From positions 47,213-111,212 of IMG/VR virus record IMGVR_UViG_3300028833_000006: a stretch of DNA of 64,000 nucleotides; one strand, written 5' to 3'. Numbering within the stretch: the stretch's first letter is position 1; the number at the start of each line of letters is the position of its first letter. This DNA comes from a virus (lineage: Duplodnaviria > Caudoviricetes). Positions 1 to 64,000 of this stretch are shown piece after piece. Under the pieces are notes generated by a model. It was not told the origin of the DNA. It saw only the letters and a program-made list of their open reading frames with translations, and searched no databases. The translations under genes and the position numbers were made by a program.

Positions 1-127
1 TATCGTCTTCTACTTTAGGTTCTGACACAGGTGTCACTTTCTTCTCAACAACCTTTGTGTCTTCCTTAATCTCCTCTAACACTTCATCTTTCTCAATTTC
101 GGTATTCTTGTTATCCACAAGTGCCAT
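1..127 (-). CDS. 5' part of a probable tail assembly chaperone (runs off the window)
   Basis: ATG at 127 after AGGAGG; reads MALVDNKNTEIEKDEVLEEIKED; position directly after the tail tube gene. Confidence 0.45.
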   Translation of the reverse strand, partial: MALVDNKNTEIEKDEVLEEIKEDTKVVEKKVTPVSEPKVEDD

Positions 128-147
128 ATTATCCTCCTTAAAATATG

Positions 148-184
148 GCATACACACAGGGGTATTTCACCCTATGTGTATGCT
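148..184 (-). terminator. Hairpin after tail tube gene
   Basis: Inverted repeat GCATACACA...TGTGTATGC just past the stop codon; weak U-tract. Confidence 0.45.
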
Positions 185-202
185 ACAATATCTCTGTAAG
201 TC

Positions 203-853
203 TTATACTGTCACGTCAGGTGTGAACTCAAAGTCATCAGATAACTTATCTACAGTACCTGGTGTTGACTTGTTTGAGTAGTGTACAGTAATGGGGAAGT
301 TAACCTTTGTGTCACCACCAAGTGAATCGTAAGTGATTGTACACTCAGTCTGCCTCTGTGCCTTATAACCGTTGGTCTCATCACCGATGTATGCAGTAAT
401 GATGTACATTGTGAACTGGTTAAGTTCTGATACTGCATTTCTGAACATGATATCATGCAACTTCGGTGCTAACTTTGAACCGCCAAGGATAAGGAACGGG
501 TCGAATGACTGCTCAGGCTCTGTCTTGTTCATATCTGTATATGAGTTACCACGAATATCAGTGGTTGTCTCAATATCGGGATTGAACTCGATAGAAGAGT
601 CTTCGGTACGAGTACCAAGGATATCTCTAACCTCTTCGCCCTTGTAATACTTATTGGTTTCAAAAGTAGGTGCTTCTGAACCAGTTACATGTGTATACAC
701 ATTACCACTCTTTGTGTAGTAGTCTGTGTAATTGGTAGACCAATCAGCGGGTGCTGACTCAAGAAGTGTGTACTCATCCCAAGCCGCTACCGTAATGAGT
801 GTCTTTCTCTCGGCTCTCTGACCTTGCGCCAGATTAAACTGCTCAACTGCCAT
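203..853 (-). CDS. Major tail tube protein
   Basis: 216 aa, acidic and beta-rich; follows the neck genes in standard siphovirus order. Confidence 0.7.
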   Translation of the reverse strand: MAVEQFNLAQGQRAERKTLITVAAWDEYTLLESAPADWSTNYTDYYTKSGNVYTHVTGSEAPTFETNKYYKGEEVRDILGTRTEDSSIEFNPDIETTTDIRGNSYTDMNKTEPEQSFDPFLILGGSKLAPKLHDIMFRNAVSELNQFTMYIITAYIGDETNGYKAQRQTECTITYDSLGGDTKVNFPITVHYSNKSTPGTVDKLSDDFEFTPDVTV

Positions 854-866
854 AATTCATTTCCTC

Positions 867-1358
867 CTATGATTTATTGTATATCTTTTTGCTTGTATCT
901 AGATAATCTACTTGTATAGTAAAACTATACTTTGCAAGCGGTGGTGTTGTCTGTGTATCCACACTGTTAAGTCTTGGATTTTCAGTTGTGACACGCATGT
1001 CATCTATCTCACAATACTCACCAAAATTAGGATAATTCCTAATGTCGGCTTGCTCGACTATCCAATCGATTATGTCTTGTACCTCTGAAAAGTCCATAAC
1101 ATTACTGTCAACATGACTTTCTGGGTCAACCTTTACTATTTGATTATAAGCCACTGACTTAAAATCTACAATAGTTGCGGAGTATCTTTTTTCAATACAT
1201 CCGTCTATATATGCTTTGTTGACAGCCTTGTCATTTGCTAATGCTACAATCTGCTTATTATTCTCTTTCGCATTGATGAAATTGAAATACAGCGGATTGT
1301 CTCTAATGATAGGACAGTCTAACAAAAAAGTTATTATCGCTTGGTTCTTGTCACTCAT
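867..1358 (-). CDS. Tail terminator / neck protein
   Basis: Position before tail tube; C-terminal AKYSFTIQVDY pattern. Confidence 0.5.
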   Translation of the reverse strand: MSDKNQAIITFLLDCPIIRDNPLYFNFINAKENNKQIVALANDKAVNKAYIDGCIEKRYSATIVDFKSVAYNQIVKVDPESHVDSNVMDFSEVQDIIDWIVEQADIRNYPNFGEYCEIDDMRVTTENPRLNSVDTQTTPPLAKYSFTIQVDYLDTSKKIYNKS

Positions 1359-1708
1359 GCTTTATTTAACCTATCGCTCAAAATATCGGCTACCTTGGCT
1401 ATAAATGTATCGCCCTCGGCATCTAACATTGCTTTATCCCATTGAGCACTCGCAAGTGGGTGGATGTTTGTATTGTGATTGGGATTTATGTACTGCTTGG
1501 TTGAGTATGGAGCATTGTACTTAACACCAGTTTCATCTACAGTAATGTCATTAGCAAGTCTACCTGTTTGATAGGGTACATAAGGGTCACTCATGTCTGC
1601 TAATAATTGATTTATCTCTGTAAGTGTCTCTGGGTTCTCTACAACGTCTCTAATCTCGTCTACTATCGCATCTGGATTAAATCCAGTTTTTATCCTAGAG
1701 TACATCAT
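1355..1708 (-). CDS. Neck / minor capsid protein
   Basis: PYVP..TG.L and YNAPY...QY motifs; synteny. Confidence 0.55.
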   Translation of the reverse strand: MMYSRIKTGFNPDAIVDEIRDVVENPETLTEINQLLADMSDPYVPYQTGRLANDITVDETGVKYNAPYSTKQYINPNHNTNIHPLASAQWDKAMLDAEGDTFIAKVADILSDRLNKA

Positions 1709-2157
1709 TTACCCCTTACTCTATAATGCTCGTTGTTACGTCCACCGCCAGTATTGTCTGTAAAGTTCATTATCTCAATATAGTTTACAAGGTCTTGGTA
1801 TTTCGCTTGAATGTCGCTCATACTCTTGCCCTTTGCATACTCATCTACTTCGTCTTCTATCTCGCCCTCAAATATAACATCTCCCCTACCAAGTGTGAAA
1901 TAATCACCCATTTGGTCATTAGGTAATTGTACCCATTTAAGTCTAGGAAGATATTTATCATTCTTGGGTATACGGCAAATCGTACTTGTGGCTGATACTA
2001 CGGCATCTCCAAGTCTTAACTGCTCTGCATCATTCTTGAAAAAACAACTAGGAATTACTGTTCTGTACCACTGTTTAATGCCTGTGGTGTTATCTTCATA
2101 TTTATTGTAGAGTGTAATGGTATCATCCCACCAACTTGCGATTCTCTGATTGTCCAT
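1705..2157 (-). CDS. Head-closure / head-tail joining protein
   Basis: TITLYNK...WYRTVI start and HYRVRGK end; synteny; start moved to MDNQ by RBS. Confidence 0.5.
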   Translation of the reverse strand: MDNQRIASWWDDTITLYNKYEDNTTGIKQWYRTVIPSCFFKNDAEQLRLGDAVVSATSTICRIPKNDKYLPRLKWVQLPNDQMGDYFTLGRGDVIFEGEIEDEVDEYAKGKSMSDIQAKYQDLVNYIEIMNFTDNTGGGRNNEHYRVRGK

Positions 2158-2167
2158 CTTATCACCC

Positions 2168-2587
2168 TCATTCGTCTTCGTAGATACCACGGTATAAAAC
2201 CTTGTGCCCTAACTCATTGACTACACTATGAAGATATTTCCTTATGGTATCGCCTTGGCTTTCCCTAAATGTTTTTAACAAATCTGAATACGAGATGTTG
2301 TTATAACTTATGGATACACCATCATTTGACTGACTCGCTACTGACTTACTAGCAGTACCTTCTATCCCAACTGCAAGTCCAGCGTTCTCTGCATCTTGTA
2401 TCTTCTCAATCTGTGAGATTAGATACATCATACACATCTTAACCTCTTCTGGCAGTCGTGTCATTTTCTTTAGTCTGTCAAACGTATACCAGTCTACAGT
2501 CGCTCTTGCCTCAAACTCTAATAGATTAAAGGTGGTTTCGTCTTTAGTGCCACCCATAGAAGTATATTCTTCAAAAGTTAAGTACAT
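2168..2587 (-). CDS. Head-tail adaptor (SPP1 gp15-like)
   Basis: YLTFEEY..MGG start, SQSNDGVSISY and LYRG motifs. Confidence 0.65.
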   Translation of the reverse strand: MYLTFEEYTSMGGTKDETTFNLLEFEARATVDWYTFDRLKKMTRLPEEVKMCMMYLISQIEKIQDAENAGLAVGIEGTASKSVASQSNDGVSISYNNISYSDLLKTFRESQGDTIRKYLHSVVNELGHKVLYRGIYEDE

Positions 2588-2616
2588 AAAACTCCACCAC
2601 CTTTACAATGATTTAC

Positions 2617-2943
2617 TTATTCAGACTTCTTTGTTGCTCGTGTCTTGGGCTTAGGCTCTGCTTTGGGTTCTACTTCTGCTGTGTCTTCACTCTCGGCTTT
2701 AACTGCCTTTGCTGACTGTGCTTTTTCTAACTCTGCCTTAAGTGCATCTACCTCTGCCTTGAGTTCTGCTATCTCCTTAGTATGCTCTCTATATGCTCTT
2801 TGTAGATTAGGAACGTCAGCGGGAATTGTCTCTCTGATAACTGCGCCCTTATCGTCTACTATCTTATAGCCTTGATTTGCATATCTTTCGATACTCTCCT
2901 CATCAATCTTAACAACTCTATTGTCTTTTTGAGCATAAATCAT
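2617..2943 (-). CDS. Hypothetical virion-module protein with coiled coil
   Basis: RBS; between capsid and adaptor genes. Confidence 0.6.
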   Translation of the reverse strand: MIYAQKDNRVVKIDEESIERYANQGYKIVDDKGAVIRETIPADVPNLQRAYREHTKEIAELKAEVDALKAELEKAQSAKAVKAESEDTAEVEPKAEPKPKTRATKKSE

Positions 2944-2963
2944 AAGTGACTGTCCTCCTACTA

Positions 2964-3857
2964 TTAAGGTTCAATATTGAATTGAATAGCACCAGCCTTG
3001 TTATTGAGAATGAATACGTCCTCGAATGACTCCTCAAAGTAGATGTACTTACCTTCTGAACCAGCACTAGGCTCGTCTAACTTAGAGAATGTGTAAGATA
3101 CGGGTGTAATTACTGCTGTGGGCTGTACAAGGAACATATTAATCTGCTTTGCGCCAGTAGCAGGCTTCCAACCCTGTGTGAAGTCGTAAAGTGTCTTCAT
3201 AAGGGGTGCAGGAACACCAATTATCTCTACTTCGTCAAGTCTGTTGACTACTCTATCAATCTTGTGGTTATTATCTGTTACGTCTATGCTACGAGAAATC
3301 TTGTCAGCTTCCTTAAGAATGTACTTAACTTCATTCGTAACATAAAGGATTCTACCATTAACGGGTACTCTTGCATTATCCATCTTAAGCATAAGTGCAT
3401 CAAATACTTGAAGTGCGTTTGCTGATGTGATAACAGTCGTGTCAGCCGCAGTAGTTGCGAGTGCATTCCAATCTGAGAAAATCTTTGAAACGCAGTATGC
3501 ATCCATCTCGGGGAACTTCTGCTCTTCGTTGAATACCTTTGTGATATTCTGAATGGTAGTAACCATGTTTGTCTGGTCAACATCCATAGGATGTACGAGC
3601 GTAGACCACTTTCTCTGATTTTTAAGGGTCTTCGTCTCCCAGTTGTTGTCGTAATTTCTCTGTGCCGTTGCAATCGTGTCACGGTTAGAGTCCACACGAC
3701 CTGTGGTTGAGATACTAGGTATCTCGATTGTCTTTGCGTTTACCCAACGATATGTATTGTTGTTGGGAGTGTTGTAAAGTGCACCAAAGTTAAGTGTGTA
3801 CGGAAAAGCCTGTGCAAGTGCTCTTGAGTACTGTGTTGCATAATTCAATGCTGCCAT
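2964..3857 (-). CDS. Major capsid protein
   Basis: 297 aa after scaffold; TIEIP, PEMDAY, RILYVT, QINMFLV motifs typical of Firmicutes phage capsids. Confidence 0.85.
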   Translation of the reverse strand: MAALNYATQYSRALAQAFPYTLNFGALYNTPNNNTYRWVNAKTIEIPSISTTGRVDSNRDTIATAQRNYDNNWETKTLKNQRKWSTLVHPMDVDQTNMVTTIQNITKVFNEEQKFPEMDAYCVSKIFSDWNALATTAADTTVITSANALQVFDALMLKMDNARVPVNGRILYVTNEVKYILKEADKISRSIDVTDNNHKIDRVVNRLDEVEIIGVPAPLMKTLYDFTQGWKPATGAKQINMFLVQPTAVITPVSYTFSKLDEPSAGSEGKYIYFEESFEDVFILNNKAGAIQFNIEP

Positions 3858-3884
3858 TATACGTGTCCTCCTAATAATAAGTAA

Positions 3885-4625
3885 TTAGTGAGACCTTACT
3901 CCTTGAAAGTCGAATGACCAATCTTCGTCACCGCTGTCAAACCCTTGTGCTGACCCAACAAATACTTCGGGAATCTCAATATCGTCAGGCTCAACTTCCT
4001 CTACCTTAGGCTCTTCAACAATCGGATGAGACACAACTTCTGACACTTCTGTCACAATCGGCTCAGGCTCTGGTAACTCTACTTTGAAAGCGTCTGCATT
4101 CTGCTCAGAATAGATAGATACAAAATCATCTGCACCTATTAGTCTATCCCCCTCCATCTGCAACTGCTTGGCAAGCATCTCCCTAGTGAAGTCTCTCTTA
4201 GCCGCCTCTGATGAGAATTGCTTTGTGTTAGCAAATTCCTTAACAGCAAACTCATACTTCTGCTGTGCCATAAGGTCTTTGTAATTCTTAACGTCTGCTT
4301 CGTACTTACTCTGTAAGTCTGACAGTGATGTCGTTAAGTCTGCTAACTTTGTAGCGTCCTCGTCAGCCGATTTTAACTTCTCTTGCAACTGTGCAAGGTC
4401 AGTATCCCTCGTGCTTATGGTCTCATTGAGTGTGTTTATCTGCTCGTCTCTAGTAGCAATCTCATTATCCTTCGCCTTGATAGCGGAATCAAATTTTGAT
4501 ACGCTGACATACTTACCGTCTGATAAGTCTGCAAATTTCGCCCCACTCTCTTTCGCCATTGCCTCGAACTGCTCATAGGTCAACTTACCGTCTTCGGCAT
4601 TCTCGAAAAGGTCTTTAATGTTCAT
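3885..4625 (-). CDS. Capsid scaffolding protein
   Basis: GKYVS..KF start, long coiled coil, acidic tail; directly upstream of capsid gene. Confidence 0.8.
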   Translation of the reverse strand: MNIKDLFENAEDGKLTYEQFEAMAKESGAKFADLSDGKYVSVSKFDSAIKAKDNEIATRDEQINTLNETISTRDTDLAQLQEKLKSADEDATKLADLTTSLSDLQSKYEADVKNYKDLMAQQKYEFAVKEFANTKQFSSEAAKRDFTREMLAKQLQMEGDRLIGADDFVSIYSEQNADAFKVELPEPEPIVTEVSEVVSHPIVEEPKVEEVEPDDIEIPEVFVGSAQGFDSGDEDWSFDFQGVRSH

Positions 4626-4779
4626 TTGTCATTGTCCTCCTAACAATCTTTTATATCTGCTTTATTTGTAACTGCCCAGTCGCAGTTCTGGGCTGATTGC
4701 TACCTCATTTTACAGGTCTTTGGCTTGACCTCTATATAAATGCAATATAGACAAGGTTACATAACTAACCTATCTGTTG

Positions 4780-4844
4780 TATAGTATATCATACTTCTTA
4801 TTATTATGTAAACTGTTTTTCACAATATTTTGAAATATTTTTCA
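4780..4844 (-). promoter_or_regulatory. Promoter for scaffold/capsid operon
   Basis: TTTACA...TATACT on minus strand with upstream TGAAAAATATTTCAA palindrome variant. Confidence 0.5.
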
Positions 4845-4848
4845 TACA

Positions 4849-6996
4849 CTATACATTATCTTGTGTCTTGAGTTTTGTCGCTTTGGTCTTTTTCTGCTTT
4901 AAGACTTGTGACTGCATGGACTGATATGCGCCACCGCCAACTTTTCCTACACCACCATTTGTAGAAATTTGGTTGCCTTGATTTCCTTGCCCCCCTTGTG
5001 CCCCTTGTCCATTGGTAGGGGTGGGTGCTTGCTGTCCTTGATTATTCGTGCCCCTATTATTATTGGCTTGAGTTGAATTTAAATTTTGTTGCTCACCGCT
5101 GACACTCGTGTCACTTTCCTCATCCCCCTTGTCTGAGTTGGTGGGGCTTTGGCTATTACCGTTGGAATTAGGGGAGGGTTGTCCTTGTGCCATCATTGAT
5201 GAGACTGCCATGTTCTGCTCAATTGCTTGTTGAGATTCTTCTTGAACTCTTTGCAGTGCATCCATTGCCTGTCTCTTGGTCTCTCCGTAATACCACATTC
5301 TTGTTTCTAACTTGCTTGCCAATCCCTTGTCCATGAGAGTGAGCCTTGTGTTTAACTCTGTTACCATGTCTACTAGAATGCTGTCATCCCATGTGAATGA
5401 GACATCGTAAAGACCTAACTTCTTGGTGTCCACTTTGCCCCCTCGGATTACTACGTCTCCGACAATGTTGTAAATTGTGCAGTAAACGTCCATTGCGTAA
5501 ATTACGTCTTTAAGGGCTGACTCTAATGCTTTTTGGATTTCTGCGTTGCTTGCGTAACTTCTTTGCTTTAAAATCTTAATCTCTGTTGCTGTTCTCGCCT
5601 CTGCGCTCACGTCTGCGATTGTGCCCCTGCTTAATGCCACTACGTCTTCAATTCGCATCAAAAGCGTGTTTAATCCATTAATCATTGACGCATCTCTAAG
5701 GCTTGGTGCGTAAGGTTTGTAAGTGTCTGACTCACCTAAGTCAACTGGTCTGTAAAGTCTTTGCTGTAAGTGCCCCATCATTGAATGAGAATTACCCTTA
5801 AAGTCTGTTACATCTGTAAGTGCATCTCTGTCAATGTCAATTGCTAATTCGCCACCTTCGTACTCCCAAAGTAATCTAGAATACTGTAAATCCGCTTGCT
5901 TGATTAACTCCTTTGCTCTTGCGAAACCACTGATTCCTAACGGTGAGTGCGGGTCAATCGTGTTTGCTTCTGGCATCTTAAAATAACCAAACATCATTCG
6001 GTCTACGTTCTTAATTGTTGCCCTCTGCGGAATGTTCTTCCATTCTGGAACTTGCTTTAACTCAATCTCTGCCCCAAGCACTGCGTTGCCCAAAGTCATC
6101 GTGTTGTCTGTTCGGTTCAGACTCCTAAATGCTCTGTTAGTGATTGTAACTGTGTTATTCTCCAACTTGTGATACTCTAACCTAGTGTAAGTGTATTCCT
6201 TGTCAACCTTGGTCTGTAAGAATGCTACCTCTATTAGATTGCCACTGCTGTCAAATGAAAAAGGATAAAAACAATCTGCTTGTACAAAGTCAAACTCTAT
6301 AGCGTACTTGTACTTCTTATTGTTCTTATCTGTTTTTATCTCTGCTGTTCCCTCTGTGTCATTAGTACTACTTTCAGAATTTGATTGCTCGTTTGTTGAT
6401 TCAGCGTTGGCTACACCTTCTGATTTCTGCTCTGCCTTTGCCCCCACCTTACTATTATCAAGTCCTGCTACCTCTGCTACTGCCATTCTTGTCACATAAG
6501 GTTTTATTATAAGACTACCTTTAGCAATACCCAATTCAAGTTGTGTTCTTAATCTAGAAAGCAACTTATCTTGGTATTCCTTATTCATAAACTCCGCTCT
6601 CTCTGTTGGAGATTTTGCTTTTTCCTTTATTACTGTTTTGGGTTTATTGCTAATAGATATGTTTCCATTTATATCTGATACTGGCGGTTGATACTCTGGA
6701 TTAACAACTTCTTGAATACTCATTGGTGCGGTTATCTCTGACTGTAATTCTAATACCGCCATCCTTGCTTTTTCACTTGCTATAAATGCTGGTAACCCCA
6801 AAGACGTTACTAATGAATGGTCTTTGAAATCTGGTTCGTGCAACCAATCTGCTCTGTCTTCATACATTGCTGTCCACTCATCAATAGCATCTATCATCTT
6901 ACTACTGATTGCTGGTGAAATATGTAATGTTTGTTCAATATTTTTAACACCTATCATACCTTGCACCTTCTCTTTAACTGTTGACCATAATGACAT
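4849..6996 (-). CDS. Portal protein with internal insertion and Q/N/G-rich C-terminal tail
   Basis: YTRLEYH, SPLGIS.FARA, YSRLLWEYEGG, RTATEI, WDDSI motifs of A118/SPP1-type portals; start moved to MSLW by RBS. Confidence 0.85.
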   Translation of the reverse strand: MSLWSTVKEKVQGMIGVKNIEQTLHISPAISSKMIDAIDEWTAMYEDRADWLHEPDFKDHSLVTSLGLPAFIASEKARMAVLELQSEITAPMSIQEVVNPEYQPPVSDINGNISISNKPKTVIKEKAKSPTERAEFMNKEYQDKLLSRLRTQLELGIAKGSLIIKPYVTRMAVAEVAGLDNSKVGAKAEQKSEGVANAESTNEQSNSESSTNDTEGTAEIKTDKNNKKYKYAIEFDFVQADCFYPFSFDSSGNLIEVAFLQTKVDKEYTYTRLEYHKLENNTVTITNRAFRSLNRTDNTMTLGNAVLGAEIELKQVPEWKNIPQRATIKNVDRMMFGYFKMPEANTIDPHSPLGISGFARAKELIKQADLQYSRLLWEYEGGELAIDIDRDALTDVTDFKGNSHSMMGHLQQRLYRPVDLGESDTYKPYAPSLRDASMINGLNTLLMRIEDVVALSRGTIADVSAEARTATEIKILKQRSYASNAEIQKALESALKDVIYAMDVYCTIYNIVGDVVIRGGKVDTKKLGLYDVSFTWDDSILVDMVTELNTRLTLMDKGLASKLETRMWYYGETKRQAMDALQRVQEESQQAIEQNMAVSSMMAQGQPSPNSNGNSQSPTNSDKGDEESDTSVSGEQQNLNSTQANNNRGTNNQGQQAPTPTNGQGAQGGQGNQGNQISTNGGVGKVGGGAYQSMQSQVLKQKKTKATKLKTQDNV

Positions 6997-7062
6997 ATTT
7001 ATATACCTCATATAATTATGTAAACTACCACAAAATATTATACTAAATATTTATTTCTGTGT

Positions 7063-7101
7063 AAAGAAAAAAGGCTTGCCAATATAGGCAAACCTCTTCT
7101 C
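7063..7101 (-). terminator. Intrinsic terminator
   Basis: AGGTTTGCC/GGCAAGCCT stem followed by U-run on minus strand. Confidence 0.6.
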
Positions 7102-7161
7102 GGAACAAAATGGATTTATTGGTCTGTGACTCTCAACAAACTATATACTAATATAATCACA

Positions 7162-7353
7162 TTATTTTGTCAATGCCAAATCACCACGGATACATTCCTT
7201 TATATACCCTTGCTTATTTGGTACAGACTCTAGTTTTGATATTATATCCGCATCTGTTACTTTGTTCAGTTTGATTAAAAACTTTTTAGTATGTTCCTTA
7301 TCATATTTTGCTGTTGCTCGTATCTGCGCCTTTGTTGTTGCCATATCACTCAT
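7162..7353 (-). CDS. Small ribbon-helix-helix-like DNA-binding protein
   Basis: A.AKYDK..TK...IKLN...D.DII..L...NKQGYIK..IR pattern. Confidence 0.55.
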   Translation of the reverse strand: MSDMATTKAQIRATAKYDKEHTKKFLIKLNKVTDADIISKLESVPNKQGYIKECIRGDLALTK

Positions 7354-7630
7354 CTCCTCTCACACTTATAGAACCATAAACAACATCATCAAACACATTT
7401 GTCTTCTGCCAATCTTTAAATTTATCTTCTGTCATAAAATACACTCGAAATTCTTGTGTATCATAACTACCCATATATCCAGACCACGTATATCTCTGTA
7501 GTGTATCTGACTTGGCTACCTTATCCAACTCTGCACGTAATGCTTTCTCCGCATCAACTTCGGTTAATAATATATGTACTATAGTGAATCTTTGTATCGT
7601 ACCAGAATGTCTCATTCGCATACCCTTCAC
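7346..7630 (-). CDS. Hypothetical protein
   Basis: ORF packed in minus-strand operon. Confidence 0.5.
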   Translation of the reverse strand: MKGMRMRHSGTIQRFTIVHILLTEVDAEKALRAELDKVAKSDTLQRYTWSGYMGSYDTQEFRVYFMTEDKFKDWQKTNVFDDVVYGSISVRGDE

Positions 7631-7795
7631 TGCTTGTAAATTTTTACATCAATACCTTGCTGTTGTATCTTGGTCGTATTATCGGCTATTTTTGCCAACG
7701 ACTTTGCTATATCCATAAGCAATAAATCTGTATCCATACTACCATCTCCTTTAGTAATTACATCCTTTATCATTTCGATTAATTCACAATACCTA

Positions 7796-8152
7796 CTAGT
7801 CATCAATCACAACCTCCACTGTGCCTGCGTCTAATTGTCTATATTTCTTCTGATTATCCAACTGCAACATAAACTTGGAATTATTCAGTCTATTTTCATT
7901 CTCATTGTGTTTCGGTGTAGCCACTTCCCCACTACTTATCAAACTACTTAACGCTGATTCAATTCGTGCCCTTAACTTTTGTCTATACTGCTTTATCACA
8001 TCGACTATCAACCTCTCTGACCGTCTCCCTACGGTAACTGATACTGGCTCATCTATTACATTCATTATCTTATCTTTGGTATCTTGCACCCCCTGCTGAT
8101 ACCCCGTGTGATAATATGTATGATAAAGTGCGTCTAACTCATGTTGCGACAT
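7796..8152 (-). CDS. Hypothetical protein
   Basis: ORF with RBS. Confidence 0.55.
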   Translation of the reverse strand: MSQHELDALYHTYYHTGYQQGVQDTKDKIMNVIDEPVSVTVGRRSERLIVDVIKQYRQKLRARIESALSSLISSGEVATPKHNENENRLNNSKFMLQLDNQKKYRQLDAGTVEVVIDD

Positions 8153-8174
8153 ATTATATCACTCCCTAATTATG

Positions 8175-8453
8175 TTATTTCCGTGCTGTCAACAGATATA
8201 CGTTTCTTAATTTATCCACTCCCTTTATTCTCACATACTTATCTGTCTCCCTATCAATAGTCATACAATCGAAACCTAATAGATTCAACGCTGCTAAATG
8301 CATGAATAAATCATGTGCGTCAACGCTATCCTCTACGGCATCTAATACATCTGTTACTGTCGCATATCTATCAAACCCATTTCCACACGCAACATTACTT
8401 AATGCAAGCGGAACGTCACCTACTGTTGTTAATCTCACACTATTTCTCTGCAT
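8175..8453 (-). CDS. Hypothetical protein
   Basis: ORF with RBS. Confidence 0.55.
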   Translation of the reverse strand: MQRNSVRLTTVGDVPLALSNVACGNGFDRYATVTDVLDAVEDSVDAHDLFMHLAALNLLGFDCMTIDRETDKYVRIKGVDKLRNVYLLTARK

Positions 8454-8609
8454 CTTCGTCCTCTTTCTCTAACTTTTCCAACTCTGTTTTTAACATACCA
8501 TCAAATACAAAATCAAACTGTGTAATCTGCGACTTGTCATATTTATTTTTAGAATTTTTCTGCCCCAAAAATGTAGCCAACTCCGACTTCCCAACTTTTT
8601 TAATCGCCA

Positions 8610-8954
8610 TTATGAAATCTCCTCGAATATCGGAACTAATGTCTGTGCCAATCTACGCTTTGATACTCGCATTCTCTTGTCATTCATAACTCTCCTAGCA
8701 TTCTCAAGGTTATTTATGCCCCAACTTGCCCCCTTATCAAGCAATTTAGCATACTCTGTGCCCACTTTGATTGCTTTAACTGTATTCGGATTAATTGTGT
8801 AATCATCCTTGTTATACCATTCAGCTAAAGGAATCCATTCATCATCCCCCATATTCTTACCGATATTCCATACAAAAAACCCATTCGGTATCTTATTCAC
8901 TATCTCATAAGTTTTCGCAACCCCAAAAGTATCAACCGTTGTAATTGTACGCAT
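8610..8954 (-). CDS. Hypothetical early protein
   Basis: AAAGGAG RBS, directly behind a cassette promoter. Confidence 0.65.
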   Translation of the reverse strand: MRTITTVDTFGVAKTYEIVNKIPNGFFVWNIGKNMGDDEWIPLAEWYNKDDYTINPNTVKAIKVGTEYAKLLDKGASWGINNLENARRVMNDKRMRVSKRRLAQTLVPIFEEIS

Positions 8955-8984
8955 ATTCGTTTCTCCTTTCAATACTAACTTCTT

Positions 8985-9024
8985 GTCACATTATAAGTAT
9001 ATACCATACTAGCATATATGTCAA
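8985..9024 (-). promoter_or_regulatory. SigA-type cassette promoter (short variant)
   Basis: TTGACA-17-TATACT overlapping the end of the upstream gene. Confidence 0.65.
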
Positions 9025-9398
9025 TACATAGTTTCGTCTAACACATCATTTACCCTTACAAGCACCTTACCATCTTCAACCTCAACCATAATTATGTCAT
9101 CATACTTAATGTACTCTTTGAAATCTAATCCAATCGTCTTATAGTATAAATCTACGTATTTGTAATCAAGGTTATATGCCATTTCATCAAAATCACGGAC
9201 TGTTAACTTTCTATCAATTATCTCGTACTCGCCATTGTTCGGCACAACATACACCTTAAATATCTCGTCAAATTCAATTGACTCAACAACCATAGTGTCA
9301 TCAATATCTATTTTGTTTTCGTCCAAATCATAGAACTCAACTACTTCGTCTAGATACTTCTCAATATCCTTTGCCAATACTGTTGCTCTTGCTCTCAT
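9021..9398 (-). CDS. Hypothetical acidic protein
   Basis: AAAGGAG RBS. Confidence 0.65.
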   Translation of the reverse strand: MRARATVLAKDIEKYLDEVVEFYDLDENKIDIDDTMVVESIEFDEIFKVYVVPNNGEYEIIDRKLTVRDFDEMAYNLDYKYVDLYYKTIGLDFKEYIKYDDIIMVEVEDGKVLVRVNDVLDETMY

Positions 9399-9411
9399 AA
9401 GTTTCTCCTTT

Positions 9412-9690
9412 CTACGCTATCTTAAGTATTGCTGACTTCGGAATCCACACCCTATACCCATTGTATACTGTGAAATTCGGTCTATAAGACCGTGTACTCC
9501 AATATCTGCAATTAACAAATACTGCCTTTTCGGTCTCCTTTACAATATCCTCAACTCCGATATTGTATATAGCAACCTCATTACCGTTCTCGTCATAGTC
9601 ATACTGCTTATCCCAAACTATAGTCTTGGAATTACAAAATGCCCTTGACTGTATTTCCTCATATATCCAACTCTTGATTGTAAATGTCAT
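9412..9690 (-). CDS. Hypothetical protein
   Basis: KETEKAV...WIPKS motif seen in small phage proteins; RBS. Confidence 0.65.
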   Translation of the reverse strand: MTFTIKSWIYEEIQSRAFCNSKTIVWDKQYDYDENGNEVAIYNIGVEDIVKETEKAVFVNCRYWSTRSYRPNFTVYNGYRVWIPKSAILKIA

Positions 9691-9726
9691 ACCTTATACC
9701 TCCGTATTTAAGTTTCCCAACTGTTC

Positions 9727-9789
9727 CTTACAAGTATAGTATAAGGCAATACTTATTATATGTCAATACTATTTTGAAAAATTTTTCAA
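9727..9789 (-). promoter_or_regulatory. Repeated early promoter
   Basis: TTGAAAAATTTTTCAA palindrome, TTGACA (9766-9761), 17 bp, TATACT (9743-9738), then GTAAG. Confidence 0.85.
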
Positions 9790-10022
9790 ATTAAATATTG
9801 TTCTATTGGCTTTGCGTCATCTATATTCTCCTCTTCATCTCGCACCACTAATATAAGCGTATTTGTATCTGCAACATACATACTGACAACTTCTAAATCT
9901 CGGTACTGCTTATCTATCATTTCGCCAATACCGTACTCCGCATATACATAATTAGTCTGATTAATTATTCTCACACTTGTTTGAATATCAACTATCTTGG
10001 ATAAATCACGTACTGTTGTCAT
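9786..10022 (-). CDS. Hypothetical protein
   Basis: Start moved to MTTVRD by RBS. Confidence 0.55.
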   Translation of the reverse strand: MTTVRDLSKIVDIQTSVRIINQTNYVYAEYGIGEMIDKQYRDLEVVSMYVADTNTLILVVRDEEENIDDAKPIEQYLI

Positions 10023-10059
10023 ACCTACACCACCTCTCACGCACACACATAACCGCAAC

Positions 10060-10320
10060 CTAGAATAATCTAGCCTGCGGTCTCTTCCTACCCTGTGCAC
10101 TCTCTAACTGCTTTATCTTAGTCTTTAATGCCTCTACATCTCTACGCAAATACTCATTTTCATCATACATATCTGTGTAACAATCTAAATCTCTGTGTAA
10201 CGCTCTTATATAATTTGCAAAATCTGTACTGACAAACTCTTCTGCTATCTCATATATATCTTTGTCACTAAATACCGCTACTGCACCCTTTGGTGTCTCT
10301 ATCATATCCACACTGTTCAT
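10060..10320 (-). CDS. Hypothetical coiled-coil protein ending QARLF
   Basis: Resembles 17128..17454 (I.TP.G...D...IA.EF.S.D.A); start moved to MNSVD. Confidence 0.55.
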   Translation of the reverse strand: MNSVDMIETPKGAVAVFSDKDIYEIAEEFVSTDFANYIRALHRDLDCYTDMYDENEYLRRDVEALKTKIKQLESAQGRKRPQARLF

Positions 10321-10419
10321 CTTCTTCCACCTCGTTATCCTCATCTTCTGGCCCGCCACACATTAAATCGCATAATTCATCCCATGTTAGATTTTCAAAT
10401 GTCTTACCCATATATCCAC

Positions 10420-10602
10420 CTAATCAATATTCAACCATACCAATGTCCGCTCAGTATCAAACCCCATACGTTCAAACTTATCATAGTTTGGTGCACCGCC
10501 AACCCAATCTGGTTCTTCTGTCGGCTCATATGTGCTTCCATATGTCTCACTTGTCTTAATTGGTGCTAAATTATCCATACCAGGATACCGCTTTTTTGTC
10601 AT
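10420..10602 (-). CDS. Hypothetical protein
   Basis: RBS; abuts upstream stop. Confidence 0.5.
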   Translation of the reverse strand: MTKKRYPGMDNLAPIKTSETYGSTYEPTEEPDWVGGAPNYDKFERMGFDTERTLVWLNID

Positions 10603-11046
10603 TTAAACCACTCCTTTCATATCAGCCAACTTATTCCTAACTGCACTAACTTGCTTGCCTATATCACCGATTCTCTTACCTAAATCAGACGGTACTGTAC
10701 CACTCCTAATCTCATTGCCTAAGATATCTACGACAACGATTATGTCATCCAAATCACCAACCAAACTATTGATTTCAGATTTCTTCGCTTTAGGTAAACG
10801 TGCCTTACTCTCTATAGCCCATTCAAGTGCTTTCCATTCGTCATTACTCAAATCGAAAAACTGACCATTACAACTCAAATGCTCTAGCACATACTCAAGT
10901 GCTTGCTCCGCTGTATAGTCTTTGTTAATACTGACGCACACTGCTAACGGTAATATATCCGCTCTAGTGTTTCTGCACTCGCATAATCGTGTATGCACAT
11001 CTGCATCTAAACCTCTCCACAACTGCTCACTTGTCATATTCGCCAC
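10603..11046 (-). CDS. Hypothetical protein
   Basis: ORF packing. Confidence 0.55.
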   Translation of the reverse strand: MANMTSEQLWRGLDADVHTRLCECRNTRADILPLAVCVSINKDYTAEQALEYVLEHLSCNGQFFDLSNDEWKALEWAIESKARLPKAKKSEINSLVGDLDDIIVVVDILGNEIRSGTVPSDLGKRIGDIGKQVSAVRNKLADMKGVV

Positions 11047-11049
11047 CCC

Positions 11050-11367
11050 CTATACATACTGTGCTAAAAACTTCGGTGTCAATACTACCTTGGGATATAC
11101 ACAAAATCCGCTAAATCCCAAATCACCAACTTCTTTGATGTATCCGCTATCTATCATGCTATTTACCAAATCTTCGCAATTGTTGATATCTGCGTAAAAC
11201 TCATACTCCTTACACCCAACACTCTCCTCAAGATTTACGGATACTGTTGCATACGGCTCACCACTCTCTGTATAAGCCTGCACCGCTGTGCTACCATTAT
11301 TAGCATACTTTGCGGTCTTGAAATATAAATCATACTGTTCACCACCAAACTGACTTGTGTACTTCAT
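11050..11367 (-). CDS. Hypothetical protein (DUF4313-like)
   Basis: Y.NNG..A...GEPYATVSVNL, D.NN, SGFCVYP motifs. Confidence 0.55.
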   Translation of the reverse strand: MKYTSQFGGEQYDLYFKTAKYANNGSTAVQAYTESGEPYATVSVNLEESVGCKEYEFYADINNCEDLVNSMIDSGYIKEVGDLGFSGFCVYPKVVLTPKFLAQYV

Positions 11368-11400
11368 ATGTATATTCTCCTTTCGTATAACTACCTTTAC

Positions 11401-11450
11401 ATTACAGTATAAGTATATACCCATACACACCATATGTCAACACTTTTTTG
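11401..11450 (-). promoter_or_regulatory. Repeated early promoter
   Basis: TTGACA-17-TATACT. Confidence 0.75.
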
Positions 11451-11505
11451 TAAAAACCTTAAAAATTATTTGCTTAAAAATTTCTATACGCAAAAAGTGT
11501 AGGAA

Positions 11506-11718
11506 CTAAATCTTACCTAATTCTAATTGCGTTTTTGTATTCTGACTCCGATTTTTGTAGTCTGACTCTGATATTGCTACTATCTGTCTGACTGATATAT
11601 CAAGATTCCACATCCTTATATATCTGTTAGCATCTGCTCTCATTGCTGACATGTTCTTTGCATACCCAACGGTATCTGAAAAATCCGAAAATATAACTCT
11701 ATAATAATTCTTTGCCAT
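11506..11718 (-). CDS. Hypothetical protein
   Basis: RBS GAGGAG. Confidence 0.55.
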   Translation of the reverse strand: MAKNYYRVIFSDFSDTVGYAKNMSAMRADANRYIRMWNLDISVRQIVAISESDYKNRSQNTKTQLELGKI

Positions 11719-11721
11719 ACG

Positions 11722-11907
11722 CTACTCCTCACCACAGTCCTTCATTCGCCTCTTATAATCCGTATCCATTAAAATTGTGTCATTATCGTATTCCTCAATA
11801 TTTGTAACATAATACATACCATCTTCAAACATTTCATCATTTGGAATCAAGATTTTTGCATTTTCTGGATATTTTGATAGTTTCTTAATTAACTGTTTTA
11901 CCGTCAT
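11722..11907 (-). CDS. Hypothetical protein
   Basis: MTVKQLIKKL..YP start typical of small phage ORFs. Confidence 0.55.
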   Translation of the reverse strand: MTVKQLIKKLSKYPENAKILIPNDEMFEDGMYYVTNIEEYDNDTILMDTDYKRRMKDCGEE

Positions 11908-12220
11908 TCTTATCCTCGCTTTCTCTCCACACTTCCCTTAATTCAGCACCACAATAACAAGGTCTATGGTCTATAATACTCACAGTTAATCTGCATTTCA
12001 CATCACGAATAACATCTTTTTCAAAGGTTGTATCGGAATCCAGTTTTCCTCTTATCCTTTCTTCCATTAACAAATCTGCTAATATATCTGGTGTAAGTGG
12101 TATGCCGTTTATAACTGCATCTTTAATGTCTAATACATCACTATTCGCAATATGTTCATATTTACGAATATAATTATAAACTCGCTTAGGTATCTTAACT
12201 ACTAACTCTATATCAGCCAT
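11885..12220 (-). CDS. Hypothetical protein of the MADIELVxKI family
   Basis: Same N-terminus as 56437..56718 and 56086..56415. Confidence 0.6.
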   Translation of the reverse strand: MADIELVVKIPKRVYNYIRKYEHIANSDVLDIKDAVINGIPLTPDILADLLMEERIRGKLDSDTTFEKDVIRDVKCRLTVSIIDHRPCYCGAELREVWRESEDKNDGKTVN

Positions 12221-12222
12221 AC

Positions 12223-12495
12223 TTATTCCTCCGTATATTCTGCAATCACAACCTCAAAATACTCATCAATCTTATTGTCGTATAACAAGCCACATTCTGT
12301 ATGGAAATTACAATCCTCAAGCAAATCTACTATCTTCTGCTGAATGTCTGTGTTTGCACCATACTGATACAGCACCCCCAATACTAAAAGGTCTTGCTTA
12401 CCAAAGCCCCACTCTATATCGGCTGATAAATCCCAACCCCTTTCTACTGAATTTAATGCTGACTCCCAATCTGCTCTAATCTCTTCTCCGCTCAT
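12223..12495 (-). CDS. Hypothetical protein
   Basis: Start moved to MSGEE by RBS; LLEDCNFHTE motif. Confidence 0.55.
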   Translation of the reverse strand: MSGEEIRADWESALNSVERGWDLSADIEWGFGKQDLLVLGVLYQYGANTDIQQKIVDLLEDCNFHTECGLLYDNKIDEYFEVVIAEYTEE

Positions 12496-12496
12496 A

Positions 12497-12709
12497 TTAG
12501 TTCTCCTTTCCGTTGACCAACTCTTCAAGCCTAGCCTTTGCATCTGCATAGGATACATCACCGTCCACCCTATTACCCTCGGCATCGTAAATATACCAAA
12601 AATCTGCTTTAATAGGTCTACCAGTAAATATGTTCTTACTTGCATTTGACTTGATTGTGTAACCATTATCTGCCTTGTATAACCCTGCGCTAATTCTTTT
12701 AATCTTCAT
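12497..12709 (-). CDS. Hypothetical protein
   Basis: Conserved leader AAGGAGAATACAGTATG. Confidence 0.6.
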   Translation of the reverse strand: MKIKRISAGLYKADNGYTIKSNASKNIFTGRPIKADFWYIYDAEGNRVDGDVSYADAKARLEELVNGKEN

Positions 12710-12924
12710 ACTGTATTCTCCTTCCTTTAAAATGCCTTTACCTCATACTCAAACTTCGGCTTGCCACCATACATGTAAGTTCCGCAAAACTCTTTGCCAA
12801 ACTCATCTGCTTTCTTACGGCTTGCAAATGTGGTCAGTGTCAACTGCACCTCATTAGTTCTCTTATTCCTTAATGCTACTCTGTAATATCTTGCCATAGA
12901 CAACTCCTTTCTCTATTCAACTTC

Positions 12925-12988
12925 CTTACAGTATCATTATAAGGGTATACTTATATATTGTCAATACCTTTTTTGAAAAATTTTTCAA
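12925..12988 (-). promoter_or_regulatory. Repeated early promoter
   Basis: Palindrome + TTGACA-17-TATAAT + GTAAGG. Confidence 0.85.
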
Positions 12989-13094
12989 CTTTTTATCTGC
13001 GACAATATCCCCACAAACAGTTTATGCGGTGTAGGAACTCCTACCAAATCCCTAACACCGCACACTATATAACTAATCCCCTACCACGGACTAA

Positions 13095-13559
13095 TTACCA
13101 ACAATCATTTGCTCTCACCGCTTTAGCTGCTCTGTTAAACTCTTTCATCACCTTATTACTGTAACCACCCTCTCTAAGATAGTCTACCCAATCCTTACCA
13201 TCACCGTACTCACAATCCCCAAAGATTGAACATACATCATAATCACCTTCCCAATTTATCGGATATTCGTGATTGTACATCTCATACTCAAATGCCTCAT
13301 ATGCGAAACCATCTTCATTCTCCATAAGATTTCTTAACTCTGAATACTTATCTCTCTTAAAGAATGCCCTTATCACATCAGCATCAGACTTAAGATAAAA
13401 CCCACCTAAATTATTTAGTCTGTATATCTTATCCGTGTCATTCAATGTCAACCCACGCTTATTCATCTCTTCCTCTAACTGCTTTTCTGAAAAGGCAAAG
13501 AATATAGGCAATGCGGAATACTCTTTTTCATTCTTGATTCTATAATCTGCATACGTCAT
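13095..13559 (-). CDS. Hypothetical protein
   Basis: FFAFS..Q, AF.YEM.NHEY motifs; RBS. Confidence 0.65.
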   Translation of the reverse strand: MTYADYRIKNEKEYSALPIFFAFSEKQLEEEMNKRGLTLNDTDKIYRLNNLGGFYLKSDADVIRAFFKRDKYSELRNLMENEDGFAYEAFEYEMYNHEYPINWEGDYDVCSIFGDCEYGDGKDWVDYLREGGYSNKVMKEFNRAAKAVRANDCW

Positions 13560-13578
13560 AACATTGTTCTCCTTTCTA

Positions 13579-14085
13579 TTACGCACTTGCAAGTATCTTC
13601 TTGATATCTGCTAACTTGTACTGATTTTCCCAACCATCTGCCCAATTACCATCTATGCACACATCCCAATAATTCTCGTTTGATACGAAACTGTGGTAAA
13701 CTGCGTCACCGTCAGGACTATATCCGTTAACGCTCTCATTCTTGTGTACCCACATTCCATTTGCACAACCCACTGCGCCAACCTTAAAGCAAGCATATCC
13801 ATTGAATCCCAACCTGATTGACTGCTCAAGGAACTTCTTCATCTGCTTTAACTGTGAGAGTGAAAGAGTGTCGTTCCACCAATCAAAGATTGAAAGGTCT
13901 CTGCATACGGTCGCTATCCTATAAGACCAACTACCGCCCCAACCACGCTTCTTGAACTGAATGCTATCAATATTAGGATTGAAATAATCATAACCTTGTG
14001 CGTTCTTGTCCTCAAGTATCTGAATATACTCATTAATCTTATCAAGTACATTCTGTGCGTTATACTGCCTATAATCTTTTGCCAT
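13579..14085 (-). CDS. Hypothetical protein
   Basis: Leader AAAGGAGAAAACAGTATG behind cassette promoter. Confidence 0.65.
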   Translation of the reverse strand: MAKDYRQYNAQNVLDKINEYIQILEDKNAQGYDYFNPNIDSIQFKKRGWGGSWSYRIATVCRDLSIFDWWNDTLSLSQLKQMKKFLEQSIRLGFNGYACFKVGAVGCANGMWVHKNESVNGYSPDGDAVYHSFVSNENYWDVCIDGNWADGWENQYKLADIKKILASA

Positions 14086-14120
14086 ACTGTTTTCTCCTTT
14101 CAATTAAGTACCACAACTAC

Positions 14121-14183
14121 CTTACAATGATAGTATAAGCCTATCCTTATATATTGTCAATACTTTTTTGAAATATTCTTCAA
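14121..14183 (-). promoter_or_regulatory. Repeated early promoter
   Basis: Palindrome variant + TTGACA-17-TATACT + GTAAGG. Confidence 0.85.
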
Positions 14184-14243
14184 CTTTTTACAAGCCAACT
14201 AAATCCAAACCCAATTCACCTACATTTTCAGACACCGAATTTT

Positions 14244-14723
14244 TTATATTGGATACTCTCGTACCAACTCATATCCTATCGGTGACTTCCTAGATTGCTT
14301 GTAATACTGCTTTTCCACCCACTTAAGACTTCCGTCTGTATTAAGGAATGTGTTATTATGAAAATCCTCTCTACGAACTAAATATCGTACTGACTGGTCG
14401 CCATCTATACACAGTCCTATAAACTTATTATCTAAATAAGATTTACCCTCTGTTTCTTCATACGCTTTAATATAATCATCCATTGATACCCAATGCTCAT
14501 ACAACCACTTACATATCTCCTTTGGCTCAAAATCCGCACAAGTTATGGCTGACTGCTGACCACAGTCATATGACTTAAACCACGGCACTGCAAACTGTAT
14601 ATGCTTATGGTCTATACGCTTACAAGTAGTATCCTCTCTGCGCTCTGCGTCACACTGATGATATCTACAATCACCGCAACCTAAATGACAATGACACTCG
14701 TATATGTTATCTCCCATAGTCAC
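14244..14723 (-). CDS. Cys-rich hypothetical protein
   Basis: CGDCRY...CKRIDH...C..F pattern. Confidence 0.6.
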   Translation of the reverse strand: MTMGDNIYECHCHLGCGDCRYHQCDAERREDTTCKRIDHKHIQFAVPWFKSYDCGQQSAITCADFEPKEICKWLYEHWVSMDDYIKAYEETEGKSYLDNKFIGLCIDGDQSVRYLVRREDFHNNTFLNTDGSLKWVEKQYYKQSRKSPIGYELVREYPI

Positions 14724-15130
14724 ACCTCTCTTTCATAGTACCCATACAATGACTTCCTACCACTATCCCACGTGTCATAGTATTTGCCATCCACACATGC
14801 CACCTCATGGTTAGCGACATTTAATATATACGTACCACTCGTATGTGATTTGGCAAACTCCTCAACCGTAGGTCGCTTTGTACCCTTTTTATTTGACACC
14901 CCATAGTACTTAAACCCCAACTCGGACATTGCTTTTATCTCATCCTTATTAGACAAATTGAATACATTCGGTGTTTGGTATTTACGACATATAGGAATCA
15001 TCCTATCAAATGCCTCTATCCAACTGCACCCCCACGCTTTAGATAATGCACGGATAGTACAGTCGCCATACTTATCTTTTAAGTCTAAATCGTTCGGCTG
15101 ATAATATTCAAATCTCTTCATTATGCCCAC
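14720..15130 (-). CDS. Hypothetical protein, possible papain-like fold
   Basis: GDCTIRAL, NH.VAC.DG.YYDTWDSG (Cys-His-Asp). Confidence 0.55.
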   Translation of the reverse strand: MGIMKRFEYYQPNDLDLKDKYGDCTIRALSKAWGCSWIEAFDRMIPICRKYQTPNVFNLSNKDEIKAMSELGFKYYGVSNKKGTKRPTVEEFAKSHTSGTYILNVANHEVACVDGKYYDTWDSGRKSLYGYYEREV

Positions 15131-15345
15131 CTCGCATTTCCACTGGTTTCTGCTAACTGCTCGTACTGCTCCACCACATCTGAATAATCCTCACACACTA
15201 TATCATCTGTGTCCGACACCACTATGCCCAACCTCTGTATGCGGTTTATATACCTCTGTATAGCGTCCACCTTACAACTTGCCTCATACACCTCTCCGTC
15301 TATGTAGTTACCATTGATATTTCGTATTCTTACACAATATGTCAT
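15121..15345 (-). CDS. Hypothetical protein
   Basis: ORF packing. Confidence 0.5.
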   Translation of the reverse strand: MTYCVRIRNINGNYIDGEVYEASCKVDAIQRYINRIQRLGIVVSDTDDIVCEDYSDVVEQYEQLAETSGNARWA

Positions 15346-15359
15346 ATATACCCACCCCC

Positions 15360-15662
15360 TTACTCTTGAATTGGTGCTACCTGTGACTTAGTGAAGAAAC
15401 TAAGTACTCTCGTACCCTTTTTAGTCTTAGGGTCGGTTACTGTCAACTGAAAGACATTCTTGCTCTCATGTATAACCTCGTACCCCAACTGATACCAGCC
15501 ATACCAAGTGTGAACTTCCTCATTGATTACATTGTCTGCGATTGCATTGATGAAATCTTTTGTCTCTGCCCAAGCAATCCTTAAGCAATCTGCAAAAGAC
15601 ATCTCTGACTCTCTGAATAATGACCAAGCCTTATTCATGATACTTGAAAGATTGTACTTCAT
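15360..15662 (-). CDS. Hypothetical protein
   Basis: YNLS.IM.KAW...L..AW and TW.GW...GYEV.H..K motifs; RBS. Confidence 0.65.
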   Translation of the reverse strand: MKYNLSSIMNKAWSLFRESEMSFADCLRIAWAETKDFINAIADNVINEEVHTWYGWYQLGYEVIHESKNVFQLTVTDPKTKKGTRVLSFFTKSQVAPIQE

Positions 15663-15696
15663 AGTGTTCTCCTTTTCTAAGTGTTCTAACTTTTCC

Positions 15697-15758
15697 CTTA
15701 CAATGACATTATAAGCCCATACTTATATAATGTCAAGTACTTTTGAAATATTTTTCAA
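15697..15758 (-). promoter_or_regulatory. Repeated early promoter
   Basis: Palindrome + TTGACA-17-TATAAT + GTAAGG. Confidence 0.85.
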
Positions 15759-16378
15759 GTCTTTTTCTTCTTTTTAGGTAAATAGTGTTTACATTCACTC
15801 AAAAAATCATCTATACCAACCCACCCACTATCCGCATCATCATATTTAGCATAAATACTAAATTGTGGACATCTAACAGTATTGTACTGCTTATATTTAA
15901 AACAAAAGGGTCTGTGATATGATTTGCCATTTCGTTTCTTTAATAATCTCTTATAATACCAAATACAACCTTGACACGACTCACACTTGTGTGTCGAAGT
16001 GTTCCTATTCTCGGTGTAGGTGATACCCATCTGCTGTCTGAGATATATTATTTCTTGTTTAGTTCCAGTAAAACCGTCTGCATACCCCTTATTGTGAATA
16101 TAGTTATGGCACTTCTCACACAGCGGAATTAAATCTGTTGGTAACTCATGCCCAACTCTCTCATAAGTGATGTGGTGCAAATGAATAGCCTTATTACTCT
16201 TACCACACACAGTACATTTATGGTCTTTAGGAACTAGTTGTTTGCGTAACTGTTTCCAATGTCTTGTCTTTAAATAATTGTCATAGCCTACACAAGTTTC
16301 ATTCGTATCCTCACAATAATATGTCTTGGTATAAACCTTTTGTGACTTATGGCTATATCCCTTCTTTTTCTTACTCAT
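15755..16378 (-). CDS. HNH endonuclease
   Basis: YL....W...R, CTVCG, HLHHITY, L..LC..CH..IH. Confidence 0.8.
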   Translation of the reverse strand: MSKKKKGYSHKSQKVYTKTYYCEDTNETCVGYDNYLKTRHWKQLRKQLVPKDHKCTVCGKSNKAIHLHHITYERVGHELPTDLIPLCEKCHNYIHNKGYADGFTGTKQEIIYLRQQMGITYTENRNTSTHKCESCQGCIWYYKRLLKKRNGKSYHRPFCFKYKQYNTVRCPQFSIYAKYDDADSGWVGIDDFLSECKHYLPKKKKKT

Positions 16379-16631
16379 AATCAACAAAAAAAAACAGTTA
16401 TCACTCGGCAATAGCATAAATATGCTATTCTGGAATTAGCCAAATGATAACTGTTATTCACTATGTTTATGTATGATACAATTCCAGTAGTATCATAAAG
16501 TAAATTAATATTATCAAATATTGTTTATACTGTCAACAAAGAAAGAGCACTGTCATTACGACAATGCTCTCTAGAAAAGGGGGTTACTTCTATGAAATCA
16601 TATATTCATTATACCACAGTACTATAAATGG

Positions 16632-16901
16632 TCAATATGATACCTCTAAAAATTTAACACCTTTGTATATAAAACTTGTTTCTATATAACTCCCATTATT
16701 TAATGTCTCCACCCTGTGTGATGATGTTGGTAACTCTAATATATCCGCTACGGTTTGTAGACAATTATACAAGTGTACATAATCCTTACCACTTGCATTG
16801 CATAGAGTTAAAGATTCATTTATCTTCAAGTCTGCATTCTCTACCTTAGTTGCCTTTATCTGCTTATCTAACCACTTTTCAATCTTCTGCTTGTTTGTCA
16901 T
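16632..16901 (-). CDS. Hypothetical protein
   Basis: RBS GGAGG. Confidence 0.55.
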   Translation of the reverse strand: MTNKQKIEKWLDKQIKATKVENADLKINESLTLCNASGKDYVHLYNCLQTVADILELPTSSHRVETLNNGSYIETSFIYKGVKFLEVSY

Positions 16902-16904
16902 TGT

Positions 16905-17126
16905 CTAATCCTCCACTAATTCAGTTTCCATATCCCAACCACGATTTGGGTCATTCTCCCACTTCTTCCACTCATCTTCGGAATACTGAAATGCCCACTT
17001 ATCTCCATACTTATCGACCATCTGCTGTCTTGCTTCACCATATGTGCCAAATCTCTTCACATAATGTCCACAATGCTTTTGCCCACTACCAAATGTAAAA
17101 TAGTACCACATCCTCTGTTCTTCCAT
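16905..17126 (-). CDS. Hypothetical protein
   Basis: YFTFG.G...AR..M...YG.KWAFQY motif. Confidence 0.6.
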   Translation of the reverse strand: MEEQRMWYYFTFGSGQKHCGHYVKRFGTYGEARQQMVDKYGDKWAFQYSEDEWKKWENDPNRGWDMETELVED

Positions 17127-17127
17127 A

Positions 17128-17454
17128 TCAAACCTCCCTTAATTCATTCAATACCTTTGCTAATTTAGATTTTATCTCCGACACATCATCCAACTTCATA
17201 ACATCAGATATACTTTGCATTGTGTCATTCACAGCACATTCAAATGATAATACAGTACTTTCAAGGTCACTTACTTGCTCATCAAGGTCATCAGAATATG
17301 TTTTCATATCATCACATTCTTGAATAGCGTAGTATAACACATCACTCACAGCATCAGCATAGTCTTCACTGATAAACTCTCTCGCTATATCCTCAAAATC
17401 CTTCACACTCATTATAGTCTGTGTTCCTCTCGGTGTGTCAATTGTATACAACAT
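17128..17454 (-). CDS. Hypothetical coiled-coil protein
   Basis: Start moved to MLYTID by RBS. Confidence 0.55.
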   Translation of the reverse strand: MLYTIDTPRGTQTIMSVKDFEDIAREFISEDYADAVSDVLYYAIQECDDMKTYSDDLDEQVSDLESTVLSFECAVNDTMQSISDVMKLDDVSEIKSKLAKVLNELREV

Positions 17455-17513
17455 GATGCATCTCTCCTCTTTTTTAAAAATTATACGGTCAAAAATGTAG
17501 GGCTTTGCATAAC

Positions 17514-17804
17514 TCAACTAGCATTCGCCAAATTAGTTAGCTGCTTATTGTACTTCACCAACTTTTTACGTACTATAACCTTCTGCTTATCCGTGAGAAA
17601 GCCCCTCTCTATAAGGAACTGTGCCATACTAGAAAGTATAGGTGCATCAACACCATTGAATCCAACACCATTAGCCTCGGCTGTCTCACCCCAAGCCTGC
17701 TCATCTGCTGTCTGACAAGCATATAACTTTTTAAGTGCACCATAAAGCACCTTATCGTTGGTCTGTATAAGGTTTTTGATTTCGTCTGCTGTCCATACTC
17801 TCAT
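17514..17804 (-). CDS. Hypothetical protein
   Basis: QTADEQ...NGVGFNG.DA..LSS.A...KY.KQL motif. Confidence 0.65.
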   Translation of the reverse strand: MRVWTADEIKNLIQTNDKVLYGALKKLYACQTADEQAWGETAEANGVGFNGVDAPILSSMAQFLIERGFLTDKQKVIVRKKLVKYNKQLTNLANAS

Positions 17805-17835
17805 AAGTTTTCTCCTTTTCTAAGTGTTTTTACAA

Positions 17836-17978
17836 TATCTCGGGTAAGGATTTGAATTTCTGTCACCTTACATGATTTAGATTCAACCCAGTGGGTGTTT
17901 TGACTCGTCGGTCTTCTATGTCACCTCTTCGACTACTAAATCTTTAGGTTAAGCGTCTACCTATTCCGCCACCGAGAT
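17836..17978 (-). ncRNA. tRNA-like RNA, copy 1 (no anticodon arm, very long variable arm)
   Basis: ATCTCGG/CCGAGAT acceptor stem, Leu-type D arm TGGCGGAATAGGTAGACGC, GTAAGG/CCTTAC T stem with 9-nt loop insertion. Confidence 0.6.
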
Positions 17979-18255
17979 ATATCTACTACTTTCTGAAATG
18001 CTATACCCCCGTCCAGTCCACACCAACTTGCTAGGCGGTCAACTCTAGCGCAAGGGTTGTTGGTTGTCTTTGCCCCACTTATATTTTACAAGGGTGGTTG
18101 GCTCATGCCTTTGCTTTTATGATGGTCTTACACGGTCTACTTGTGACCTCGCTGGCTCTCCTGTGGTCTGCCATCCCCAACTCTGCTGGACACCTCGGGC
18201 CTGTTGCCCCTTGGGTTTTAGTGACTTTTCCTTGTCTATTCATTTATAACTACCT

Positions 18256-18318
18256 CTTACATTATTAAGTATATACCTATACTTTTAATTTGTCAACACT
18301 TTTTGAAAAATTTTTCAA
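18256..18318 (-). promoter_or_regulatory. Repeated early promoter
   Basis: Palindrome + TTGACA-17-TATACT. Confidence 0.85.
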
Positions 18319-18322
18319 CTTT

Positions 18323-18517
18323 TTAATAATCCTCAAGTGGCGCTAATTCAAATCCACTACAACCACAACAACTACTATTCCACTCCTTGCCATCGCAAAA
18401 GTATTCATCAAACTCCTCTTCTGTGATATTTTCGCAATTCTTGCACTCGGCCTCGCTCGGCTCATAGAATGTTGCGGGCCAGTATCTGTAGTGTCTACAA
18501 TCTGAGCAACTGAACAT
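18323..18517 (-). CDS. Small Cys-rich protein
   Basis: RBS AGGAGG; CxxC motifs. Confidence 0.55.
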   Translation of the reverse strand: MFSCSDCRHYRYWPATFYEPSEAECKNCENITEEEFDEYFCDGKEWNSSCCGCSGFELAPLEDY

Positions 18518-18529
18518 ATCTATACCTCC

Positions 18530-18910
18530 TTACCTACTCAACCTCTCGTTAAGTTCCCATGACTCCTGTCTGTCATGCAACTTCATAGGATTGCTACCAA
18601 ATCTGCTATCACTTGAATAGACAAGTGAACCACCAAACATCCAACCTGCACCTACTGCATCTGCATAAGGTCTTACATAGTCATGTCTTTCACCGAACAA
18701 CTCACGCTCAACATATACACATAAGTTCTCGGGCGGATTGTCCATATCAATTTCGTAGTTACCTTCCTTGTTAAGTATCAGCACATCTCTGTACCTTGCA
18801 CTAATACCATTGTTACTGCAATTACCAATATCCTTGCTCTCAAAGATACTTACACTCAATGCTCTACCACAATTTAAATCTCTTGCTCTTTCATTACTTG
18901 CTAACTTCAT
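18530..18910 (-). CDS. Hypothetical protein
   Basis: CSNNGIS, MFGG....SDSRF, LHDR.E motifs; conserved leader. Confidence 0.65.
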   Translation of the reverse strand: MKLASNERARDLNCGRALSVSIFESKDIGNCSNNGISARYRDVLILNKEGNYEIDMDNPPENLCVYVERELFGERHDYVRPYADAVGAGWMFGGSLVYSSDSRFGSNPMKLHDRQESWELNERLSR

Positions 18911-18943
18911 ACTGTTTTCTCCTTTCAGTTGAATCAATTTTTC

Positions 18944-19005
18944 CTTACATACTCATTATAAGCCTATCCTTATATGCTGTCAATACTTTTTTGAAATAAT
19001 TTTCA
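18944..19005 (-). promoter_or_regulatory. Repeated early promoter
   Basis: Palindrome variant + TTGACA-17-TATAAT + GTAAGG. Confidence 0.85.
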
Positions 19006-19335
19006 ATTTTCTTCTTTTTCTTCTGCAAACCCATTTTCCGCTAAATACTCTGACACGGCTTTATATATAGGCATATCCTTTAAATCATTCGCCACTTCTT
19101 CTCTGTTACCCAATCTATATGTCATACTCCTTGTGGTTTCCTTTATAGGCTCAATACCTAAATACGACTTAATTCGCTTTTTAGCCGTTTCTTTATATGT
19201 ACCACTAATGTCCTTAACTACGACACAGAAATCACCGTTGACTACCTTTGTTCCTATATAAGCCTTACCAATAGAACAAGATACTGCTGATTCTTCAATT
19301 ACTCGCGCCTTATAAAATACTCCATTCTTCACCAT
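19003..19335 (-). CDS. Hypothetical protein
   Basis: AAAGGAG RBS behind cassette promoter. Confidence 0.6.
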   Translation of the reverse strand: MVKNGVFYKARVIEESAVSCSIGKAYIGTKVVNGDFCVVVKDISGTYKETAKKRIKSYLGIEPIKETTRSMTYRLGNREEVANDLKDMPIYKAVSEYLAENGFAEEKEEN

Positions 19336-19359
19336 ACAAATCTCCTTTCTTAAAATCAC

Positions 19360-19421
19360 CTTACATTATCATTATAAGACCATACTTATATATTGTCAAC
19401 ACTTTTTGAAATAAAATTCAA
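19360..19421 (-). promoter_or_regulatory. Repeated early promoter
   Basis: TTGACA-17-TATAAT + GTAAGG. Confidence 0.85.
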
Positions 19422-19533
19422 ATTATTTTTCTCAATTCGGTGGGTGTGGCTACACTTTGTTTCAACACAATGCAAAACCCATAGGCTACTTCATTCACCT
19501 ATGGGTCTGCTGTAAGGAATTTATAGAGAAAAC

Positions 19534-19740
19534 TTATGCGATATATCCTAATACATCAAATATGTAATCCATCTCAAGTCCTAAATCACTCAGCATTATA
19601 TCTTCTGCGTACTCATAATCTCCATCTGCTACTGCATCTTCTATCTGCTCTCTGACATCTGCAACTAAATCTCTAGCCTCTTCCAATGTCATATCATCTC
19701 TCTTCATAAGTATGCCGATTACCTTATTTATTCCGCTCAT
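19534..19740 (-). CDS. Hypothetical protein
   Basis: LM.RD..T.EEA...LGLE.DYI motif. Confidence 0.6.
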   Translation of the reverse strand: MSGINKVIGILMKRDDMTLEEARDLVADVREQIEDAVADGDYEYAEDIMLSDLGLEMDYIFDVLGYIA

Positions 19741-19752
19741 ATTCTTTCTCCT

Positions 19753-19965
19753 TTACATTGTATAATATATCACCACTGCCATTCTCTCACGCTCGGTTAT
19801 CTGACCACAATCTCGTAATGCTTCTACATACCCAAGTATCTTATTCTTGAATGCTGTTGAGTCAATACGATTCTCGTTTTCTTTTGCACGTAGATAATAA
19901 TTTCTGTATGTATCTAATACATCTTTCTGTGTATCAGTTAATTTTCTCAACGCTCTCTTTGTCAT
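19753..19965 (-). CDS. Hypothetical protein
   Basis: RBS. Confidence 0.55.
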   Translation of the reverse strand: MTKRALRKLTDTQKDVLDTYRNYYLRAKENENRIDSTAFKNKILGYVEALRDCGQITERERMAVVIYYTM

Positions 19966-20108
19966 ATTAAATTCCTTTCATATACCGCACTTTTTGCCCC
20001 AAAATCGACCTTTAAATATTTAAGTGATTACTTTATCCACTCACTCGCTTAAATGCGCCCTGTGTGGCAAAAACCGCTATTATTCGTCCTCTTCTATAGA
20101 CCCCACTC

Positions 20109-20459
20109 TTACCACAGTCTTGTATACATCTTGGTTACTTCCGTAAACAACTCCTCTAACTGGTCACAGTAGATTTCCTTGAACTCCTTAACCTCGACTA
20201 TCTTCTCCTCTGAGAATGTATATGTCTTGGTGTTAAGTCTAGGTGCTGTATACTTGAAAAATCTCATTGTGTAAGTATCCGTGCCCCAATTGTATGTTAC
20301 CCAAAGTCTATTAGCCTTACTACCATTCTTAGGAATTGTCATCCTAAGTGTACTGTTCTCATTATCCCATACAAAATTCTTGCATCCTGTCATTGCGATA
20401 AATTTATTACCGCCTAACTGCTCCAATATTGTCTGTCCTATGTACTTGTTGTTTTCCAT
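20109..20459 (-). CDS. Hypothetical protein
   Basis: ILEQLGG.KF.AMTG, D.Y.M.F, YCDQL..LF...T.MYT.L motifs. Confidence 0.65.
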   Translation of the reverse strand: MENNKYIGQTILEQLGGNKFIAMTGCKNFVWDNENSTLRMTIPKNGSKANRLWVTYNWGTDTYTMRFFKYTAPRLNTKTYTFSEEKIVEVKEFKEIYCDQLEELFTEVTKMYTRLW

Positions 20460-20603
20460 ACTGTATTCTCCTTTCAGTTTCCTTACTTGAGATATTTGCG
20501 ATACTTTCTTGGTACTTACTCAATCAAGACTAATTGTCATCAACTGCCTTAATCGGCTTTTTCCTCTTAGAGAAGTATCGGCTTTCGCTTTCCCTATCTC
20601 TTC

Positions 20604-20666
20604 CTTACAATCATAGTATAAGTCAATACTTATATATTGTCAAGTACTTTTTGAAAAATTTTTCAA
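20604..20666 (-). promoter_or_regulatory. Repeated early promoter
   Basis: Palindrome + TTGACA-17-TATACT + GTAAGG. Confidence 0.85.
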
Positions 20667-20831
20667 CTTTTTTATTCAGCTTGTTATGTAAACCTACATT
20701 TTTTGCGTATAAAAGAAATAGAGCAATTGGATTGCGCATTGTCCAATTGCTCTCATTCCCACTGCACTGTAAACCGAAGAATTAATAAGAACACCTATAA
20801 TATACATCAATACACCTTACTTGTCAACAAC

Positions 20832-21956
20832 TTATATAAGACTCCCTTGGGATTTCCCAAATAACTGTTTCTGTACTCGTTGTCTGCTACTGCCTAAATA
20901 ATCTGGGTGTGCCCTAATATAATCATCCACATACTCCTTTGGGTCTATCTTTAGTCCATACTTTTGGTCATTTATATGCTTTCTCGGATTACATTTCGGT
21001 ATCCACTCGTCACCAAACTCACCAGTACACATATATGTGAGATTATACTTCATATAATTCTCAAATGCACCCCCTATCAAATCTGTACCACAGCAACACC
21101 GTGAATCTGATAAATAATGTAAGTCATTATCTCCCACCCCTATAGGAATACCACTATCCTTTAACTTATCTTTTATTCTGCCGATATTCCGCAATTTCAC
21201 ATCTCGTTTTACTCTTATTCTGCCATCCGTTGCCTCATATTCTTGTTTATGTGCACTTGATACCTTATCTAAGAACGCTTGTGTACTACCTAACACATCA
21301 TAAGTAGATTTAAAATGCTCTACTGTTATATAGTTAGGCTTAATATCTTTAAGATACTCACATAATATCAATACTTCGTCTATGTCTATGATAGGTTGTA
21401 TTCTGACACTGCACCATATGCCAAAATCATTTTTTAGCATCTGCACAAACTCACATCTCTGTTGTGGACTTGGTGTGTTATATTCCCACTGGTTTACATA
21501 ACTATTTCGCCACCCCATTATTGACACTTGAAATGCATGTATCTTCGGATTCAATAACTCATAATAATTGTTATGTAAACTTGCTGTCTTAGTACTAAAT
21601 AACACCGGGTAATCATATTTATTAGACATTTCTATAAATCGCTTTGTCTGCCCATATTCCCACTCTCTATGTTGGAAAGGGTCTGACATACCACCACAAT
21701 GTACAGGCACTCTATGCCTTATCATTTCAACTATAATAGACTTACTCGATTTATCAGTTTCTAATGCTTTATAGAAAAATCTTTCTATTCTATCCATATC
21801 AGCTATATCAAAAGTACTACATTGCTTACCTTGCATCCAATCCATATTTGCCGAACAGTAGACACACCCGTATGAACACCCCTTATATGTATCTATCCTA
21901 AATGCCATAGGACAGAATGCAAATTGTCTTGTTATTTGAATACACTCTGAATACAT
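20832..21956 (-). CDS. Radical SAM protein (spore-photoproduct-lyase-like subfamily)
   Basis: DTYKGCSYGCVYC (CxxxCxxC), GGMSDPFQ, STK, RIQP. Confidence 0.8.
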   Translation of the reverse strand: MYSECIQITRQFAFCPMAFRIDTYKGCSYGCVYCSANMDWMQGKQCSTFDIADMDRIERFFYKALETDKSSKSIIVEMIRHRVPVHCGGMSDPFQHREWEYGQTKRFIEMSNKYDYPVLFSTKTASLHNNYYELLNPKIHAFQVSIMGWRNSYVNQWEYNTPSPQQRCEFVQMLKNDFGIWCSVRIQPIIDIDEVLILCEYLKDIKPNYITVEHFKSTYDVLGSTQAFLDKVSSAHKQEYEATDGRIRVKRDVKLRNIGRIKDKLKDSGIPIGVGDNDLHYLSDSRCCCGTDLIGGAFENYMKYNLTYMCTGEFGDEWIPKCNPRKHINDQKYGLKIDPKEYVDDYIRAHPDYLGSSRQRVQKQLFGKSQGSLI

Positions 21957-22022
21957 CTGTTTTAATCTCCTTGGCTACACCACAAGTATAACAAAGTGGG
22001 CGGTAATTGTCCACCCACTGCA

Positions 22023-22301
22023 TTACAACCTCTCTAATATATCCTCTGCGGTTAGATATCCTTCTACAGAATCTCCTGCATTAGGACTTACTATATCTCC
22101 CATGATTTCAAGTTTACCCTCTTTATGACCATATGAATAACTATGACATATAGCATCCCACGCATAGTGCTCATTTTCATCATTAACCACTATCTGATAT
22201 CCGTCAAATAACTCATGAAATACATACGGTATCCCACGCTCATCTAACCCCTTTGCCAATTTTCTTAACTCAATGTCATAAAACTCCTTTAAGTTTTCCA
22301 T
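22023..22301 (-). CDS. Hypothetical protein
   Basis: DAICH..SYG...G.LEIMG...V.G.LTA motif. Confidence 0.6.
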   Translation of the reverse strand: MENLKEFYDIELRKLAKGLDERGIPYVFHELFDGYQIVVNDENEHYAWDAICHSYSYGHKEGKLEIMGDIVSPNAGDSVEGYLTAEDILERL

Positions 22302-22470
22302 TCACGCACTCCTTTCTAATTGTAATTGGTTTACTCTTTCTATAACTTGTTATCATCTGTATAGCAAATACAAACTTCTCGTATTCATCCCAAGTCAAAT
22401 AGCCTGCTTTCCACGCACCCTCTGCCTCTGCTATCATATTTACCATTTCATCTAAGTACTTATCTTTCAT
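22276..22470 (-). CDS. Hypothetical protein
   Basis: ORF packing. Confidence 0.5.
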   Translation of the reverse strand: MKDKYLDEMVNMIAEAEGAWKAGYLTWDEYEKFVFAIQMITSYRKSKPITIRKECVNGKLKGVL

Positions 22471-22486
22471 ATATACCCCTATCTAC

Positions 22487-22819
22487 TCACCACTGCACAG
22501 TCATCACAAGCCTATTTCTTAAATATGCTTTCTGCCCACTCTTCCGAACACTACCACGGTAATTTATCCAAGAACCCTTGGTCGTATATTCAACATCCTT
22601 TTTGTCAAATGATACATCAAAACCTCTACGCTGTAACTCTGTTGCTATCCCAAACTCACCATAAAGGTCATCCTCTACCGTATTAGGACTGAATGGAATT
22701 TGTATAACATTGTTATCCATATCCACAGAACTACCACGCATCGTGTCCGCATAATTTACAATATAATCAATATCAGTCTCTCTAACCATATCCACCTCTT
22801 CAATCTTCTTTCTTGTCAC
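22487..22819 (-). CDS. Hypothetical protein
   Basis: ORF packing. Confidence 0.5.
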   Translation of the reverse strand: MTRKKIEEVDMVRETDIDYIVNYADTMRGSSVDMDNNVIQIPFSPNTVEDDLYGEFGIATELQRRGFDVSFDKKDVEYTTKGSWINYRGSVRKSGQKAYLRNRLVMTVQW

Positions 22820-22825
22820 CGCTAC

Positions 22826-23299
22826 TCAAAACTCATAATCATAGTAGTACTTTGCTACTCCAAAACTTACATTCCACCTATCATACTTGGTCTGTGCCTT
22901 ACCACTTTCAACTATGTCTGACAACCTAAATCCCCAATTACTTGCCCAAATCTTCGCATCAATATCGTCACCGTCAAGAATCTCCTTTGCCCTTTCTGGT
23001 GTGATTGATACTGTCATGTACCAATACTTACCACGCTTGGTCAAATCTATTGTAGGATTGTTCTCATTTGAAACAAGTACCCAATCATTGCTATAAGAAT
23101 AATCCTTGTCATCATCAGGTCTCTTGTGGTCATATTCTCTAATTGTCACATGCTTCTGGTCTTTAACTGCCACAACCTCGTATGCGTGTCTGTCTGACCA
23201 AGAATACTTTGTTACTCCAGTACCAACTTTAATTTCATCACAGAGCATCTTATTCTCTTCAATTCTGTTGTTAAGACTCCCATACCACTTTCTTGCCAT
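22826..23299 (-). CDS. Hypothetical protein
   Basis: VG.G.T...WSDR.AYEV, YYD.EF motifs; RBS. Confidence 0.65.
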   Translation of the reverse strand: MARKWYGSLNNRIEENKMLCDEIKVGTGVTKYSWSDRHAYEVVAVKDQKHVTIREYDHKRPDDDKDYSYSNDWVLVSNENNPTIDLTKRGKYWYMTVSITPERAKEILDGDDIDAKIWASNWGFRLSDIVESGKAQTKYDRWNVSFGVAKYYYDYEF

Positions 23300-23333
23300 A
23301 TTGATTTCTCCTTTCAGTATGTACTACCGTTTC

Positions 23334-23396
23334 CTTACAATCATAGTATAAGGCAAGACTTATATATTGTCAAGTGGTTTTTGAAAAATTTTTCAA
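23334..23396 (-). promoter_or_regulatory. Repeated early promoter
   Basis: Palindrome + TTGACA-17-TATACT + GTAAGG. Confidence 0.85.
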
Positions 23397-23402
23397 ATAT
23401 TT

Positions 23403-24449
23403 CTATTCCCAAATGAAAGTATACTTGAAAGGGTCTATATCACCCCTAAAAAATTTAGATTTTTTAATACTATAAGGGATATAGTGCTCCCACACCTCAT
23501 TGATATAGTATTTTGTTTCATCCTCTCGCTCAAGATTTCGCTTTAGATTATTGAAACAATATATATAATAACTCTCATTATATTCTTGTAAATCATTATC
23601 TGCCATATAGATATACTCCACACAGCACTTATAACACCTACCGCATCTATGTTTAGGTAACATAATACCATACTTCTGTAATACCCAATCATGCCAATAC
23701 TGACGTAGATTAGCCCTACCCAAACAACTGACTGACAAATCTAATAAATCCTTATCATAGCATACGGACTTAAGACTGTCCTTAACATCCTTTAGCACAA
23801 CCCCCATCTTAAACTTTGGTATAAATGACCGCATAATCTCGTTATAGATATCCCACATCTCCATGTCATCCCCACCACAAAATTCGAAATTGTCATAGTA
23901 CCAAGTACTTGATTTATAATTACCGATTGCCAAGCGTGTACCTACACCCTCACGAATACCATACTCCAATGCCCCATTCGCTATCATATAATTCTTCATG
24001 GGATGTTCAACATAATCATGATGACCAGATAATTTAATAGTATCTATGTACAACGGTATCTTTAGATAGTCTGCTATATCTTGAGCAATTAAGTATTCAT
24101 CTGACAATGCGGAATTAATGTGCCTCATATGATACAAATACACATTAAACCCCTTGGTCATATAATATTTAACTGTCGCTATACTATCTTTACCGCCACT
24201 AAATAGTACTATTATATTCTCTGCATTTCGCACAGTATTTAATTTAGGATACTCTCGGTCTTGATACGTCACATTTCCATGATGGTCTGCGTATAGTACA
24301 AAAGTATCATACAGTTCTTTAAACCTACTATCTAATACTGTCGGTACTAAAGACGGTTTCTCCTTACGCTCGGATAATAAAGAATACACCCTATCAAACT
24401 CATCAAAGATAGGGTGTATATGTGGTTGGTCATATTTTATTGTTTGCAT
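23403..24449 (-). CDS. QueC-like PP-loop ATPase
   Basis: LFSGGKDS PP-loop and SC...CGRCYKC zinc motif. Confidence 0.75.
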   Translation of the reverse strand: MQTIKYDQPHIHPIFDEFDRVYSLLSERKEKPSLVPTVLDSRFKELYDTFVLYADHHGNVTYQDREYPKLNTVRNAENIIVLFSGGKDSIATVKYYMTKGFNVYLYHMRHINSALSDEYLIAQDIADYLKIPLYIDTIKLSGHHDYVEHPMKNYMIANGALEYGIREGVGTRLAIGNYKSSTWYYDNFEFCGGDDMEMWDIYNEIMRSFIPKFKMGVVLKDVKDSLKSVCYDKDLLDLSVSCLGRANLRQYWHDWVLQKYGIMLPKHRCGRCYKCCVEYIYMADNDLQEYNESYYIYCFNNLKRNLEREDETKYYINEVWEHYIPYSIKKSKFFRGDIDPFKYTFIWE

Positions 24450-24452
24450 ATT

Positions 24453-24572
24453 CTACTTCTTATTCTTCTTAGGCTTAATCACCATCTTACCAAAATCATC
24501 TGCTACGAATCTTTTATCTGCTCTATCTTGCCCCTTTGTATTTGGTGCGTTTGCAGGTTTCTTCTTTGTCAT
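24453..24572 (-). CDS. 39-aa basic protein
   Basis: GGAGG RBS, own TTGACA promoter near 24625; MTKKKPANAP...KPKKNKK. Confidence 0.5.
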   Translation of the reverse strand: MTKKKPANAPNTKGQDRADKRFVADDFGKMVIKPKKNKK

Positions 24573-24623
24573 AATGTACCCTCCAAGTAATTACATTGTA
24601 TACTATGTTTACTTAAATGTCAA

Positions 24624-25361
24624 TTATTTTTTAGTAGTCTTGGCACGAATAATTAACTCATTATGGTCATTATCCCATTCAAGTTTTTTAATGTTTAGCC
24701 CAGACTTCCTATCAAATACTACCTCAGACTCTTGTCCTGTCGGACTAAATAAAGCCTTTGTGCCTTTAGTACCAACATATTCTATCCTAACTGGATGATG
24801 CCAATCCTTAAATGCTGAATCGCTTAATGACAGATTGTATGTCGCTGATTGGAATGTCTTATCATAATAAATTGCGTCATTATTCTCTAAGAAATTATTA
24901 ATTTTATCCATTCTCTTCTGCACAATATAGTGCAATACATCTGGGTCAACACTATTTAAATCTGGTGTTGCTAACCCAAATGACTTCAACATAGACAGTA
25001 ACCATTTACCAGTTGTTAACCGAACTACATTTATATCAGCATCAAGTGGCTTCATATTCTTATCCATAGTTGCCAAAGTCTTCTTCACTCGATTAAGTCT
25101 ACTCTCTTGGACTTCTGGACTTAATGCATTCCACTGTGGGTGTTGTGCCCTAATTGCATCATCCAATGGCACTCCGTTCACTTCATGCTCACGTATCGCC
25201 TTATTTAATCTCCAACTCTCTGATGTCTGAAAGTATCCGTACCAATTTGAATCACCGTCAAGAATTGCCTTATCCGCATCTGATATATCTGTACTCTTTG
25301 TGGCTACGTCCGAATACCCACCGCTATACTGTCTTCTAGAACCATATCCATACGAACCCAT
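24624..25361 (-). CDS. ADP-ribosyltransferase (VIP2-like), Met-Gly start
   Basis: LN..IR, INVVR (R), FQSAT (S), QESEVV (ExE); start MGSYG by RBS. Confidence 0.7.
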   Translation of the reverse strand: MGSYGYGSRRQYSGGYSDVATKSTDISDADKAILDGDSNWYGYFQTSESWRLNKAIREHEVNGVPLDDAIRAQHPQWNALSPEVQESRLNRVKKTLATMDKNMKPLDADINVVRLTTGKWLLSMLKSFGLATPDLNSVDPDVLHYIVQKRMDKINNFLENNDAIYYDKTFQSATYNLSLSDSAFKDWHHPVRIEYVGTKGTKALFSPTGQESEVVFDRKSGLNIKKLEWDNDHNELIIRAKTTKK

Positions 25362-25410
25362 AATCCATCTCCCAATAAGAAAGCACCCACAATCCGTTGG
25401 GTGTAGGTAC

Positions 25411-25557
25411 TCACTTTTTCTTCTTCTCCTTGTAACCAGACTTCTCAATAGCGTAACCTTGCTTTATGGCTTTCTGCTTTGCGCCCTTACCGCAATATAC
25501 TGTCTGATTACCCCACTGATAACAATCTTTCTTACCTTTTACTTTATGTACTGGCAT
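25411..25557 (-). CDS. 48-aa basic protein
   Basis: MPVHKVKG...YQWG...AKQKAIKQGYAI; GAGGTG RBS. Confidence 0.55.
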   Translation of the reverse strand: MPVHKVKGKKDCYQWGNQTVYCGKGAKQKAIKQGYAIEKSGYKEKKKK

Positions 25558-25695
25558 ATTTACACCTCGTAGTTAACTTAATTACAATCTATGTTAACTA
25601 TTTTATCATATAAGTTAAAAATTTCCAACACGAAAAATGTAGGCTAACATAACAAAATGGGCAACCACCCCATAAAGATGATTGCCCAACTCGGT

Positions 25696-25902
25696 TTAAT
25701 ACATCATGTCTAAGCAACTTGCTACTGCTTGCGGTGAATGACTTGCTGACACACCCTTTACGTATCCGTCATAGTCATCCTTGATATGCGCCTTAACGCT
25801 ATCAGTATTGAAATACTTCACCATCTCATCGGTGCTGTAACCGCACCCCATGAATGCCTTTCTTACCGCCTTTGTGTAATCCTCAAATGTCATCTTACTC
25901 AT
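25696..25902 (-). CDS. Small protein, candidate immunity partner of 25899..26654
   Basis: ATGA overlap with upstream effector; followed by terminator hairpin. Confidence 0.55.
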   Translation of the reverse strand: MSKMTFEDYTKAVRKAFMGCGYSTDEMVKYFNTDSVKAHIKDDYDGYVKGVSASHSPQAVASCLDMMY

Positions 25903-26654
25903 CTCTGTTCTCCTTTCTTCTCCTTTATTTGTCTATCACGATATGCATATGCATTATCATAACCGTCATCACCGACATATGGCTTTGTGTTCTTTAGGAA
26001 TGTATCTAAATCAGTATTCTTGACATTGCCTATACCAACATACTTATAAAATACAACTTCCTCTTCGCCACAGCCACTTTTATCCCAACCATCTGGTGCG
26101 TAATCCTTATTAAATGGTGTCCAACTAATCGGCTCAAATCCATTGGCTGTATAGAACTTATGGTTACCTGCGAAACTATCAAGTTTCCTACCACCCATCT
26201 TAACTGCTTGGGCTAATAAATCCTTACCACGGACTGTATTATCACCCTGTTTCTTACATACACTAATGATATCACCCTCGTCTGTCACGGCTACTGTAGA
26301 ACCACCTTTGGATGTCCAACACTTACTATTGTGTTCTTTGTAGTCATCTGCGGTATGAACATCTACTCGCCACTTATCCTCAACTGGTCTTGATTCCTTG
26401 GCACTTGTAATATCTTTGTGGAATGTTGTAGCATCTACTGACCTACCACTATCACTGTTTGACTTACCATTAAGCCTATCTCTTTCAGCCTTTGCCTTGG
26501 CTATCTGCTGTTCCTTGACATCCTCATTATGGTCTGCAACGCTACGATTATCACCAAATGCTTTTCGTATAGCGTCTGCTTTAGTCTCGCCTGCACCTAT
26601 CGGTATATGTTTACCATTAACGGTTATCCATTGCAAATCTTTACTATCTGCCAT
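25899..26654 (-). CDS. WxTxxGxH-tagged protein with GNAT-like acetyltransferase domain
   Basis: WITVNGKHIPI tag; G.DLL..AV..GG.KLD.F...FY..NGF. Confidence 0.65.
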   Translation of the reverse strand: MADSKDLQWITVNGKHIPIGAGETKADAIRKAFGDNRSVADHNEDVKEQQIAKAKAERDRLNGKSNSDSGRSVDATTFHKDITSAKESRPVEDKWRVDVHTADDYKEHNSKCWTSKGGSTVAVTDEGDIISVCKKQGDNTVRGKDLLAQAVKMGGRKLDSFAGNHKFYTANGFEPISWTPFNKDYAPDGWDKSGCGEEEVVFYKYVGIGNVKNTDLDTFLKNTKPYVGDDGYDNAYAYRDRQIKEKKGEQR

Positions 26655-26655
26655 A

Positions 26656-26835
26656 TCACACCTCTAATACTTCTGCTAAATCATCTTCACCAACTGCGTA
26701 TACCTCATCATTGTTTGCTTTAACACCCCACGCATCAAGTTCTCTATCATATCCCATTACTTCATATATCTCGCCTTTGGTATATGCCCAACTTGACTCG
26801 CCTAAATATCTTACTTTCTTTCCTGCTTCTAACAT
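26656..26835 (-). CDS. Small SH3-like protein, candidate immunity partner
   Basis: KVRYLGE...TKGEIYEV; directly behind 26846..27367. Confidence 0.55.
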   Translation of the reverse strand: MLEAGKKVRYLGESSWAYTKGEIYEVMGYDRELDAWGVKANNDEVYAVGEDDLAEVLEV

Positions 26836-26845
26836 TTTACCCTCC

Positions 26846-27367
26846 TTACTTACGTGTTTCAAGGTTTCTTATATGCTCTTTAATAAATGCTTCTCTGACT
26901 TTTTTATCTTTACCCTGTACCCAATGTACCTCACGATTTAAGGTTACTTTACCATTAGTTATTTGTGCCATTCCTGCACAATGTTGCCAATCTTCTGGTT
27001 TACCACCCCAACGCTTTGCGTACTTAGATGCATCTCTAAATTCTTTTGAGCATCCTTTTCCTGCAAACACATATACATTCTTTATAAATGTACCATTCTT
27101 AAATCTGTACCTCTGTTTAGTCCTTAGATTTAACACATCAGATGATGTATTAGCCTCACTCGCTGGGATATCTGGTAAGTATAATATCTTTGGAAGTGGT
27201 TTTCTGCTATCAGCCTCTTCCTTATTTCTCGCCATCTGCTTATTCTTTATCTCTTCATTCTTCCTAGCGATAGACTCATTTTTAATCTGAGATTGAGATT
27301 TGTAATTAGGGTCTAGTAGTATATGCTTACCATTTACTGTTACCCAACGCATTTCTTGGTTTGCCAT
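26846..27367 (-). CDS. WxTxxGxH-tagged protein with putative nuclease-toxin domain
   Basis: WVTVNGKHILL tag; VFAGKG...WGG...WQH..G...EVHW motif. Confidence 0.6.
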   Translation of the reverse strand: MANQEMRWVTVNGKHILLDPNYKSQSQIKNESIARKNEEIKNKQMARNKEEADSRKPLPKILYLPDIPASEANTSSDVLNLRTKQRYRFKNGTFIKNVYVFAGKGCSKEFRDASKYAKRWGGKPEDWQHCAGMAQITNGKVTLNREVHWVQGKDKKVREAFIKEHIRNLETRK

Positions 27368-27378
27368 ATATCACACCC

Positions 27379-28665
27379 CTACTTCTTCTTGGGATGCTCT
27401 TTATCCCACTGTGCTTTTCGCTTCTCAGCATAAGCATTGTATTCAAATATCTTATCAGGTGTATAATTGAATGACTCATCGTGCTCTGCACTCTGAAAAG
27501 TATTCCATCTACCTTGGTCTATAATAGATAACTTCTTGCCACCAGTCTGACTTGCTACCTTAGTTAACTTCCTACCCGTATTATCCCACAATGTAAAACT
27601 ATCATAAAGACTTGCTATCTCTGGCACTGCCTTTTGTGCTTTCCTATGTGCACCCATCAATACTTCTACAGGGACTAAACGGTTCATACCATAATCGTCA
27701 CCCTTACAGTATCTGTATATGGAATTTTCCCTTACCGTAGGTTCGTCTGCAAAAATATAGTTTTGGTGACAAGTATAACCCTTATCACGACACGACTTCA
27801 ATCTTCTCTCGACACTCTTAGATTTTGTTGCTGTACCATCGTACATTACGGGATAGTTGTTATCTATAGCCATTGACCATACTTGGTCGGCTAATGCGGA
27901 ACTTTCATTGTGGTAGTATCCTGCATTGAACAAATCTTCTATCTTGGCATCAGGATTAGCTGCCTTAAGCGACTTAAACTCATCGTCATACATACCATTA
28001 GCCAAATCGTGTCTCCACAGCATGTACTTCAATCTGTCTGCGTCTATAACCAAATGTTGTTTATCACTGCCATAGAATTTACTAAACCCACTACCTTCAA
28101 GTGACATTGCGCTTAATTGCCCCTTACCAGCAGCACCACCGCCACCAGTAAACAACGCTTTCTTCTCCTCACCGGGCGCATAAGGCTTATATGTAACTGG
28201 ATGGTCTTCTCCATTTACGGGTATCTTATTAAAATAATCCTCAAGAACTTCTCTATGAATATCTGCTCTCTCTTGTGTGAGATTTCCATTCTTATCAAGT
28301 GCTCTATACATAGAGTCGCCATTAGGGAACTTATCATTAGGTTGTGTAGTAGTAATCTCATCATACTCACCTAACTTATAATCTTTACCCTTAAATGACA
28401 TCACGCCATTCTTGTTAGTTACTTTAGTACCTTGTGTGAGATTATCACGATATTTCTGCTCATCTTGCAATCTCTTCGCCTCGGATTGGGCTTTGGCTAT
28501 ATCAGACTGTTGCTTATCAACTGCCTTTGCGCCACGCTTACTGGCCTTTGCTTGTGACTGTTCCTTAACCCAACGCTTTACAGCATCATCTTTAGATTCA
28601 CCGTCATATAAGGGTACATGATTACCATTTATGGTTATCCAATTTTTCGGTTCTTTATTCGCCAT
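27379..28665 (-). CDS. WxTxxGxH-tagged zeta-toxin-like P-loop kinase
   Basis: WITINGNHVPL tag; GGGGAAGKG, IDAD..K, H.ESS.LA, YDGT, R.VP, WDN. Confidence 0.75.
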   Translation of the reverse strand: MANKEPKNWITINGNHVPLYDGESKDDAVKRWVKEQSQAKASKRGAKAVDKQQSDIAKAQSEAKRLQDEQKYRDNLTQGTKVTNKNGVMSFKGKDYKLGEYDEITTTQPNDKFPNGDSMYRALDKNGNLTQERADIHREVLEDYFNKIPVNGEDHPVTYKPYAPGEEKKALFTGGGGAAGKGQLSAMSLEGSGFSKFYGSDKQHLVIDADRLKYMLWRHDLANGMYDDEFKSLKAANPDAKIEDLFNAGYYHNESSALADQVWSMAIDNNYPVMYDGTATKSKSVERRLKSCRDKGYTCHQNYIFADEPTVRENSIYRYCKGDDYGMNRLVPVEVLMGAHRKAQKAVPEIASLYDSFTLWDNTGRKLTKVASQTGGKKLSIIDQGRWNTFQSAEHDESFNYTPDKIFEYNAYAEKRKAQWDKEHPKKK

Positions 28666-28677
28666 ACTAGTACCCCC

Positions 28678-28935
28678 TTACCACGGTATATTATGCTCTG
28701 CTCTAGACGCATAATCAAGTAATCTAAGTTTATACAACTCGTAATCAGCCTTATTCGCAAAATTATTTGCGCCCTTGATTGGTCTCCGATTGACAATATC
28801 ACCATATGCAATTGCGTCTACCTTGTTGTACTGCGGATTGTCATAATCACAATCATAATCAGCAATAACCTTTGGGTCATAGGTGACATTCTTGTAATAG
28901 GCAATCTCTTTTGGTGTCAAATTTTTATTTGCCAT
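28678..28935 (-). CDS. Small protein, candidate antitoxin of the zeta-like gene
   Basis: AGGAGG RBS, own early promoter, directly upstream of zeta-like ORF. Confidence 0.55.
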   Translation of the reverse strand: MANKNLTPKEIAYYKNVTYDPKVIADYDCDYDNPQYNKVDAIAYGDIVNRRPIKGANNFANKADYELYKLRLLDYASRAEHNIPW

Positions 28936-28965
28936 CTTCTTATCCTCCTTTCCTATTCTCTTTCC

Positions 28966-29024
28966 ATAATAAGTATATACCAATATGTCAAGAGTGTCAA
29001 TAGGAATTTTGAAAAATTTTTCAA
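28966..29024 (-). promoter_or_regulatory. Repeated early promoter
   Basis: Palindrome + TTGACA-17-TATACT. Confidence 0.8.
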
Positions 29025-29194
29025 TATTTACTTTAAATCATCTTCTTCTGGGTCTTCCCACCACGGTATTTGTATCATATAATATACCCAATAGTTTACA
29101 TAATAAAACAACCTATCCATATTATACTGAATAGGTTGCCTAATGTCTACTCTTCTTCACTAGTTTCCATTTTTCTATACGCAAAAAATGTAGG

Positions 29195-29386
29195 CTACGC
29201 TCTCCGTGCAATTGTGATATCGTTACTAATTTTTAAACTTGTCGCCCTTTCCAAATCTTCTGCTCTGACTACTATCATATTTGCCATTGGTCTTGATTCT
29301 ATTGGATATATACCATTCTTATTAAGTTTCTTAATCTGCTTTGATATAACTGAATAGTTCTGCATTGTCTTCATATTATATTCCAC
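29195..29386 (-). CDS. Hypothetical protein
   Basis: ORF packing. Confidence 0.45.
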   Translation of the reverse strand: MEYNMKTMQNYSVISKQIKKLNKNGIYPIESRPMANMIVVRAEDLERATSLKISNDITIARRA

Positions 29387-29588
29387 TAATCTCCCTCACA
29401 TAACAATCATCTAGTTTTGCGAAATCAGACCTACCTGCACCTATCCGAACATACAACTTACCGTCATCCTTATTCAAATATACTCTATTCCACTCCTCGT
29501 CATCATCAAGCCACACTATAACCTTTGTAATTACAAATCCGTCTGTTCTTGTCATACCAATTCTCCTTTCTACTCTGCCCACACACAT
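29376..29588 (-). CDS. Hypothetical protein
   Basis: RBS before MTRTD. Confidence 0.5.
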   Translation of the reverse strand: MCVGRVERRIGMTRTDGFVITKVIVWLDDDEEWNRVYLNKDDGKLYVRIGAGRSDFAKLDDCYVREISGI

Positions 29589-29869
29589 CTCTCACTGTAC
29601 GGAACATATCTCTTTGCTACCTTAAACCACTTCTTATTATCAAGCGAAACCTCTAAATATTCACATACCATTGTGACATCATAAGTTGAGCACATTCTGT
29701 AATCTCTCTTAATATAATTATCGCCCAAATCCTTGACGCAACGAAGATATCTGTAAAAACCGTCCTTGATATAATACACGATATCCTTAATTAAAGGTTC
29801 TTCACCCTTAATAATCTCTTCCCAACCCATTGCTTTCATATTATTTACGGATAATTCTGCTCTAGTCAT
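29570..29869 (-). CDS. Hypothetical protein
   Basis: AAAGGAG RBS behind cassette promoter. Confidence 0.6.
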   Translation of the reverse strand: MTRAELSVNNMKAMGWEEIIKGEEPLIKDIVYYIKDGFYRYLRCVKDLGDNYIKRDYRMCSTYDVTMVCEYLEVSLDNKKWFKVAKRYVPYSERCVWAE

Positions 29870-29886
29870 ATTGGTTATCTCCTTTC

Positions 29887-29949
29887 CTTACAATACCATT
29901 ATAGGTGTATACTTATATATTGTCAAGTAATTTTTGAAAAATTTTTCAA
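29887..29949 (-). promoter_or_regulatory. Repeated early promoter
   Basis: Palindrome + TTGACA-17-TATAAT + GTAAGG. Confidence 0.85.
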
Positions 29950-30025
29950 ATGACTTACACTTGAATCATATATGATACATTTAATACAACAAAAAGGACA
30001 GCCAAAACTGACTGTCCAATTTAAA

Positions 30026-30682
30026 TCATATTAACTTAGTTTGGTGTGGTTTCTTTTTGTCTACAACCGTCATATGCCGTAATTTACCTGCACAACTCCT
30101 AGAACAAGTTTTAGTCGGCTCATACTTGTTTATACTAAACTCCTTACCGCAAATGACACATACCCTAGTAACATTATCCTTACCAACATGTCTCCTATAA
30201 TAAGATTTACAAGCATTGCTACAAAAAGTATTCTTCTTACCTGTATTGCACGCAATAAACTCTTTGCCACAATTAGTGCATGTACATGTTATGGGTGCAT
30301 TTAAAATACCCCGCTCTATTAACCGCTTTGCGTTCTCTCTACTAACGGCTCTACCCTCTTCTGACCTATGCCACGCACTCGCTCTACTTCTATACCTGGC
30401 TAATGTTTCAATATCCTTTTGTAATCTTTCTTCGGACTTATGTGTTCCATGATATGTAGAATGCGTCTCATTTGATAAACATTCTAAATTAGATATATCA
30501 TTATTGCCACGGTTCTCATCCCTATGGTGTATTACACAACCTTTTGGAATCACACCCACTTCATGTTCCCACACATATCTATGCATCAAAACCGTATGAC
30601 CATCAAGTTTTGTAATAAAATATCCATCAGACCGCCTAGTAAATTTAATACCATTGTAAAATTGTACCCTACTCTCTGCCAT
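30026..30682 (-). CDS. Free-standing HNH homing endonuclease with zinc-finger repeats
   Basis: MHRYVW...IHHRDENRGNN.ISNL...H; two CxxCGKEF...CS..C repeats. Confidence 0.85.
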   Translation of the reverse strand: MAESRVQFYNGIKFTRRSDGYFITKLDGHTVLMHRYVWEHEVGVIPKGCVIHHRDENRGNNDISNLECLSNETHSTYHGTHKSEERLQKDIETLARYRSRASAWHRSEEGRAVSRENAKRLIERGILNAPITCTCTNCGKEFIACNTGKKNTFCSNACKSYYRRHVGKDNVTRVCVICGKEFSINKYEPTKTCSRSCAGKLRHMTVVDKKKPHQTKLI

Positions 30683-30760
30683 ATCATACCTCCTATATAT
30701 AGGAATAGTATAACAAGAATAGGCAGAAAAGTAAATATCCGTATCGCACAATATCCGCAA

Positions 30761-32756
30761 TTAGTTACCTTTTCTACTTGCGTATTTGTCAATACCGTAC
30801 CTTACCGCATCAATACTGTGGTCGTTCCCATCTGGATATGCACTAATGAAATTACCTTCCTTGTCTGTCTCATACTCATAGTTAGTAAATTCTGCATAGG
30901 TGTAGGGGCACTTTCGTCTATCTATATAAATGTGATTAAGTCCCTGTAACCACTTCATAGAATAAGTACGACTCTCTGGCCCCTTTACAGCACCACGGAT
31001 AAATGCGCCATACGCCTTAAAGTCTGCTATTGACTTCGGCTCTGCGGAATCTGCGATAAGTTGCTCATCCTTCCTAATGAGTTTTTTCTCCTCATATAAC
31101 TCATCAAAAATTTCCTTATTCCTCTTCATATAGGTGTTGTATTCTCTAAAGATGTACAAATCTAAATGCTTAGCATCAAAATGCATTTTAACAAATCTAG
31201 TAGGGTCTTTAGCGAACATATTTAACCCTTATCTACCCTCGGTTTCCCGATATTTATTAGGGGATTAGACTATCTCTTAATATTATGGTTTACATAATAT
31301 TCAGTGCACTTCGGACTGTGCTAATCTCAGCCCTACTTCCTTACGGAATAGTCGTTACACCTTTCCTTTCGGACTTGGCACGGTATTGTCATAGGCTGTT
31401 GCCCTTAGAGTTTCACCGTTAGCCGTATCTTCATATGACACCGCTTTTGCTTGCGTTCACACTGTTTTATACTGGAGCTACGCTACCCAACCCCAGTCCA
31501 ATCCATTATAAATCTTGTCAAATGTCTGCCACATAGGTACTTGTCTGTCACCCATCTCTACCAGTTGCTCCATGTCCAAGTCTTCTGCATTAGGGAATAC
31601 ATCTCCACCTGTACCAATGGCTACACCCATGTATTCATGGATATAGGCTCTCTCATTCCTCTGCCTTAACTCCTCTGCCTCTTCCACAAACTGCATCCCT
31701 AGCCAGTCTATAGGGACATCAAAGTAAGTATTACTTGTTACTAATGTATTCTCTTGCAACTCTGCCTGCTCTGCATATTGATTAGCCCAATTAAGTTTAC
31801 TGATAGGAGGGTTGAATGTTCTAAAATCCCAAAAGTTTTGACCACCACGCATTGTAGACTGTAATACCTTACGTATCTCTGCCTCGCCTGCGAACTGGTC
31901 AAGTTCCTCACTTGGAGCATTGCGTATATAGCGTAAAGTTTTGTTATACGCTCCTATATTACTATAGGGTTCGGACTATATCATACTGTATATAACTGTT
32001 ACCATTACATACAGCCCTTGCGCTTCGCTTTCGCTACTCTACTTACTTCTTCACATAAGGATTTCTCTTATGCTATGCTTTCGATAGTCTCTGAGCCTTC
32101 CTATCACATGGTTTGTGCATATTGCACAATGGATTTCTGAAATCGCAAAATCAGTTTGTATTTCCCTAGGGGAGATTTTTTATACCCCAAGGATACCCAA
32201 TTCCGCAAACCCTTGATTTTACTGCATTTGTAGACTTATGTGCAAATTGCACAATAAAATGATAGGCTTGGTTGCTGATTGTCCTATATGCGTATAGGAT
32301 TTCCAGCAGTTCACAAGGTTTTACATGGTCTGAGGTCTAGTTAAACCATGTTATCCCGATGTAGCCAAATGACAGTTTGATTGACTTAACCTTATTTGGG
32401 TCATCTAACCCCATAAAGATTATCTTCTGGCCAGTCGGAATATATGTTATAGGTGTTGAATAAGTTTTTGGAATCTTAAACAGACTGTCTACCCCTAACT
32501 GATATATCCCCCATACTACTTGGGCAAATATACTGTTCTGTATTGTATTTCCTACCTTGCGGAAACATACAGCGTGTACAGTGGGATTTGACATAATGAG
32601 TAGCGGAATACAAATACCACCGTAAAAAGAAGACTTTGTACTTCCTCTACCACCTTTACCAACATAATGTGTATGCTTATGTTGTAATATATCTTGTAGA
32701 ATAGGTTTATACATAGGTATAATACATCTATCTAAAGATATACTCATATCACTCAT
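30761..32756 (-). CDS. terL: Terminase large subunit, three exons (32756-32344, 31910-31490, 31216-30761; 429 aa)
   Basis: GGRGSTKS Walker A; splicing restores WFEELDQF (Walker B) and GLDWGFAKDP; TFNPP and DHSIDAVRY motifs. Confidence 0.9.
31217..31489 (-). mobile_element. Group I intron 2 in terL (273 nt, no ORF)
   Basis: P1 ACUGGGGU/GCUCCAGU with U-G at splice site; GACUA/UAGUC P7; terminal G at 31217. Confidence 0.9.
31911..32343 (-). mobile_element. Group I intron 1 in terL (433 nt, no ORF)
   Basis: P1 ACAUGGUU/GACCAUGU; P10 CCUCA/UGAGG; UGCUGG and AAUCAGCA P/Q; CAGAGACUA and AUAUAGUCC R/S; terminal G at 31911. Confidence 0.92.
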
Positions 32757-32981
32757 TCTCTTACCTCCTTTTATTTTACTCTGTGTCAATATTCAATTTT
32801 CAAGGTGCACATCATGGTGGTGTAGCCACTCGCTATTATCCACCCACCACTCAACTTATTGTTATTGTACTGTCCAATTTATCACTCTGTCAAATATTTG
32901 TACACAATGGGTACAAAAAAGGCTTGTTTTATACGCAAGCCTTATATTTTCCCTATAGGAACTTTTTATCTATGTATAGTC

Positions 32982-33500
32982 TTATGTGAGGTCAAGATTG
33001 CCCATTTCATCAGCATTTTCAGTTGGTGTAGCCACTATGTCCTTGACCAATTTCATCCCACTCTCTGCACTCTCACTACTAGCCCAATCTAATGTTATCT
33101 TTATCTCTGGTGTCTTATTGCTCTCTAACTTATTAGGTATGTCTATAAGCCTTTTTGCCAACTCTTGTGCCGCCTTTGTGCGCTCTGCTAAACTCGCTTC
33201 AAGTCCGAATTGGTCTGTGATTTCGCCCCTTGCCACTGAACTGAAATATTCGAGCACTTCTTCTGCTGTCATAATGCTAGATTTCCTTATTTCTTGCATT
33301 CTGTAAGCAATTTCATTGGCGATATAGTCTTTTTTCAGCAGTGCGTTTGCTTGCTGTGCAGGTGTCCTACTCTTATATCCTGCATTAATTGCACTTTGAG
33401 AAGCATTACTTGTTTCTATATATTCTGATATAAACTTATCTTCTCTTGGCGTTAAGGGATGTCCTGTATATGTTGTTAATTTTGTATTTACTTTTGGCAT
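32982..33500 (-). CDS. terS: Terminase small subunit
   Basis: LT.RE.KF..EY....NA.QSAI.AGY...A..LL, EVL...S..ARG, R.KAA.ELAK. Confidence 0.85.
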   Translation of the reverse strand: MPKVNTKLTTYTGHPLTPREDKFISEYIETSNASQSAINAGYKSRTPAQQANALLKKDYIANEIAYRMQEIRKSSIMTAEEVLEYFSSVARGEITDQFGLEASLAERTKAAQELAKRLIDIPNKLESNKTPEIKITLDWASSESAESGMKLVKDIVATPTENADEMGNLDLT

Positions 33501-33571
33501 ACTTATTATATACCTCTTTCTCTAATCTCTTATTCCGCCCGACTTTTGGGGATTTTTATATGACATGTATG

Positions 33572-33754
33572 TCATTTATTTACTTCTTGTACTAATCCTT
33601 TTGTTATCCAACTTAATGGTACTGCTTTTTGGTATCCCTTTATTGAATTTTGCCCCCGATTTTCCGTGAATTTTACTGCTATTCTAGGGTCTGCTTTTCC
33701 TAATTCTGTTAGTATAAATTTTGTATTTTCTGTTGCATGTTTATAAGTTACCAT
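33572..33754 (-). CDS. Hypothetical protein
   Basis: AGGAG RBS; stop inside TGACA-N4-TGTCA. Confidence 0.5.
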   Translation of the reverse strand: MVTYKHATENTKFILTELGKADPRIAVKFTENRGQNSIKGYQKAVPLSWITKGLVQEVNK

Positions 33755-33931
33755 TTGGATTTAGTACTCCTAGATTATTTGAAATATTTTTCATATTTCA
33801 CTTTTTCCGCAAAACATATTTTTTGACATTAGTGTCATATTGTCTTGTTTTTGTTTACATAAAACATTATATCACAAAAAGGTAAAAGAAAAAAGAGATA
33901 TTTTTATCTCTTCTCTCTTATGACACATATG

Positions 33932-34462
33932 TCATTTTACTATTCTTGTATGTACATACCACTTAGCTGGTTCTGTTTTATATTCATCTTCATCATTAAA
34001 TCTTCCTGCACTATCTACGGGTTGATATTCTAATATATATTGTACTCCGTTATTACTATCACTTGGATTATTATATTGTTCTGCCTCACCCGCTTTTACG
34101 CTTGCCCTTAATGCATCTGCTTCGCCCTTATCATATTTACCTAATGCCTTTGCTAAATCACTCAATGCACCTTTGAGTGTTGGCTTATTACTATATCCGT
34201 CTATATCTACAAACTTATCCGTAATTATCGCTGTACCAAATACAAGTATATTGCTTGGTATATCCTCTTCTTTTCTCGTAGTACCCTTACTATCATTAAT
34301 GTCTTTGATATTTTTAGTACTTTGCTCTATCTGCTTTGCTTTTAAGTCTTCATTATTTTTGGCTACTTGTCTATTGTATGCGTCTTGGGTAGTTTCACCT
34401 TTATATATTGGCACATGTACCCCTTTTATTGTGACCCATTTTTCTATTTCTCGCTCTACCAT
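33932..34462 (-). CDS. WxTxxGxH-tagged protein, unknown C-terminal domain
   Basis: WVTIKGVHVPI tag + coiled coil. Confidence 0.7.
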   Translation of the reverse strand: MVEREIEKWVTIKGVHVPIYKGETTQDAYNRQVAKNNEDLKAKQIEQSTKNIKDINDSKGTTRKEEDIPSNILVFGTAIITDKFVDIDGYSNKPTLKGALSDLAKALGKYDKGEADALRASVKAGEAEQYNNPSDSNNGVQYILEYQPVDSAGRFNDEDEYKTEPAKWYVHTRIVK

Positions 34463-34486
34463 AATTTAACCTTTCTGACACATATG

Positions 34487-35266
34487 TCATTTTCTTTTAT
34501 TTGGTACTAAATATTCTTGTTCTGCTGTTGTTTGATAACTTCCCCATGTATCTATAGGTCTTATTTTTATCTCTGTTATTTTATCGCCAAACTTTTCCGC
34601 TATTTTTCTATCTGGTGTATAAGCACTGAATATATCATTTGCTACTTGTTTTTGTCCGTATTCACCTCTATACATTGTTATTGGTGTTGTTAACCAATCT
34701 TTGAATGATAACGGTTTTTCTTTACTGCCCCGAATTTTTTGTATTTCAATATCGCCCAAGTAATTGTGATATGCTATATTAAGCCCTGCATTTAATGTAC
34801 CTTTATTGGACAGTATATAGTCTACTAATTTTGGTTTGATATCACTATTCGCACTTCTAAACCAACCACTATGTGTTTGCTCTGGAATACTCTCTCTTAT
34901 CTTGGATACTGCATCTTCTATTTTCATCTCATGCACATCCTTAAGTTCCTCTTCCGCTCTCTTATCTCGCCACAACTGCTTTACCATATCCATATGGTGT
35001 GTTCTGCCATATTCTTTGAATTGTGGATTTGACATATTATCTTTTATGAATGCCTTAAAATCAGTATTATCTTTTACTGTTGGTATATCTGATTTACCGT
35101 TTAACTTATCCGCTTGCTCTTTGGCTTTTGCGATTTGTTTTTCTTTGGTATCTTCATTCTTTTCTGCTATATATCTATTTACTGCTTTGTCTTTTGATTC
35201 ACCGTCCATTATTGGTATATGTTGACCGTTTACAGTAATCCATTGTTTTACTTCTCTTTCTGCCAT
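34487..35266 (-). CDS. WxTxxGxH-tagged ADP-ribosyltransferase-like protein
   Basis: WITVNGQHIPI tag; MYRG, SAYT....A..F, EQEYLV (R-S-E). Confidence 0.7.
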   Translation of the reverse strand: MAEREVKQWITVNGQHIPIMDGESKDKAVNRYIAEKNEDTKEKQIAKAKEQADKLNGKSDIPTVKDNTDFKAFIKDNMSNPQFKEYGRTHHMDMVKQLWRDKRAEEELKDVHEMKIEDAVSKIRESIPEQTHSGWFRSANSDIKPKLVDYILSNKGTLNAGLNIAYHNYLGDIEIQKIRGSKEKPLSFKDWLTTPITMYRGEYGQKQVANDIFSAYTPDRKIAEKFGDKITEIKIRPIDTWGSYQTTAEQEYLVPNKRK

Positions 35267-35349
35267 TTATAATACTCCATAAATTCAGTATTTATCAGCG
35301 TTTCACGGATTTATGTCCGTGAGTGACAAACATATGACATGTATGTCAT

Positions 35350-35790
35350 TTATTTTGACTTGTCTTTCTTATTACGGAAATACCACTCTTTGCCCTCGTC
35401 CGAGTTAGCAAATGCCTTTGCCTCTTTCAATGTCGAAAATTTTTGTCTCTCCTTAAGCCATGCTTGGTTCTTTATACCTAACTCATATCCGCTCTCTTTC
35501 CACGATGTGTTTGGTGAATTATGTGTGTATTTATCAATCTTAAATAATTCACTCTCATATCTTTTATTATTAATAGACGAATGAACCAACTTAAATATCT
35601 GTGGTGCATACTCACTATTATTCATCCGATTTACTTGGTCGGCACGGTCTTTTATTTGCTGTTCTTTTATATCTTCATTGGCTTTAGCAACTGACCTATT
35701 ATATGCGTCTTGTCTGCTCTCTCCCTCAAAGATTGGAACATGTTTTCCATTTACCGTTATCCAATCCTTTACCTCTCTTTGCTGTACCAT
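35350..35790 (-). CDS. WxTxxGxH-tagged protein, unknown C-terminal domain
   Basis: WITVNGKHVPI tag; FSTLKEAK motif. Confidence 0.7.
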   Translation of the reverse strand: MVQQREVKDWITVNGKHVPIFEGESRQDAYNRSVAKANEDIKEQQIKDRADQVNRMNNSEYAPQIFKLVHSSINNKRYESELFKIDKYTHNSPNTSWKESGYELGIKNQAWLKERQKFSTLKEAKAFANSDEGKEWYFRNKKDKSK

Positions 35791-35815
35791 AATATCCTCC
35801 TAATTGACACCTATG

Positions 35816-35956
35816 TCACTTTTTCTGTAATCTCTCATAATATGCCTTAACCTTTTTCATATCAGGTAAGTTCTCTGTCGGTCGTTTATAGTTTTTTGGC
35901 ATATCTATCATCGAATCTGGCTCTTTGTATGTTTTTGGTTTCTGCTCAATTATCAT
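35816..35956 (-). CDS. Small protein, candidate partner of the peptidase
   Basis: GGGGG RBS directly after peptidase stop. Confidence 0.45.
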   Translation of the reverse strand: MIIEQKPKTYKEPDSMIDMPKNYKRPTENLPDMKKVKAYYERLQKK

Positions 35957-35969
35957 ACTTTTACCCCCT

Positions 35970-37037
35970 TTATTTAGAATACAATCGCTCATAAAATTCT
36001 TTAACACCATTTGTATCAGTAGACGTTACATTACTATACAATTGATTTGTAAGTCTCATAACCTCTTGTGCCAATATATTTGCACTAGTACCATAGGCTT
36101 TATAATTTATATAGGATTCTGCAAACACCTCAGTATTAAAATCTTTTCCGTGTATATCCTCGGTATTGTAATGATTCGTAAACACATAGCCGCTCAATTG
36201 GTGAACTAATTGTCCCACTGTCGGTTTACTACTAAACCATCCGTACTTCTTCCAATTTTTCTGAACATTATTTATTGCCAAGGGAACTATGATACCACTT
36301 ATCATAGGATTACTTGCAGGATTAGTATTAAAATCAGCACAAGAATACAATTTACCGTCTAATTTAAAACACTTGACGCTTGTGTCACAATCTGGTATAT
36401 CTGATACAACCTCATCAACCTTTAACTTTCGCCCAAGTGCCCTACCATATGCCTCTGCCCACTTCTCATTACGCATTGTTGTGGGTTCTTTATACACTAA
36501 CGGTGCGTGATTCATTAACACATTATACATCTGCATATCCACATTATGTGCTAATTCATGTGCTACAATGCTATCTGCAAAATCACCGTTTCCTGCCAAA
36601 TACCCCTTGTCACAAAGACCTTCGATGTGCTCTTGCGTAAACTCATAATCATTAAATAAATCACTACGCAATTGCAACATACCTAGTCCATTCATAGCAC
36701 CAAGCGTGCCACCCATTTTAGATTTATCTTCAATCTGTATATAATCTATCTCTTTAACCTCTGGATAATCATTATGTATATCTTGTGCTACCCTTGTAAT
36801 ATCATCAACAAATCTTTTATCCTTGATTGTACCAAGTATCTTAAAATTATCTTTATTTACCTTGGTCGGATTTAACTGTTCTGCTTGCTCTTTAGCCTTT
36901 GCTATGTCACGCTCTTTTTTGCTTTCATTCTGCATAGCAACACTACGATTAAATGCGTCTTGTACAGATTCACCGTCATATATCGGTACGTGATTCCCGT
37001 TTATCGTTACCCAATTTTTTACTTCTCTATCAGCCAT
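35970..37037 (-). CDS. WxTxxGxH-tagged zincin metallopeptidase
   Basis: WVTINGNHVPI tag; HELAH and distal EVFAES. Confidence 0.75.
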   Translation of the reverse strand: MADREVKNWVTINGNHVPIYDGESVQDAFNRSVAMQNESKKERDIAKAKEQAEQLNPTKVNKDNFKILGTIKDKRFVDDITRVAQDIHNDYPEVKEIDYIQIEDKSKMGGTLGAMNGLGMLQLRSDLFNDYEFTQEHIEGLCDKGYLAGNGDFADSIVAHELAHNVDMQMYNVLMNHAPLVYKEPTTMRNEKWAEAYGRALGRKLKVDEVVSDIPDCDTSVKCFKLDGKLYSCADFNTNPASNPMISGIIVPLAINNVQKNWKKYGWFSSKPTVGQLVHQLSGYVFTNHYNTEDIHGKDFNTEVFAESYINYKAYGTSANILAQEVMRLTNQLYSNVTSTDTNGVKEFYERLYSK

Positions 37038-37082
37038 AATATATCTCCAATATGACAAGTCTGTCATATATTGATTATACCA

Positions 37083-37113
37083 AAAAAGCGATAATATTAC
37101 TACTATCGCTTTT
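37083..37113 (-). terminator. Intrinsic terminator
   Basis: AAAAGCGATA/TATCGCTTTT stem with U-run. Confidence 0.6.
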
Positions 37114-37143
37114 CCGTGTATGCCAGTGTATTTACAAAGAAGA

Positions 37144-37332
37144 TTATTTATAATCTTCTAATGTACCTGCTCCGTCAACTATTTCTTGTAAATCTTTATC
37201 AAGTACAAAATCATCATCCTCTTCTGCTATCAACTCGGCAGCCACCTCTTCACCAAAAACCTCTATGAGTTTCTTGTGACAGAAATCAATTCTATTCTCC
37301 ACATCCCTATCTAATGATACCGCTCTTGCCAT
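37144..37332 (-). CDS. Small acidic protein, candidate partner of the JAB protein
   Basis: AGGAGG RBS; directly downstream of 37358..38053. Confidence 0.55.
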   Translation of the reverse strand: MARAVSLDRDVENRIDFCHKKLIEVFGEEVAAELIAEEDDDFVLDKDLQEIVDGAGTLEDYK

Positions 37333-37357
37333 TTGTTATACCTCCTTTATATCACCA

Positions 37358-38053
37358 TTATTTTAAATTTTTACCTGCCTTGGTTGCAACATACTTAAAT
37401 CCAATTTTCTCAAGGTTTTTTGAATATGTTCTATCAAACATACCTACTGAATACTGTCTAGCATATGCATATGCTTGCTTGGGTGTCATAGGCGGTCTAT
37501 ATGTAACCTTACCAGTTGAGCCATCCACCAACTTAACCATACCCTTATGTGGGCCAGACTTAAGTGGTGTTGTTGCCGCTTTAAGTGCTCTGTCATACGA
37601 CTTATTAAAGTTTTTCTCAAGAATACTTTTCTTTGAATTTACCCACTTTGCTAATTTCTCTCTATCAGCATTCTCTGACGCAACTATAGAATACAACTGA
37701 CCTTGTTTTGTAGTTGCTCTCAATTCTTTCCAATTTGACTGTGCAAATGTCTTTAAATCTGTAAGTGATAGTGTACCACCTAATGCATTATTTGGATGTA
37801 AATGAGTAACACTTGCACCCTCGGTCTCTTTAGCATTTAAGATTTTAGGGTCAATGTTAACAGAATGCCTATCACCCTCATATGCTTGCATAAAATTACC
37901 GTCCTTATCAAATATAGCAAGTGTTTCTACACGACCTTGACCAAAGCCCTTTTCCTTGGTCTCATCTTTTGCTCTCAATTCCCACTCATCTATCGTAGGT
38001 TTACCAGTCACAACCAAATGTTTAACATTTCCACCAACTACTATCCCACCCAT
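37358..38053 (-). CDS. JAB/MPN-like protein, Met-Gly start
   Basis: E.LAIFD..G, THLHP......S..D motif. Confidence 0.7.
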   Translation of the reverse strand: MGGIVVGGNVKHLVVTGKPTIDEWELRAKDETKEKGFGQGRVETLAIFDKDGNFMQAYEGDRHSVNIDPKILNAKETEGASVTHLHPNNALGGTLSLTDLKTFAQSNWKELRATTKQGQLYSIVASENADREKLAKWVNSKKSILEKNFNKSYDRALKAATTPLKSGPHKGMVKLVDGSTGKVTYRPPMTPKQAYAYARQYSVGMFDRTYSKNLEKIGFKYVATKAGKNLK

Positions 38054-38079
38054 AATTACCTCTCAATCTGACACTACTG

Positions 38080-38856
38080 TCACTTCTTTGCATTAACCTT
38101 TTTACTTATTTTTTCCTTAGATATTGTTGATTTATTATCCTTACTTATTGCTTGATTCTTTGCAACACCTAACATATAAGCATTTACATGTATTCTTCCA
38201 CCAGAATCTTGTCTGACAGAATTTGGGTCGTATCTGAATACTGAATTATTATTCACAAGTACTTCATTTTCGCCATTATTAGATGATATGGGGTCAACGT
38301 ATGCACAATATCCTTTACTCTTAGGAATTGCTAAATGTATAATGAGACCACTACTTGATACACCCATACCTCTATCACCTGCACAAAAAGATAAAGCACC
38401 ATCATTTTGCAATACACCGCCACTAGCGTTTAAAAAATCCTTAACTTCATCAACTGTCATTTTTACACCCTTACGCTTACCAAACGGTCTAAAATCTGTC
38501 TCTCTTGTAACATTGATACCTTGCTTTAACTCAAACTTATTTATGGCATCATGCAAATTTTCAACTATTTGCCTATACTGATTAGACTCGGACAGATTTT
38601 CAAGTGGTGTGTTAAACATCATCTTATTTAACTCTCTATATAAACTGCCAGTATATCTCTCTACTGCATACAACTCATCGGAACTTAATCCGCTATTATT
38701 CTCATCATTTATCCACACGTTCTGATTTGAGTTTCTTGAGTTAGAAAACCAATCCACTGCCTCATCATAACTCTCAAAATCCTTAAAATCTCTAGATTGT
38801 GCCTTTAATTGTTGATAAGTTCCACCACTATTATTGGTTATACCATAACTACCCAT
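38080..38856 (-). CDS. ADP-ribosyltransferase (VIP2-like), Met-Gly start
   Basis: YT...Y..LN, I.V.R, GALS, GENEVLV; start MGSYG by RBS. Confidence 0.8.
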   Translation of the reverse strand: MGSYGITNNSGGTYQQLKAQSRDFKDFESYDEAVDWFSNSRNSNQNVWINDENNSGLSSDELYAVERYTGSLYRELNKMMFNTPLENLSESNQYRQIVENLHDAINKFELKQGINVTRETDFRPFGKRKGVKMTVDEVKDFLNASGGVLQNDGALSFCAGDRGMGVSSSGLIIHLAIPKSKGYCAYVDPISSNNGENEVLVNNNSVFRYDPNSVRQDSGGRIHVNAYMLGVAKNQAISKDNKSTISKEKISKKVNAKK

Positions 38857-38872
38857 GAACAATCACCTAAAA

Positions 38873-39016
38873 TCACTTAAATTTTCCAGACTTATTTTCC
38901 CACTGTATCTTATTAACATCTACTGGAACTGCCTTGCCCATAGAACCCCACCTTGCTTGACTCTTTGCTTTAGGTGTTGTTTTCTTCTTTGCTGTAGTGG
39001 TTTTTGTATTTGCCAT
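38873..39016 (-). CDS. 47-aa basic protein
   Basis: AAGGAG RBS; MANTKTTTAKKK. Confidence 0.5.
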   Translation of the reverse strand: MANTKTTTAKKKTTPKAKSQARWGSMGKAVPVDVNKIQWENKSGKFK

Positions 39017-39027
39017 AAAAATCTCCT

Positions 39028-39366
39028 TTATGTTAAACGCATATTCTCAATGTCAACCTTTTGAGATTCTTTAATCTTATTCCAAGTAGGATTATCTTTT
39101 GGTATCTCTTGCCCATTTACACTATACCATAAATCTCTTAGATATAATAATATCTGTATCTGCGAAAAGGACTTGAATAATTCTGTATTGACCATCTTGT
39201 CCTTTTCCGCATCATAGGTTGCTTGCTTTATGATATATTGCGTTATAGGTCTATTTTGGTCTTTGGAATAAAACTGAGATGTTGAGTAAAGGATATTATA
39301 TCCCCTACTATTCAATGCTCTTTGTAATCTATGTATATTAACACTATTACTTGCCATATATAACAC
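39028..39366 (-). CDS. Hypothetical protein
   Basis: LQRALN..G, QFYS, SQIQI...LRDLW; RBS. Confidence 0.6.
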   Translation of the reverse strand: MLYMASNSVNIHRLQRALNSRGYNILYSTSQFYSKDQNRPITQYIIKQATYDAEKDKMVNTELFKSFSQIQILLYLRDLWYSVNGQEIPKDNPTWNKIKESQKVDIENMRLT

Positions 39367-39517
39367 CTCACCTTTTATTATATGCTATATTTTAGGCTAA
39401 AACAACTTATTTTTACTCTGTCGCTTTCTCCATTTCTCAAAACATATTTTACCCATACCACGTTCTTTGGCTTCTTGATTTTTCAATCGCCTACCGCACA
39501 CTATACACCTCGTATAC

Positions 39518-39706
39518 TCAATCTCTTTGCTCACCAATTAATCCCTTTTCTATACAATCCCAATAAGCATGTACTAACACATGTGTCAATGCTTCGTCTA
39601 CTGATATCCCTCTAGAACTGACATATCTGTCAACATATCCCTTGAATATAGGCTTGTTTTCATACTCGCTCTTCCAATCAATAATTGTCTCAATCATATC
39701 ATACAC
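39518..39706 (-). CDS. Hypothetical protein
   Basis: F..YVDRY....ISV.EAL.H..V motif. Confidence 0.55.
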   Translation of the reverse strand: MYDMIETIIDWKSEYENKPIFKGYVDRYVSSRGISVDEALTHVLVHAYWDCIEKGLIGEQRD

Positions 39707-39711
39707 CGTCC

Positions 39712-40680
39712 TTATCTAAATATATTGATTAACACATACTGTAGTGCTGTATCTTCTGCTATCGTATCTTGCTTTATTCCAACTTCTACAGACCTAATTA
39801 ATTTTAATGCATTCACTAATTCTGTCAATGAGTATGCACCTATCTTTTTTTGAGTTCGCTTAACCTCCCAATCTTCTAATCCCGTAGTCCCTGCAATATC
39901 CGTAGATTTACATGATTGTACTTGCAACATCATTTTAAAATTGTTATATAACAATGTGAGCACACCAACAATAGAATCAGACATTGCTTGACAATCGTCA
40001 AGTAATTCATATGCATATGAAATATTGCCAGTGACAACATTGTCAATAAAATCAAAAACAACATTCTGTGACTCTTGCCATATAACACCACTATTCAACA
40101 AGTCCAATAATATACCCTCAATTGGTTTAGGCTCTTGCTTATCTCGTATATACTCTTCTCGATATGCTTTGATTTTGTCTATCTCTAACAATATTCTATC
40201 ATAACTATGGTCACAAGCATTTATTAATGCTCTACAATTCTTCTCGGACACTTCGCCCATCTCTCGTTGAATGTATGTCACTAACCATTCATCAGATATC
40301 CTGTCAAAAGTGACAACTCTGTCAATATCATTGAAATACTTATAAAACTTACTACGCTTATCTAACTTATTACACCATAATATAAGTATATTATCACCAA
40401 CTATAGACGATATCTTATCCCAACTCTTCTCGGCATTCATAAAATCATTATCATCTATACACACATAACAATATGACATTGGTGTCAAAAATGACTTAGT
40501 TGTCTTAGAGTATATCATAGAAACACTGTCTATATACTTCACTTGCTTTTCAGTAAATTTACCAATCTGTTCAACATATATCTGCTGTACTGTAATTTCA
40601 TCACCCGTGAATACATAGACGTTATCTAGTTCTCTATCCATTATATGTTTTCTAAGAGTTACAACGTCCATTATTCCCAC
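39712..40680 (-). CDS. holA: Clamp loader delta subunit (HolA-like)
   Basis: VYVFTG.E, LDKRSKFYK, EIDKI, VFDF.D motifs. Confidence 0.75.
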   Translation of the reverse strand: MGIMDVVTLRKHIMDRELDNVYVFTGDEITVQQIYVEQIGKFTEKQVKYIDSVSMIYSKTTKSFLTPMSYCYVCIDDNDFMNAEKSWDKISSIVGDNILILWCNKLDKRSKFYKYFNDIDRVVTFDRISDEWLVTYIQREMGEVSEKNCRALINACDHSYDRILLEIDKIKAYREEYIRDKQEPKPIEGILLDLLNSGVIWQESQNVVFDFIDNVVTGNISYAYELLDDCQAMSDSIVGVLTLLYNNFKMMLQVQSCKSTDIAGTTGLEDWEVKRTQKKIGAYSLTELVNALKLIRSVEVGIKQDTIAEDTALQYVLINIFR

Positions 40681-40903
40681 CTATATTCAACTCTGTGTTG
40701 TCCATGATATTCAACAACAACTCCCTATATCCACTCAATAACATATTTGCTTTACACCAATCTAAGTTTGGTATCCGCTCCATGTTCTCTTGCTTTATCT
40801 TTTCAGATACTTCATTAATATCTAATATGGTCAACATAGCATCTGTTGCTGTCATATACACCTCACATCCAATTCTGTCTAATATCCAAAAGCCACATAT
40901 CAA
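40652..40903 (-). CDS. Hypothetical protein
   Basis: Between clamp-loader genes; probable start MTATD. Confidence 0.45.
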   Translation of the reverse strand: MICGFWILDRIGCEVYMTATDAMLTILDINEVSEKIKQENMERIPNLDWCKANMLLSGYRELLLNIMDNTELNIGGNNGRCNS

Positions 40904-41720
40904 ACAAACTTGATTTATTCAAAGATGGCACTTGTAATTCCTGTAAATACTTACTAGTTATACTAACACCTAATGCATAATTCAAAGTATTTTCATTGGT
41001 ATCATTTTTCTTCACATCTGACTGTAATCTGACAAAACATTCACTCATAAATGCCTTTAAGAATAGTCGTAAATCATATTTATCACTCTCACCCTTAAAT
41101 GCCAATTTATTACCAATCTTAAATGAATTAGCACCACTCACAACTGCGATATTATCAATCACCTTATCAATATATGTCTTAAATTCTACAACACCTTGGG
41201 ATAGCATTAAATCAATATCGCCAGGAGTCTCACATATACTTAACAAAATATTAATGACATTGGTGTCATTAATGTCTGGGTGTGCGTACTCAACATATTC
41301 TCTCAACTCACTCTCCGTATAAATATCCATTGAATACACAAATCCACGACTAATCAATGTCGGTAATATCTGCTCCCTATTCTCTACTGTGAAAATCCAA
41401 TATGCATTATTTGGCGGCTCTTCTGTCACCTTCAATAACGCATTCTGTGACGCTACTCTTAATGCTCCAGCATTTGGTATAAGGTATACTGTTGGTCTTA
41501 CAATATCATATGATTGCTGGATAATATCTTTAATATTCGCTGTTGTACCATCACTCACAATTAACTGTGCATCTAATTTTTCTGCTACTCTTTCAGAAAT
41601 AGTTTGTCTACCACTTCCTTTTGCACCAACTAAAATAATAAATCTCGGCAATGTGTTTTGTGATATATCAGCATACAATTTCTGCTGTATATCCTTTTGC
41701 CCTATAACTACTCTCATCAC
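40863..41720 (-). CDS. holB: Clamp loader delta-prime subunit (HolB-like)
   Basis: G.KGSGR, SQNALLKVTEEPP, ILPTLISR. Confidence 0.75.
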   Translation of the reverse strand: MMRVVIGQKDIQQKLYADISQNTLPRFIILVGAKGSGRQTISERVAEKLDAQLIVSDGTTANIKDIIQQSYDIVRPTVYLIPNAGALRVASQNALLKVTEEPPNNAYWIFTVENREQILPTLISRGFVYSMDIYTESELREYVEYAHPDINDTNVINILLSICETPGDIDLMLSQGVVEFKTYIDKVIDNIAVVSGANSFKIGNKLAFKGESDKYDLRLFLKAFMSECFVRLQSDVKKNDTNENTLNYALGVSITSKYLQELQVPSLNKSSLFDMWLLDIRQNWM

Positions 41721-42751
41721 TCACTCCTATTCATGAACAATAACAATTCTGCCTCCAATACAGACCTAGGATTGGTCTCCCAACGCATACCCCCATTCAC
41801 CTTAACTATCACATCTAATAGTTTATAAAATGTCTGATAATCCTTATCTGTATAGTTATCTAAATCCGTTTTATGAGTGTTTGGTATTTTTATATATTTA
41901 AAGTTTTTATATAGACTATACTTACATACATCTAACAGCATATCAGTAAAATTCTTAATAAACTGTTTCATATCAGCACCATTCTGATATACCGTATCTA
42001 TGCACTCTAACGCTTTTATGACATCTCTGTCATTTATTGCGTTAAGCATAGTAAACATGGTGTCATAATCGGCTATACCAAGTGCTTTTAGAACATTATC
42101 AATCGTAAGTTGCTCCGAATAACCAAGACACTTCTCAAGTAAAGTAATTGCATCACGCATACCGCCATCTGCCAAACGACTGACATAATCAATAGCATCA
42201 ATATTACTCTCATCAACCACAATACCCTCATTTGCAAGAATATACTGTAATCTATGCATAATACCTTGCTGTGATATTCTCTTCAAATCGTACCTCTGGA
42301 CTCTTGAAAGAATAGTCTTCGGTATCTTCTCTGGATTAGTAGTACACAAGATGAATATAGCCTTAAGCGGTGGCTCTTCAAGTGTTTTCAACAATGCCTG
42401 AAATGCTTGTGAACTCAACGAGTGGACTTCATCTATTAGAAATATCTTATACTCACTATCAATAGATTGTGTCTTTGCTTGATTTATTATCTCTCTGATA
42501 TTTTCAACACTACTATTACTAGCGGCATCAAGTTCTATAATATTCCCTCGGTGATTATTTATCTCAGCACCGAATAGGCGGCCCATTGTTGTTTTCCCAG
42601 TGCCCTGAGAACCTGTCAATAAATATGCTGGCTTATAATTCTTAGACTTCAATTGATTTGAAAGTATCGTTTTTATCTCATCTTGCTCCACCACCTCACT
42701 CATAGATTGTGGTCTATATTTTGTTGCCAAACTCCTTGTATTATTAATCAT
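41717..42751 (-). CDS. dnaX: Clamp loader gamma/tau subunit (DnaX-like)
   Basis: LATKYRP, GTGKTT, ELDAASN, IDEVH, ALLKTLEEPP, GGMRDA. Confidence 0.9.
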   Translation of the reverse strand: MINNTRSLATKYRPQSMSEVVEQDEIKTILSNQLKSKNYKPAYLLTGSQGTGKTTMGRLFGAEINNHRGNIIELDAASNSSVENIREIINQAKTQSIDSEYKIFLIDEVHSLSSQAFQALLKTLEEPPLKAIFILCTTNPEKIPKTILSRVQRYDLKRISQQGIMHRLQYILANEGIVVDESNIDAIDYVSRLADGGMRDAITLLEKCLGYSEQLTIDNVLKALGIADYDTMFTMLNAINDRDVIKALECIDTVYQNGADMKQFIKNFTDMLLDVCKYSLYKNFKYIKIPNTHKTDLDNYTDKDYQTFYKLLDVIVKVNGGMRWETNPRSVLEAELLLFMNRSE

Positions 42752-43068
42752 TTATTTTCTCCCATGTAATCTATTTCTGACTGTATATCCTTTATTTTAT
42801 CCTGTAGTGATTTTATCCTTTTCTGTCGTTTATATACTTCCAACTCTTTTGTATAATCCTTATTTATAAGTTCTTCAACGGTTATCCCTAAATACTGAGT
42901 AATCGTGTATATCACATTAAATGTGTATCTATGTTTTCTGCTAAAATATCCTTGTGATACATCCGCTAAAGATTCAAATATACCTAATGGAATACCACGT
43001 ATCTTTGATATTGCTTTTAAATTCTTATAGATTATCTCTGAATAATCTTGTGCTAACTGCTTTCTCAT
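42748..43068 (-). CDS. HTH (XRE-like) DNA-binding protein
   Basis: E..A.VSQGYFSR...I..YLGITVEELI. Confidence 0.55.
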   Translation of the reverse strand: MRKQLAQDYSEIIYKNLKAISKIRGIPLGIFESLADVSQGYFSRKHRYTFNVIYTITQYLGITVEELINKDYTKELEVYKRQKRIKSLQDKIKDIQSEIDYMGENK

Positions 43069-43073
43069 CTGTA

Positions 43074-43292
43074 TTATCCACCGTAATGCTCTTCATCAAC
43101 ATTCTCTCTTATCACTGCCTTACCTTGTTTTAATCTAACTGACAACTCTGTCAGTAATGCAATATCATATTTCAATCTATCTGGATTTTCTAAGAATTGC
43201 TTGGTTAGATTAAAATCAGCATTATCCAATGATTTTTCTATGGCTAATGCTGTTTCTATCATTCGTATATATTTATTTGTTACATCCATCAT
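43074..43292 (-). CDS. Hypothetical protein
   Basis: RBS. Confidence 0.5.
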   Translation of the reverse strand: MMDVTNKYIRMIETALAIEKSLDNADFNLTKQFLENPDRLKYDIALLTELSVRLKQGKAVIRENVDEEHYGG

Positions 43293-43633
43293 ATATGTAA
43301 ATCACCCCATATTATTTTTAGAAAGGACACCATACTGCATTCTCGCATTCCTATATGATGAGCGTGTTCGTGATACACAGGAAATGATGCATTACACACG
43401 ACCGCTGAAACCTTGTATGAAATCCGCAACCCTAGTGGTGTTGGGAAATACCTAACTACGTAGTATAGGACAACTTCGGAATTACCTATAACCTATACAT
43501 GCTAAATCGCTTTATCGAAACCGTCCGTATCTCACTTAGTGCACACAACGTCTTGAATGCACATGTACGGCTTAATCTTCTCAAAAAGTTTTTCTATCAA
43601 TGTTGTCATTATAACATTCTATACAATGTTTTG

Positions 43634-43930
43634 TCAACCCAAAACTTGCTTTAATTCCTTTAAATATGTCTGTATATTTATTAGAGTAGGCTCTTGTTGT
43701 GATGCTAAATCTATCACGTAATTTACCTGCTCTAACTTCCGCTCTGCGGCTAATGTTCGCCTATCCAACTCCTTATACAAATCAGTAGTTCTTAAATTTG
43801 CAAGCACTATCAGTTTCTCATCTTCACTTAATCCCAATGTCCTATTCTGTATTTCCTCTATCTCCATAGGGCTTAACTTCTTATCAATCATTTGCACTAT
43901 CCTCTCTGTCGTCACCACCAAATAAATCAC
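43634..43930 (-). CDS. Hypothetical protein
   Basis: Probable start MIDKK. Confidence 0.5.
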   Translation of the reverse strand: MIYLVVTTERIVQMIDKKLSPMEIEEIQNRTLGLSEDEKLIVLANLRTTDLYKELDRRTLAAERKLEQVNYVIDLASQQEPTLINIQTYLKELKQVLG

Positions 43931-44102
43931 TTACAGACATATCAAAAAAATTTGCAATCTTTTTGATAAACCCAAAATTCAAACTATCCCAATTCTCTAC
44001 TCTACTTATATATCCAACGGAACAACCAATGGCTGTCTCTAAATCGCTCATCTTCAACTTGCGCTCTTTCAACATTGCCTTTATTCTCTCATAAACACCC
44101 AT
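43884..44102 (-). CDS. XRE-family HTH transcription regulator
   Basis: ERIK..LKER....LE..IG.S.GYISR...KIANFF.MSV..L. Confidence 0.75.
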   Translation of the reverse strand: MGVYERIKAMLKERKLKMSDLETAIGCSVGYISRVENWDSLNFGFIKKIANFFDMSVSDLFGGDDREDSAND

Positions 44103-44111
44103 ACTATCACC

Positions 44112-44456
44112 TCAACTCTCACTCAAATGCTCAACAAGTATCTTAAACAATCTCTCATCTATGACATAATAGTTCTCGCTACCTTCGCCATAATTAAAAC
44201 ATAATGCTGAATATTCTTTACCAGTCTCAAACGCTTCTTCTCTGTTCTTCTTTAGCCACTCGTGCTTTATAGCAAAGGATTTTTTCTCCTCAATACATGT
44301 CTTACACTCTATCAAAAATATATTACTGACAGCAACGTCACCACCAACAAATTTAGCCGCACCACTATTCGGAACTGTTTTTCCACCAAGTGTCTTAGCA
44401 ACCTTTTTTTCCATATTACTTGAATAAAATCTTGTGGGTCTTCTTTTATTGTCCAA
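44112..44456 (-). CDS. PD-(D/E)xK nuclease, Holliday-junction-resolvase-like
   Basis: E..VA..LGG...PNSGA, GDV, IECK. Confidence 0.7.
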   Translation of the reverse strand: MDNKRRPTRFYSSNMEKKVAKTLGGKTVPNSGAAKFVGGDVAVSNIFLIECKTCIEEKKSFAIKHEWLKKNREEAFETGKEYSALCFNYGEGSENYYVIDERLFKILVEHLSES

Positions 44457-44647
44457 TAATTTACCCTCACTTCTTTACGAGTATATATCCATTTGATAAT
44501 GCCTTTAGCACACAATCTAATGCATCATAAACATCTTTTGTTATTTTAATATTCACCATTTCAGTATCTACGGTCGGAACGGTCTGCATACGCAACTGAT
44601 TACAAGCCCACTCCAAACTATCTTCCCATTTACTATGTGCTAACATA

Positions 44648-44842
44648 TCACACCACCTCCGCATTCTCAAATACAACACCATTGCCCAAACTTCTAGCAA
44701 CTTCTATTGCTCTATCTATGGTCTCATATGTACCATAGAACCAAAACTCAGCACTATCTGCTCTAGCAACTGTATATGGCTCTAGTTCATAACTCGGGAA
44801 ATTCTTTAATGTCACTTCTGTCTTAATTTTCTTATTTGCCAT
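44648..44842 (-). CDS. Hypothetical protein
   Basis: VAR......WFYG.Y....A motif. Confidence 0.55.
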   Translation of the reverse strand: MANKKIKTEVTLKNFPSYELEPYTVARADSAEFWFYGTYETIDRAIEVARSLGNGVVFENAEVV

Positions 44843-44994
44843 GCTACTCTTCCTCCAATAATTTCTTTAACGTGTCAGCATCTATCTTCAATAATTTTGC
44901 ACTATCGACCAAATTATCAAAATCACAATCCTCAATAATATCATATGCTTGTGTCTTGCTCATTCTCCTATCGTTGCACAAAATACTTGCAATC

Positions 44995-45621
44995 TTAATT
45001 CTCTGATATGGTGTTGTCATCTACTTCCTCACATTCCTTTATTGCCGATTTGGGTATCCACCCAACCCAATGTATATTAACTAACTGCTCTGCTATACTA
45101 TCAACATCATCAACATCTGCCACAATACCAACTTTATGTATACACTCTATACCCAATCCGTATTTTCTACTAACGGGATTTGATAATGTCTTACCACAAC
45201 GCATACAACGGATTATAGGTAATGCTTCACCTTTTAAAGACATTTTAACCATACCCTTTGTTTGCTCCAATACCTCACCAACCATATTGACTAATGGCAT
45301 GGGATTATCATTATTCCATTTAGCCATAAAATCAAATTCTAACGTGGCTTTTTTGGTCATATAACTCTTTACGAATATGCGGTATACATTTCCATTAACA
45401 AACTCATTAGAATTAGTTTTTGGGGCAATTTTAATGGGTTCTGCGCTAGGCTGAGTACCAGTAATATCTACTGGTACTCTCCTAGGCTGTACGCTATGCT
45501 TAAGAGATATCGTTTGACTTTTAGTAAAGTCAATATCGTCAACACTGACAGCAATGTCATTTATCTCAATTGACCCACCCCAACTTGATATTGAATTTTT
45601 CAAAATCTCCAACTCATTCAT
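44995..45621 (-). CDS. Zinc-finger protein
   Basis: CMRCGKTLSNPVSRKYGLGIEC and WIPKS. Confidence 0.6.
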   Translation of the reverse strand: MNELEILKNSISSWGGSIEINDIAVSVDDIDFTKSQTISLKHSVQPRRVPVDITGTQPSAEPIKIAPKTNSNEFVNGNVYRIFVKSYMTKKATLEFDFMAKWNNDNPMPLVNMVGEVLEQTKGMVKMSLKGEALPIIRCMRCGKTLSNPVSRKYGLGIECIHKVGIVADVDDVDSIAEQLVNIHWVGWIPKSAIKECEEVDDNTISEN

Positions 45622-45823
45622 CAAATATCTTCTCCGATAATGTGCATAGTGCATCCGTAACTACTATACCTATTACATTTATAGCCATTGGCGATATGTT
45701 TACACCATCTTTCTCAGCGCATTCTGCACTGTGTGCTAACCTCGATACTACCTCATCTATAGTATCTTCAATGTAATCCGATAATGTATTTTCGCTCAAC
45801 AAAACAGTCCTATCAGTATTCAC
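45614..45823 (-). CDS. Hypothetical protein
   Basis: ORF packing. Confidence 0.5.
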   Translation of the reverse strand: MNTDRTVLLSENTLSDYIEDTIDEVVSRLAHSAECAEKDGVNISPMAINVIGIVVTDALCTLSEKIFDE

Positions 45824-46305
45824 TACTTTTTATTCTCCCTCGGTAAAACTGCGACAGGTCTTTCTGACTGCTTAGGCATCTTCTCAAGTATCTGCATCAT
45901 AACATTGCCAAGTCTATTGATTGACAACTCTATATTCTTTAACTGCTCGGCTATCTCTGAATTATTTGCTATTGTTGTCTCATCATTCTTGACAGTATTG
46001 TCAGTAGGTGTGCCATATCTAGGTACTTTATAAATATCTTTGAGATGGAATATTTCAAGTATCTTATCATAAAAATCTACGGTCACTCTACCAACACTAA
46101 TATATTCAGTAGTGTCGAACACCTTATCAACTTCTTCCTTATATCTCACATAACTTGTTCTCATATTGCTAAATACTGAATCATTCATACCATTCAGTAC
46201 ACACTGTTTTGACATTACAAGCCCATTTGCATGACAATATGCAAGAACATCACTCCTCAATCTTGCTTCATCAACTATTACTACAGGTCTTTTTCCCACG
46301 TTCAT
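45823..46305 (-). CDS. Hypothetical protein
   Basis: AGGAGG RBS. Confidence 0.6.
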   Translation of the reverse strand: MNVGKRPVVIVDEARLRSDVLAYCHANGLVMSKQCVLNGMNDSVFSNMRTSYVRYKEEVDKVFDTTEYISVGRVTVDFYDKILEIFHLKDIYKVPRYGTPTDNTVKNDETTIANNSEIAEQLKNIELSINRLGNVMMQILEKMPKQSERPVAVLPRENKK

Positions 46306-46321
46306 CTTTAATCCTCCTTAA

Positions 46322-46534
46322 TTATTTCAAAATGTAATTTGCGTACTGACAAGTGTTTCCGTTACGGTCTTTAGTTACCTCAATCCTAGTCTCAATGTCA
46401 TATCCATCCTCTCTAAGATTGAATATTATGGATGACAACCTTGTTGCCCCATACTGCTGAATTGCTTCCCAAGATGTAATACTACCCTTGTCCTTTAAGT
46501 GCTCAAGCACTTGCTGTGTTTTCGTTACTCGCAT
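46322..46534 (-). CDS. Winged-helix DNA-binding protein
   Basis: VL.HL...GSIT..EA...YG.TRLS..I..LR..GY.I. Confidence 0.7.
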   Translation of the reverse strand: MRVTKTQQVLEHLKDKGSITSWEAIQQYGATRLSSIIFNLREDGYDIETRIEVTKDRNGNTCQYANYILK

Positions 46535-46557
46535 TTTGTTACCCTCCTTTATTTAAC

Positions 46558-46758
46558 TTACACACCTATTCCACGGTCTGCATCTGATACTATCTCATCT
46601 ACGTACCACGTAAGACCGTCAAGAACAATATTATCACCAACATTGAGTATCTTATTGGAATTTAACTCATTCCTATACTCATCACTTCTTGTGTTGGCTC
46701 TCTCACTTGAAATAATGTACTTTGCTCTAAACTTCATTTTGGTCTCTCCTTTCTTCAA
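46558..46758 (-). CDS. Hypothetical protein
   Basis: AAAGGAG RBS before MKFRA; promoter at about 46795-46858. Confidence 0.5.
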   Translation of the reverse strand: MKKGETKMKFRAKYIISSERANTRSDEYRNELNSNKILNVGDNIVLDGLTWYVDEIVSDADRGIGV

Positions 46759-46895
46759 TACCTATAAGCACCTCTCAAAACTATGTGTTTTTCAGTACCA
46801 TAGTTATATTATCATAGTATATAATGTTTTGTCAACAAAAAATTGAGATATTTTTCAATTTTTTTTCAAATCTCAAAAACATCCCAATTTTAAGC

Positions 46896-47918
46896 CTATT
46901 CTATGGTGTGTATTTTCTCATCTATCTTATTCTCAATCATCTTGAGTACATCTGTATGTTCTTCAAGATACTCGTATACCTTATTCACCCCCTGCACTTT
47001 GGCTAACTCTTCTCCAGTCTCCGTATCAACTATAGCATACCAAGCACCGCTTTTAACTATCATATCCTCTTTAATAGATACTTCAACTAAATCCTTAAAG
47101 TAATCAATGCCATTGAGATAATTAAGTGTATAAAAACCTTGTCTCCTTAATGGTGGACATGTCTTATTCTTAACCATAGTAGCCATTACATAATTACCTG
47201 CTGGATTTTCTGCACCTTTTGTAAGGTCATTCCCATTAGCATCAAAATACTTACCCATTCTAAACTCAATTCTGACACTTGTGTCATGTTTCCAACCACG
47301 ACCACCAACAGTCTTCGTACCACCGAACATACTATCCAAATCGTCTCTCAACTGATTTATACCAATAAATGTACAATTATGCCTATGACACAATCCAACC
47401 GCTTTAGCACTAAAATTAGTAAGTGCCATTGCTATACCGCCATATGTCCTTTCTGCAACTGACTTCTCCATTGCTTGATTAGATACCATTACACCCAAAC
47501 TATCGAGCACTACAAGCCCAACATCACCAGTATCTATCATGTCAAGAATAAATTGGAATATCTCTTCTGCGCCTTGATTAGTAGGCTGTAATAATATCAA
47601 ATCCTCAACACTGACATTTAATTTACTCGCCCATACAAAATCAAGTGTATTCTCGCAATCTACCCATAATACCCTTCTTGCACCATCCATACACTGATAA
47701 TTTGCAACAATATCAAGTGATGAACTGCTTTTGCCACTATGCTCAGGGCCAGAAAACTCAATCAACTTACCCACAGGTAAACCACCATATGTCATATAGT
47801 TCAACCTCGGACTTGTGAATGGTATTCTATCATAGTCATATTTCGGTAAACCATTATGCACCAAATCTTCTTTAAATTTCTTGTTAAAGTCTTTCATTAC
47901 CTCATCAATACTTGCCAT
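46896..47918 (-). CDS. recA: RecA-family recombinase
   Basis: GGLPVGKLIEFSGPEHSGKS, VVLDS, INQLR, VKNK. Confidence 0.9.
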   Translation of the reverse strand: MASIDEVMKDFNKKFKEDLVHNGLPKYDYDRIPFTSPRLNYMTYGGLPVGKLIEFSGPEHSGKSSSSLDIVANYQCMDGARRVLWVDCENTLDFVWASKLNVSVEDLILLQPTNQGAEEIFQFILDMIDTGDVGLVVLDSLGVMVSNQAMEKSVAERTYGGIAMALTNFSAKAVGLCHRHNCTFIGINQLRDDLDSMFGGTKTVGGRGWKHDTSVRIEFRMGKYFDANGNDLTKGAENPAGNYVMATMVKNKTCPPLRRQGFYTLNYLNGIDYFKDLVEVSIKEDMIVKSGAWYAIVDTETGEELAKVQGVNKVYEYLEEHTDVLKMIENKIDEKIHTIE

Positions 47919-48259
47919 TATATATCTCCTTCTTTTCTATGCAAACTATTTTCTGCACTAAAACCGTCTGGATATCTTGCTTTTAATTTGTCAATATTCA
48001 TCTGCATAATATCAGACATTTCCCAACCACATGCTGTACAATACTCCGCAATAAACCAAAGTAAATCACCAAGTTCTTTTTTTCTATGCTCATCATTTTC
48101 TTCCACATGTCCTTGGTATCTTTTTTGATAGATAGAGTGTAACTCACCTATCTCACCAACCATACCATGCAATGCATGGTGCTCACAATCTGCAAGTGTT
48201 CTTGTATCAAGTTGCATTGTCCTCTCCGCAAGTCTTTGATAATCTGATATTAACTCCAT
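47918..48259 (-). CDS. MazG-like nucleotide pyrophosphohydrolase
   Basis: YQ..A.RT, GE.GE, KELGD.LW, N..KL..RYP.GF. Confidence 0.85.
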   Translation of the reverse strand: MELISDYQRLAERTMQLDTRTLADCEHHALHGMVGEIGELHSIYQKRYQGHVEENDEHRKKELGDLLWFIAEYCTACGWEMSDIMQMNIDKLKARYPDGFSAENSLHRKEGDI

Positions 48260-48283
48260 GTATATGCCTCCTAATAATTTTTA

Positions 48284-48355
48284 CAGCCCTTGTAGGATTC
48301 GAACCTACGAATACAAGAATCAAAATCTTGCGTCTTACCGCTTGACGAAAGGGCT
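48284..48355 (-). tRNA. tRNA-Gln(UUG)
   Basis: AGCCCTT/AAGGGCT acceptor, CAAGA-TTTTGAT-TCTTG anticodon arm, GGTTCGAATCC; CCA not encoded. Confidence 0.92.
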
Positions 48356-48507
48356 AAATGCTAGTCTCTTCCTAGCAGTCAACTGCTCTCTTAACATACT
48401 GCTTGCTCATTTACGCAATCAAATCGAGCACTGTATACCGTGTATGCTTGGCATAGGTTTAGCGTGTACTGCATCCCCTCGGTCTCCTATGGTACATCTC
48501 GACTACG

Positions 48508-48578
48508 CAGGAACAATAGGACTCGAACCTATATTTACGGTTTTGGAGACCGTTGTTCTACCATTGAACTATATCCCT
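48508..48578 (-). tRNA. tRNA-Trp(CCA)
   Basis: AGGGATA/TGTTCCT acceptor, ACGGT-CTCCAAA-ACCGT anticodon arm, GGTTCGAGTCC. Confidence 0.92.
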
Positions 48579-48702
48579 AAATGTGTACTTATGAAGGGTG
48601 TACCACTTTCCACTTGAGGCTCATATTAATTTATATACCACACCAAAAGTTAATCAATAACTTTAACCCGTCGGTTGCACCCATAGCCATCCGTGTGGTT
48701 TA

Positions 48703-48810
48703 TATCTCGGGTAAGGATTCGAACCTTACACGGCACGTCAGAATAATGGATTCTTCTGTGTTCTCCAATGCCCCATCCGCATTTGCGTCTGCCTATTTCG
48801 CCACCGAGAT
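48703..48810 (-). ncRNA. tRNA-like RNA, copy 2 (non-canonical anticodon region)
   Basis: ATCTCGG/CCGAGAT acceptor, D arm TGGCGAAATAGGCAGACGC, GTAAGG-TTCGAAT-CCTTAC. Confidence 0.65.
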
Positions 48811-48817
48811 ATAATTA

Positions 48818-49021
48818 CTACTTTCTACGCTCTATTTGCCTTATATATGACACATTTGTCATAGATACAAGTAATACTGTATCACCATTGTTATCACGCA
48901 CCCTATAATTATACTTATCATCAAAGAAATCATACTCATCCCATTTATACTTAAATGCAAAAAGCCTATTTCTTAATTTAATCTTTATATACTTAATCTT
49001 CGTCTTCCTCATCACTCTCAC
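48818..49021 (-). CDS. Hypothetical protein
   Basis: Resembles adjacent 49027..49221 at the C-terminus. Confidence 0.5.
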   Translation of the reverse strand: MRVMRKTKIKYIKIKLRNRLFAFKYKWDEYDFFDDKYNYRVRDNNGDTVLLVSMTNVSYIRQIERRK

Positions 49022-49026
49022 CCGTA

Positions 49027-49221
49027 TTAAATATCATCAGTCATTCCCACAACATCGACTTCCATATACTTAATAGTATTGCACATTATAAGTGCCATAT
49101 TACCATCCTTGTCAATAATTTTATATCTAATATCGTTACAATCGACATCTGTAACATTAATATATCGTACCTTATCACCGTCTCTAAAATAGCACCTTAC
49201 TTCATACAAGTCTTTACCCAT
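49027..49221 (-). CDS. Hypothetical protein
   Basis: AAGGAG RBS. Confidence 0.55.
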   Translation of the reverse strand: MGKDLYEVRCYFRDGDKVRYINVTDVDCNDIRYKIIDKDGNMALIMCNTIKYMEVDVVGMTDDI

Positions 49222-49234
49222 AATAATATCTCCT

Positions 49235-49861
49235 TTACCACTCTACTGCTATATCTATGCTATCATCTTGAACTTCGTGTTTATCGCACACTATGCCTTG
49301 CCCCAAACTTGTCTGCACTATTGTACCTTTTGGATATTTCTCTATGTTTGTTGCAACCATTACAAAATCACCCAACATCTTCACACCGTCCTCTCGCACA
49401 TAATGCGGGTAATTATCCTCAGTGTAACCCATATTACGCATATTCTGAATTACTCTATCCATAGGTAAATTATAATAAGTTTCAACTTCTACAGGACCCT
49501 GTACTCTACCCAAACTCTCAGTGATTGGCTGTACCGATAATGACTGACTACTCACTTGTGTTACTTGTTTTGTCGGCATTGGTGTCGGTGTCAATGTTGG
49601 TGTTGGAACAACTGACACACATGTCATATCTTCAACTTCTTCAATTATCTCATCTTCGTCTTCTTCGATAATGTCTGGTGGGTCTTTTTCTATTACTGTG
49701 ATATCCGATATCTTCTCTATTTGCGGTTTAACATATGTTACAGATTTTTGTTCAGATATATCTTTAAATTGCTTATCTGCCCACCCCCATAAACACAACA
49801 AACTTACAATACAGAAAATATAAACTATAACAACCGCTCTATCTATTAAACTATACTTCAT
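49235..49861 (-). CDS. Membrane-anchored protein with putative 3D-like cell-wall domain
   Basis: N-terminal hydrophobic helix, PT linker, PKGTIV.TSLG.GIVCD...DIA. Confidence 0.55.
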   Translation of the reverse strand: MKYSLIDRAVVIVYIFCIVSLLCLWGWADKQFKDISEQKSVTYVKPQIEKISDITVIEKDPPDIIEEDEDEIIEEVEDMTCVSVVPTPTLTPTPMPTKQVTQVSSQSLSVQPITESLGRVQGPVEVETYYNLPMDRVIQNMRNMGYTEDNYPHYVREDGVKMLGDFVMVATNIEKYPKGTIVQTSLGQGIVCDKHEVQDDSIDIAVEW

Positions 49862-50085
49862 ACTCCCTTATTCCTTATCGTAAATACTAAGTCATGACTA
49901 GACTTATCTTCTCGCATTGCAACCTCGATACTATCCATGACACTTAGTATATACTCATTCTTTGCCTTAATTGCACGTTTCCTAAATTCTTGACATAACA
50001 TATCAATCTCAACATTAAGTTGTCTATCCATCTGCGACTTAAACTCATCTTTTATTGACTTTGAAAGTTTTTGAATATCCATCAT
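49858..50085 (-). CDS. Hypothetical protein
   Basis: RBS. Confidence 0.5.
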   Translation of the reverse strand: MMDIQKLSKSIKDEFKSQMDRQLNVEIDMLCQEFRKRAIKAKNEYILSVMDSIEVAMREDKSSHDLVFTIRNKGV

Positions 50086-50092
50086 ATCTCCT

Positions 50093-50620
50093 TTATTTAT
50101 TTATATCCATACGTACCAATTCACGCTCAGACAATCTACTAGATAATACTTTTTTACAAGAAGACAAAAGTTCTTGTGCACTATCTATTTTTGATTTAAC
50201 TGTCTTGTATGCTCTTGAATAACAAACATTGGTCAAATACTCTTGCTGTGACTCAAGTTCTGCTAATGAATCTTTATCTGCAACAGTACCACGCTCTAAT
50301 CTTGCACGACTACTGTGGTATGTCTCTTTATACACTGCCTTAGATATGTCATCTCTAATACCTAATTGTTCACACATACCACCTGCAAAATATATGTATG
50401 TTGCCATATTCATACAAAAATCCTCAAGTTCAGACACTGACGGTGGATTTTCACCGTCACTAAGACAATCCTTAATAAACTTGACATATCTATCAAGTTC
50501 TTTTGTATACGGACTGATTATGTCATTCACTATATTATCAATTATCTTTGCATTATCCTCAACATGCAACTTAATTGCTGACACCTTATCTGGCTTTAAC
50601 TCATCATATACAGTTGACAT
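50093..50620 (-). CDS. Helical protein, possible recombination mediator
   Basis: GTVADK...A and S.KKVLS.R motifs; next to RecU. Confidence 0.45.
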   Translation of the reverse strand: MSTVYDELKPDKVSAIKLHVEDNAKIIDNIVNDIISPYTKELDRYVKFIKDCLSDGENPPSVSELEDFCMNMATYIYFAGGMCEQLGIRDDISKAVYKETYHSSRARLERGTVADKDSLAELESQQEYLTNVCYSRAYKTVKSKIDSAQELLSSCKKVLSSRLSERELVRMDINK

Positions 50621-51098
50621 CTCTCACCACCCTTTCTGCTTGCTCAAAGAAATCACACATGTCGTAACTGAAAAATGTTCTCTTCTTCTTCCCAATCAAT
50701 GTAATAACTCTACTATCTGCAATGTCAAATCTTACTGACTTCTTATCAACATTTTTCAACTCTTGCAAAACTTGAATTGGAATAAACAATGTGACATCTT
50801 TGTCAACAAACCATACTAGTATACCTGCTAAAACTCCTTGTATTTTTGACTTCTCTACCAAACCTTCCCACTGACCGTCTTTTATATTAGTGAATGGCAA
50901 ACTAGCACCTTGCACTGATTTACACTCCACATAATATTCATAAGGCTCTTTATAAACAATTAAATCACTCACATTGACAGCACCTTTGTAACGCATCGTC
51001 TGGTCTGGTATTCTATCGACTGACACATTTGTCACTTTTTCAAAATCTTCTCTTATCTGATACTCAAACTTCTTACCCCTAGATTGTGACATCATCAT
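50604..51098 (-). CDS. recU: RecU-like Holliday junction resolvase
   Basis: RGK.FE, RIPD, SD, VECKS, LPF.NI...Q. Confidence 0.75.
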   Translation of the reverse strand: MMMSQSRGKKFEYQIREDFEKVTNVSVDRIPDQTMRYKGAVNVSDLIVYKEPYEYYVECKSVQGASLPFTNIKDGQWEGLVEKSKIQGVLAGILVWFVDKDVTLFIPIQVLQELKNVDKKSVRFDIADSRVITLIGKKKRTFFSYDMCDFFEQAERVVRDVNCI

Positions 51099-51304
51099 AC
51101 CTCTACAATCTTATACTTACCGCCCCTAATACCTCTATCAAGTTTAGCAAGCATTTCAATAGTTTCTTTTAAAGTATACGATGTCTTATCCAACTCCATT
51201 ACAAATGTATCCGAATCATCATCCCAATTTTTCACAAAATTAGAATAAAAATCAAATGATAAATCTGCTATAGGCTTTGAAAAATTACTTGTCACGTCTT
51301 GCAT
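51095..51304 (-). CDS. Hypothetical protein
   Basis: RBS. Confidence 0.5.
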   Translation of the reverse strand: MQDVTSNFSKPIADLSFDFYSNFVKNWDDDSDTFVMELDKTSYTLKETIEMLAKLDRGIRGGKYKIVEV

Positions 51305-51315
51305 ATACTTACTCC

Positions 51316-52119
51316 CTATGATTTTGATATTGTATCATTAAATGCTATATAATTAGATGACTTCACATTATCAGCGTTACAATTCCTTATTGCAAATACC
51401 ACTGTATCAAACGCATTGTAGACTTTCAACACACTCATGAAACACTGACTAACTACTACTGGGTTCTGCCCAAATGCACCACACCCCCATGCACCAAGTA
51501 TTATATGTCTAACCCCATTAAGTATTGCTGACTTGATAATATTCTCTATACGACTACGAATAATCATATACTCAGTCTGCTTATTCATTATCCTTGCTGA
51601 CGGTGCAGGGCATGTTATAACATCCATTTTATATGGCTCAACATTCTCGTAAGTAACATCATCCTTAAAAAATGTCACATCCTTTGAATATATTATCCTA
51701 TCAGTATAGATACCACTTACGGATTTTGCATTTATTTTATAATATTCGTCATATGCCTTTTCTGTAGTGATTGATGCATACAGATTTGAACAACGACATA
51801 TATTCTCTTCTTGCGTAGTTTCGCCTACCAATACGAGTCCACCTGGCTCTATAGCATCTGCAAAATTAAGTATTGCAACTCTACCGCCATTAGCATTTTC
51901 CACCGCCTTGCGCCCAGCATTCACTGTACCGTCATTCACAATACTAATCTGCATGTCTTTATTTGGTGTGAAATCTACTCCGTCAATAGTATCATACACA
52001 ATAGTATCTCTCTGCTTAAGCATATCGGTATCACTTGCAAACTTAGTCTTGTACTGACTTATAGTATCCTCGAACACCTCAACTTCAAAATTCTTATACA
52101 ACAAAAACTTACCATACAT
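51316..52119 (-). CDS. Bacterial PARG-like macrodomain protein (TIGR02452-like)
   Basis: LNFA...PGG...G...QEE..CR.S, GAWGCGAF. Confidence 0.85.
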   Translation of the reverse strand: MYGKFLLYKNFEVEVFEDTISQYKTKFASDTDMLKQRDTIVYDTIDGVDFTPNKDMQISIVNDGTVNAGRKAVENANGGRVAILNFADAIEPGGLVLVGETTQEENICRCSNLYASITTEKAYDEYYKINAKSVSGIYTDRIIYSKDVTFFKDDVTYENVEPYKMDVITCPAPSARIMNKQTEYMIIRSRIENIIKSAILNGVRHIILGAWGCGAFGQNPVVVSQCFMSVLKVYNAFDTVVFAIRNCNADNVKSSNYIAFNDTISKS

Positions 52120-52157
52120 ACACGTCTCTCCTTTCATAAAACCACACAATATAACTA

Positions 52158-52219
52158 CTTACAGTATAAGTATATACCAAAGTATTGTATAAGTCAATAC
52201 TTTTTGAAATATTTTTCAA
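52158..52219 (-). promoter_or_regulatory. Repeated early promoter
   Basis: Palindrome + TTGACT-17-TATACT + GTAAG. Confidence 0.8.
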
Positions 52220-53007
52220 ATTTCTGCACGACACCTAAGTCTATATGCACAATACTCACAATTTCGCTTATCTATATTCTCTGGAATTGGCGGTACTGTA
52301 CCATTTTTTCTATACTGCTCACATGCATCTATTGTTCCAACTAAGTTCTGTTTCATGTCATCGGTTGGTGTGAACATATAGGCTTTCATATCCAATGAAT
52401 CACGACTAATATATACAAATAACACATCATCTAATCCAAATGCTATTGAATACGATATACCTTGATTGTAGTGCTTTGTATCAACACCCTTCCTAGCCCA
52501 AAACTTATTTGACCCTTCTGATTTCAACTCAAGTATATAATACTTGCCTTTATATCTGATTATACCGTCACACAAGAATGACATATTTAATGTCTTATGG
52601 AATAACTTTGTTTCCATACCTTGCTGACTTACAACTTCTATATCTGTAAGATTTCTACTTGTAACGAAATCTGCGACATTGATATATTCACAATCAATAC
52701 CACACTCTTTCATATATGCGACTGCGGTCTGTATTCTGACATGTATGTCACTTCCACTATTGCATATACCAACAAGTGTATATGGTGTTGTGCCATCATC
52801 TTGGTCTGCACCTGTCACTTGATACCACATATTCCTAATACAGTTCATACTACTAGGTTTATATGTCTGACTAGGTTTTCTACCGCTGTTCTGATTTTGT
52901 ATTTCTATTGCTCTTTTTAAATCCGATAGAAACTGTTGCTCTACTGATATATTTTCACTTTCAGCCTCTATCAATCTCAATACATTTCCCAAACTACCTC
53001 TTGCCAT
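52216..53007 (-). CDS. Cas4-like PD-(D/E)xK exonuclease
   Basis: PS...C.R..WY, G...H, DG, ELK, Q...Y, C..C.Y...C. Confidence 0.8.
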   Translation of the reverse strand: MARGSLGNVLRLIEAESENISVEQQFLSDLKRAIEIQNQNSGRKPSQTYKPSSMNCIRNMWYQVTGADQDDGTTPYTLVGICNSGSDIHVRIQTAVAYMKECGIDCEYINVADFVTSRNLTDIEVVSQQGMETKLFHKTLNMSFLCDGIIRYKGKYYILELKSEGSNKFWARKGVDTKHYNQGISYSIAFGLDDVLFVYISRDSLDMKAYMFTPTDDMKQNLVGTIDACEQYRKNGTVPPIPENIDKRNCEYCAYRLRCRAEI

Positions 53008-53939
53008 TATATTAAACTCGCTTTCTTCTTCGTATCTACAATCTCAATCTTGGTAGCCCTACTATTTCTCAAGTTACAACAATCATTCGGATTATAATTG
53101 AAATTATCTTGCCAATACTTATACGCTCTATCCTCATCCTCGCATACTGTCATTTCCTTAAATCCAGTTATCTTACTGATATACTCTATTTTCTTCTCAA
53201 GTGGTAGATGACGGTATCCGCCATGCTTAACAGTATGCTCAGAATAATCTATATCAAACCACTTTTGTATCCAACTATTTACTCTTAGAAATTCTATCAA
53301 TATCTTGTCGCACTTAACATTATTAAGGATATCAAAATCTATATACTGCGGTATAAACGGTGACAATCTCAACTGTACATCAAATCCATGCTCTTGCAAT
53401 GTCTCAATTGCTCTTATTCGCTCACTAGGAACACTTGCTTTCTCATAAGTGACACTTCTGTCATCATCAGTAGTTGTAACCGTTACTTGTATATGTGCTA
53501 AATCTCTATCAAGTATTTCAAGATATTCTTCATCTGCAATAATCGCACTCTTTGTAACTATAAGATATTCTATACCACGCTCATTAAGTGCTTTAATTGT
53601 TTCATAAGTAACTCTTTGTGTCTTCTCAAGTGGTTGAAAACAATCGGTCATTCCACCAAGTCTTATTGCTGGCATATCAGTGGGTAATTTTGCAACCAAC
53701 TTTTTAATCTTGTTTATATCAGCCACACTTGGATTATCAGGATGCCACAAACCTCTAAAATCCAACAAACTACGAGCATAACAAAAGGAACAGTTATGTG
53801 AACAACCACATCCATATGTATCCAACCTTGTAGGATAATGACACTTATTACCCTCATTACCACCAACTGTCTTGTAAAAACTCTTAAATTCAGTCACAAC
53901 ATCACCTCGTACATCATTGAAACTACATTCACATGTCAA
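53007..53939 (-). CDS. Radical SAM protein (spore-photoproduct-lyase-like subfamily)
   Basis: DTYGCGCSHNCSFCYA, GGMTDCFQ, VTKS, RLSP; real start probably GTG near 53897. Confidence 0.8.
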   Translation of the reverse strand: MTCECSFNDVRGDVVTEFKSFYKTVGGNEGNKCHYPTRLDTYGCGCSHNCSFCYARSLLDFRGLWHPDNPSVADINKIKKLVAKLPTDMPAIRLGGMTDCFQPLEKTQRVTYETIKALNERGIEYLIVTKSAIIADEEYLEILDRDLAHIQVTVTTTDDDRSVTYEKASVPSERIRAIETLQEHGFDVQLRLSPFIPQYIDFDILNNVKCDKILIEFLRVNSWIQKWFDIDYSEHTVKHGGYRHLPLEKKIEYISKITGFKEMTVCEDEDRAYKYWQDNFNYNPNDCCNLRNSRATKIEIVDTKKKASLI

Positions 53940-54238
53940 TTATAATTTTGATATGGGATTATTTTTTAGAATTTATATACAATCAGAATTGTACAACTGC
54001 ACCAATTTGTTATATCTCCTTACGTGTTTCAAGTTGTTATCTATACTAAACATTGTATATGTTGTTAATCAAATTGTCAAGAAAAATATCTGATTATTTT
54101 ACCCATAACCAACGTGCATGGAATACCAACCAATGTATTGATATCTCAATATTCTTATCAACTATTCTCGCATCGTTTGTACGTATCTCAATACTAGGAA
54201 TTACACATATCCAATCCGTGTATATCTTAAAATCTGCT

Positions 54239-54469
54239 CTAACTAATTTCATTATCTACCCCTTGTGAATAATTCAAATATTCAACTAACTTCATTGTAG
54301 TTGAAGTAGCCCTTTGCAAATCACATAATATAGCATTTTCCATATCACTAATATTTGCGCCACACAACAATTGTTTATCATTTATCTCCTCTGGTAATCT
54401 TGCGACTTGTCTCATAAACTCCGCTGTTGCTGAACACATATCAACTTTTAATTGTACCATACTACTCAT
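54239..54469 (-). CDS. Hypothetical protein
   Basis: RBS. Confidence 0.5.
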   Translation of the reverse strand: MSSMVQLKVDMCSATAEFMRQVARLPEEINDKQLLCGANISDMENAILCDLQRATSTTMKLVEYLNYSQGVDNEIS

Positions 54470-54595
54470 ATCACCCCATACTCATCTTCAAGGTATTACT
54501 GCAATTCCACCCATTCAATTTTGCGCTCAACATGGCTTGTCTTGCGCCTCTTGAACATACATCTGTGCCATCTAATATGCAATATTCGCAATAAT

Positions 54596-54832
54596 TCATT
54601 CATGCTCCTTTCTGTACTTGTCAATCACATTCATTGCGTGTTTCAAACCACTTGCATAATCGTAATCGTCTATCCCACATTTAGTATATCTTTTCACAAT
54701 TTTGGCTCTTATCTTATCAAGCACATCACTGATTGGTGTACCATTCTCATAAAAGTCGCAAACATCTTTATCCTTAAATTCATCTATCCACCTGCATACT
54801 TCGCAATGGTTACAATCATAACAATTTTTCAT
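54596..54832 (-). CDS. Mosaic small ORF (LDKIR...IDKY family)
   Basis: Shared module with neighbours. Confidence 0.6.
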   Translation of the reverse strand: MKNCYDCNHCEVCRWIDEFKDKDVCDFYENGTPISDVLDKIRAKIVKRYTKCGIDDYDYASGLKHAMNVIDKYRKEHE

Positions 54833-54856
54833 TCCTTATCCTCGCTTTCCTGTGGC

Positions 54857-55180
54857 TCAAATATCATTGTCATCATCTTCGTCCTCGTATATCTTCTTGA
54901 ATGTTCCTTTCGGTGCGACTATACGATTGTCTGCGTTGGGAGTGTTCCATATTTCGCTTTCTCCCTTCGTGTATTTGTCGATAATATCAAGTGCCCTTTT
55001 CAACCCTACGCTGATTCCGCAATCAATATCATCTTGTGTGTATCTGCTTTCCTTTTCAGCGTTTGATAAGTCCTCGGCTATGTCTGTTCTTATTTTATCT
55101 AGTACATCTACACTTATTAATTTGCCAACTATTTTCTTTGGTTGCTTAAAATCCAATTCATCCATTTCCATTATCCCCAC
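54857..55180 (-). CDS. Mosaic small ORF (LDKIR...IDKY family)
   Basis: Shared module with neighbours. Confidence 0.6.
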   Translation of the reverse strand: MGIMEMDELDFKQPKKIVGKLISVDVLDKIRTDIAEDLSNAEKESRYTQDDIDCGISVGLKRALDIIDKYTKGESEIWNTPNADNRIVAPKGTFKKIYEDEDDDNDI

Positions 55181-55407
55181 TCCTCTCGGTACTTGTCGAT
55201 AATTTCTAGTGCTTCCTCTAATCCATCTTCGTGAGTATGGTCTGATATGACACCATAATTTTCTTCTTTTATCTTCGTCTGTATCTCTGCTCTTATCTTA
55301 TCTAATATTTCAACTGGTATAAAAACCTTATCTCTTCCACCATAACAGAGTAGTACTTCCTTTGCGTCCATATCACCCCTTGTTACTTGCATTGCTACTC
55401 TTCTCAT
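55171..55407 (-). CDS. Mosaic small ORF (LDKIR...IDKY family)
   Basis: Shared module with neighbours. Confidence 0.6.
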   Translation of the reverse strand: MRRVAMQVTRGDMDAKEVLLCYGGRDKVFIPVEILDKIRAEIQTKIKEENYGVISDHTHEDGLEEALEIIDKYREEWG

Positions 55408-55589
55408 TCGTTCACCCCTTTCCTGTATTTGTCAATTATTTCAATCGCTTTTAAAAGACCACTGTTATACACGAAATCATCTTCATATTCACAAGTTACA
55501 CACTCTTTTTCTATATCTGCCCGTATATTGTCAAGTACCCCAATCGACAATACATTGTGCATTACTCCATCATCGTCTATTATTATCAT
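55404..55589 (-). CDS. Mosaic small ORF (LDKIR...IDKY family)
   Basis: Shared module with neighbours. Confidence 0.6.
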   Translation of the reverse strand: MIIIDDDGVMHNVLSIGVLDNIRADIEKECVTCEYEDDFVYNSGLLKAIEIIDKYRKGVNE

Positions 55590-55774
55590 CCACTCTCCTT
55601 ATCTGCCATCATATTTATCAGCAACGACACATAATAATATAATCATTACAACAAGACTTATAACCTCTTCTTTGTAATATGTCCAAATCATTATTAAATT
55701 TATAAGTGAAAGACATAGTATAACAGACCAAAATAAGATATATATGGTGACTTTAAGTATTTTGCCTATTAGTA

Positions 55775-56089
55775 TCATTCTATCTCCTTCTCGTGCTTGT
55801 AGATAATCTCGCTCTTAACAGTTCCGAAGTAACCACCCTCATTACGAATAATGATTGTGTCCTTGCGTATCTCGTCAACATAGCCGTGTATCAATACTTC
55901 TTGTCCTATCTTCACCTCTGTTCCGTTTTTTATCTGCACATTCTGTTTTTCTTGTTGCTCCAAACTATCAAAATAACTTTCTGCGTCACGAATGTCATAA
56001 AATGGGTATAAATACCTAAACATTTTGGCAATTCTCTTATCTAGTTCTTTGTATTTTTGTAACTCTTTTTCAAGGTCACTCTTGCTCAT
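55775..56089 (-). CDS. Hypothetical protein
   Basis: ATGA overlap with upstream gene. Confidence 0.55.
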   Translation of the reverse strand: MSKSDLEKELQKYKELDKRIAKMFRYLYPFYDIRDAESYFDSLEQQEKQNVQIKNGTEVKIGQEVLIHGYVDEIRKDTIIIRNEGGYFGTVKSEIIYKHEKEIE

Positions 56090-56415
56090 TCCTGCTCCTT
56101 CCTGTACTTGTCGATAATCTCCAATACCTCGTCCTTAAATACCCACGGCCGGTCATTGTGGTAACTTGATATACCTTCTTCTATGTCATTTATCTCCGTC
56201 CTTATCTTGTCAAGCAATTCTGTGTACGGTGGTTTGCCCCAAATACTTTCAACGGTTTCCTTGATGACTTCCTCATCATGCTTTTCAAGTGGTGTACCAA
56301 GTCTTAATGCTCTTGCCATTTCGCATATATCATCTGTCGCTATTTCGTTGTCTTGTATACCATTGTCAAATAGCCTTGTATAAACATCCTTGGGTATCTT
56401 AATAACTAACTCCAT
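56086..56415 (-). CDS. Mosaic small ORF (ELVIKI + LDKIR...IDKY)
   Basis: Two shared modules fused. Confidence 0.6.
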   Translation of the reverse strand: MELVIKIPKDVYTRLFDNGIQDNEIATDDICEMARALRLGTPLEKHDEEVIKETVESIWGKPPYTELLDKIRTEINDIEEGISSYHNDRPWVFKDEVLEIIDKYRKEQE

Positions 56416-56436
56416 TTATTCCTCACTCTCTGTATC

Positions 56437-56718
56437 TTATTCTGTGATTGTTATTCCTAATCGTTTATCTAAACAATCCAATAAATAGTCTAATCCATAA
56501 GGAAAACCGCAATTTAATGCTTTCATATCACTTTTTAATCCCTCTAAATCAAGTGGTGTTCCGTTGGCTATCAACTTAAAAGGCTTGTAATCATTCCCTT
56601 GTGCAACGTCGTGCTTTATTATTTCAAAGTAATCCTCGGATATCTTAATTACTAATTCTATATCTGCCATATTATTTCTCACTTTCTGCCTTGAAATGTC
56701 TTTTAATAACAACATCAA
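56437..56718 (-). CDS. Mosaic small ORF (MADIELVIKI...NGTPL)
   Basis: Shared module; probable start MADIE. Confidence 0.55.
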   Translation of the reverse strand: MMLLLKDISRQKVRNNMADIELVIKISEDYFEIIKHDVAQGNDYKPFKLIANGTPLDLEGLKSDMKALNCGFPYGLDYLLDCLDKRLGITITE

Positions 56719-56832
56719 GCATTTCCATTATGCCTTTCAAATCATTTTGTGTTGCTTGCTCGGGAATTATGATTTTGGCGATTGCTCCATTTTCACAAGT
56801 GTAACTTTGGACATAAACATCAATATAGTTTG

Positions 56833-57018
56833 TCATTCCTTCTCGCTCCTTTCCTGTGGCTCAAAAAAATGATTGTATATTGCTTGCATTATTGCTTTGT
56901 CTGCATCTTTCATAACAAATCTTCCACACTCTAATACGTTTGCTTCGGGATTTTTTGCAAACAATCTGCAATCTTCTCTGTGGACACACTTCCAACATAT
57001 ACTTGGTCTATTGCTCAT
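56833..57018 (-). CDS. Small Cys-rich ORF ending EPQERSE
   Basis: ATGA overlap; shared C-terminal junction. Confidence 0.55.
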   Translation of the reverse strand: MSNRPSICWKCVHREDCRLFAKNPEANVLECGRFVMKDADKAIMQAIYNHFFEPQERSEKE

Positions 57019-57470
57019 ACTTCCTCACTTTCCTGTACCATCTTTGCACCGCAATTAGGGCAATAATTCCATTTTCTGTCTGCATCCTTATATACCCATA
57101 CTGTATCTTTACACTCGGAACACTCACAGATATATGCGTTATCTCCATATCCGTCACTTACTAATATCCAATGCCCTATCATTGGCTGTGGTGTGACGGG
57201 TGGTAACTGCTTTATAATTTCATCTAATCTTATGTTTAAGGGGTTGTTTACTATATCAAGCACCGCCTGTCTGCTTATAGCATCGGAGTTATTAGGTTTA
57301 TCCCACTCATTCATATATGCCTTGACTACTTTACAAGTGTCAGTATTACATGGTTCTTGCTCTAGTGCTTTGATTGCCATATCTAATGCCTCGCACCAAT
57401 CTTTTTGGTATTCGTCATCTGCTACCTGCCTAGAATATATCAGTTTATCTATTGCTTCTTCCCTAGTCAT
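57015..57470 (-). CDS. Zinc-ribbon mosaic ORF (MTRE...LEQEP...GHWI...CPxCGAxM)
   Basis: Paralog of 58014..58508 and 58505..58807. Confidence 0.65.
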   Translation of the reverse strand: MTREEAIDKLIYSRQVADDEYQKDWCEALDMAIKALEQEPCNTDTCKVVKAYMNEWDKPNNSDAISRQAVLDIVNNPLNIRLDEIIKQLPPVTPQPMIGHWILVSDGYGDNAYICECSECKDTVWVYKDADRKWNYCPNCGAKMVQESEEV

Positions 57471-58042
57471 TCGGTCTCTCCTTTTGTACCCACAATTTGT
57501 TTCATCTGTGCTATCTGCTCCTGTTTTATCTCACATTCCTTACAAAGGAAAAGTCTATTCTCGCTTAACTCTTTGCCACATATCAGACAATTTCCATTTG
57601 TGATTATTTTTACCCCAGGTATCCGGGATACAATATTCTTATGATTTTGCTTATCCTCGTACTCTTTGATTTTGGCTATGGCTTCATCTACGGAATAATC
57701 AACCCAATTAGAGCATCCACCAAACACGGTAATGATTTCGGATACGGTCATCTTGTATATCTTCTTGGCACATTCCCATGCTTCCATCCGTCCATCTTCC
57801 AGTCCGTCCTTGTAGTCAAGGTCTGAGTTGTGTTTTTTCTCAGACTCATTCATTACAGCGTTTATACCGTCCACATAGCCCTTGCGATATACCTTTTCTC
57901 CCCCATCATACGGCTCTAACTTTTCAAGCCCGTATTTGTCAAAGACTAAGGCATTAAACCCCTTAATCCTCGCTATCTGCGGTGCTCCGTTACGTCTGAT
58001 TACTTCCTCAATCTCAATAATGTACTTGTCTCCTACTTTCAT
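57467..58042 (-). CDS. Hypothetical protein with C-terminal zinc ribbon
   Basis: Start MKVGDK; AWECAKKI motif. Confidence 0.55.
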   Translation of the reverse strand: MKVGDKYIIEIEEVIRRNGAPQIARIKGFNALVFDKYGLEKLEPYDGGEKVYRKGYVDGINAVMNESEKKHNSDLDYKDGLEDGRMEAWECAKKIYKMTVSEIITVFGGCSNWVDYSVDEAIAKIKEYEDKQNHKNIVSRIPGVKIITNGNCLICGKELSENRLFLCKECEIKQEQIAQMKQIVGTKGETE

Positions 58043-58508
58043 TCGCTTTCTCCTCCCACATTCTCGCACCGCAATTCGGACAGAAGTTAGTTTTTTCCTT
58101 AACCCATTCATTACAATTACTACAAGAATATTCTGTATTGTAATTGTCATCATTCCATCCTGTGTGTTCTATCCAATGCCCTGTCTTTGGCTCTTGCTTA
58201 ATACATAATTCTTCCGTTGTTGGTTGCATTACTACATAATTTCCGCAGTTATCAGGTTCTATGTGTGGTGGCATATAAAAAACACATTTCGTCCTAACAA
58301 TGCCCGATTGAAATTCACATCCGATATTTGTGCAGGAACTACATAAGTTATCTGCCTGTCTGCTTATCGCATCACCGCTTGGCTCTTGCTCTAGTGCCAA
58401 TGTTTCAAGTTCCTTTTTCAGATATGCAGGACTAATTATTGGCTTTTCAAAATCTTCATCATTCGGACATATAATGCTGATAATATTATCTATATCTTCT
58501 CTTGTCAT
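58014..58508 (-). CDS. Zinc-ribbon mosaic ORF
   Basis: LEQEP, DAISRQA, GHWI, CPNCGARM. Confidence 0.65.
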   Translation of the reverse strand: MTREDIDNIISIICPNDEDFEKPIISPAYLKKELETLALEQEPSGDAISRQADNLCSSCTNIGCEFQSGIVRTKCVFYMPPHIEPDNCGNYVVMQPTTEELCIKQEPKTGHWIEHTGWNDDNYNTEYSCSNCNEWVKEKTNFCPNCGARMWEEKANESRRQVHY

Positions 58509-58807
58509 TCCTCGCTCCTTTCCTGTGGCTCAACCATCTTTGCACCACACCACGGACAAAATGGACTTTCTCCGCTCCAATCTCGCAAGTCAGCATTTTC
58601 TCCACACGCAGAACACTTATAAACAGGTATGGTATTCCACTTACCCTCATTCACGTTTATCCAATGCCCTGTCTTTGGCTCTTGCTCTAATGCTTTGATT
58701 TCATCTATATATTTTTGTAGTTCTTCAACAGTTATATAAACTTGTGATTTCTTTAATCTGCCTACTGTATAAAGTTCTAATCCGTCTACGATTTCTTCTC
58801 TTGTCAT
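58505..58807 (-). CDS. Zinc-ribbon mosaic ORF
   Basis: LEQEPKTGHWI, CPWCGAKM, EPQERSE. Confidence 0.65.
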   Translation of the reverse strand: MTREEIVDGLELYTVGRLKKSQVYITVEELQKYIDEIKALEQEPKTGHWINVNEGKWNTIPVYKCSACGENADLRDWSGESPFCPWCGAKMVEPQERSEE

Positions 58808-59034
58808 ACTTCCTCGCTTTCTGCCTTGTGTTTAATAGGTATCCTGTTACCTTTATCGTCATAGGTTTCGGTTACGTGTGTGTCAACAAAATCTTTGGAA
58901 AGTGTATAAAATTCTTTTCCGAACTTGGTAACAACATATGCCATACGGCTTTTGTCAAAAGTCATGTTTGCAAGTATGAATAATACTTGTTTTGGATTAA
59001 AACCTAATGATGATAACAGCTCCTCAAACGTCAT
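58804..59034 (-). CDS. Hypothetical protein
   Basis: RBS; ends AESEEV. Confidence 0.5.
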   Translation of the reverse strand: MTFEELLSSLGFNPKQVLFILANMTFDKSRMAYVVTKFGKEFYTLSKDFVDTHVTETYDDKGNRIPIKHKAESEEV

Positions 59035-59043
59035 TCATCATCC

Positions 59044-59253
59044 TCACTTTCTGTACTTGCTCTCGTAGTATTCCTCACGTTCAAGTTCATCTAGTCTGTC
59101 ACGCCAATCGTCAACATCATCCTGCTCCTCATTTTTTGCCTTGTATTGACATTCTTTTTCATCACAACACCATTCGTGCCAAATATCCTCAACATAGGCT
59201 TTATCACAAGATAAACAAGGTTCACAAAGTAATCCTTCATCATCAAAATACAT
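59044..59253 (-). CDS. Small acidic Cys-rich protein
   Basis: ORF packing. Confidence 0.5.
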   Translation of the reverse strand: MYFDDEGLLCEPCLSCDKAYVEDIWHEWCCDEKECQYKAKNEEQDDVDDWRDRLDELEREEYYESKYRK

Positions 59254-59258
59254 AATAA

Positions 59259-59651
59259 TTATTCACCATCCTTAGAGTATACGTCCATATCACTCAAATC
59301 TAATTCTTCTGTGCCTAAATTGTATCGTGAAGATAATCTCAAATAACCACAAGGTAAACAGTCTATGCGCCAAGATTTAGGTTTAATCATACTTGGCAAA
59401 GAAAATCCATCAAAATCAAATTCTCCATACCCACCAATACCATCTAAATGTAATACATCTGAGCACCCACCGAACTTACATATAGGTTCATTATTATCAT
59501 CTACCGCAACAAAATCCATATTCATCCAACCACTCTCATGCTTTCTTCTAGTGGGGATAATCACAAGTGACCTAAATAAACCGATATTTGTCCCATGTTC
59601 TCTATATGGTATCTTCTTAAAATCTTCCTTTGTCATTTTTGTTATCTTCAT
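59259..59651 (-). CDS. Hypothetical protein
   Basis: SLVIIP...HESGW..M, CSDVL.LDGIGG, W.IDCLP motifs. Confidence 0.6.
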   Translation of the reverse strand: MKITKMTKEDFKKIPYREHGTNIGLFRSLVIIPTRRKHESGWMNMDFVAVDDNNEPICKFGGCSDVLHLDGIGGYGEFDFDGFSLPSMIKPKSWRIDCLPCGYLRLSSRYNLGTEELDLSDMDVYSKDGE

Positions 59652-59899
59652 ACAGTCTCCATCTCCTTTTTTATTTTCTTAAATTCTTCCGCAGTCATAT
59701 TCATTGGCTTAAAATATTCGTCAACCCATGCATATGGTTTCATATAATGCTGTATTGTATTTCTCGCCTCTTCTCTTGCCTTTTCTGCACACAACTCAAC
59801 ATACTCATCATCTGTCAAGTTATAATCTGTAATACAATCTACTACCGTAGAAAATCTACAAATCTTACCATTAGGCTGTCTTGCGATAAACGCTCCCAT
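59648..59899 (-). CDS. Hypothetical protein
   Basis: FIARQPNG..CRFSTVVD..T.YN.T..EY motif; own promoter. Confidence 0.6.
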   Translation of the reverse strand: MGAFIARQPNGKICRFSTVVDCITDYNLTDDEYVELCAEKAREEARNTIQHYMKPYAWVDEYFKPMNMTAEEFKKIKKEMETV

Positions 59900-60038
59900 A
59901 AAAATCTCCTTTCACGTAACCCCTTAATCTATAAACATTATATACAATGTTTGAGTATATGTCAACACATTTTTGTATAAAACAAAAAGTGGCTAAATCT
60001 CAACAACTTAGCCACTCCTCGCTAAAATATGACAAATC

Positions 60039-61139
60039 TTAATCTTGTATCAATGCGATTATTGTAATTACATCTGTATCCACCAATTTAATTGCGTTAT
60101 CAAGACCAAACTCAATTTCTACTGCATCTGACATGAATGAATGTACTCTATTATACAGCATATTAATGTCTATATGTGCTACAAAAGGCTCTGTGGTATT
60201 TATAGACTTATCTGTATATGGTATTAACTCAATGCCTGTATCTAACTTACTTGATATTCTAATACCATCACTTGCAAATTCTAATAATATCTCACCGTCA
60301 TCAAACTTACCGACAAACAACTTAATTCTGTCAAGTGCATTCGATAACACACCACGGTCAACCGAGCACACATTATCAAACTTCTGATTAAATAAACCAT
60401 TGAGTGCGTCAATTGCAAAGTTCTCAATACCTTGTGGCATAGTACTGTATATGACACAACTGTCACTTACAAATTTCATCTTAGTGTCATTTGCATATAT
60501 ATCCACACTATCATCAGTAATTACATCTAACAGATTAACCATATTAACATTCACAAGTCTTGGTGATTCACCGTCTTTGAACAATGCCTTATCATATGCA
60601 CTTGCAATTATGGTATCTGTACCTATTACTTGCTTACCGAAATAATAATGTGCATAACAAGGAATTTCTAATGTGGTAGCCACTGATGACTTAAGCCCAT
60701 TAAGAATTGTTTTAATATCGGATATTGTAAGACTACCAATATTACTCATCTCAACATCTTCGTCAAGTGGACTTCCGATAACAATTCCTTTACCTGTACT
60801 CTCATCAACTTGTATAGGCAGTTTATAGTTACCATTACCCCTCACACCCAAATAGTTATCAAACAACTCAAATGTGATATCATCACTCGTTATCTTAGAT
60901 ATCAACTTGACAAGTGTGTCAGTTTCTACACACACATAAAAATCATCACCGCTCACATCCGCACCTTTAATATACAGATAATTAGTACCGTCTGTAGTCA
61001 TAAGTGTAAGAACATTATCTTTTAACTCAATAACAACATAAGTAGTAATTGGCAACAATCTATTGTTAGACGCACCCCTACTTGCTTTTGACAACATTTC
61101 TTGGAATTTCGCTGTACTTACTGTTAACTTCATCTTCAC
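60039..61139 (-). CDS. dnaN: DNA polymerase sliding clamp (beta subunit-like)
   Basis: 366 aa; LPI, LTLMTTDG, GTD, L..ALDR three-domain pattern. Confidence 0.75.
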   Translation of the reverse strand: MKMKLTVSTAKFQEMLSKASRGASNNRLLPITTYVVIELKDNVLTLMTTDGTNYLYIKGADVSGDDFYVCVETDTLVKLISKITSDDITFELFDNYLGVRGNGNYKLPIQVDESTGKGIVIGSPLDEDVEMSNIGSLTISDIKTILNGLKSSVATTLEIPCYAHYYFGKQVIGTDTIIASAYDKALFKDGESPRLVNVNMVNLLDVITDDSVDIYANDTKMKFVSDSCVIYSTMPQGIENFAIDALNGLFNQKFDNVCSVDRGVLSNALDRIKLFVGKFDDGEILLEFASDGIRISSKLDTGIELIPYTDKSINTTEPFVAHIDINMLYNRVHSFMSDAVEIEFGLDNAIKLVDTDVITIIALIQD

Positions 61140-61149
61140 TAAGCCTCCT

Positions 61150-62325
61150 TTAAAATAATCTCTTTAATGTACCGTGTATACGGTTCTCAGCAATCTTAAC
61201 ATACTCCTCATTCAACTCACATCCGACATAATTTCTATAATTATGCTTTGCCACAACTCCAACCGTGCCACTACCCATAAAAGGGTCTAATACTATACCT
61301 CCTTTAGGACAGCCTGCAACTACCATCGGATATATCAATTCTTCTGGAAATGTTGCAAAATGAGCACCTTTAAATGGTCTAGTTGGGATACTCCATACAT
61401 CACGCTTATTTCTCACCAAATATTCTTTATCCTTACCACCATATTCACGGTTCATATGCATACTATTTGACGGTTGACCATCATATTGACAATTCTTTGT
61501 CCTTGGTTGATACTCGTTACCGCTATACACATGATTCTCAACGTTACCTGGATATTTATTACCGCCATATTTTATATGTGCTGATGGATTTTGAATATTA
61601 CAAGGTTCTTGTATTGCCTCATAATCAAAATAATAATCTTTTGATTTACTCAACAAGAAAATATATTCATGGGATTTTGTACACCTATCCTTTACAGATT
61701 CTGGTAGTGGATTCATCTTTTGCCATATTATATCTTGACGCAAATACCACCCATCTGCCCTTAATGCAAACGCTACAGCCCACGGTATACCTATCATATC
61801 TTTGGGCTTTATTATATCATGTTGCCATCTCCTTGTAGTTTGTATTTCTGTAAGACTGCCTTTATTAGATAACTGTTTATCACTTATATTATCTCCACCA
61901 CCCCATCTACCTTGACCGCCAGCATAACTATCTCCAAGATTTAACCACAAAGTACCGTCTCTCTTAAGTACCCTTTTTACTTCACGAAAAATTATGACAA
62001 GTCTGTCAATATACTCTTCGGGTGTTTCTTCTAACCCAACTTGTAAATCTTCTCTAACTGCACCACATAAAGGACAAACTGTTTTGTATATAGCATCACC
62101 CACATTACCACGCAATTCTTCTTGCGCATGGCCAGTAATAGTCCTATCCGAATATTTACTTAACCTTTTATGCGGACAATTTGGGTCGCCACCAACCCAC
62201 TTACCTGTACCATAATCTCTTAACCCATAATAAGGTGGACTTGTCACACAACAATCTATACTCTCATCCTCAAATGTTTTGAGTATGTCAATATTGTTGC
62301 CTTGATATATCTTGTTAATCTCCAT
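61150..62325 (-). CDS. DNA methyltransferase (N4-C/N6-A, beta class)
   Basis: VTSPPY, HFATFP, LDPFMGSGT. Confidence 0.9.
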   Translation of the reverse strand: MEINKIYQGNNIDILKTFEDESIDCCVTSPPYYGLRDYGTGKWVGGDPNCPHKRLSKYSDRTITGHAQEELRGNVGDAIYKTVCPLCGAVREDLQVGLEETPEEYIDRLVIIFREVKRVLKRDGTLWLNLGDSYAGGQGRWGGGDNISDKQLSNKGSLTEIQTTRRWQHDIIKPKDMIGIPWAVAFALRADGWYLRQDIIWQKMNPLPESVKDRCTKSHEYIFLLSKSKDYYFDYEAIQEPCNIQNPSAHIKYGGNKYPGNVENHVYSGNEYQPRTKNCQYDGQPSNSMHMNREYGGKDKEYLVRNKRDVWSIPTRPFKGAHFATFPEELIYPMVVAGCPKGGIVLDPFMGSGTVGVVAKHNYRNYVGCELNEEYVKIAENRIHGTLKRLF

Positions 62326-62334
62326 TAAATTACC

Positions 62335-63150
62335 TCAAAATAATTTACTTTGCTTACATTCTGAAATCCGTTTATTGTATGGATTATCAGTAGGCACTAC
62401 TTTATATGGATACCCATTCAACCTTGATATACTTTCTTTCCAATATGCTTCGGATATCTCAAACCCTATAAATTGTCTACCCATTGATTTTGCAACATAA
62501 CATGTCGTGCCACTACCACTAAATGGGTCAACTACCAAATCACCCTTATAGGAAAGTAAATCAATACATAACTGTGGTAATCTCTCTGGGAAATTTGCTA
62601 ATGTATATGACGGTGTTGTTCCTATATGCCACACACCACTACAACCTTCCATAAAATCATTTTTATGAATTGTAGACTCACCTTTATTTATTTTATTCCA
62701 CTGCTTCTTATAGGCTATAAAAATACCTTCATACGGACAGTTTATGTGCGGTGCACTTGCACTTAACCAACTACCCCAAGCAGTCTGCTTTTTCATTGTT
62801 AAATCATCCCACACAACCACACGATGACTATTATAGCCTATCTTATCCATAATGTTTTTGATATCAAACAATGGAAATCTTGACTCGTGATTACCGTTTT
62901 CATCAAGTGGATTATTACAGAAATAATGATTTATACAAATCCTACCATCATCCTTAAGGACTCTATAACACTCCACTAACCAACTCTCGCACCATTTAAG
63001 ATATTCATCCCACGGCATACGGTCATTCCAACTATCATACTGTATTCCAAGATTATATGGGGGAGAAGTAACTATTAAGTCTACGGCATTATCTTCTATT
63101 TGTCGTAAACCATCTATACAATCCATATTATATATATTATTTGTTTCCAT
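62335..63150 (-). CDS. DNA methyltransferase (N4-C/N6-A, beta class)
   Basis: VTSPPY, ANFP, VDPFSGSGT. Confidence 0.9.
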   Translation of the reverse strand: METNNIYNMDCIDGLRQIEDNAVDLIVTSPPYNLGIQYDSWNDRMPWDEYLKWCESWLVECYRVLKDDGRICINHYFCNNPLDENGNHESRFPLFDIKNIMDKIGYNSHRVVVWDDLTMKKQTAWGSWLSASAPHINCPYEGIFIAYKKQWNKINKGESTIHKNDFMEGCSGVWHIGTTPSYTLANFPERLPQLCIDLLSYKGDLVVDPFSGSGTTCYVAKSMGRQFIGFEISEAYWKESISRLNGYPYKVVPTDNPYNKRISECKQSKLF

Positions 63151-63174
63151 ACAACTCCTTATATGACAATGTTG

Positions 63175-64000
63175 TCATAAATCATCAATATCAATTTTAT
63201 CCCCATACCAACGCTCGGCAACTTCAACATCACAACTTATAGGAACTACAAATTTCTCACCTGGTGCCTCTGACATAACTTTTGCGAATAATGGTATAAC
63301 TTCTTTAGCATTCTCTCTTGGACATTCTGCAATGATTTCATCATGTACTTGAATCAACATCCTAAATCCGAGTTCCTTCAACCGTTGATTTTTACACAAA
63401 GCAGTCATTGCAAGTTTAGTCATATCTGCGGCCGTTCCTTGTATTCTTGCATTCACAACCTTTGTATAGTCCTTATCCTTAGTATGGTCAATTATTTTAT
63501 ATCCTTTGGACTCAGCAAGCCCCATTATCTTCGACTTCTCTTTAAATTTACACTTAGATATTCTAGAGATAAAATAATCTTGCACATCTCTTGGCACTTC
63601 AAGTTCAATATCATCAACAAAATTAAGGATATCAATATTTCTAGTGGAATGTAACCAAACTACCTCATAATCTGGCAACAACATTGACGGTAATCTACGT
63701 TTCCTCCCCCATAATGTAGTAATATACCCCAATTCCTCAACCATACGATAACTTTGCCTTTCAAATTCAGCAATGGCAGGAAACCCAGTAAATACATCAT
63801 TTTTTATTCTTTCTGCCTCTTCTTTAGTACAACCTACTTGTTCCGCAATACTTGTAGCACCACGTCCATAATTTATACCGAGGAGGATGGCTTTCGCTTG
63901 ACTTCTACGCTCCTTACCGTCTGCATACGTATCCTTTTCACCGTCTGCGATTTTATCATAATCGTCTTCTGTACCATAGTACCACTTATCACCTTTTTGC
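63175..64000 (-). CDS. polA: Family A DNA polymerase, C-terminal part
   Basis: Frame open to window edge; RSQAKAILLGINYG (motif B), GRKRR, IQGTAAD, QVHDE (motif C). Confidence 0.9.
   Translation of the reverse strand, partial: QKGDKWYYGTEDDYDKIADGEKDTYADGKERRSQAKAILLGINYGRGATSIAEQVGCTKEEAERIKNDVFTGFPAIAEFERQSYRMVEELGYITTLWGRKRRLPSMLLPDYEVVWLHSTRNIDILNFVDDIELEVPRDVQDYFISRISKCKFKEKSKIMGLAESKGYKIIDHTKDKDYTKVVNARIQGTAADMTKLAMTALCKNQRLKELGFRMLIQVHDEIIAECPRENAKEVIPLFAKVMSEAPGEKFVVPISCDVEVAERWYGDKIDIDDL

Follow-up and report, generated by a model that had tools for sequence, protein, structure and literature searches.

Why should one short palindrome, TGACA-N4-TGTCA, be repeated dozens of times in a phage genome, mostly inside genes, and be missing from a 28-kb block of it?

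A strict palindrome and its placement in the phage genome

The window, that is the whole stretch of 64,000 nt analysed here, corresponds to bases 47213-111212 of a 111,212-bp phage record whose ends carry a 127-bp terminal repeat. An exact motif count gave 33 copies in the window: all 32 starts listed in the first-pass annotation and one, at 1220, that it had overlooked. Mapping of the full record, proposed there as a check, raised the count to 54, where 0.1-0.2 would be expected; in 100 dinucleotide shuffles of the window the motif appeared 0.11 times on average (maximum 1), in keeping with the earlier estimate of about 0.1 per 64 kb. When the spacer was varied from 0 to 15 nt across the whole phage, the predicted spike was found at 4 nt only (54 copies, at most one at every other spacing), and everted and direct half-site arrangements numbered at most one each. 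Forms with one mismatch were barely enriched (19 against 5.6 expected). Among the 5-N4-5 palindromes lying one base pair from the motif, TGAAA-N4-TTTCA was the sole enriched one, and it is a promoter element separate from TGACA-N4-TGTCA. The central bases, described at first as free, are indeed so in the inner spacer, but the outer two spacer positions show a pyrimidine/purine preference; the full site preference covers about 20 bp (WW-a-TGACA-y-NN-r-TGTCA-t-WW). None of 80 phage relatives (clamp-loader identity 50-56%) carried a copy, which indicates that the array is either young or lineage-specific. The phage has a GC content of 36-37% and comes from a gut or rumen habitat.

The sites in the window, with no strand assigned, are the following.

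23-36: within a gene
989-1002: within gene 867-1358
1220-1233: within gene 867-1358
4041-4054: within gene 3885-4625
5100-5113: within portal gene 4849-7011
33561-33574: junction; TGA is the stop of ORF 33572-33754; small-terminase start 60 nt downstream
33824-33837: intergenic; about 25 nt downstream of TGATATAAT, an extended -10-like box read from the sequence
33921-33934: junction; TGA is the stop of gene 33932-34462, followed by a terminator-like hairpin (33919-33886)
34476-34489: junction; TGA is the stop of 34487-35266; next ATG 13 nt downstream, its ribosome-binding site adjoining
35335-35348: intergenic; 1 nt past the stop of 35350-35790
35805-35818: intergenic; 14 nt upstream of the ATG of 35350-35790
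37053-37066: 15 nt upstream of the likely ATG of gene 35970-37067
38069-38082: junction; TGA is the stop of ADP-ribosyltransferase gene 38080-38862; next ATG 15 nt downstream
39619-39632: intergenic, below clamp-loader gene 39712-40680
40032-40045: within clamp-loader gene 39712-40680
40311-40324: within clamp-loader gene 39712-40680
40474-40487: within clamp-loader gene 39712-40680
41255-41268: within delta'-like gene 40863-41720
42019-42032: within clamp-loader gene 41717-42751, in a stretch variable among homologs
43140-43153: in small ORF 43074-43292, 71 nt upstream of gene 42748-43068
45546-45559: within gene 44995-45654
45990-46003: within gene 45823-46305
47273-47286: within UvsX-like recombinase gene 46896-47918
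48848-48861: in small ORF 48818-49021
49613-49626: within gene 49235-49861
50792-50805: within RecU/PDDEXK-like gene 50604-51098
51021-51034: within RecU/PDDEXK-like gene 50604-51098
52737-52750: within gene 52216-53007
53450-53463: within radical-SAM gene 53007-53939
60452-60465: within sliding-clamp gene 60039-61139
60908-60921: within sliding-clamp gene 60039-61139
61995-62008: within methyltransferase gene 61150-62325
63164-63177: junction; TGA is the stop of PolA C-terminal ORF 63175-63744; ATG of methyltransferase 62335-63150 13 nt downstream

As had been claimed for most copies, around 39 of the 54 phage sites lie in genes, where they use both frames that avoid a TGA stop. The codon-preserving shuffle suggested beforehand gave a clear result: synonymous shuffling of all phage genes left a mean of 1.1 copies (maximum 5) against the 39 seen in coding sequence, and selection therefore acts on the DNA. 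Moreover, 35 of the 58 peptide contexts in the phage core that are able to encode the motif do carry it, and per kb the motif-free zones offer about 8-fold fewer of them, which suggests that protein sequences have been bent to fit the motif. Around 15 of the 54 sites lie at gene junctions, a 3-fold over-representation; in six of them the TGA of the motif is the stop codon of the upstream gene, and 6-7 sites are placed 12-15 nt ahead of an ATG. A strict dyad under selection at the DNA level agrees with the type of element first proposed, one bound by a dimeric protein, the reader itself being putative.

Could the palindrome act in RNA? All phage genes lie on one strand and 6-7 sites adjoin a Shine-Dalgarno sequence, and in the transcripts the motif could fold into a hairpin of 5 bp and a 4-nt loop, serving as a processing site or as a translational operator near ribosome-binding sites. 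G-U pairing is kept in 10 one-mismatch variants in the sense direction against 4 in antisense, a difference that is not significant (about P=0.09). Nonetheless, such a role seems to us very improbable: the hairpin would be weak, its stem sequence is invariant and its loop free, the 14 other compensatory stem variants are not enriched, and the bacterial sites described below are conserved at the DNA level and occur in genes that point either way.

Motif-free zones, early promoters and phage-encoded candidate readers

Two segments had been reported as empty, and both hold zero copies.

5114-33560, minus strand: motif-free zone of 28.4 kb; early operons of small accessory genes, with terminase genes at 30.0-33.5 kb
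53464-60451, minus strand: motif-free zone of 7 kb with small ORFs; alone weakly significant (P=0.03)

With uniform site placement, the chance of a 28.4-kb gap is about 1e-7. The phage has 12 near-identical sigma-70 promoters (TTGACA-17-TATAAT/TATACT), each behind a second palindrome, TGAAAAATWTTTCA, and 10 of the 12 lie in the 28-kb zone. This zone is the early-promoter region, which had rightly been said to be left free of the motif. The terminase genes are found in the zone too, so that it is not purely accessory.

9775-9788, minus strand: palindrome TGAAAAATTTTTCA, UP-element-like, directly upstream of a TTGACA-17-TATACT early promoter
12974-12987, minus strand: early-promoter palindrome with -35 and -10 boxes
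15744-15757, minus strand: the same, with both boxes
18304-18317, minus strand: the same, with both boxes
18992-19005, minus strand: the same, with both boxes
20652-20665, minus strand: the same, with both boxes
23382-23395, minus strand: the same, with both boxes
29010-29023, minus strand: the same, with both boxes
29935-29948, minus strand: the same, with both boxes
52205-52218, minus strand: early-type promoter palindrome, the only one within the motif-rich replication module
4831-4844, minus strand: TGAAAAATATTTCA copy with no recognisable -35 box behind
33780-33793, minus strand: TGAAAAATATTTCA copy in a 5' leader, with no -35 box behind

Among the phage proteins, two encoded in the window come into question as readers.

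43884-44102, minus strand: 72-aa Xre/Cro-type HTH protein, candidate phage-encoded reader
42748-43068, minus strand: 106-aa protein, HTH and coiled coil by eye, no Pfam family above threshold

A third HTH candidate, of 66 aa, is encoded at genome positions 2520-2720, and at least two of the phage proteins are Pfam-supported HTH_3 proteins; ParB was not found in the phage. That Xre-type HTH proteins of the phage could read the sites counts against a reader encoded by the host. One of these three candidates, as a dimeric regulator, might coat or block middle and late DNA and leave the early operons free, as a stoperator-like global silencer or organiser; the bacterial enrichment would then be a separate matter, or would reflect related regulators of resident elements. 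The absence of sites where the 12 early promoters sit and their excess at junctions and shortly before ATG codons both favour such a regulator. Xre/434-type operators are typically 14-bp dyads whose centre is free. In another phage (IMG/VR contigs L093/L099), a Cro-like gene has one motif copy on either side and a second, divergent HTH gene next to it, and phage regulators of such specificity thus plausibly exist.

Even so, we consider a phage-encoded regulator rather unlikely. It does not account for the conservation of this site, flanks and strictness included, in bacterial housekeeping genes, and no homologs of the 72-aa and 106-aa proteins were found in the enriched genomes. The promoters of the phage HTH genes have no motif site, and the Pfam families across about 170 phage ORFs include no integrase or other sign of lysogeny. 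As for the binders nominated in the first-pass annotation, the ORF at 43884 does encode a genuine Xre/Cro-type HTH protein, but neither it nor the one at 42748 has homologs that track the motif-rich bacteria, and the ORF at 7162 is without a DNA-binding family match.

The same palindrome in Lachnospiraceae chromosomes

The motif had been taken for a private mark of the phage core genome. This view had to be abandoned, for the chromosomes of some Lachnospiraceae show the motif at 10- to 175-fold enrichment. Motif counts among 121 sampled genomes of this family are bimodal, about 9 being strongly enriched (20-179 copies, where a reversed control has 1-4), and in a pair-pattern search of 185,579 species genomes about 45% of at least 120 matches were Lachnospiraceae MAGs. 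The spike at N4 alone recurs in the host genomes, and the extended logo is identical in host and phage (WWa-TGACA-y..r-TGTCA-tWW). Perfect copies number 179 against 4 in G007 and 175 against 1 in G093, with one-mismatch forms at 455 against 196 and 143 against 54, respectively. In G007 all 29 sampled sites lie in long ORFs of all functional kinds, and host sites occur in genes of either orientation. These sites are chromosomal; no phage-protein matches were found on the dense host contigs. The check for synonymous-site conservation was run in the hosts: in one orthologous gene of four species both sites are kept, third codon positions included, and the flanks vary.

Host sites are also regionally clustered. 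In G130, three contigs totalling 595 kb, one of them with dnaA, carry 29 of the 41 sites, beginning 68 kb from dnaA, and 840 kb of other contigs hold a single one; chance matches at other spacings land on contigs empty of the motif. Clusters are found in G132 and G097 as well. The dnaA contig of G132 has zero sites, and none of the sites listed for G061 and G125 lies on their dnaA contigs.

A palindrome repeated in this manner might be a "self" tag of the HIP1 type, tied to DNA methylation, repair, recombination, uptake or a tag-sparing host nuclease, which the phage would accumulate so as to be taken for self or to favour its recombination-dependent replication. The 10- to 175-fold over-representation and the conservation within ORFs agree with the traits by which HIP1 is defined (PMC5861425, PMC4390886), the strictness resembles that of a restriction enzyme, and the phage encodes two adjacent N6/N4 methyltransferases beside a large anti-defence set (Tad3, PARG, ADP-ribosyltransferases, MazG). 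Yet the sparse, regionally clustered host sites, with hundreds of kb empty, fit a genome-wide tag poorly, and a 28-kb untagged stretch of phage DNA would stay exposed. Neither methyltransferase has close homologs co-occurring with motif-rich genomes, which also leaves the earlier idea of a methyltransferase target unsupported. We regard a tag of this kind as improbable.

The explanation that we prefer, though tentatively, is that a chromosome-domain protein of the host reads the motif and that the phage has copied its sites, at a density 9-21 times that of the host. Since some Lachnospiraceae chromosomes show enrichment, conservation and clustering of this palindrome, the phage most likely imitates the docking site of a putative host protein. 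Enrichment with identical flanks and strictness suggests that the host encodes the reader, which is most likely a dimeric protein that binds DNA sequence-specifically and occurs in a subset of this family. The link of the phage to these bacteria rests on the motif itself, on habitat and on GC content (38-39% in G097, near that of the phage). The difference in density, one site per 18-60 kb in hosts versus one per 1-2 kb in the phage, counts against host docking, as do the lack of copies in the 80 relatives and the placing of the host sites with respect to dnaA described above.

If the host-protein explanation is right, TGACA-N4-TGTCA would be the core of a strict palindromic docking site kept by selection on DNA, the one that motif-rich bacteria carry in ordinary genes, conserve between species and concentrate in some chromosome regions. 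The phage has it in its long-resident middle and late DNA, comprising replication, structural, lysis and some effector genes, and has none in its early operons of exchangeable cassettes. In this way phage DNA could be plugged into a host system, perhaps for anchoring or segregation, such as carriage into daughter cells or forespores (compare phi29 and host parS), or perhaps for a nucleoid-occlusion-like effect on the infected cell.

Comparison with known systems

The stoperators of mycobacteriophage L5 are asymmetric and oriented with transcription; they occupy short gaps between genes, and their reader is a temperate phage's repressor. The present array resembles them in that one short site is repeated dozens of times over a phage genome and is missing from one block. 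However, the sites here are palindromic, mostly within genes and shared with bacterial chromosomes, and no lysogeny genes were seen; the analogy with L5 drawn at first is thus not supported, and this difference weighs against a phage regulator too. HIP1 of cyanobacteria (GCGATCGC) is likewise a strict, lineage-specific palindrome, 15- to 300-fold over-represented, selected within and between ORFs, and its reader or function was long unknown (PMC5861425, PMC4390886). The motif here is bipartite, is much less dense in host genomes and clusters by region, whereas HIP1 is an 8-mer occurring about once per gene genome-wide and methylated by orphan enzymes. The literal TGACA-N4-TGTCA with A/T-rich flanks is known as the winged-helix binding site of CusR/CopR and GraR/BceR-type response regulators (PMC12428095, PMC3128592), but these have few promoter-proximal boxes per genome and not intragenic arrays.

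Phage phi29 carries parS sites of host Spo0J, used for spore entrapment, and 0A boxes bound by host Spo0A (PMC2731898). As a virulent phage of a spore-forming Firmicute it bears sites for host chromosome proteins and has its DNA handled like host DNA, as the present phage may do; it differs in having five parS sites with a known reader, against 54 sites of another sequence here, mostly in genes and with a putative reader. Spore carriage of the present phage is a conjecture by analogy.

By the same kind of comparison, the host pattern matches the genomic signature of chromosome-domain markers, namely RacA/ram, Noc/NBS, SlmA/SBS and MatP/matS. Noc/NBS (PMC4331003, PMC8429893) and SlmA/SBS (PMC3020112) are strict palindromes dispersed through genes; a chromosome has from tens to about a hundred of them, and much of it stays free of sites, as in the draft host genomes here. 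NBS differs as a 16-bp parS-like site with no free spacer and a ParB-family reader. RacA of Bacillus subtilis has ram sites, TGACGCCGGCGTCA, that are palindromic and 14 bp long; their TG/CA ends are essential, and they fall into 25 clustered regions (PMC4914108). Their core is GC-rich and conserved, whereas the motif here has a free centre, with A and T at positions 5 and 10. The two agree, however, in being 14-bp palindromes whose ends, TGAC...GTCA, are identical and equally spaced; in ram the TG/CA steps are the essential contacts. Both occur as tens of sites, largely in genes and clustered in one chromosome region.

The palindrome in the phage genome

The 32 start positions that the first-pass annotation gave for TGACA-N4-TGTCA are all correct, and a copy at 1220 that it had missed brings TGACANNNNTGTCA to 33 in the window; in 100 dinucleotide-shuffled versions of it the average was 0.11 copies, and none had more than 1. 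The whole phage record, 111,212 bp with a 127-bp terminal repeat and with the window as its bases 47213-111212, holds 54. When the spacing between half-sites was varied from 0 to 15 over the whole record, N4 returned these 54 copies and every other spacing one at most, the single spike that had been predicted; everted and direct arrangements of the half-sites also gave no more than one copy in the record. The 14-bp site is a perfect palindrome with four free central bases, and it is very strict, one-mismatch copies numbering 19 versus 5.6 expected. Positions −3 and −2 are A or T in 92% and 85% of the phage copies, and in 91% and 78% of those in G007, a motif-rich Lachnospiraceae genome; the two have the same extended logo, with A preferred at −1 and pyrimidine/purine at the outer spacer positions. 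Distances between sites are random-like in the structural half of the phage genome (CV 0.92) and slightly regular in the replication half (CV 0.67, P=0.03).

Almost all phage genes are carried on the minus strand. About 39 of the 54 sites are intragenic, using both frames that are without an in-frame TGA, and some 15 are at gene junctions, six of them supplying with their TGA the stop of the upstream gene; 6-7 sites stand 12-15 nt ahead of the next ATG. Codon-preserving shuffling of all genes, the check proposed in the first-pass annotation, left a mean of 1.1 copies (maximum 5) versus the 39 observed. Taken together, dinucleotide, Markov and synonymous-codon shuffles exclude chance, composition and coding by-product as the origin of the motif, which is selected at the DNA level in this phage. 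Within the motif-rich core, 35 of 58 peptide contexts able to encode the motif actually carry it; the motif-free zones have about one-eighth as many such contexts per kb, which argues that the amino-acid sequences have been shaped too.

The motif-rich DNA includes replication genes (clamp, three clamp-loader-type genes, UvsX, a PolA fragment, primase/helicase and an intein-bearing SNF2 helicase), two methyltransferases, structural and lysis genes, and some effector genes. The SNF2-family gene (L253; genome 17219-19828, minus strand) has an inserted intein with an HNH_3 endonuclease domain, and the methyltransferases are adjacent N6/N4 DNA methyltransferase genes (61150-63150, minus strand), the first with a large insertion in its catalytic domain. 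An anti-defence and host-takeover set, located at about 0.2-17 kb of the genome and at 38080-52149 of the window, includes a Tad3 Thoeris inhibitor as well as PARG, ADP-ribosyltransferase and MazG genes. Window coordinates of the latter three kinds, and of two tRNA genes, are:

51316-52149: microbial PARG
38080-38862 and 24624-25448: ADP-ribosyltransferases
47918-48259: MazG
48284-48578, minus strand: tRNA genes Gln(TTG) and Trp(CCA)

Motif-free zones and early promoters

The first-pass annotation had suggested that the 28-kb zone without sites (5114-33560) is an early-promoter region, and the promoters predicted there agree with it. A second palindrome, TGAAAAAT(A/T)TTTCA, occurs in 14 copies versus 0.27 expected, with N4 spacing only, and none of the 14 copies is within a real gene. 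Twelve of them precede near-identical TTGACA-17-TATAAT/TATACT promoters by 4-8 nt, the position of an UP element. About 10 of the 12 promoters are inside the 28-kb zone and one is at 52205; two are found in the other accessory zone of low site density, at 10.2 and 10.9 kb of the genome.

Window 9775-29948 and 52205; genome 10190 and 10869: early promoter layout, TGAAAAATWTTTCA, 4-8 nt, TTGACA-17-TATAAT/TATACT, tgtaagga

Since strong, near-identical promoters cluster there, the motif-free zones would be early operons read by the host RNA polymerase. The early cassettes may be without sites as recent, fast-turnover arrivals, or binding there may be harmful. The terminase genes are also inside the 28-kb zone, a group I intron interrupting TerL and an HNH gene lying after it; the absence of sites from them (3.5 kb at core density) could be due to chance.

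32982-33500: TerS
32337-32789, 31478-31852 and 30761-31219: TerL gene pieces
31952-32362, minus strand: group I intron within TerL (Rfam RF00028, 54 bits)
30026-30760: HNH endonuclease gene after TerL

At 43637-43608 on the minus strand stands a TG-extended promoter with perfect TTGACA-18-TATAAT boxes. The roughly 300 nt that follow it (region 43290-43637, minus strand) hold no convincing ORF and gave no Rfam match at gathering score; they may correspond to a non-coding RNA.

The early-promoter palindrome and the main motif have a common outline, TGA.A-N4-T.TCA. For the main motif, action as an RNA hairpin is unlikely: its stem is invariant and its loop free, and no compensatory stem variant is enriched, the promoter element excepted.

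The motif in Lachnospiraceae and in other phages

Public collections were scanned for two motif copies 245-275 bp apart. Among 185,579 species genomes this gave at least 120 matches, and nearly half of the matches listed were MAGs of Lachnospiraceae recovered from the guts of animals, ruminants among them. This family ranks with the major bacteria of gut and rumen. In its motif-rich members over-representation is 10- to 175-fold over the reversed motif counted in the same genome. The family is bimodal: in an even draw of 121 genomes, 9 were strongly enriched and the others were near control.

Table. Whole-genome counts of the motif and of its reversed control in Lachnospiraceae genomes
Genome; motif; reversed control
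G007; 179; 4
G093; 175; 1
G009; 70; 3
G006; 55; 1
G097; 41; 3

The spike at N4 only is found in the bacteria as well, and strictness is like that in the phage, with perfect copies enriched 45- to 175-fold and one-mismatch copies 2.3- to 2.6-fold. All 29 sites sampled in G007 fall within long ORFs and are spread over many contigs; these ORFs encode all kinds of product (ABC transporters, glycosidases, alanine racemase, AddAB-like and others), with no functional theme among site-bearing host genes and no similarity to phage proteins on motif-dense host contigs. Site pairs are found again at orthologous loci of motif-rich bacteria. In a dehydrogenase-like gene the two sites show no difference between four species, even at three synonymous positions apiece, whereas adjacent synonymous positions vary.

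Host sites occur once per 18-60 kb, and their density in the phage is 9-21 times higher. They are also clustered by region. In the MAG G130, 29 of 41 sites are on three contigs (595 kb in total), one of which carries dnaA, and 18 of the 41 lie 68-345 kb from dnaA on this oriC contig; five contigs totalling 840 kb hold a single site, and chance matches at other spacings fall there. Site-dense clusters, one site per 3-8 kb, are present in G097 and G132. As for the dnaA contigs of other draft MAGs, that of G132 is short and without sites, and those of G061 and G125 are absent among the sites listed. A self tag such as HIP1 (PMC5861425, PMC4390886) fits this picture in part. HIP1 is likewise a strict palindrome, 15- to 300-fold over-represented and conserved in ORFs between species, and both over-representation and conservation fit; however, it is genome-wide at about one per gene, with which the sparse, clustered host distribution does not agree. 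Orphan methyltransferases are the cognate enzymes of HIP1.

In 2.2 Mb, Lactococcus nasutitermitis NBRC 111537 (L124, L130, L144, L175) has TGACAGAACTGTCA and closely similar variants 640 times, with a control count of 2. It was set aside as a different phenomenon; since the spacer is fixed, a repeat of REP or MITE type is the probable identity of the element. Searching the literature for the motif, in phages or in Lachnospiraceae, returned only plant WHIRLY elements and response-regulator boxes. The phage array and its counterpart in bacteria are solid.

Among viruses, a search for close relatives of this phage gave no DNA match in GenBank phages and none in single-protein scans of IMG/VR and JGI metagenomes, and a search with the early-promoter 18-mer matched unrelated contigs only. 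Eighty IMG/VR relatives found by clamp-loader alignment (50-56% clamp-loader identity) have no motif copies and no other dominant palindrome. The viral-contig scan returned two phages with several copies, tandem-repeat contigs and contigs with one pair each. The first phage, IMGVR_UViG_3300043499_000086 (L103-L105), is an unrelated 52.8-kb phage of 68% GC with 39 copies; it was rejected as an instance of the same motif, its true element being a longer 20-bp palindrome, GGGTGACA-N4-TGTCACCC, with about half of the copies intergenic, and it has no proteins in common with our phage. It represents a separate phage-wide array. The second, of 59% GC, has 9 motif copies, and 13 further IMG/VR records have 2-4 each.

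Possible readers and likeness to known systems

A regulator that the phage itself encodes is a possible, less likely reader of the sites. In another phage (L093:5022-5306 and L099:483-767) two motif copies exactly flank a gene for a 66-aa Cro-like HTH protein, adjoined by a divergent 98-aa HTH gene, an arrangement that looks like a classic switch with operators of this motif; phage regulators of this specificity therefore plausibly exist. Candidates in our phage, which also encodes a homing-endonuclease-like protein with an HTH_17 domain, are:

43884-44102: Xre/Cro-type protein, 72 aa
genome 2520-2720: HTH_3 protein, 66 aa
42748-43068: 106-aa protein resembling HTH plus coiled coil

However, the phage HTH proteins have no alignable similarity to these motif-flanked Cro-like genes, and PDB sequence searches with them gave generic Xre/SinR matches only. 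No homologs of the 72-aa and 106-aa proteins, or of the two methyltransferases, were found in the motif-enriched genomes; for want of such co-occurrence, the HTH proteins were rejected as homologs of a host reader and the methyltransferases as the phage-host link. As the site is shared, equally strict and equally flanked in phage and bacteria, and these phage proteins are without homologs in enriched genomes, a putative reader encoded by the host is the simplest account.

Perhaps the phage has filled the long-resident part of its DNA with a site that marks domains of the host chromosome, and the host machinery would then handle this DNA; we put this forward tentatively as the leading reading, though a little less likely than not, on the likeness of the host pattern to RacA/ram-type systems and the precedent of phi29, and we infer a benefit to the phage. 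To our knowledge, nothing has been described on chromosome organisation or segregation in Lachnospiraceae. A more specific proposal, which we consider rather unlikely, is that some gut and rumen members of the family have an undescribed marking of chromosome domains, akin to RacA/ram or Noc/NBS, by a dimeric reader of intragenic WWa-TGACA-N4-TGTCA-tWW sites, and that this "centromere-like" code has been taken over by a large virulent phage, whose middle and late genome carries it at 9-21 times the density seen in the host; the phage DNA would thus be anchored, segregated or carried, for example into spores. If this is true, the phi29 strategy, in which host chromosome sites are used by a phage, would have a second and much stronger example, one that would bear on the persistence of gut phages and their travel with spore-forming hosts. 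A strict, conserved and regionally clustered palindrome is in any case a direct handle for finding its reader protein, and could help to predict the hosts of uncultured phages.

The stoperators of mycobacteriophage L5, to which the first-pass annotation had likened the sites, are similar in being many copies of one 13-14-bp site phage-wide (54 here). In form and position the analogy fails: L5 sites are asymmetric, transcription-oriented and confined to short intergenic gaps, whereas ours are perfect palindromes and mostly intragenic. L5 is temperate, with an integrase and a repressor that reads the sites; the Pfam matches of about 170 ORFs of our phage include small HTH proteins and no integrase family. 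ParB/parS and KorB/OB arrays are 13-16-bp palindromes with a conserved centre, unlike the free centre here, on elements that encode a ParB_N protein; a six-frame search of the whole phage genome with PF02195 gave no match at E<=0.1. OmpR-family boxes (CusR/CopR, GraR) are promoter-proximal, upstream of −35, in contrast to the mostly intragenic phage sites and the 29 of 29 sampled within host genes.

The RacA site ram is also a 14-bp palindrome and has TGAC-N6-GTCA in common with our motif; its TG/CA end steps are essential (PMC4914108). It differs in its GC-rich, conserved core (GCCGGC), whereas here the spacer is free and positions 5 and 10 are A and T. The ram sites cluster on the origin-proximal side of the chromosome, and RacA itself combines a MerR-type wHTH with a coiled coil. 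Noc/NBS and SlmA/SBS are comparable in having tens to hundreds of strict intragenic palindromes (179 in G007, 41 in G130) and a large site-free region, here empty contigs totalling 610-840 kb in draft MAGs; in those systems the free region is the terminus of replication. The phage phi29 carries five parS sites of its host, which bring about spore entrapment (PMC2731898), and here too the same site, in core, flanks, spacing and strictness, is found in phage and bacterial chromosomes, the identity of the host being one that we infer. By analogy, the host pattern of a strict intragenic palindrome in tens to about 180 copies, with interspecies conservation and big empty regions, resembles RacA/ram, Noc/NBS, SlmA/SBS and MatP/matS (PMC4914108, PMC4331003, PMC3020112).

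Follow-up and report, generated by a model that had tools for sequence, protein, structure and literature searches.

A QueC-family enzyme of a rumen phage co-varies with a Met-Gly leader on polymorphic effectors, pointing to a possible phage protein-tagging system

The analysed stretch (the window) comprises 64,000 nucleotides of a rumen phage, the genome of which is complete (111,212 bp, DTR). Its relevant features, among them a QueC-family protein, here called Q, are listed in Table 1. Gene starts were assigned with a purpose-made caller based on ribosome-binding sites. The coordinates that an earlier note on this DNA had given for Q, the two ADP-ribosyltransferases and the JAB-like protein proved correct, with all four genes on the minus strand, and the three Met-Gly starts it had proposed hold: ART1 begins at an ATG with GGGAGA 7 nt upstream (a longer, TTG-initiated ART1 frame has no such ribosome-binding site), ART2 at an ATG behind AGGTGA, and the JAB-like protein behind GAGAGGT. 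Met-Gly starts were found in 7 of 178 predicted genes, three of them being both ARTs and the JAB-like gene; as this count was made post hoc, the decisive test is the comparison across relatives.

Table 1. Position and description of the features discussed.
Feature	Description	Position	Strand	Basis
Q	QueC-family PP-loop ATP-pyrophosphatase, 348 aa	23403..24449	-	
ART1	R-S-ExE ADP-ribosyltransferase, 245 aa; MGSYGYGS, then Gly/Ser/Tyr-rich tail	24624..25361	-	
ART2	R-S-ExE ADP-ribosyltransferase, 258 aa; N-terminus MGSYGITN	38080..38856	-	
JAB-like	JAB/MPN+-like protein, 231 aa; N-terminus MGGIVVGG	37358..38053	-	
Small ORF	Lysine-rich, 39 aa, strong ribosome-binding site	24453..24572	-	Read from sequence
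Promoter	Sigma-70-type, TTGACA-17 nt-TACAAT	24595..24623	-	Consensus match only
Radical SAM	SPL/PA0069-like radical SAM protein, 374 aa	20832..21956	-	NCBIfam rSAM_PA0069, E 2e-10

Q lies downstream of ART1, as had been noted, but the two do not share an operon: the promoter follows the ART1 stop codon and, together with the small ORF, separates it from Q. The stop codon of this ORF lies 3 nt ahead of the Q ATG, so translation of the two is probably coupled, and a similar basic ORF of 46 aa is found immediately upstream of Q in one relative (G009). An ART1 homolog was absent from all 44 Q loci compared; adjacency to an ART is not conserved.

ART2 passed the Pfam threshold for ADPrib_exo_Tox (PF03496) with 58 bits, and ART1 scored slightly below it (E 1.7e-4; 21.5 vs 23.4 bits), with its R, S-x-T and E-x-E motifs intact and a Pfam match present in its relatives. 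Six of the seven ART1 family members start with MG[SAG]Y and one with MSSY; in ART2, M1, G2 and G5 are invariant across four homologs with identities as low as 34%. Altogether MG[SAG] is retained in nine of the ten divergent homologs of the ARTs, with the following ~10 residues variable. The assignment of the third protein as JAB has no Pfam support but is borne out by the MPN+ motif E...HxHP...GGTxSxxD, which is invariant in five homologs (E43, H84xH86P, G92-G93-T94, S96 and D99 in alignment A7). Its homologs from Q-carrying relatives begin with MGSSG or MGSRG.

The label QueC-like, given to Q in the earlier note, is weakly reflected in sequence, with Pfam QueC (E 0.006) and TIGR00364 matched below cut-off, but stands on the fold. 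Among sequence models the PADLOC QueC model matched best (E 6e-12), and the PADLOC QatC model gave no match at E <= 1; the best NCBIfam match was TtuA, and the profile comparison with the PDB matched in the PP-loop region only. In the fold search, the five best structural matches belong to the QueC, Cap9 and QatC group, and the nucleic-acid-acting PP-loop enzymes TtuA, ThiI, MnmA and TilS rank below them. The core of Q is QueC-like and is flanked by a beta/alpha extension at the N-terminus (residues 1-75) and a three-helix extension at the C-terminus (60 aa), which make Q ~130 residues longer than QueC. The family is almost exclusively viral; among 185,579 prokaryotic species, each represented by one genome, two matches were obtained, both in MAG contigs.

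Cap9 of type IV CBASS (PDB 9NTO) is an ATP-dependent ligase that places CDG onto Gly2 of a Gly/Ser-rich tail, its substrates being CD-NTases that start M(G/S)G(G/S)GG (bioRxiv 10.1101/2025.04.06.647259), and structures are available for QatC of the anti-phage system QatABCD (PDB 9Y01/9Y02; PMC13279940, PMC13639016). Motifs were mapped between Q and Cap9 by their offset from the PP-loop, not by structural alignment; by this mapping Q keeps SxGxDS, places HxN112(x)5E118 at the position of Y/FxQ(x)5E in Cap9, K152-N153 at that of RN, Y178 at that of the stacking Tyr, and C242...C269xxC272xxC275 at the Zn site. The Asp by which Cap9 and QueC read the deazaguanine is lost, YxDC being replaced by Y178-x-[ST]-S181. 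With QatC, Q shares the missing Asp of canonical YPDC, a Zn site in which a long spacer precedes CGxCxxC, a similar architecture in the fold search, the lack of accompanying deazaguanine pathway genes, and the type of substrate proposed, a partner protein whose flexible tail offers its Gly2 amine (QatB starts MGTS). Unlike the minimal Cap9 (~185 aa) it carries the two extensions, its putative substrates are phage effectors and not a signalling nucleotidyltransferase, and the phage genome lacks the TGT-like Cap10 gene of type IV CBASS. Unlike QatC, which belongs to a bacterial defence island and pairs with a single dedicated partner through a large interface, Q is phage-encoded, retains N/E and KN residues resembling those of QueC and Cap9, and would act on many substrates that share only a pentapeptide; QatA, QatB and QatD were not seen, and the gene constantly found beside Q encodes a DNA methylase or a radical SAM protein.

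Across relatives, the start M-G-[SA]-x-G was found on 38 proteins of 24 unrelated BLAST families from 13-14 Q-carrying phages, including ARTs, a glutamine deamidase, ART-PolyVal and the JAB/MPN+ protein. This tag is a general polymorphic leader of many effector families and not special to the two ARTs. Its codons vary (GGA, GGT, GGC and GGG for Gly, AGY and TCN for Ser, the latter differing even between the two ARTs of the window), so it is conserved at the protein level; the DNA upstream of the tagged genes differs and has a generic Shine-Dalgarno element in common. Tagged genes are located in the terminase-portal module, and in the window and three relatives (G001, G003, G008) Q lies amid them.

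The tag was present in 14/14 Q-carrying genomes, and a fifteenth (G032), reached via a tagged gene, likewise carries Q. Among relatives that lack Q but share the terminase and clamp-loader backbone it was found in 0/26 within 9 kb of terL, and in 0/10 of those at least 93% complete, which were searched genome-wide (Fisher's exact test, p = 4e-11 and 5e-7, with no correction for relatedness). In the terL tree, Q-carrying and Q-lacking genomes are interleaved, with well-supported branches forcing at least four changes, and the tag follows. The clamp-loader module is intact in Q-lacking genomes, with clampL2 abutting delta where the relatives have the Q cassette. On the available part of one contig, G030, which is 75% complete, a tagged gene occurs without Q, and a few Q-lacking relatives show MGG[GR]G starts instead; in the complete genome G044 two proteins start with MGGRG, one of them homologous to a tagged protein. 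The WxT leader, taken as a control, occurs in Q-carrying and Q-lacking genomes alike and does not track Q. It spans 35 aa and is unrelated to M-G-[SA]-x-G. The glutamine deamidase starts with MGSRGGGGG in the Q-carrying G001, and its homolog in the Q-lacking G043 carries a leader of the WxT type in its place. Comparative genomics supports the functional link between Q and Met-Gly N-termini that the earlier note had suggested; action of Q upon them stays putative.

Several other readings were weighed. It is very improbable that Q is an ordinary preQ0 synthase that boosts host queuosine or supplies 7-deazaguanine for phage DNA: the QueC fold, the Zn motif and the weak Pfam match would fit, but Q falls under the Pfam and NCBIfam cut-offs, has extensions at both ends, and is changed in YxQxHxxE and YPDC, two signatures that E. 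coli QueC cannot do without (PMC13329287). The absence of folE, queD, queE and dpdA, noted earlier for the window, extends to the complete genome, in which neither TGT/DpdA nor FolE nor QueE was found (both of its radical SAM genes resemble SPL/PA0069) and PTPS (QueD) was matched below threshold (E 0.008), which makes a role in preQ0 synthesis for DNA unlikely, as had been proposed; none of the 44 Q loci has an adjacent queD or queE. That the shared Met-Gly start arose by chance, or as a DNA-level cassette junction (ribosome-binding site and first codons) for gene swapping, has a probability near to negligible: the window alone, with such an effector start in three genes, would allow it, but the codons of G2, S3 and G5 are free to vary, similarity upstream is limited to the Shine-Dalgarno element, and the pentapeptide is missing from ten whole Q-lacking genomes of the same group. 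A DNA-junction origin was also disfavoured in that the tagged genes have no long identical DNA junction. We consider it unlikely that Q serves counter-defence, either by draining or diverting host 7-carboxy-7-deazaguanine or by mis-modifying the Gly N-termini of type IV CBASS CD-NTases or QatB, with the tagged phage proteins as decoys or incidental substrates. Q does resemble the defence enzymes Cap9 and QatC, which perform the same chemistry on MGGS and MGTS N-termini, and its family is nearly all viral; it co-varies tightly, however, with phage-encoded enzymes (ARTs, deamidase, JAB) and not with inert decoys, and counter-defence would not account for the methylase or radical SAM partner.

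This partner underlies the remaining alternative. In nearly all 44 viral loci, the gene adjoining Q, on the same strand and often overlapping it, encodes either a radical SAM protein or a methylase (PF01555, alone or together with ParB_N); in ~32 of them it is a DNA N6/N4-type methyltransferase, in some cases fused to ParB_N. The pairing spans 33-66% GC and Q identities down to 20%, and extends to distant phages such as a 329-kb phage and Staphylococcus phage Alsa_1; the tag was absent in the distant Q-carrying phages examined (G018, G019, G021, G023, G026), so the ancestral role of the Q family may concern DNA. In relatives, the radical SAM gene directly follows Q, with stop and start overlapping (homologs adjoin Q in L001, L002, L004, L005 and L052); in the window four small ORFs intervene, and the radical SAM protein is likely the cassette partner of Q. 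Q could accordingly be one of two parts of a cassette that modifies DNA or nucleotides, adenylating a carbonyl or carboxylate of a DNA base or making a small-molecule precursor, with the tag linked indirectly, for example through DNA-directed effectors tolerated only on modified phage DNA, and read by something other than Q. We regard this as possible but doubtful. Besides the pairing itself and the tag-less phages, it is favoured by a gene judged by eye to be PLP-enzyme-like after Q in L028 and in the c36 loci, by the DNA-acting SPL/PA0069 group to which the radical SAM proteins belong, and by the whole-proteome profile, in which Q, the methyltransferase and the radical SAM protein are the families most specific to tag-bearing genomes; the co-variation with the tag applies equally to Q and its cassette partner and cannot separate them. 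A DNA cassette leaves unexplained, however, why a pentapeptide is under protein-level selection on 24 families in Q-carrying genomes only, and why a cargo has a different leader in a Q-lacking phage. It is further disfavoured by the order of the structural matches and by the methylases of the window genome, which lie away from Q (about 61186..63084), and we know of no QueC-family PP-loop enzyme that acts on DNA.

Toxin delivery by MuF-fused and 'polyvalent' proteins of phages was reportedly described by Jamet et al. and by Iyer et al., both in 2017. The tagged cargo resembles such systems in its content (ARTs, a papain-fold glutamine deamidase, JAB) beside terminase and portal, in its variation among related phages, and in the JAB-like domain, which the post-portal protein of Dorea phage DO134P1 carries C-terminally. 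Cargo of this type presumably includes the Pfam families ART-PolyVal and Gln_amidase. Unlike in MuF or polyvalent delivery, the cargos here stand alone, with no MuF or large scaffold domain, and what they have in common is a five-residue N-terminal peptide that co-varies with an enzyme gene.

The presence of Q alongside the tag points to a phage protein-tagging system, and to the proposal that Q modifies the N-terminal glycines of the tagged proteins, made by analogy with Cap9 and QatC, we give about even credence. Q would be a phage-encoded ATP-dependent ligase of the QueC family with a Cap9/QatC-like fold, acting on polymorphic effectors with an M-G-[SA]-x-G leader and, behind it, a flexible tail rich in Gly, Ser and Thr; in the window, these would be both ADP-ribosyltransferases and probably the JAB/MPN+ protein. 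Removal of the initiator Met would expose the free alpha-amine of Gly2 as the target, and Q would adenylate a carboxylated small molecule, most likely host-made 7-carboxy-7-deazaguanine, and join it to this amine as an amide. Given the terminase-portal location, the MuF/polyvalent-type cargo and the WxT-led cargo in a Q-lacking relative, the mark would be an address or loading signal by which the effectors are delivered with the virion, and not a means of modifying DNA.

The complete virus record, of which the window covers bases 47213-111212, is 111,212 bp long with direct terminal repeats; every gene of the 64-kb window, with a GC content of about 36%, lies on the minus strand (Table). Gene starts, predicted with a simple caller based on ribosome-binding sites (RBS), are Met-Gly in 7 of the 178 predicted genes of the whole genome. 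The coordinates and start codons given in an earlier note for two ADP-ribosyltransferase genes (ART1, ART2) and a JAB-like gene proved right, and a Shine-Dalgarno sequence stands at proper spacing before each of the three Met-Gly starts.

Table. Features of the window in the region of the QueC-like gene (Q), in transcription order, followed by further features.
Feature	Position	Strand	Remark
Clamp-loader genes	41717..42751, 40863..41720, 39712..40680	-	First in transcription order
112-aa gene, then small basic ORF		-	After clamp-loader genes, before ART2
ART2	38080..38856	-	After small basic ORF
JAB-like gene	37358..38053	-	After ART2
Four WxT-leader proteins		-	Between JAB-like gene and terS
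terS, intron-split terL (group I), HNH endonuclease, in that order		-	After the four WxT proteins
terL pieces	32337..32789, 31478..31852, 30761..31219	-	Gene in three parts
Group I intron in terL	31952..32362		Rfam, 54 bits
HNH endonuclease ORF	30026..30760		Adjoins last terL piece
Three further WxT proteins, one zeta-toxin-like kinase		-	After HNH endonuclease
Small ORF, then ART1	24624..25361 (ART1)	-	After the three WxT proteins
Predicted consensus-match promoter and 39-aa basic ORF		-	Between ART1 and Q
Q, then four small ORFs, then radical SAM gene	23403..24449 (Q), 20832..21956 (radical SAM)	-	
Portal		-	Further along, past the radical SAM gene
Lysine-rich ORFs, 39-48 aa, strong RBS	25410..25556, 38884..39015, 24453..24572		Before ART1, ART2 and Q
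Second SPL/PA0069-like radical SAM gene	53007..53939		47 bits to PF04055
674-aa open frame with two PF01555 DNA-methylase domains	61186..63084		Distant from Q

ART2 is a clear PF03496 ADP-ribosyltransferase (58 bits), with R118 and E196-N-E198 invariant in its alignment (A3). ART1 is divergent and scores 21.5 bits, just below the Pfam cut-off of 23.4, with R114, S172-A-T174 and E211-S-E213 invariant in its alignment (A2); on family score together with the Arg, Ser-x-Ser/Thr and Glu-x-Glu motifs, the two are assigned to the R-S-ExE class. The JAB assignment held as to its MPN+ motif (E43, H84, H86, S96 and D99, invariant in five homologs), but the protein had no match in Pfam, NCBIfam or PADLOC. 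In INPHARED, which contains hardly any relatives, the JAB-like protein matched one Dorea phage and ART2 had no match. No viral contig was recovered with ART1 or ART2 as a single-protein query, nor with the ART2 alignment; the ART1 alignment returned 3 loci only. An 88% Q homolog (P0001) and a 75% ART1 homolog (P0126) have an identical longest-contig value of 5,449 bp, which suggests that they may share one contig. The second gap in terL had no Rfam match. With a 20-kb DNA query, the sole INPHARED match was a stretch of about 55 bp (window ~31224..31286) that shares 90-94% identity with Herelleviridae terminase genes, from Staphylococcus, Enterococcus and Listeria phages. A lysine-rich ORF similar to those in the Table lies ahead of Q in a relative (G009, 16388..16528); such ORFs may be small basic DNA-binding proteins, internal proteins or leader peptides.

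Homologs of both ARTs keep MG[SAG] and vary in the residues after it, and non-homologous genes near ART homologs in related genomes carrying Q (Q+) start alike, with MGSTG/MGSSG, MGSRG, MGATG or MGSVG. A uniform scan of 14 Q+ genomes for an N-terminal M-G-[SA]-x-G, here called the tag, found 38 tagged genes with RBS in 24 BLAST families, with residue 4 typical of each genome. Tagged families with a Pfam match comprise ARTs, a papain-fold glutamine deamidase and ART-PolyVal; the tag is also present on the JAB/MPN+ family and on a conserved protein of about 150 aa upstream of terS. The tagged genes lie upstream of terS or between terL and portal, with Q among them in three relatives (G001, G003, G008) and in the window. 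As the Gly and Ser codons of the tag vary (for Ser, including AGY versus TCN), and the upstream DNA is common only in the Shine-Dalgarno sequence, the tag is conserved at the protein level; the possibility of a DNA-level cassette junction was rejected on the synonymous-codon variation. We regard the tag as a general, portable leader for polymorphic effectors. Several ART-like tagged proteins (L057, L058, L059) share an internal conserved MGQ[TS]G[DN]EAG, about 35-50 residues past the tag.

A terL profile retrieved 80 relatives, of which 26 larger contigs, 17 of them at least 90% complete, were tested for Q with a profile of the family (A5); none of the 26 carries it. The co-occurrence with Met-Gly ORFs proposed in the earlier note was borne out, as the tag is present in 14 Q+ genomes and in 0/26 contigs lacking Q (Q-). 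In the latter, MG[SA]xG genes were absent within 9 kb of terL (0/26), and absent anywhere in the ten genomes examined whole (0/10). MGG[GR]G starts were found within 9 kb of terL in 4/26 Q- contigs. The exception is G044, a complete Q- genome (contig of locus L174) with two MGGRG-initiated genes (17695.. and 59629..); this start could be a tag variant on which a different enzyme acts, or the genome could have lost Q recently. One of the two MGGRG proteins is homologous to a glutamine deamidase-like protein that bears the tag. A further contig, 75% complete (G030), is uninformative on the link, and a complete genome found via a tagged gene and not via Q (G032) also carries Q. Fisher p values of 4e-11 and 5e-7 ignore relatedness; the honest unit is the number of changes on the terL tree, where Q+ and Q- genomes are interleaved and well-supported branches force at least 4.

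A division into two different genome types was rejected, with terL, clamp loader and synteny common to both groups; the Q- genomes keep the same clamp-loader genes at 47-52% identity. Q, together with its methylase or radical SAM partner, is cleanly inserted between the gene for the small clamp-loader subunit and a delta-like gene (L052/G004, G013, G014, G032), at a site where ClampL2 and delta abut or overlap in Q- relatives (L234-L243). In an all-against-all comparison of 10 Q+ with 10 Q- genomes, the most Q+-specific families were Q (8 versus 0 as clustered; in all 10 Q+ genomes by construction), radical SAM (6 versus 0) and methylase (6 versus 0), and no protease or other candidate reader of the tag had the same pattern. 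The co-variation belongs to Q plus its cassette partner, and the pattern cannot separate the two. As a control, the WxT leader, a second leader unrelated to the tag, is present in Q+ and Q- groups alike, its type (W[IV]T[IV]NGxH[IV]P) occurring in the window (25899..37067) and in three Q- relatives (G042, G043, G051). The glutamine deamidase cargo starts with MGSRGGGGG in the Q+ genome G001 versus a WxT-type leader in Q- G043 (L171, 4903..6210); in both genomes it takes the slot that follows the 112-aa gene. Since the WxT leader of Q- relatives carries cargo that is MG-tagged elsewhere, the two leaders look interchangeable. Q-like genes that fall below about 35% identity are found with no tag alongside; if the function linked to the tag is real, it may therefore be a specialised trait of the rumen-phage clade.

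By sequence, Q is recognisable only as a PP-loop enzyme. It falls short of the Pfam QueC model (E 0.006, 16.6 bits versus a cut-off of 22) and of TIGR00364 (11.8 bits versus 150), and its best NCBIfam match is TtuA. A 23-sequence Q profile against the PDB aligned only residues ~58-139. The PADLOC model QueC, a name used there for the CBASS accessory protein, matched residues 75-187 with an E of 6e-12, the one exception in PADLOC scans of four proteins that were otherwise without a match. At least 141 metagenomic proteins belong to the Q family, none with a name; among the matches listed (120 of 141 found), a precomputed PF06508 match was present in three. A prokaryotic genome scan recovered two MAG contigs only, the family being nearly absent from prokaryotic genomes. 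In a fold search, Q lay nearer to structures of the QueC family than to the remaining PP-loop enzymes, all of which scored 10.6 or below. The PP-loop SGGKDS spans residues 84-89, with S84, G85, G86 and D88 invariant in 15 sequences down to 20% identity, and a putative C-terminal Zn motif (C242 and C269-x-x-C272-x-x-C275) is invariant in the family.

The canonical QueC catalytic signature consists of YxQxHxxE, VPxRN and YPDC (PMC13329287). Counted by offset from the PP-loop, Q reads HxN112(x)5E118, HPMK152N153 and Y178-x-[ST]-S181 in its place, so that Asn stands for Gln, Lys for Arg and Ser/Thr-Ser for Asp-Cys. On this count, the family-invariant N112, E118, K152-N153 and four Cys fall on the Q/E, RN and Zn positions of Cap9 and QueC, and Y178 falls on that of the stacking Tyr, with the base-reading Asp replaced by Ser/Thr. 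[quoted passage not shown] QatC has extensions on both sides of its QueC core; in the model of Q, the N-terminal extension is of beta-alpha-beta-alpha-beta type and the C-terminal one consists of three helices. Model residues 3-348 align to QatC over 260-274 residues, but with an rmsd of 4.5 Å. Identity to QueC, Cap9 and QatC is 10-18%, too low for a reliable sequence tree. Complex prediction of Q (alignment A1, with ATP and Zn) with residues 2-245 of ART1 (alignment A2) scored 0.00 twice, in a design without control runs, and speaks neither for nor against an interaction.

Across 44 viral loci, the ARTs are not conserved as neighbours of Q. Instead, Q is flanked, usually directly and on the same strand, by a PF01555 DNA methyltransferase (~313 aa, or 430-600 aa with a ParB_N fusion) or by an SPL-like radical SAM protein of about 375 aa. 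The latter occurs in five loci and in the window, and its start overlaps the stop of Q in relatives. The pairing extends to phages of 64-66% GC and to a 329-kb phage. The sole INPHARED match to Q is in the Staphylococcus phage Alsa_1 (Twortvirinae, L136, OR354820.1; 2663..4702), at 21% identity, where an annotated DNA methyltransferase is followed by three short 'hypothetical' ORFs that jointly match Q residues 100-304; this locus may be a decayed copy of the methylase-Q cassette. In distant phages (L028, 5024..5854; L029, L038, L040 and L044, cluster c36), the gene after the methylase-Q pair has by eye the look of a PLP-dependent ACC-deaminase/D-cysteine desulfhydrase, or else encodes a protein of ~170 aa that bears a VCFSCGNA motif. 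From such genes one might suspect that the PP-loop enzyme uses a sulfur or amine donor.

No queD, queE, DpdA/TGT or FolE gene adjoins Q in the 44 loci. In the complete genome, the claimed absence of folE and dpdA was upheld, with no FolE and no TGT/DpdA found; that of queE likewise held, while for queD there was a sub-threshold PTPS match (E 0.008). The two radical SAM genes belong to the SPL/PA0069/Rv2578c group, and the adjacent one was accordingly rejected as a phage QueE supplying CDG.

Cap9 of type IV CBASS and QatC of QatABCD, the two closest characterised relatives of Q, ligate carboxylated deazaguanine to Gly2 termini. The Cap9 operon combines a CD-NTase with Cap10 (TGT-like) and Cap11 (OGG-like), whereas the genome of Q has no TGT-family gene and Q is neighboured by an ART, small ORFs and a radical SAM gene. 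QatABCD co-encodes QatA (KAP ATPase), QatB and QatD (TatD nuclease), to which the identified neighbours of Q are unrelated. Cap9 acts on Met-Gly proteins with a flexible Gly/Ser tail, and the 38 proteins with MG[SA]xG and G/S/T-enriched tails in Q+ genomes are, we infer, the substrates of Q.

An N-terminal pentapeptide with a flexible tail on unrelated enzymes is the target of an active site rather than of a docking domain. Because the tag fits active-site recognition, and the one gene set that tracks it includes a Cap9/QatC-like enzyme, we consider modification of the tagged N-terminal glycines by Q, as proposed in the earlier note, the best explanation, at a probability that we put near even. 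In view of where the tagged genes lie, of the kinds of cargo and of the exchange with the WxT leader, the most likely purpose of the tag is addressing for virion delivery. The main fact that N-terminal modification leaves unexplained is the methylase or radical SAM neighbour of Q, and for this reason a role of Q and this partner in DNA modification is retained, as the rather less probable reading. A third proposal, which we think improbable, would join the two activities: Q would cap Gly2 with a deazapurine-like base, and its partner, a base-flipping DNA methylase-like or SPL-like radical SAM enzyme, would dock or covalently insert the base-protein conjugate into phage DNA, so that the effectors would be dragged along with the genome into the next host. 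A five-residue N-terminal peptide would then suffice to enrol any protein as virion cargo. If true, this 'nucleobase zip-code' would account at once for the tag, for the QueC-like enzyme and its constant DNA-enzyme neighbour, and for the location beside terminase and portal.

It was only in 2025-26 that two bacterial defence systems, each with one enzyme and one dedicated partner, were described as conjugating a nucleobase to the N-terminus of a protein, and no description of phage-encoded protein deazaguanylation was found in the literature searched. In the present case a virus encodes a member of this enzyme family, and the gene varies together with a pentapeptide, minimal and portable, that is carried by dozens of toxin-like proteins of unrelated families. 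Even under the DNA-modification reading, a methylase + QueC-like cassette is widespread in phages, for which no published characterisation was found. If the link is enzymatic, the same chemistry would act on both sides of the phage-host conflict, and these phages would offer a system in nature with many substrates and a short, defined recognition tag, useful for working out the role of the mark. The pentapeptide might then find use as a protein-tagging tool, and the system would be a new answer to how stand-alone phage effectors are addressed without MuF or polyvalent scaffolds.

Follow-up and report, generated by a model that had tools for sequence, protein, structure and literature searches.

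Why do seven otherwise unrelated proteins, encoded on both sides of the terminase genes of a rumen phage, begin with the same short sequence? The window (the whole 64-kb stretch of DNA that was analysed) comes from a complete sheep-rumen phage genome of 111,212 bp with direct terminal repeats. The original prediction was that this N-terminal tag is a portable prohead-loading address for swappable effectors, in a phage that does without MuF. We consider it somewhat probable that the tag marks modular effector cargo travelling inside the phage head.

The tag is a real protein family that is named in no library. A six-frame scan of the window with the pattern W[IVLM]T[IVLM].G.H[IVLM] gave exactly seven matches, with a chance expectation of ~0.002 by a rough estimate, and all of them lie 7-9 residues past the ATG of minus-strand ORFs. 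Exactly seven minus-strand ORFs open with M-x(6-8)-W[IV]T[IV][NK]GxH[IV][PL]. In their alignment M1, W9, T11, G14, H16 and P18 are invariant at pairwise identities of 42-58%, the ORF at 26846 reading HILL with its aligned proline three residues further on. The scan and the alignment hence agree with the predicted set of seven, including the HILL variant. GE(S/T)xxDA and NExxKxxQI, said to follow the motif in most copies together with a coiled coil, do so in six of the seven, and past about residue 60 the proteins share no relationship, again as anticipated. The module covers ~35 residues, W-x-T-x-(N/K)-G-x-H-(I/V)-(P/L)-I..G(E/Q)(S/T)..A, and is predicted to form a beta-hairpin and then a helix. 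The claim would have been weakened by an already characterised domain, and we found no counterpart of the tag in Pfam, NCBIfam or PDB. The same genome encodes an eighth tagged gene outside the window (G000:C1:11183-11359), ~40 kb from the portal gene. Across the eight copies the invariant T, G and H are each written with 2-4 synonymous codons, and the proline with four over the seven copies having it; since the codons vary while the residues are fixed, selection acts at the protein level.

The tagged genes form two clusters, one on each side of the small and large terminase genes, as ORF positions and PHROG matches confirm. The small subunit gene terS (32982..33500, minus strand) matches phrog_51 (E 1.1e-30). 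The large subunit gene terL (30761..32789, minus) is split into three coding pieces, 32337-32789, 31478-31852 and 30761-31219, each matching PHROG terL, and a group I intron (RF00028) lies at 31952-32362 within this region. A joined form lacking 31216-31488 was seen in two contigs, one from an RNA library and one of DNA, the RNA-library contigs being uninformative on the level or timing of transcription. The second cluster lies upstream of terS and adjoins replication genes.

The head genes are those of an SPP1-like module. The portal protein (4849..7011, minus; 720 aa) is SPP1 gp6-like (phrog_533, E 1e-98) and is also matched by tblastn to the phiCD38-2 portal. A low-complexity stretch is inserted at ~180-236, and residues 600-720 form a C-terminal tail rich in Q, N and G. 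Directly after the portal gene comes that of the scaffolding protein (3885..4625, minus; PF06810 and phrog_194) and then that of the major capsid protein (2964..3857, minus), which is 68-69% identical to those of the C. difficile phages phiC2 and CDMH1. The PHROG and Pfam matches thus bear out the proposed order, with no MuF gene between portal and scaffold. A non-exhaustive search found no prohead-protease-like gene among the portal, scaffold and capsid genes.

Each tagged protein of the window carries one domain behind the tag, and all are encoded on the minus strand. Effector 1 (25899..26654; 251 aa, tag at residues 1 to ~60) has a C-terminal domain that matches no Pfam or PDB profile. Its homologues are present at nine related loci, in three of which the homologue lies directly upstream of a homologue of the 68-aa ORF at 25696..25902 (minus), a possible immunity or partner gene that shares 4 nt with the end of effector 1. 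Effector 2 (26846..27367; 173 aa), whose variant tag has HILL and lacks the GES helix cap, is predicted by AF2 to be a confidently folded alpha+beta domain (pLDDT >90, residues 55-160). This domain has no match in Pfam, PHROG, NCBIfam or PDB, which leaves its earlier label of nuclease without support; Foldseek gave no match to the fold, and the best VIA-align Z was 4.4. Immediately downstream is another 68-aa ORF (26656..26862, minus), a candidate cognate immunity protein whose homologue directly follows the effector-2 homologue in all seven related loci. This arrangement resembles the toxin and immunity ORF pairs of MuF systems (PMC5576092).

The remaining domain assignments fared unevenly. 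Effector 3 (27379..28665; 428 aa) is a member of the Zeta-toxin-type P-loop kinases, matching PF06414 over residues 160-353 with E 2.7e-14 and 53.5 bits (cut-off 22.3), as had been proposed. Effector 7 (35970..37037; 355 aa from the MADREVKNW start) is a putative zincin-like peptidase; its HExxH motif, noted earlier, is conserved across its family, and its profile matches are weak (Peptidase_M90, E 0.047; phrog_7153, E 0.009). The GNAT label of effector 1 and the ADP-ribosyltransferase (ART) label found no profile support. Effector 5 (34487..35266; 259 aa) shows partly conserved YRG...SxT...ExE-like motifs, but it matches no ART family profile in Pfam, NCBIfam or PDB, and when compared by hhalign with the tagged ART P0054 (PF03496) the tag alone aligns. 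Effector 4 (33932..34462; 176 aa) has a tag and no Pfam domain assigned to its C-terminus, and effector 6 (35350..35790; 146 aa), likewise without an assigned domain behind its tag, has a C-terminus that recurs in none of the sampled relatives.

The tag is a portable module far beyond this genome. A profile search gave 894 clusters at E<=1e-3 and 218 at E<=1e-10, nearly all of them from metagenomes, and the tag was not found in any cultured phage. Of the best 150 matches nearly all have it within residues 1-60 (N-terminal in ~145 of them), and records carry 1-8 tags, in multi-copy arrays. The C-termini of 209 carriers fall into 91 unrelated, BLAST-distinct groups, as expected for a portable tag. 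A few carriers are ARTs or Zeta kinases (the Pfam matches being ADPrib_exo_Tox, ART-PolyVal and Zeta_toxin), while most groups have no known family.

Our data further indicate that the module is fused to proteins of the head. It stands behind a portal domain in seven proteins (PF04860, PF05133, PF06381, PF06074 and, in three, phrog_10963), between a MuF domain and a Gln_amidase toxin in one (L041), and behind a DUF2213 head-maturation protease domain in two (L044 and L053). In L084 it flanks an ART, and the 2,440-aa polyprotein P0162 has up to seven copies. The L041 MuF fusion has a post-tag domain that shares 52% identity over 193 aa with a free-tag protein encoded in that genome and is also similar to free-tag proteins at four other loci, and the ART of the L084 portal fusion matches a free-tag protein in L087. 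Judged by these matches, the same tag-plus-effector cassette can stand free or be joined to MuF or portal, and cassettes clearly move between genomes. Fusion to portal, MuF and prohead protease would place the module inside the prohead, and its position between these proteins and toxin-like domains suggests that it most likely marks proteins carried in the head and coinjected with the DNA.

The free genes also tend to lie near packaging genes, as the original prediction required: they are found in the head and packaging modules of many phages. In relatives they are located between terL and portal, directly upstream of portal, and in distant phages directly before or after a portal (after it in L055 and L086) or near terL. 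The supposed independence from MuF holds in part. PF04233 and PF06152 were not found in the complete genome at E<=1, tblastn of the MuF proteins CDMH1 gp4 and phiCD38-2 gp04 against it gave matches of E>1 only, and none of the eight tagged proteins matches MuF; a MuF gene elsewhere, which would undercut the claim, was thus sought with negative results. PF04233, the main MuF family, is likewise present in none of eight near-complete relatives, while in the closest cultured head modules (CDMH1 and phiCD38-2) the portal gene is followed by one for MuF. However, PF04233 occurs in 8 of 40 tag-carrying records, often adjoining or fused to the tag gene, so the anti-correlation fails in general and "MuF-independent" is valid for this clade only.

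The tagged genes belong to the known theme of MuF, portal and polyvalent effectors. MuF polymorphic toxins (Jamet et al. 2017, PMC5576092; Zhang et al. 2012, PMC3482391) likewise tie variable effectors (ART, peptidase, nuclease, deamidase) to the head-packaging module, with predicted capsid delivery, and immunity ORFs follow them (PMC5576092). The variable C-terminal domain with a small downstream ORF as likely immunity gene recurs here, and in L041 the tag lies directly between MuF and toxin. Unlike them, the window's tagged proteins have no N-terminal MuF domain in a genome without a MuF gene, and their genes are not directly downstream of the portal gene, a place occupied by scaffold. Where a phage usually has a single muf gene, this one has eight separate tagged genes, and the descriptions in PMC5576092 and PMC3482391 contain no shared ~35-aa module.

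The polyvalent proteins and the portal- and MuF-fused phage effectors (Iyer et al. 2017, PMC5512222) are similar in being predicted to be injected and in their effector types (ART-PolyVal, Zeta and zincins). The multi-tag polyproteins fit this class, P0162 and L084 having the at least two effector domains that define it, whereas in the window the effectors are unbundled: each is a single-domain gene that brings a copy of the junction module, and they hence lie outside the class. The module matches no Pfam family, the LPD families of Iyer et al. included. In P1, several anti-defence proteins (Dar) are also built into the head and then ejected (PMC9024508, PMC12810830), but their incorporation is hierarchical and uses the dedicated proteins Hdf and DarA instead of a shared portable tag, and we noticed no sequence relationship with the tagged proteins. 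The capsid-targeting sequence (CTS) of the T4 internal proteins IPI-III and Alt (PMC9026906, PMC9958956) matches in architecture only, as a short N-terminal peptide on otherwise unrelated cargo. The T4 proteins, among which Alt is an ADP-ribosyltransferase, are loaded into the prohead and injected, as the tagged proteins may be. Loading in T4 requires the scaffolding core, and the gp21 protease cuts the peptide off, whereas no protease-like head gene is evident here. To our knowledge the ~10-residue CTS bears no resemblance to the tag module.

The tag could instead be a junction or processing element, i.e. a self-cleaving or protease-recognised hinge that frees the effector from an anchor or polyprotein, the free copies being products of gene fission that keep it for maturation or ejection. 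We hold this to be unlikely, yet the strongest of the alternatives. The module precedes each domain in the polyproteins P0162 and L084, its invariant residues are fully conserved in the portal, MuF and protease fusions, and the T4 peptides are likewise cleaved off (PMC9026906). The invariant Thr and His would sit opposite each other in the predicted hairpin if the N-G turn is its tip. Because an address is superfluous in a protein already fused to portal, the conserved residues make another role possible, and the module may serve in processing, as a hinge or as an ejection signal beyond addressing. But the turn Asn varies (N/K/S/R/D), which makes Asn-cyclisation chemistry unlikely, it is hard to see what a free protein would gain from a cut near residue 10, and the head module has no protease-like gene that our non-exhaustive search could find. 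The N-terminal location in most of the best matches suits a terminal signal better than a linker.

A somewhat less probable alternative is that the proteins are not packaged at all. In that case they would act in the cytoplasm, as polymorphic toxins or in anti-defence, and their shared N-terminus would bind a single partner, whether a chaperone or master inhibitor of the phage, a machine of the host, or a protease that acts on a degron. An obvious immunity ORF accompanies only some effectors, which would make a shared inhibitor economical, and the second cluster adjoins replication genes, with the same TGACA-N4-TGTCA boundary palindromes in both. Some free copies are distant from head genes, namely the eighth copy and one in L041, on the opposite strand ~10 kb away. 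These positions, together with MuF alongside the tag in several phages and the lack of a cultured carrier, count against cargo of the head. However, cytoplasmic action leaves unexplained why the module was joined, repeatedly and independently, to the rear of portal, MuF and prohead-protease domains, and why in unrelated phages the tagged genes so consistently neighbour those for portal and terminase. That the leader is a DNA- or RNA-level feature with no functional peptide, either homology through which cassettes are swapped by recombination or a leader for translation, would suit the evident mobility of the cassettes, but it is very improbable, being largely refuted by free synonymous variation with invariant amino acids, by only 42-58% protein identity between copies, and by a motif conserved in very distant phages and at internal positions.

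Our preferred reading is that the tag serves a modular family of head-internal cargo proteins as their shared handle. Each cassette consists of the tag and one variable effector domain (Zeta kinase, ADP-ribosyltransferase, HExxH peptidase, glutamine deamidase and dozens more without assignment), and occurs as a small free gene in the packaging module, fused behind portal, MuF or prohead protease, or strung into polyproteins. In the MuF-less clade the free cassettes, eight in this genome, would be produced alongside the head proteins; the tag would retain their products in the prohead, from which they would exit with the DNA and act on the next host. Presence in the virion, retention there by the tag and injection are what we infer, and our first guess for the head component bound by the tag would be the portal. 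We speculate, more tentatively, that the hairpin-helix module could be a general transferable address for capsid loading, and possibly ejection, that works across several portal lineages and replaces MuF in some clades, the hundreds of unannotated domains behind it being injected effectors for host takeover or anti-defence.

If the tag does mark head-loaded, injected proteins, one short profile would be enough to pick out first-strike phage effectors from metagenomes. Most of the at least 91 C-terminal groups have no known family. It would account for the delivery of such proteins by phages without MuF, and one cassette system would join free genes, portal, MuF and protease fusions, and polyvalent proteins. 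The tag might also prove useful as a small handle by which foreign proteins are loaded into capsids. Should one of the alternatives hold instead, the module is still a widespread, hitherto undescribed component of polymorphic effectors in phages.

The core pattern W-x-T-x-x-G-x-H of the tag occurs exactly seven times in the window by a six-frame regular-expression scan, each time 7-9 residues past an ATG, in agreement with the original observation of seven ORFs with a shared tag. The ORFs found by this core are effectors 1 to 3 at 25899-26654, 26846-27367 and 27379-28665 (cluster 1), and effectors 4 to 7 at 33932-34462, 34487-35266, 35350-35790 and 35970-37037 (cluster 2), all on the minus strand, which is the coding strand for every gene of the region. 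When their first 70 residues are aligned, the seven tags are 42-58% identical to each other, with M1, W9, T11, G14, H16 and P18 invariant. The segment GE(S/T)xxDA and a helix with NExxKxxQI come next in six of the seven copies, and no relatedness is found among the seven proteins past about residue 60. The window spans 47213-111212 of the phage record, which is complete, at 111,212 bp with direct terminal repeats, and which encodes an eighth tagged gene outside the window, P0008 (139 aa). Pairs of tags with non-homologous C-termini gave no significant sign of within-genome concerted evolution (identity 0.488 within versus 0.461 between genomes, p=0.08). The leader's second motif, D/NxDxKEKQIAxxKxEADxLNGK, is a separate element able to repeat, and two to three copies lie inside longer tagged proteins (P0107, P0110 and P0095; loci L026, L029 and L021), ahead of successive domains and without the W-T-G-H hairpin. 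We also observed TGACA-N4-TGTCA palindromes that precede tagged genes 4, 6 and 7 by 15-25 nt, counted from the start codon (window 33900-38100), and that recur at other gene boundaries of cluster 2, with none in cluster 1; these may be regulatory or terminator-like sites, bearing on expression timing.

On sequence grounds, the tag is a real family and a portable module that had not been named previously. It has no match in Pfam, NCBIfam or PHROGs, and a profile of the seven tags, run against 1.84 billion representatives, matches 894 clusters at E<=1e-3 and still 218 at E<=1e-10; the match falls at residues 1-60 in almost every one of the top 150. A word-indexed search agrees, giving carriers of 126-763 aa, almost all of them unnamed metagenome proteins. 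Single-linkage BLAST sorts the 209 carriers that run on for 50 residues or more past the tag into 91 C-terminal groups, and only a handful of carriers have Pfam matches (ADPrib_exo_Tox, ART-PolyVal and Zeta_toxin). Against 50,697 cultured phage records, tblastn gave no match to the free-type tag, N-terminal on a small stand-alone gene, at E<=0.01, nor to the internal type, found inside larger proteins, at E<=1. The species-representative prokaryote genomes contain zero relatives by the first tag pattern and only two short MAG contigs by the second, internal-type pattern. The two are L090 (Thermoproteota) and L089 (Clostridia, water-buffalo caecum), the former being a 4.5-kb contig in an archaeal bin that may be mis-binned viral DNA.

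We predicted the structure of the tag with AlphaFold2 from 93 tag sequences, and the model is a beta-hairpin (residues 6-12 and 15-20, pLDDT ~85-89) followed by a long helix. Foldseek finds no match to it in the PDB at E<=0.001, and the ESM Atlas gives no usable match by features and, by structure, only short beta-hairpin-plus-helix look-alikes, e.g. the N-terminal halves of Fer2/TGS. The sole non-trivial match of the tag profile in the PDB is the first hairpin of 3PSQ (E 7e-4 overall, 0.006 for the domain), which we take to be a class B sortase; homology was set aside here, the likeness being local to two strands. A model of the tag (residues 1-60) bound to the portal (residues 1-610), run without controls, scored 0.00, where the mark to reach was 0.32, and is uninformative either way.

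The domains behind the seven tags could be assigned to different degrees. ORF 27379 is a Zeta-type kinase, as its zeta-like label had proposed. The HExxH of ORF 35970 (effector 7), labelled a peptidase, is conserved in its family, but searches against PDB profiles gave nothing meaningful for this family or for those of effectors 1 and 5; in the last, ORF 34487, R-S-E-like motifs are visible without profile support. The GNAT label of ORF 25899 (effector 1) likewise finds no profile to back it and is a guess. The nuclease label of ORF 26846 (effector 2) was neither backed nor ruled out by fold searches, its confidently predicted domain having no Foldseek match and reaching a Z of 4.4 at most in VIA-align. 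A homologous 68-aa ORF comes directly downstream of the homologues of ORF 26846 in 7/7 relatives, the arrangement seen in toxin-immunity gene pairs.

Several untagged genes surround the tagged ones. Two ADP-ribosyltransferase-like genes on the minus strand, at 38080-38862 (PF03496, E 1e-15) and 24624-25448 (PF03496, E 2e-4), flank the two tagged clusters and have a common N-terminus, MGSYG...SGG.Y, counted from internal ATGs, which may represent another shared leader. Close to the latter lies a QueC/PP-loop-like gene (23403-24449). Between the former and cluster 2 sits a 231-aa gene starting with MGGIVVGG (37358-38053, minus strand) with weak matches only (phrog_5057), and its homologues are found near tagged genes in two loci, L012 and L013.

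The two tagged clusters are located in the packaging module, with terS (32982-33500) and a terL in three ORFs (30761-32789, minus strand) standing between them. Rfam places a group I intron (31952-32362) in one of the terL gaps. The second gap (~31216-31488) is missing from a single RNA-library contig and a single bovine-sample DNA contig, so there are alleles that lack the insert; 57 nt at ~31224-31286 share 90-94% identity with sequence in or near the terL of phages of Staphylococcus, Listeria and Enterococcus. Immediately after terL comes a gene for an HNH endonuclease (30026-30760). The window sequence is present in two sheep-gut DNA runs, from which it may derive, and two sheep metatranscriptome libraries have short contigs scattered over the region, tagged genes included, mostly identical to it (19/20 and 22/31 at >=99% identity); such contigs cannot tell how strongly or when the genes are transcribed, and they may stem from carried-over DNA.

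MuF appears to be dispensed with in this clade. Some 19 kb downstream of the tagged clusters come the genes for the portal (720 aa), the scaffold and the major capsid protein, with zero genes between portal and scaffold. The major capsid protein shares 68-69% identity with its counterparts in the C. difficile phages CDMH1 and phiC2, and the portal shares 37% with the one in phiCD38-2; in CDMH1 and phiCD38-2 the portal is followed by a MuF-type minor head protein. The predicted lack of MuF in the genome was confirmed for the models PF04233 and PF06152, neither matching at E<=1 in the complete genome, and for the MuF proteins of CDMH1 and phiCD38-2, for which tblastn found nothing better than E ~2. 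The anti-correlation between tag and MuF stands within the clade, PF04233 being absent from 8/8 near-complete relatives with multiple tags, but it fails in general: PF04233 is in 8/40 records with a tag, often with MuF next to the tag gene or fused to it, and thus the tag is not generally exclusive of MuF. Close relatives (60-82 kb) have tagged genes between terL and portal, directly upstream of the portal, and distant phages have them directly before or after the portal, or near terL. The portal itself (4849-7011) has a low-complexity acidic/S/T/N insert of ~55 aa at residues ~180-236 and a Q/N/G/S-rich C-terminal tail of ~120 aa with a basic patch at its end, both missing from most relatives (555-636 aa). 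An N-terminal extension as an extra domain was rejected, residues 8-600 aligning to the portal of phiCD38-2 in two segments that the low-complexity insert separates.

Multiple tags per locus are frequent in viral metagenome contigs, with up to 7 per 20-kb locus and 8 per record, and the tag also occurs within larger proteins. It stands behind portal domains in seven proteins (PF04860, PF05133, PF06381, PF06074 and phrog_10963), behind DUF2213 head-maturation proteases in L044 and L053, and between a MuF domain and a glutamine-deamidase toxin in L041. Tags flank an ART on both sides in the portal fusion of L084, and the 2,440-aa protein P0162 has up to seven copies. The post-tag domain of the L041 fusion shares 52% identity with a free-tag protein encoded by that genome, and the ART of L084 has its match in a free-tag protein from a different phage (L087), so tag plus effector form a cassette, either free or fused to proteins known to be part of the prohead. 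The tag looks like a junction where effectors join or leave head anchors.

Three lines of evidence jointly put the cassettes inside the prohead, namely the fusions, the fact that free and fused forms are equivalent, and the packaging-module position, and judging from the sequence they may well be head-internal cargo, a reading we hold with moderate confidence. The proposal that the tag is a prohead address is partly supported, by the portable module, the diverse C-termini, the genomic position and the fusions, but loses the exclusivity of MuF beyond the clade. The tag stays conserved within covalent portal fusions, suggesting more than a simple address, and it might instead serve in processing, as a hinge or in ejection, though we consider this unlikely. 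That the tagged proteins are not packaged and the tag binds a common partner seems to us more doubtful still, as it leaves unexplained the fusions behind portal, MuF and protease domains and the placement beside portal and terminase genes. A DNA-level feature is largely excluded, since several synonymous codons write the invariant residues across the eight copies of the genome, which indicates selection on the peptide and not on DNA or RNA.

Effector fusion to MuF and portal is already established (PMC5576092, PMC3482391, PMC5512222), and the tag module is not described in the MuF-toxin and polyvalent-protein literature searched, i.e. these three papers. Polymorphic effectors delivered from phage heads are a known theme, to which the portable tag module is the new part.
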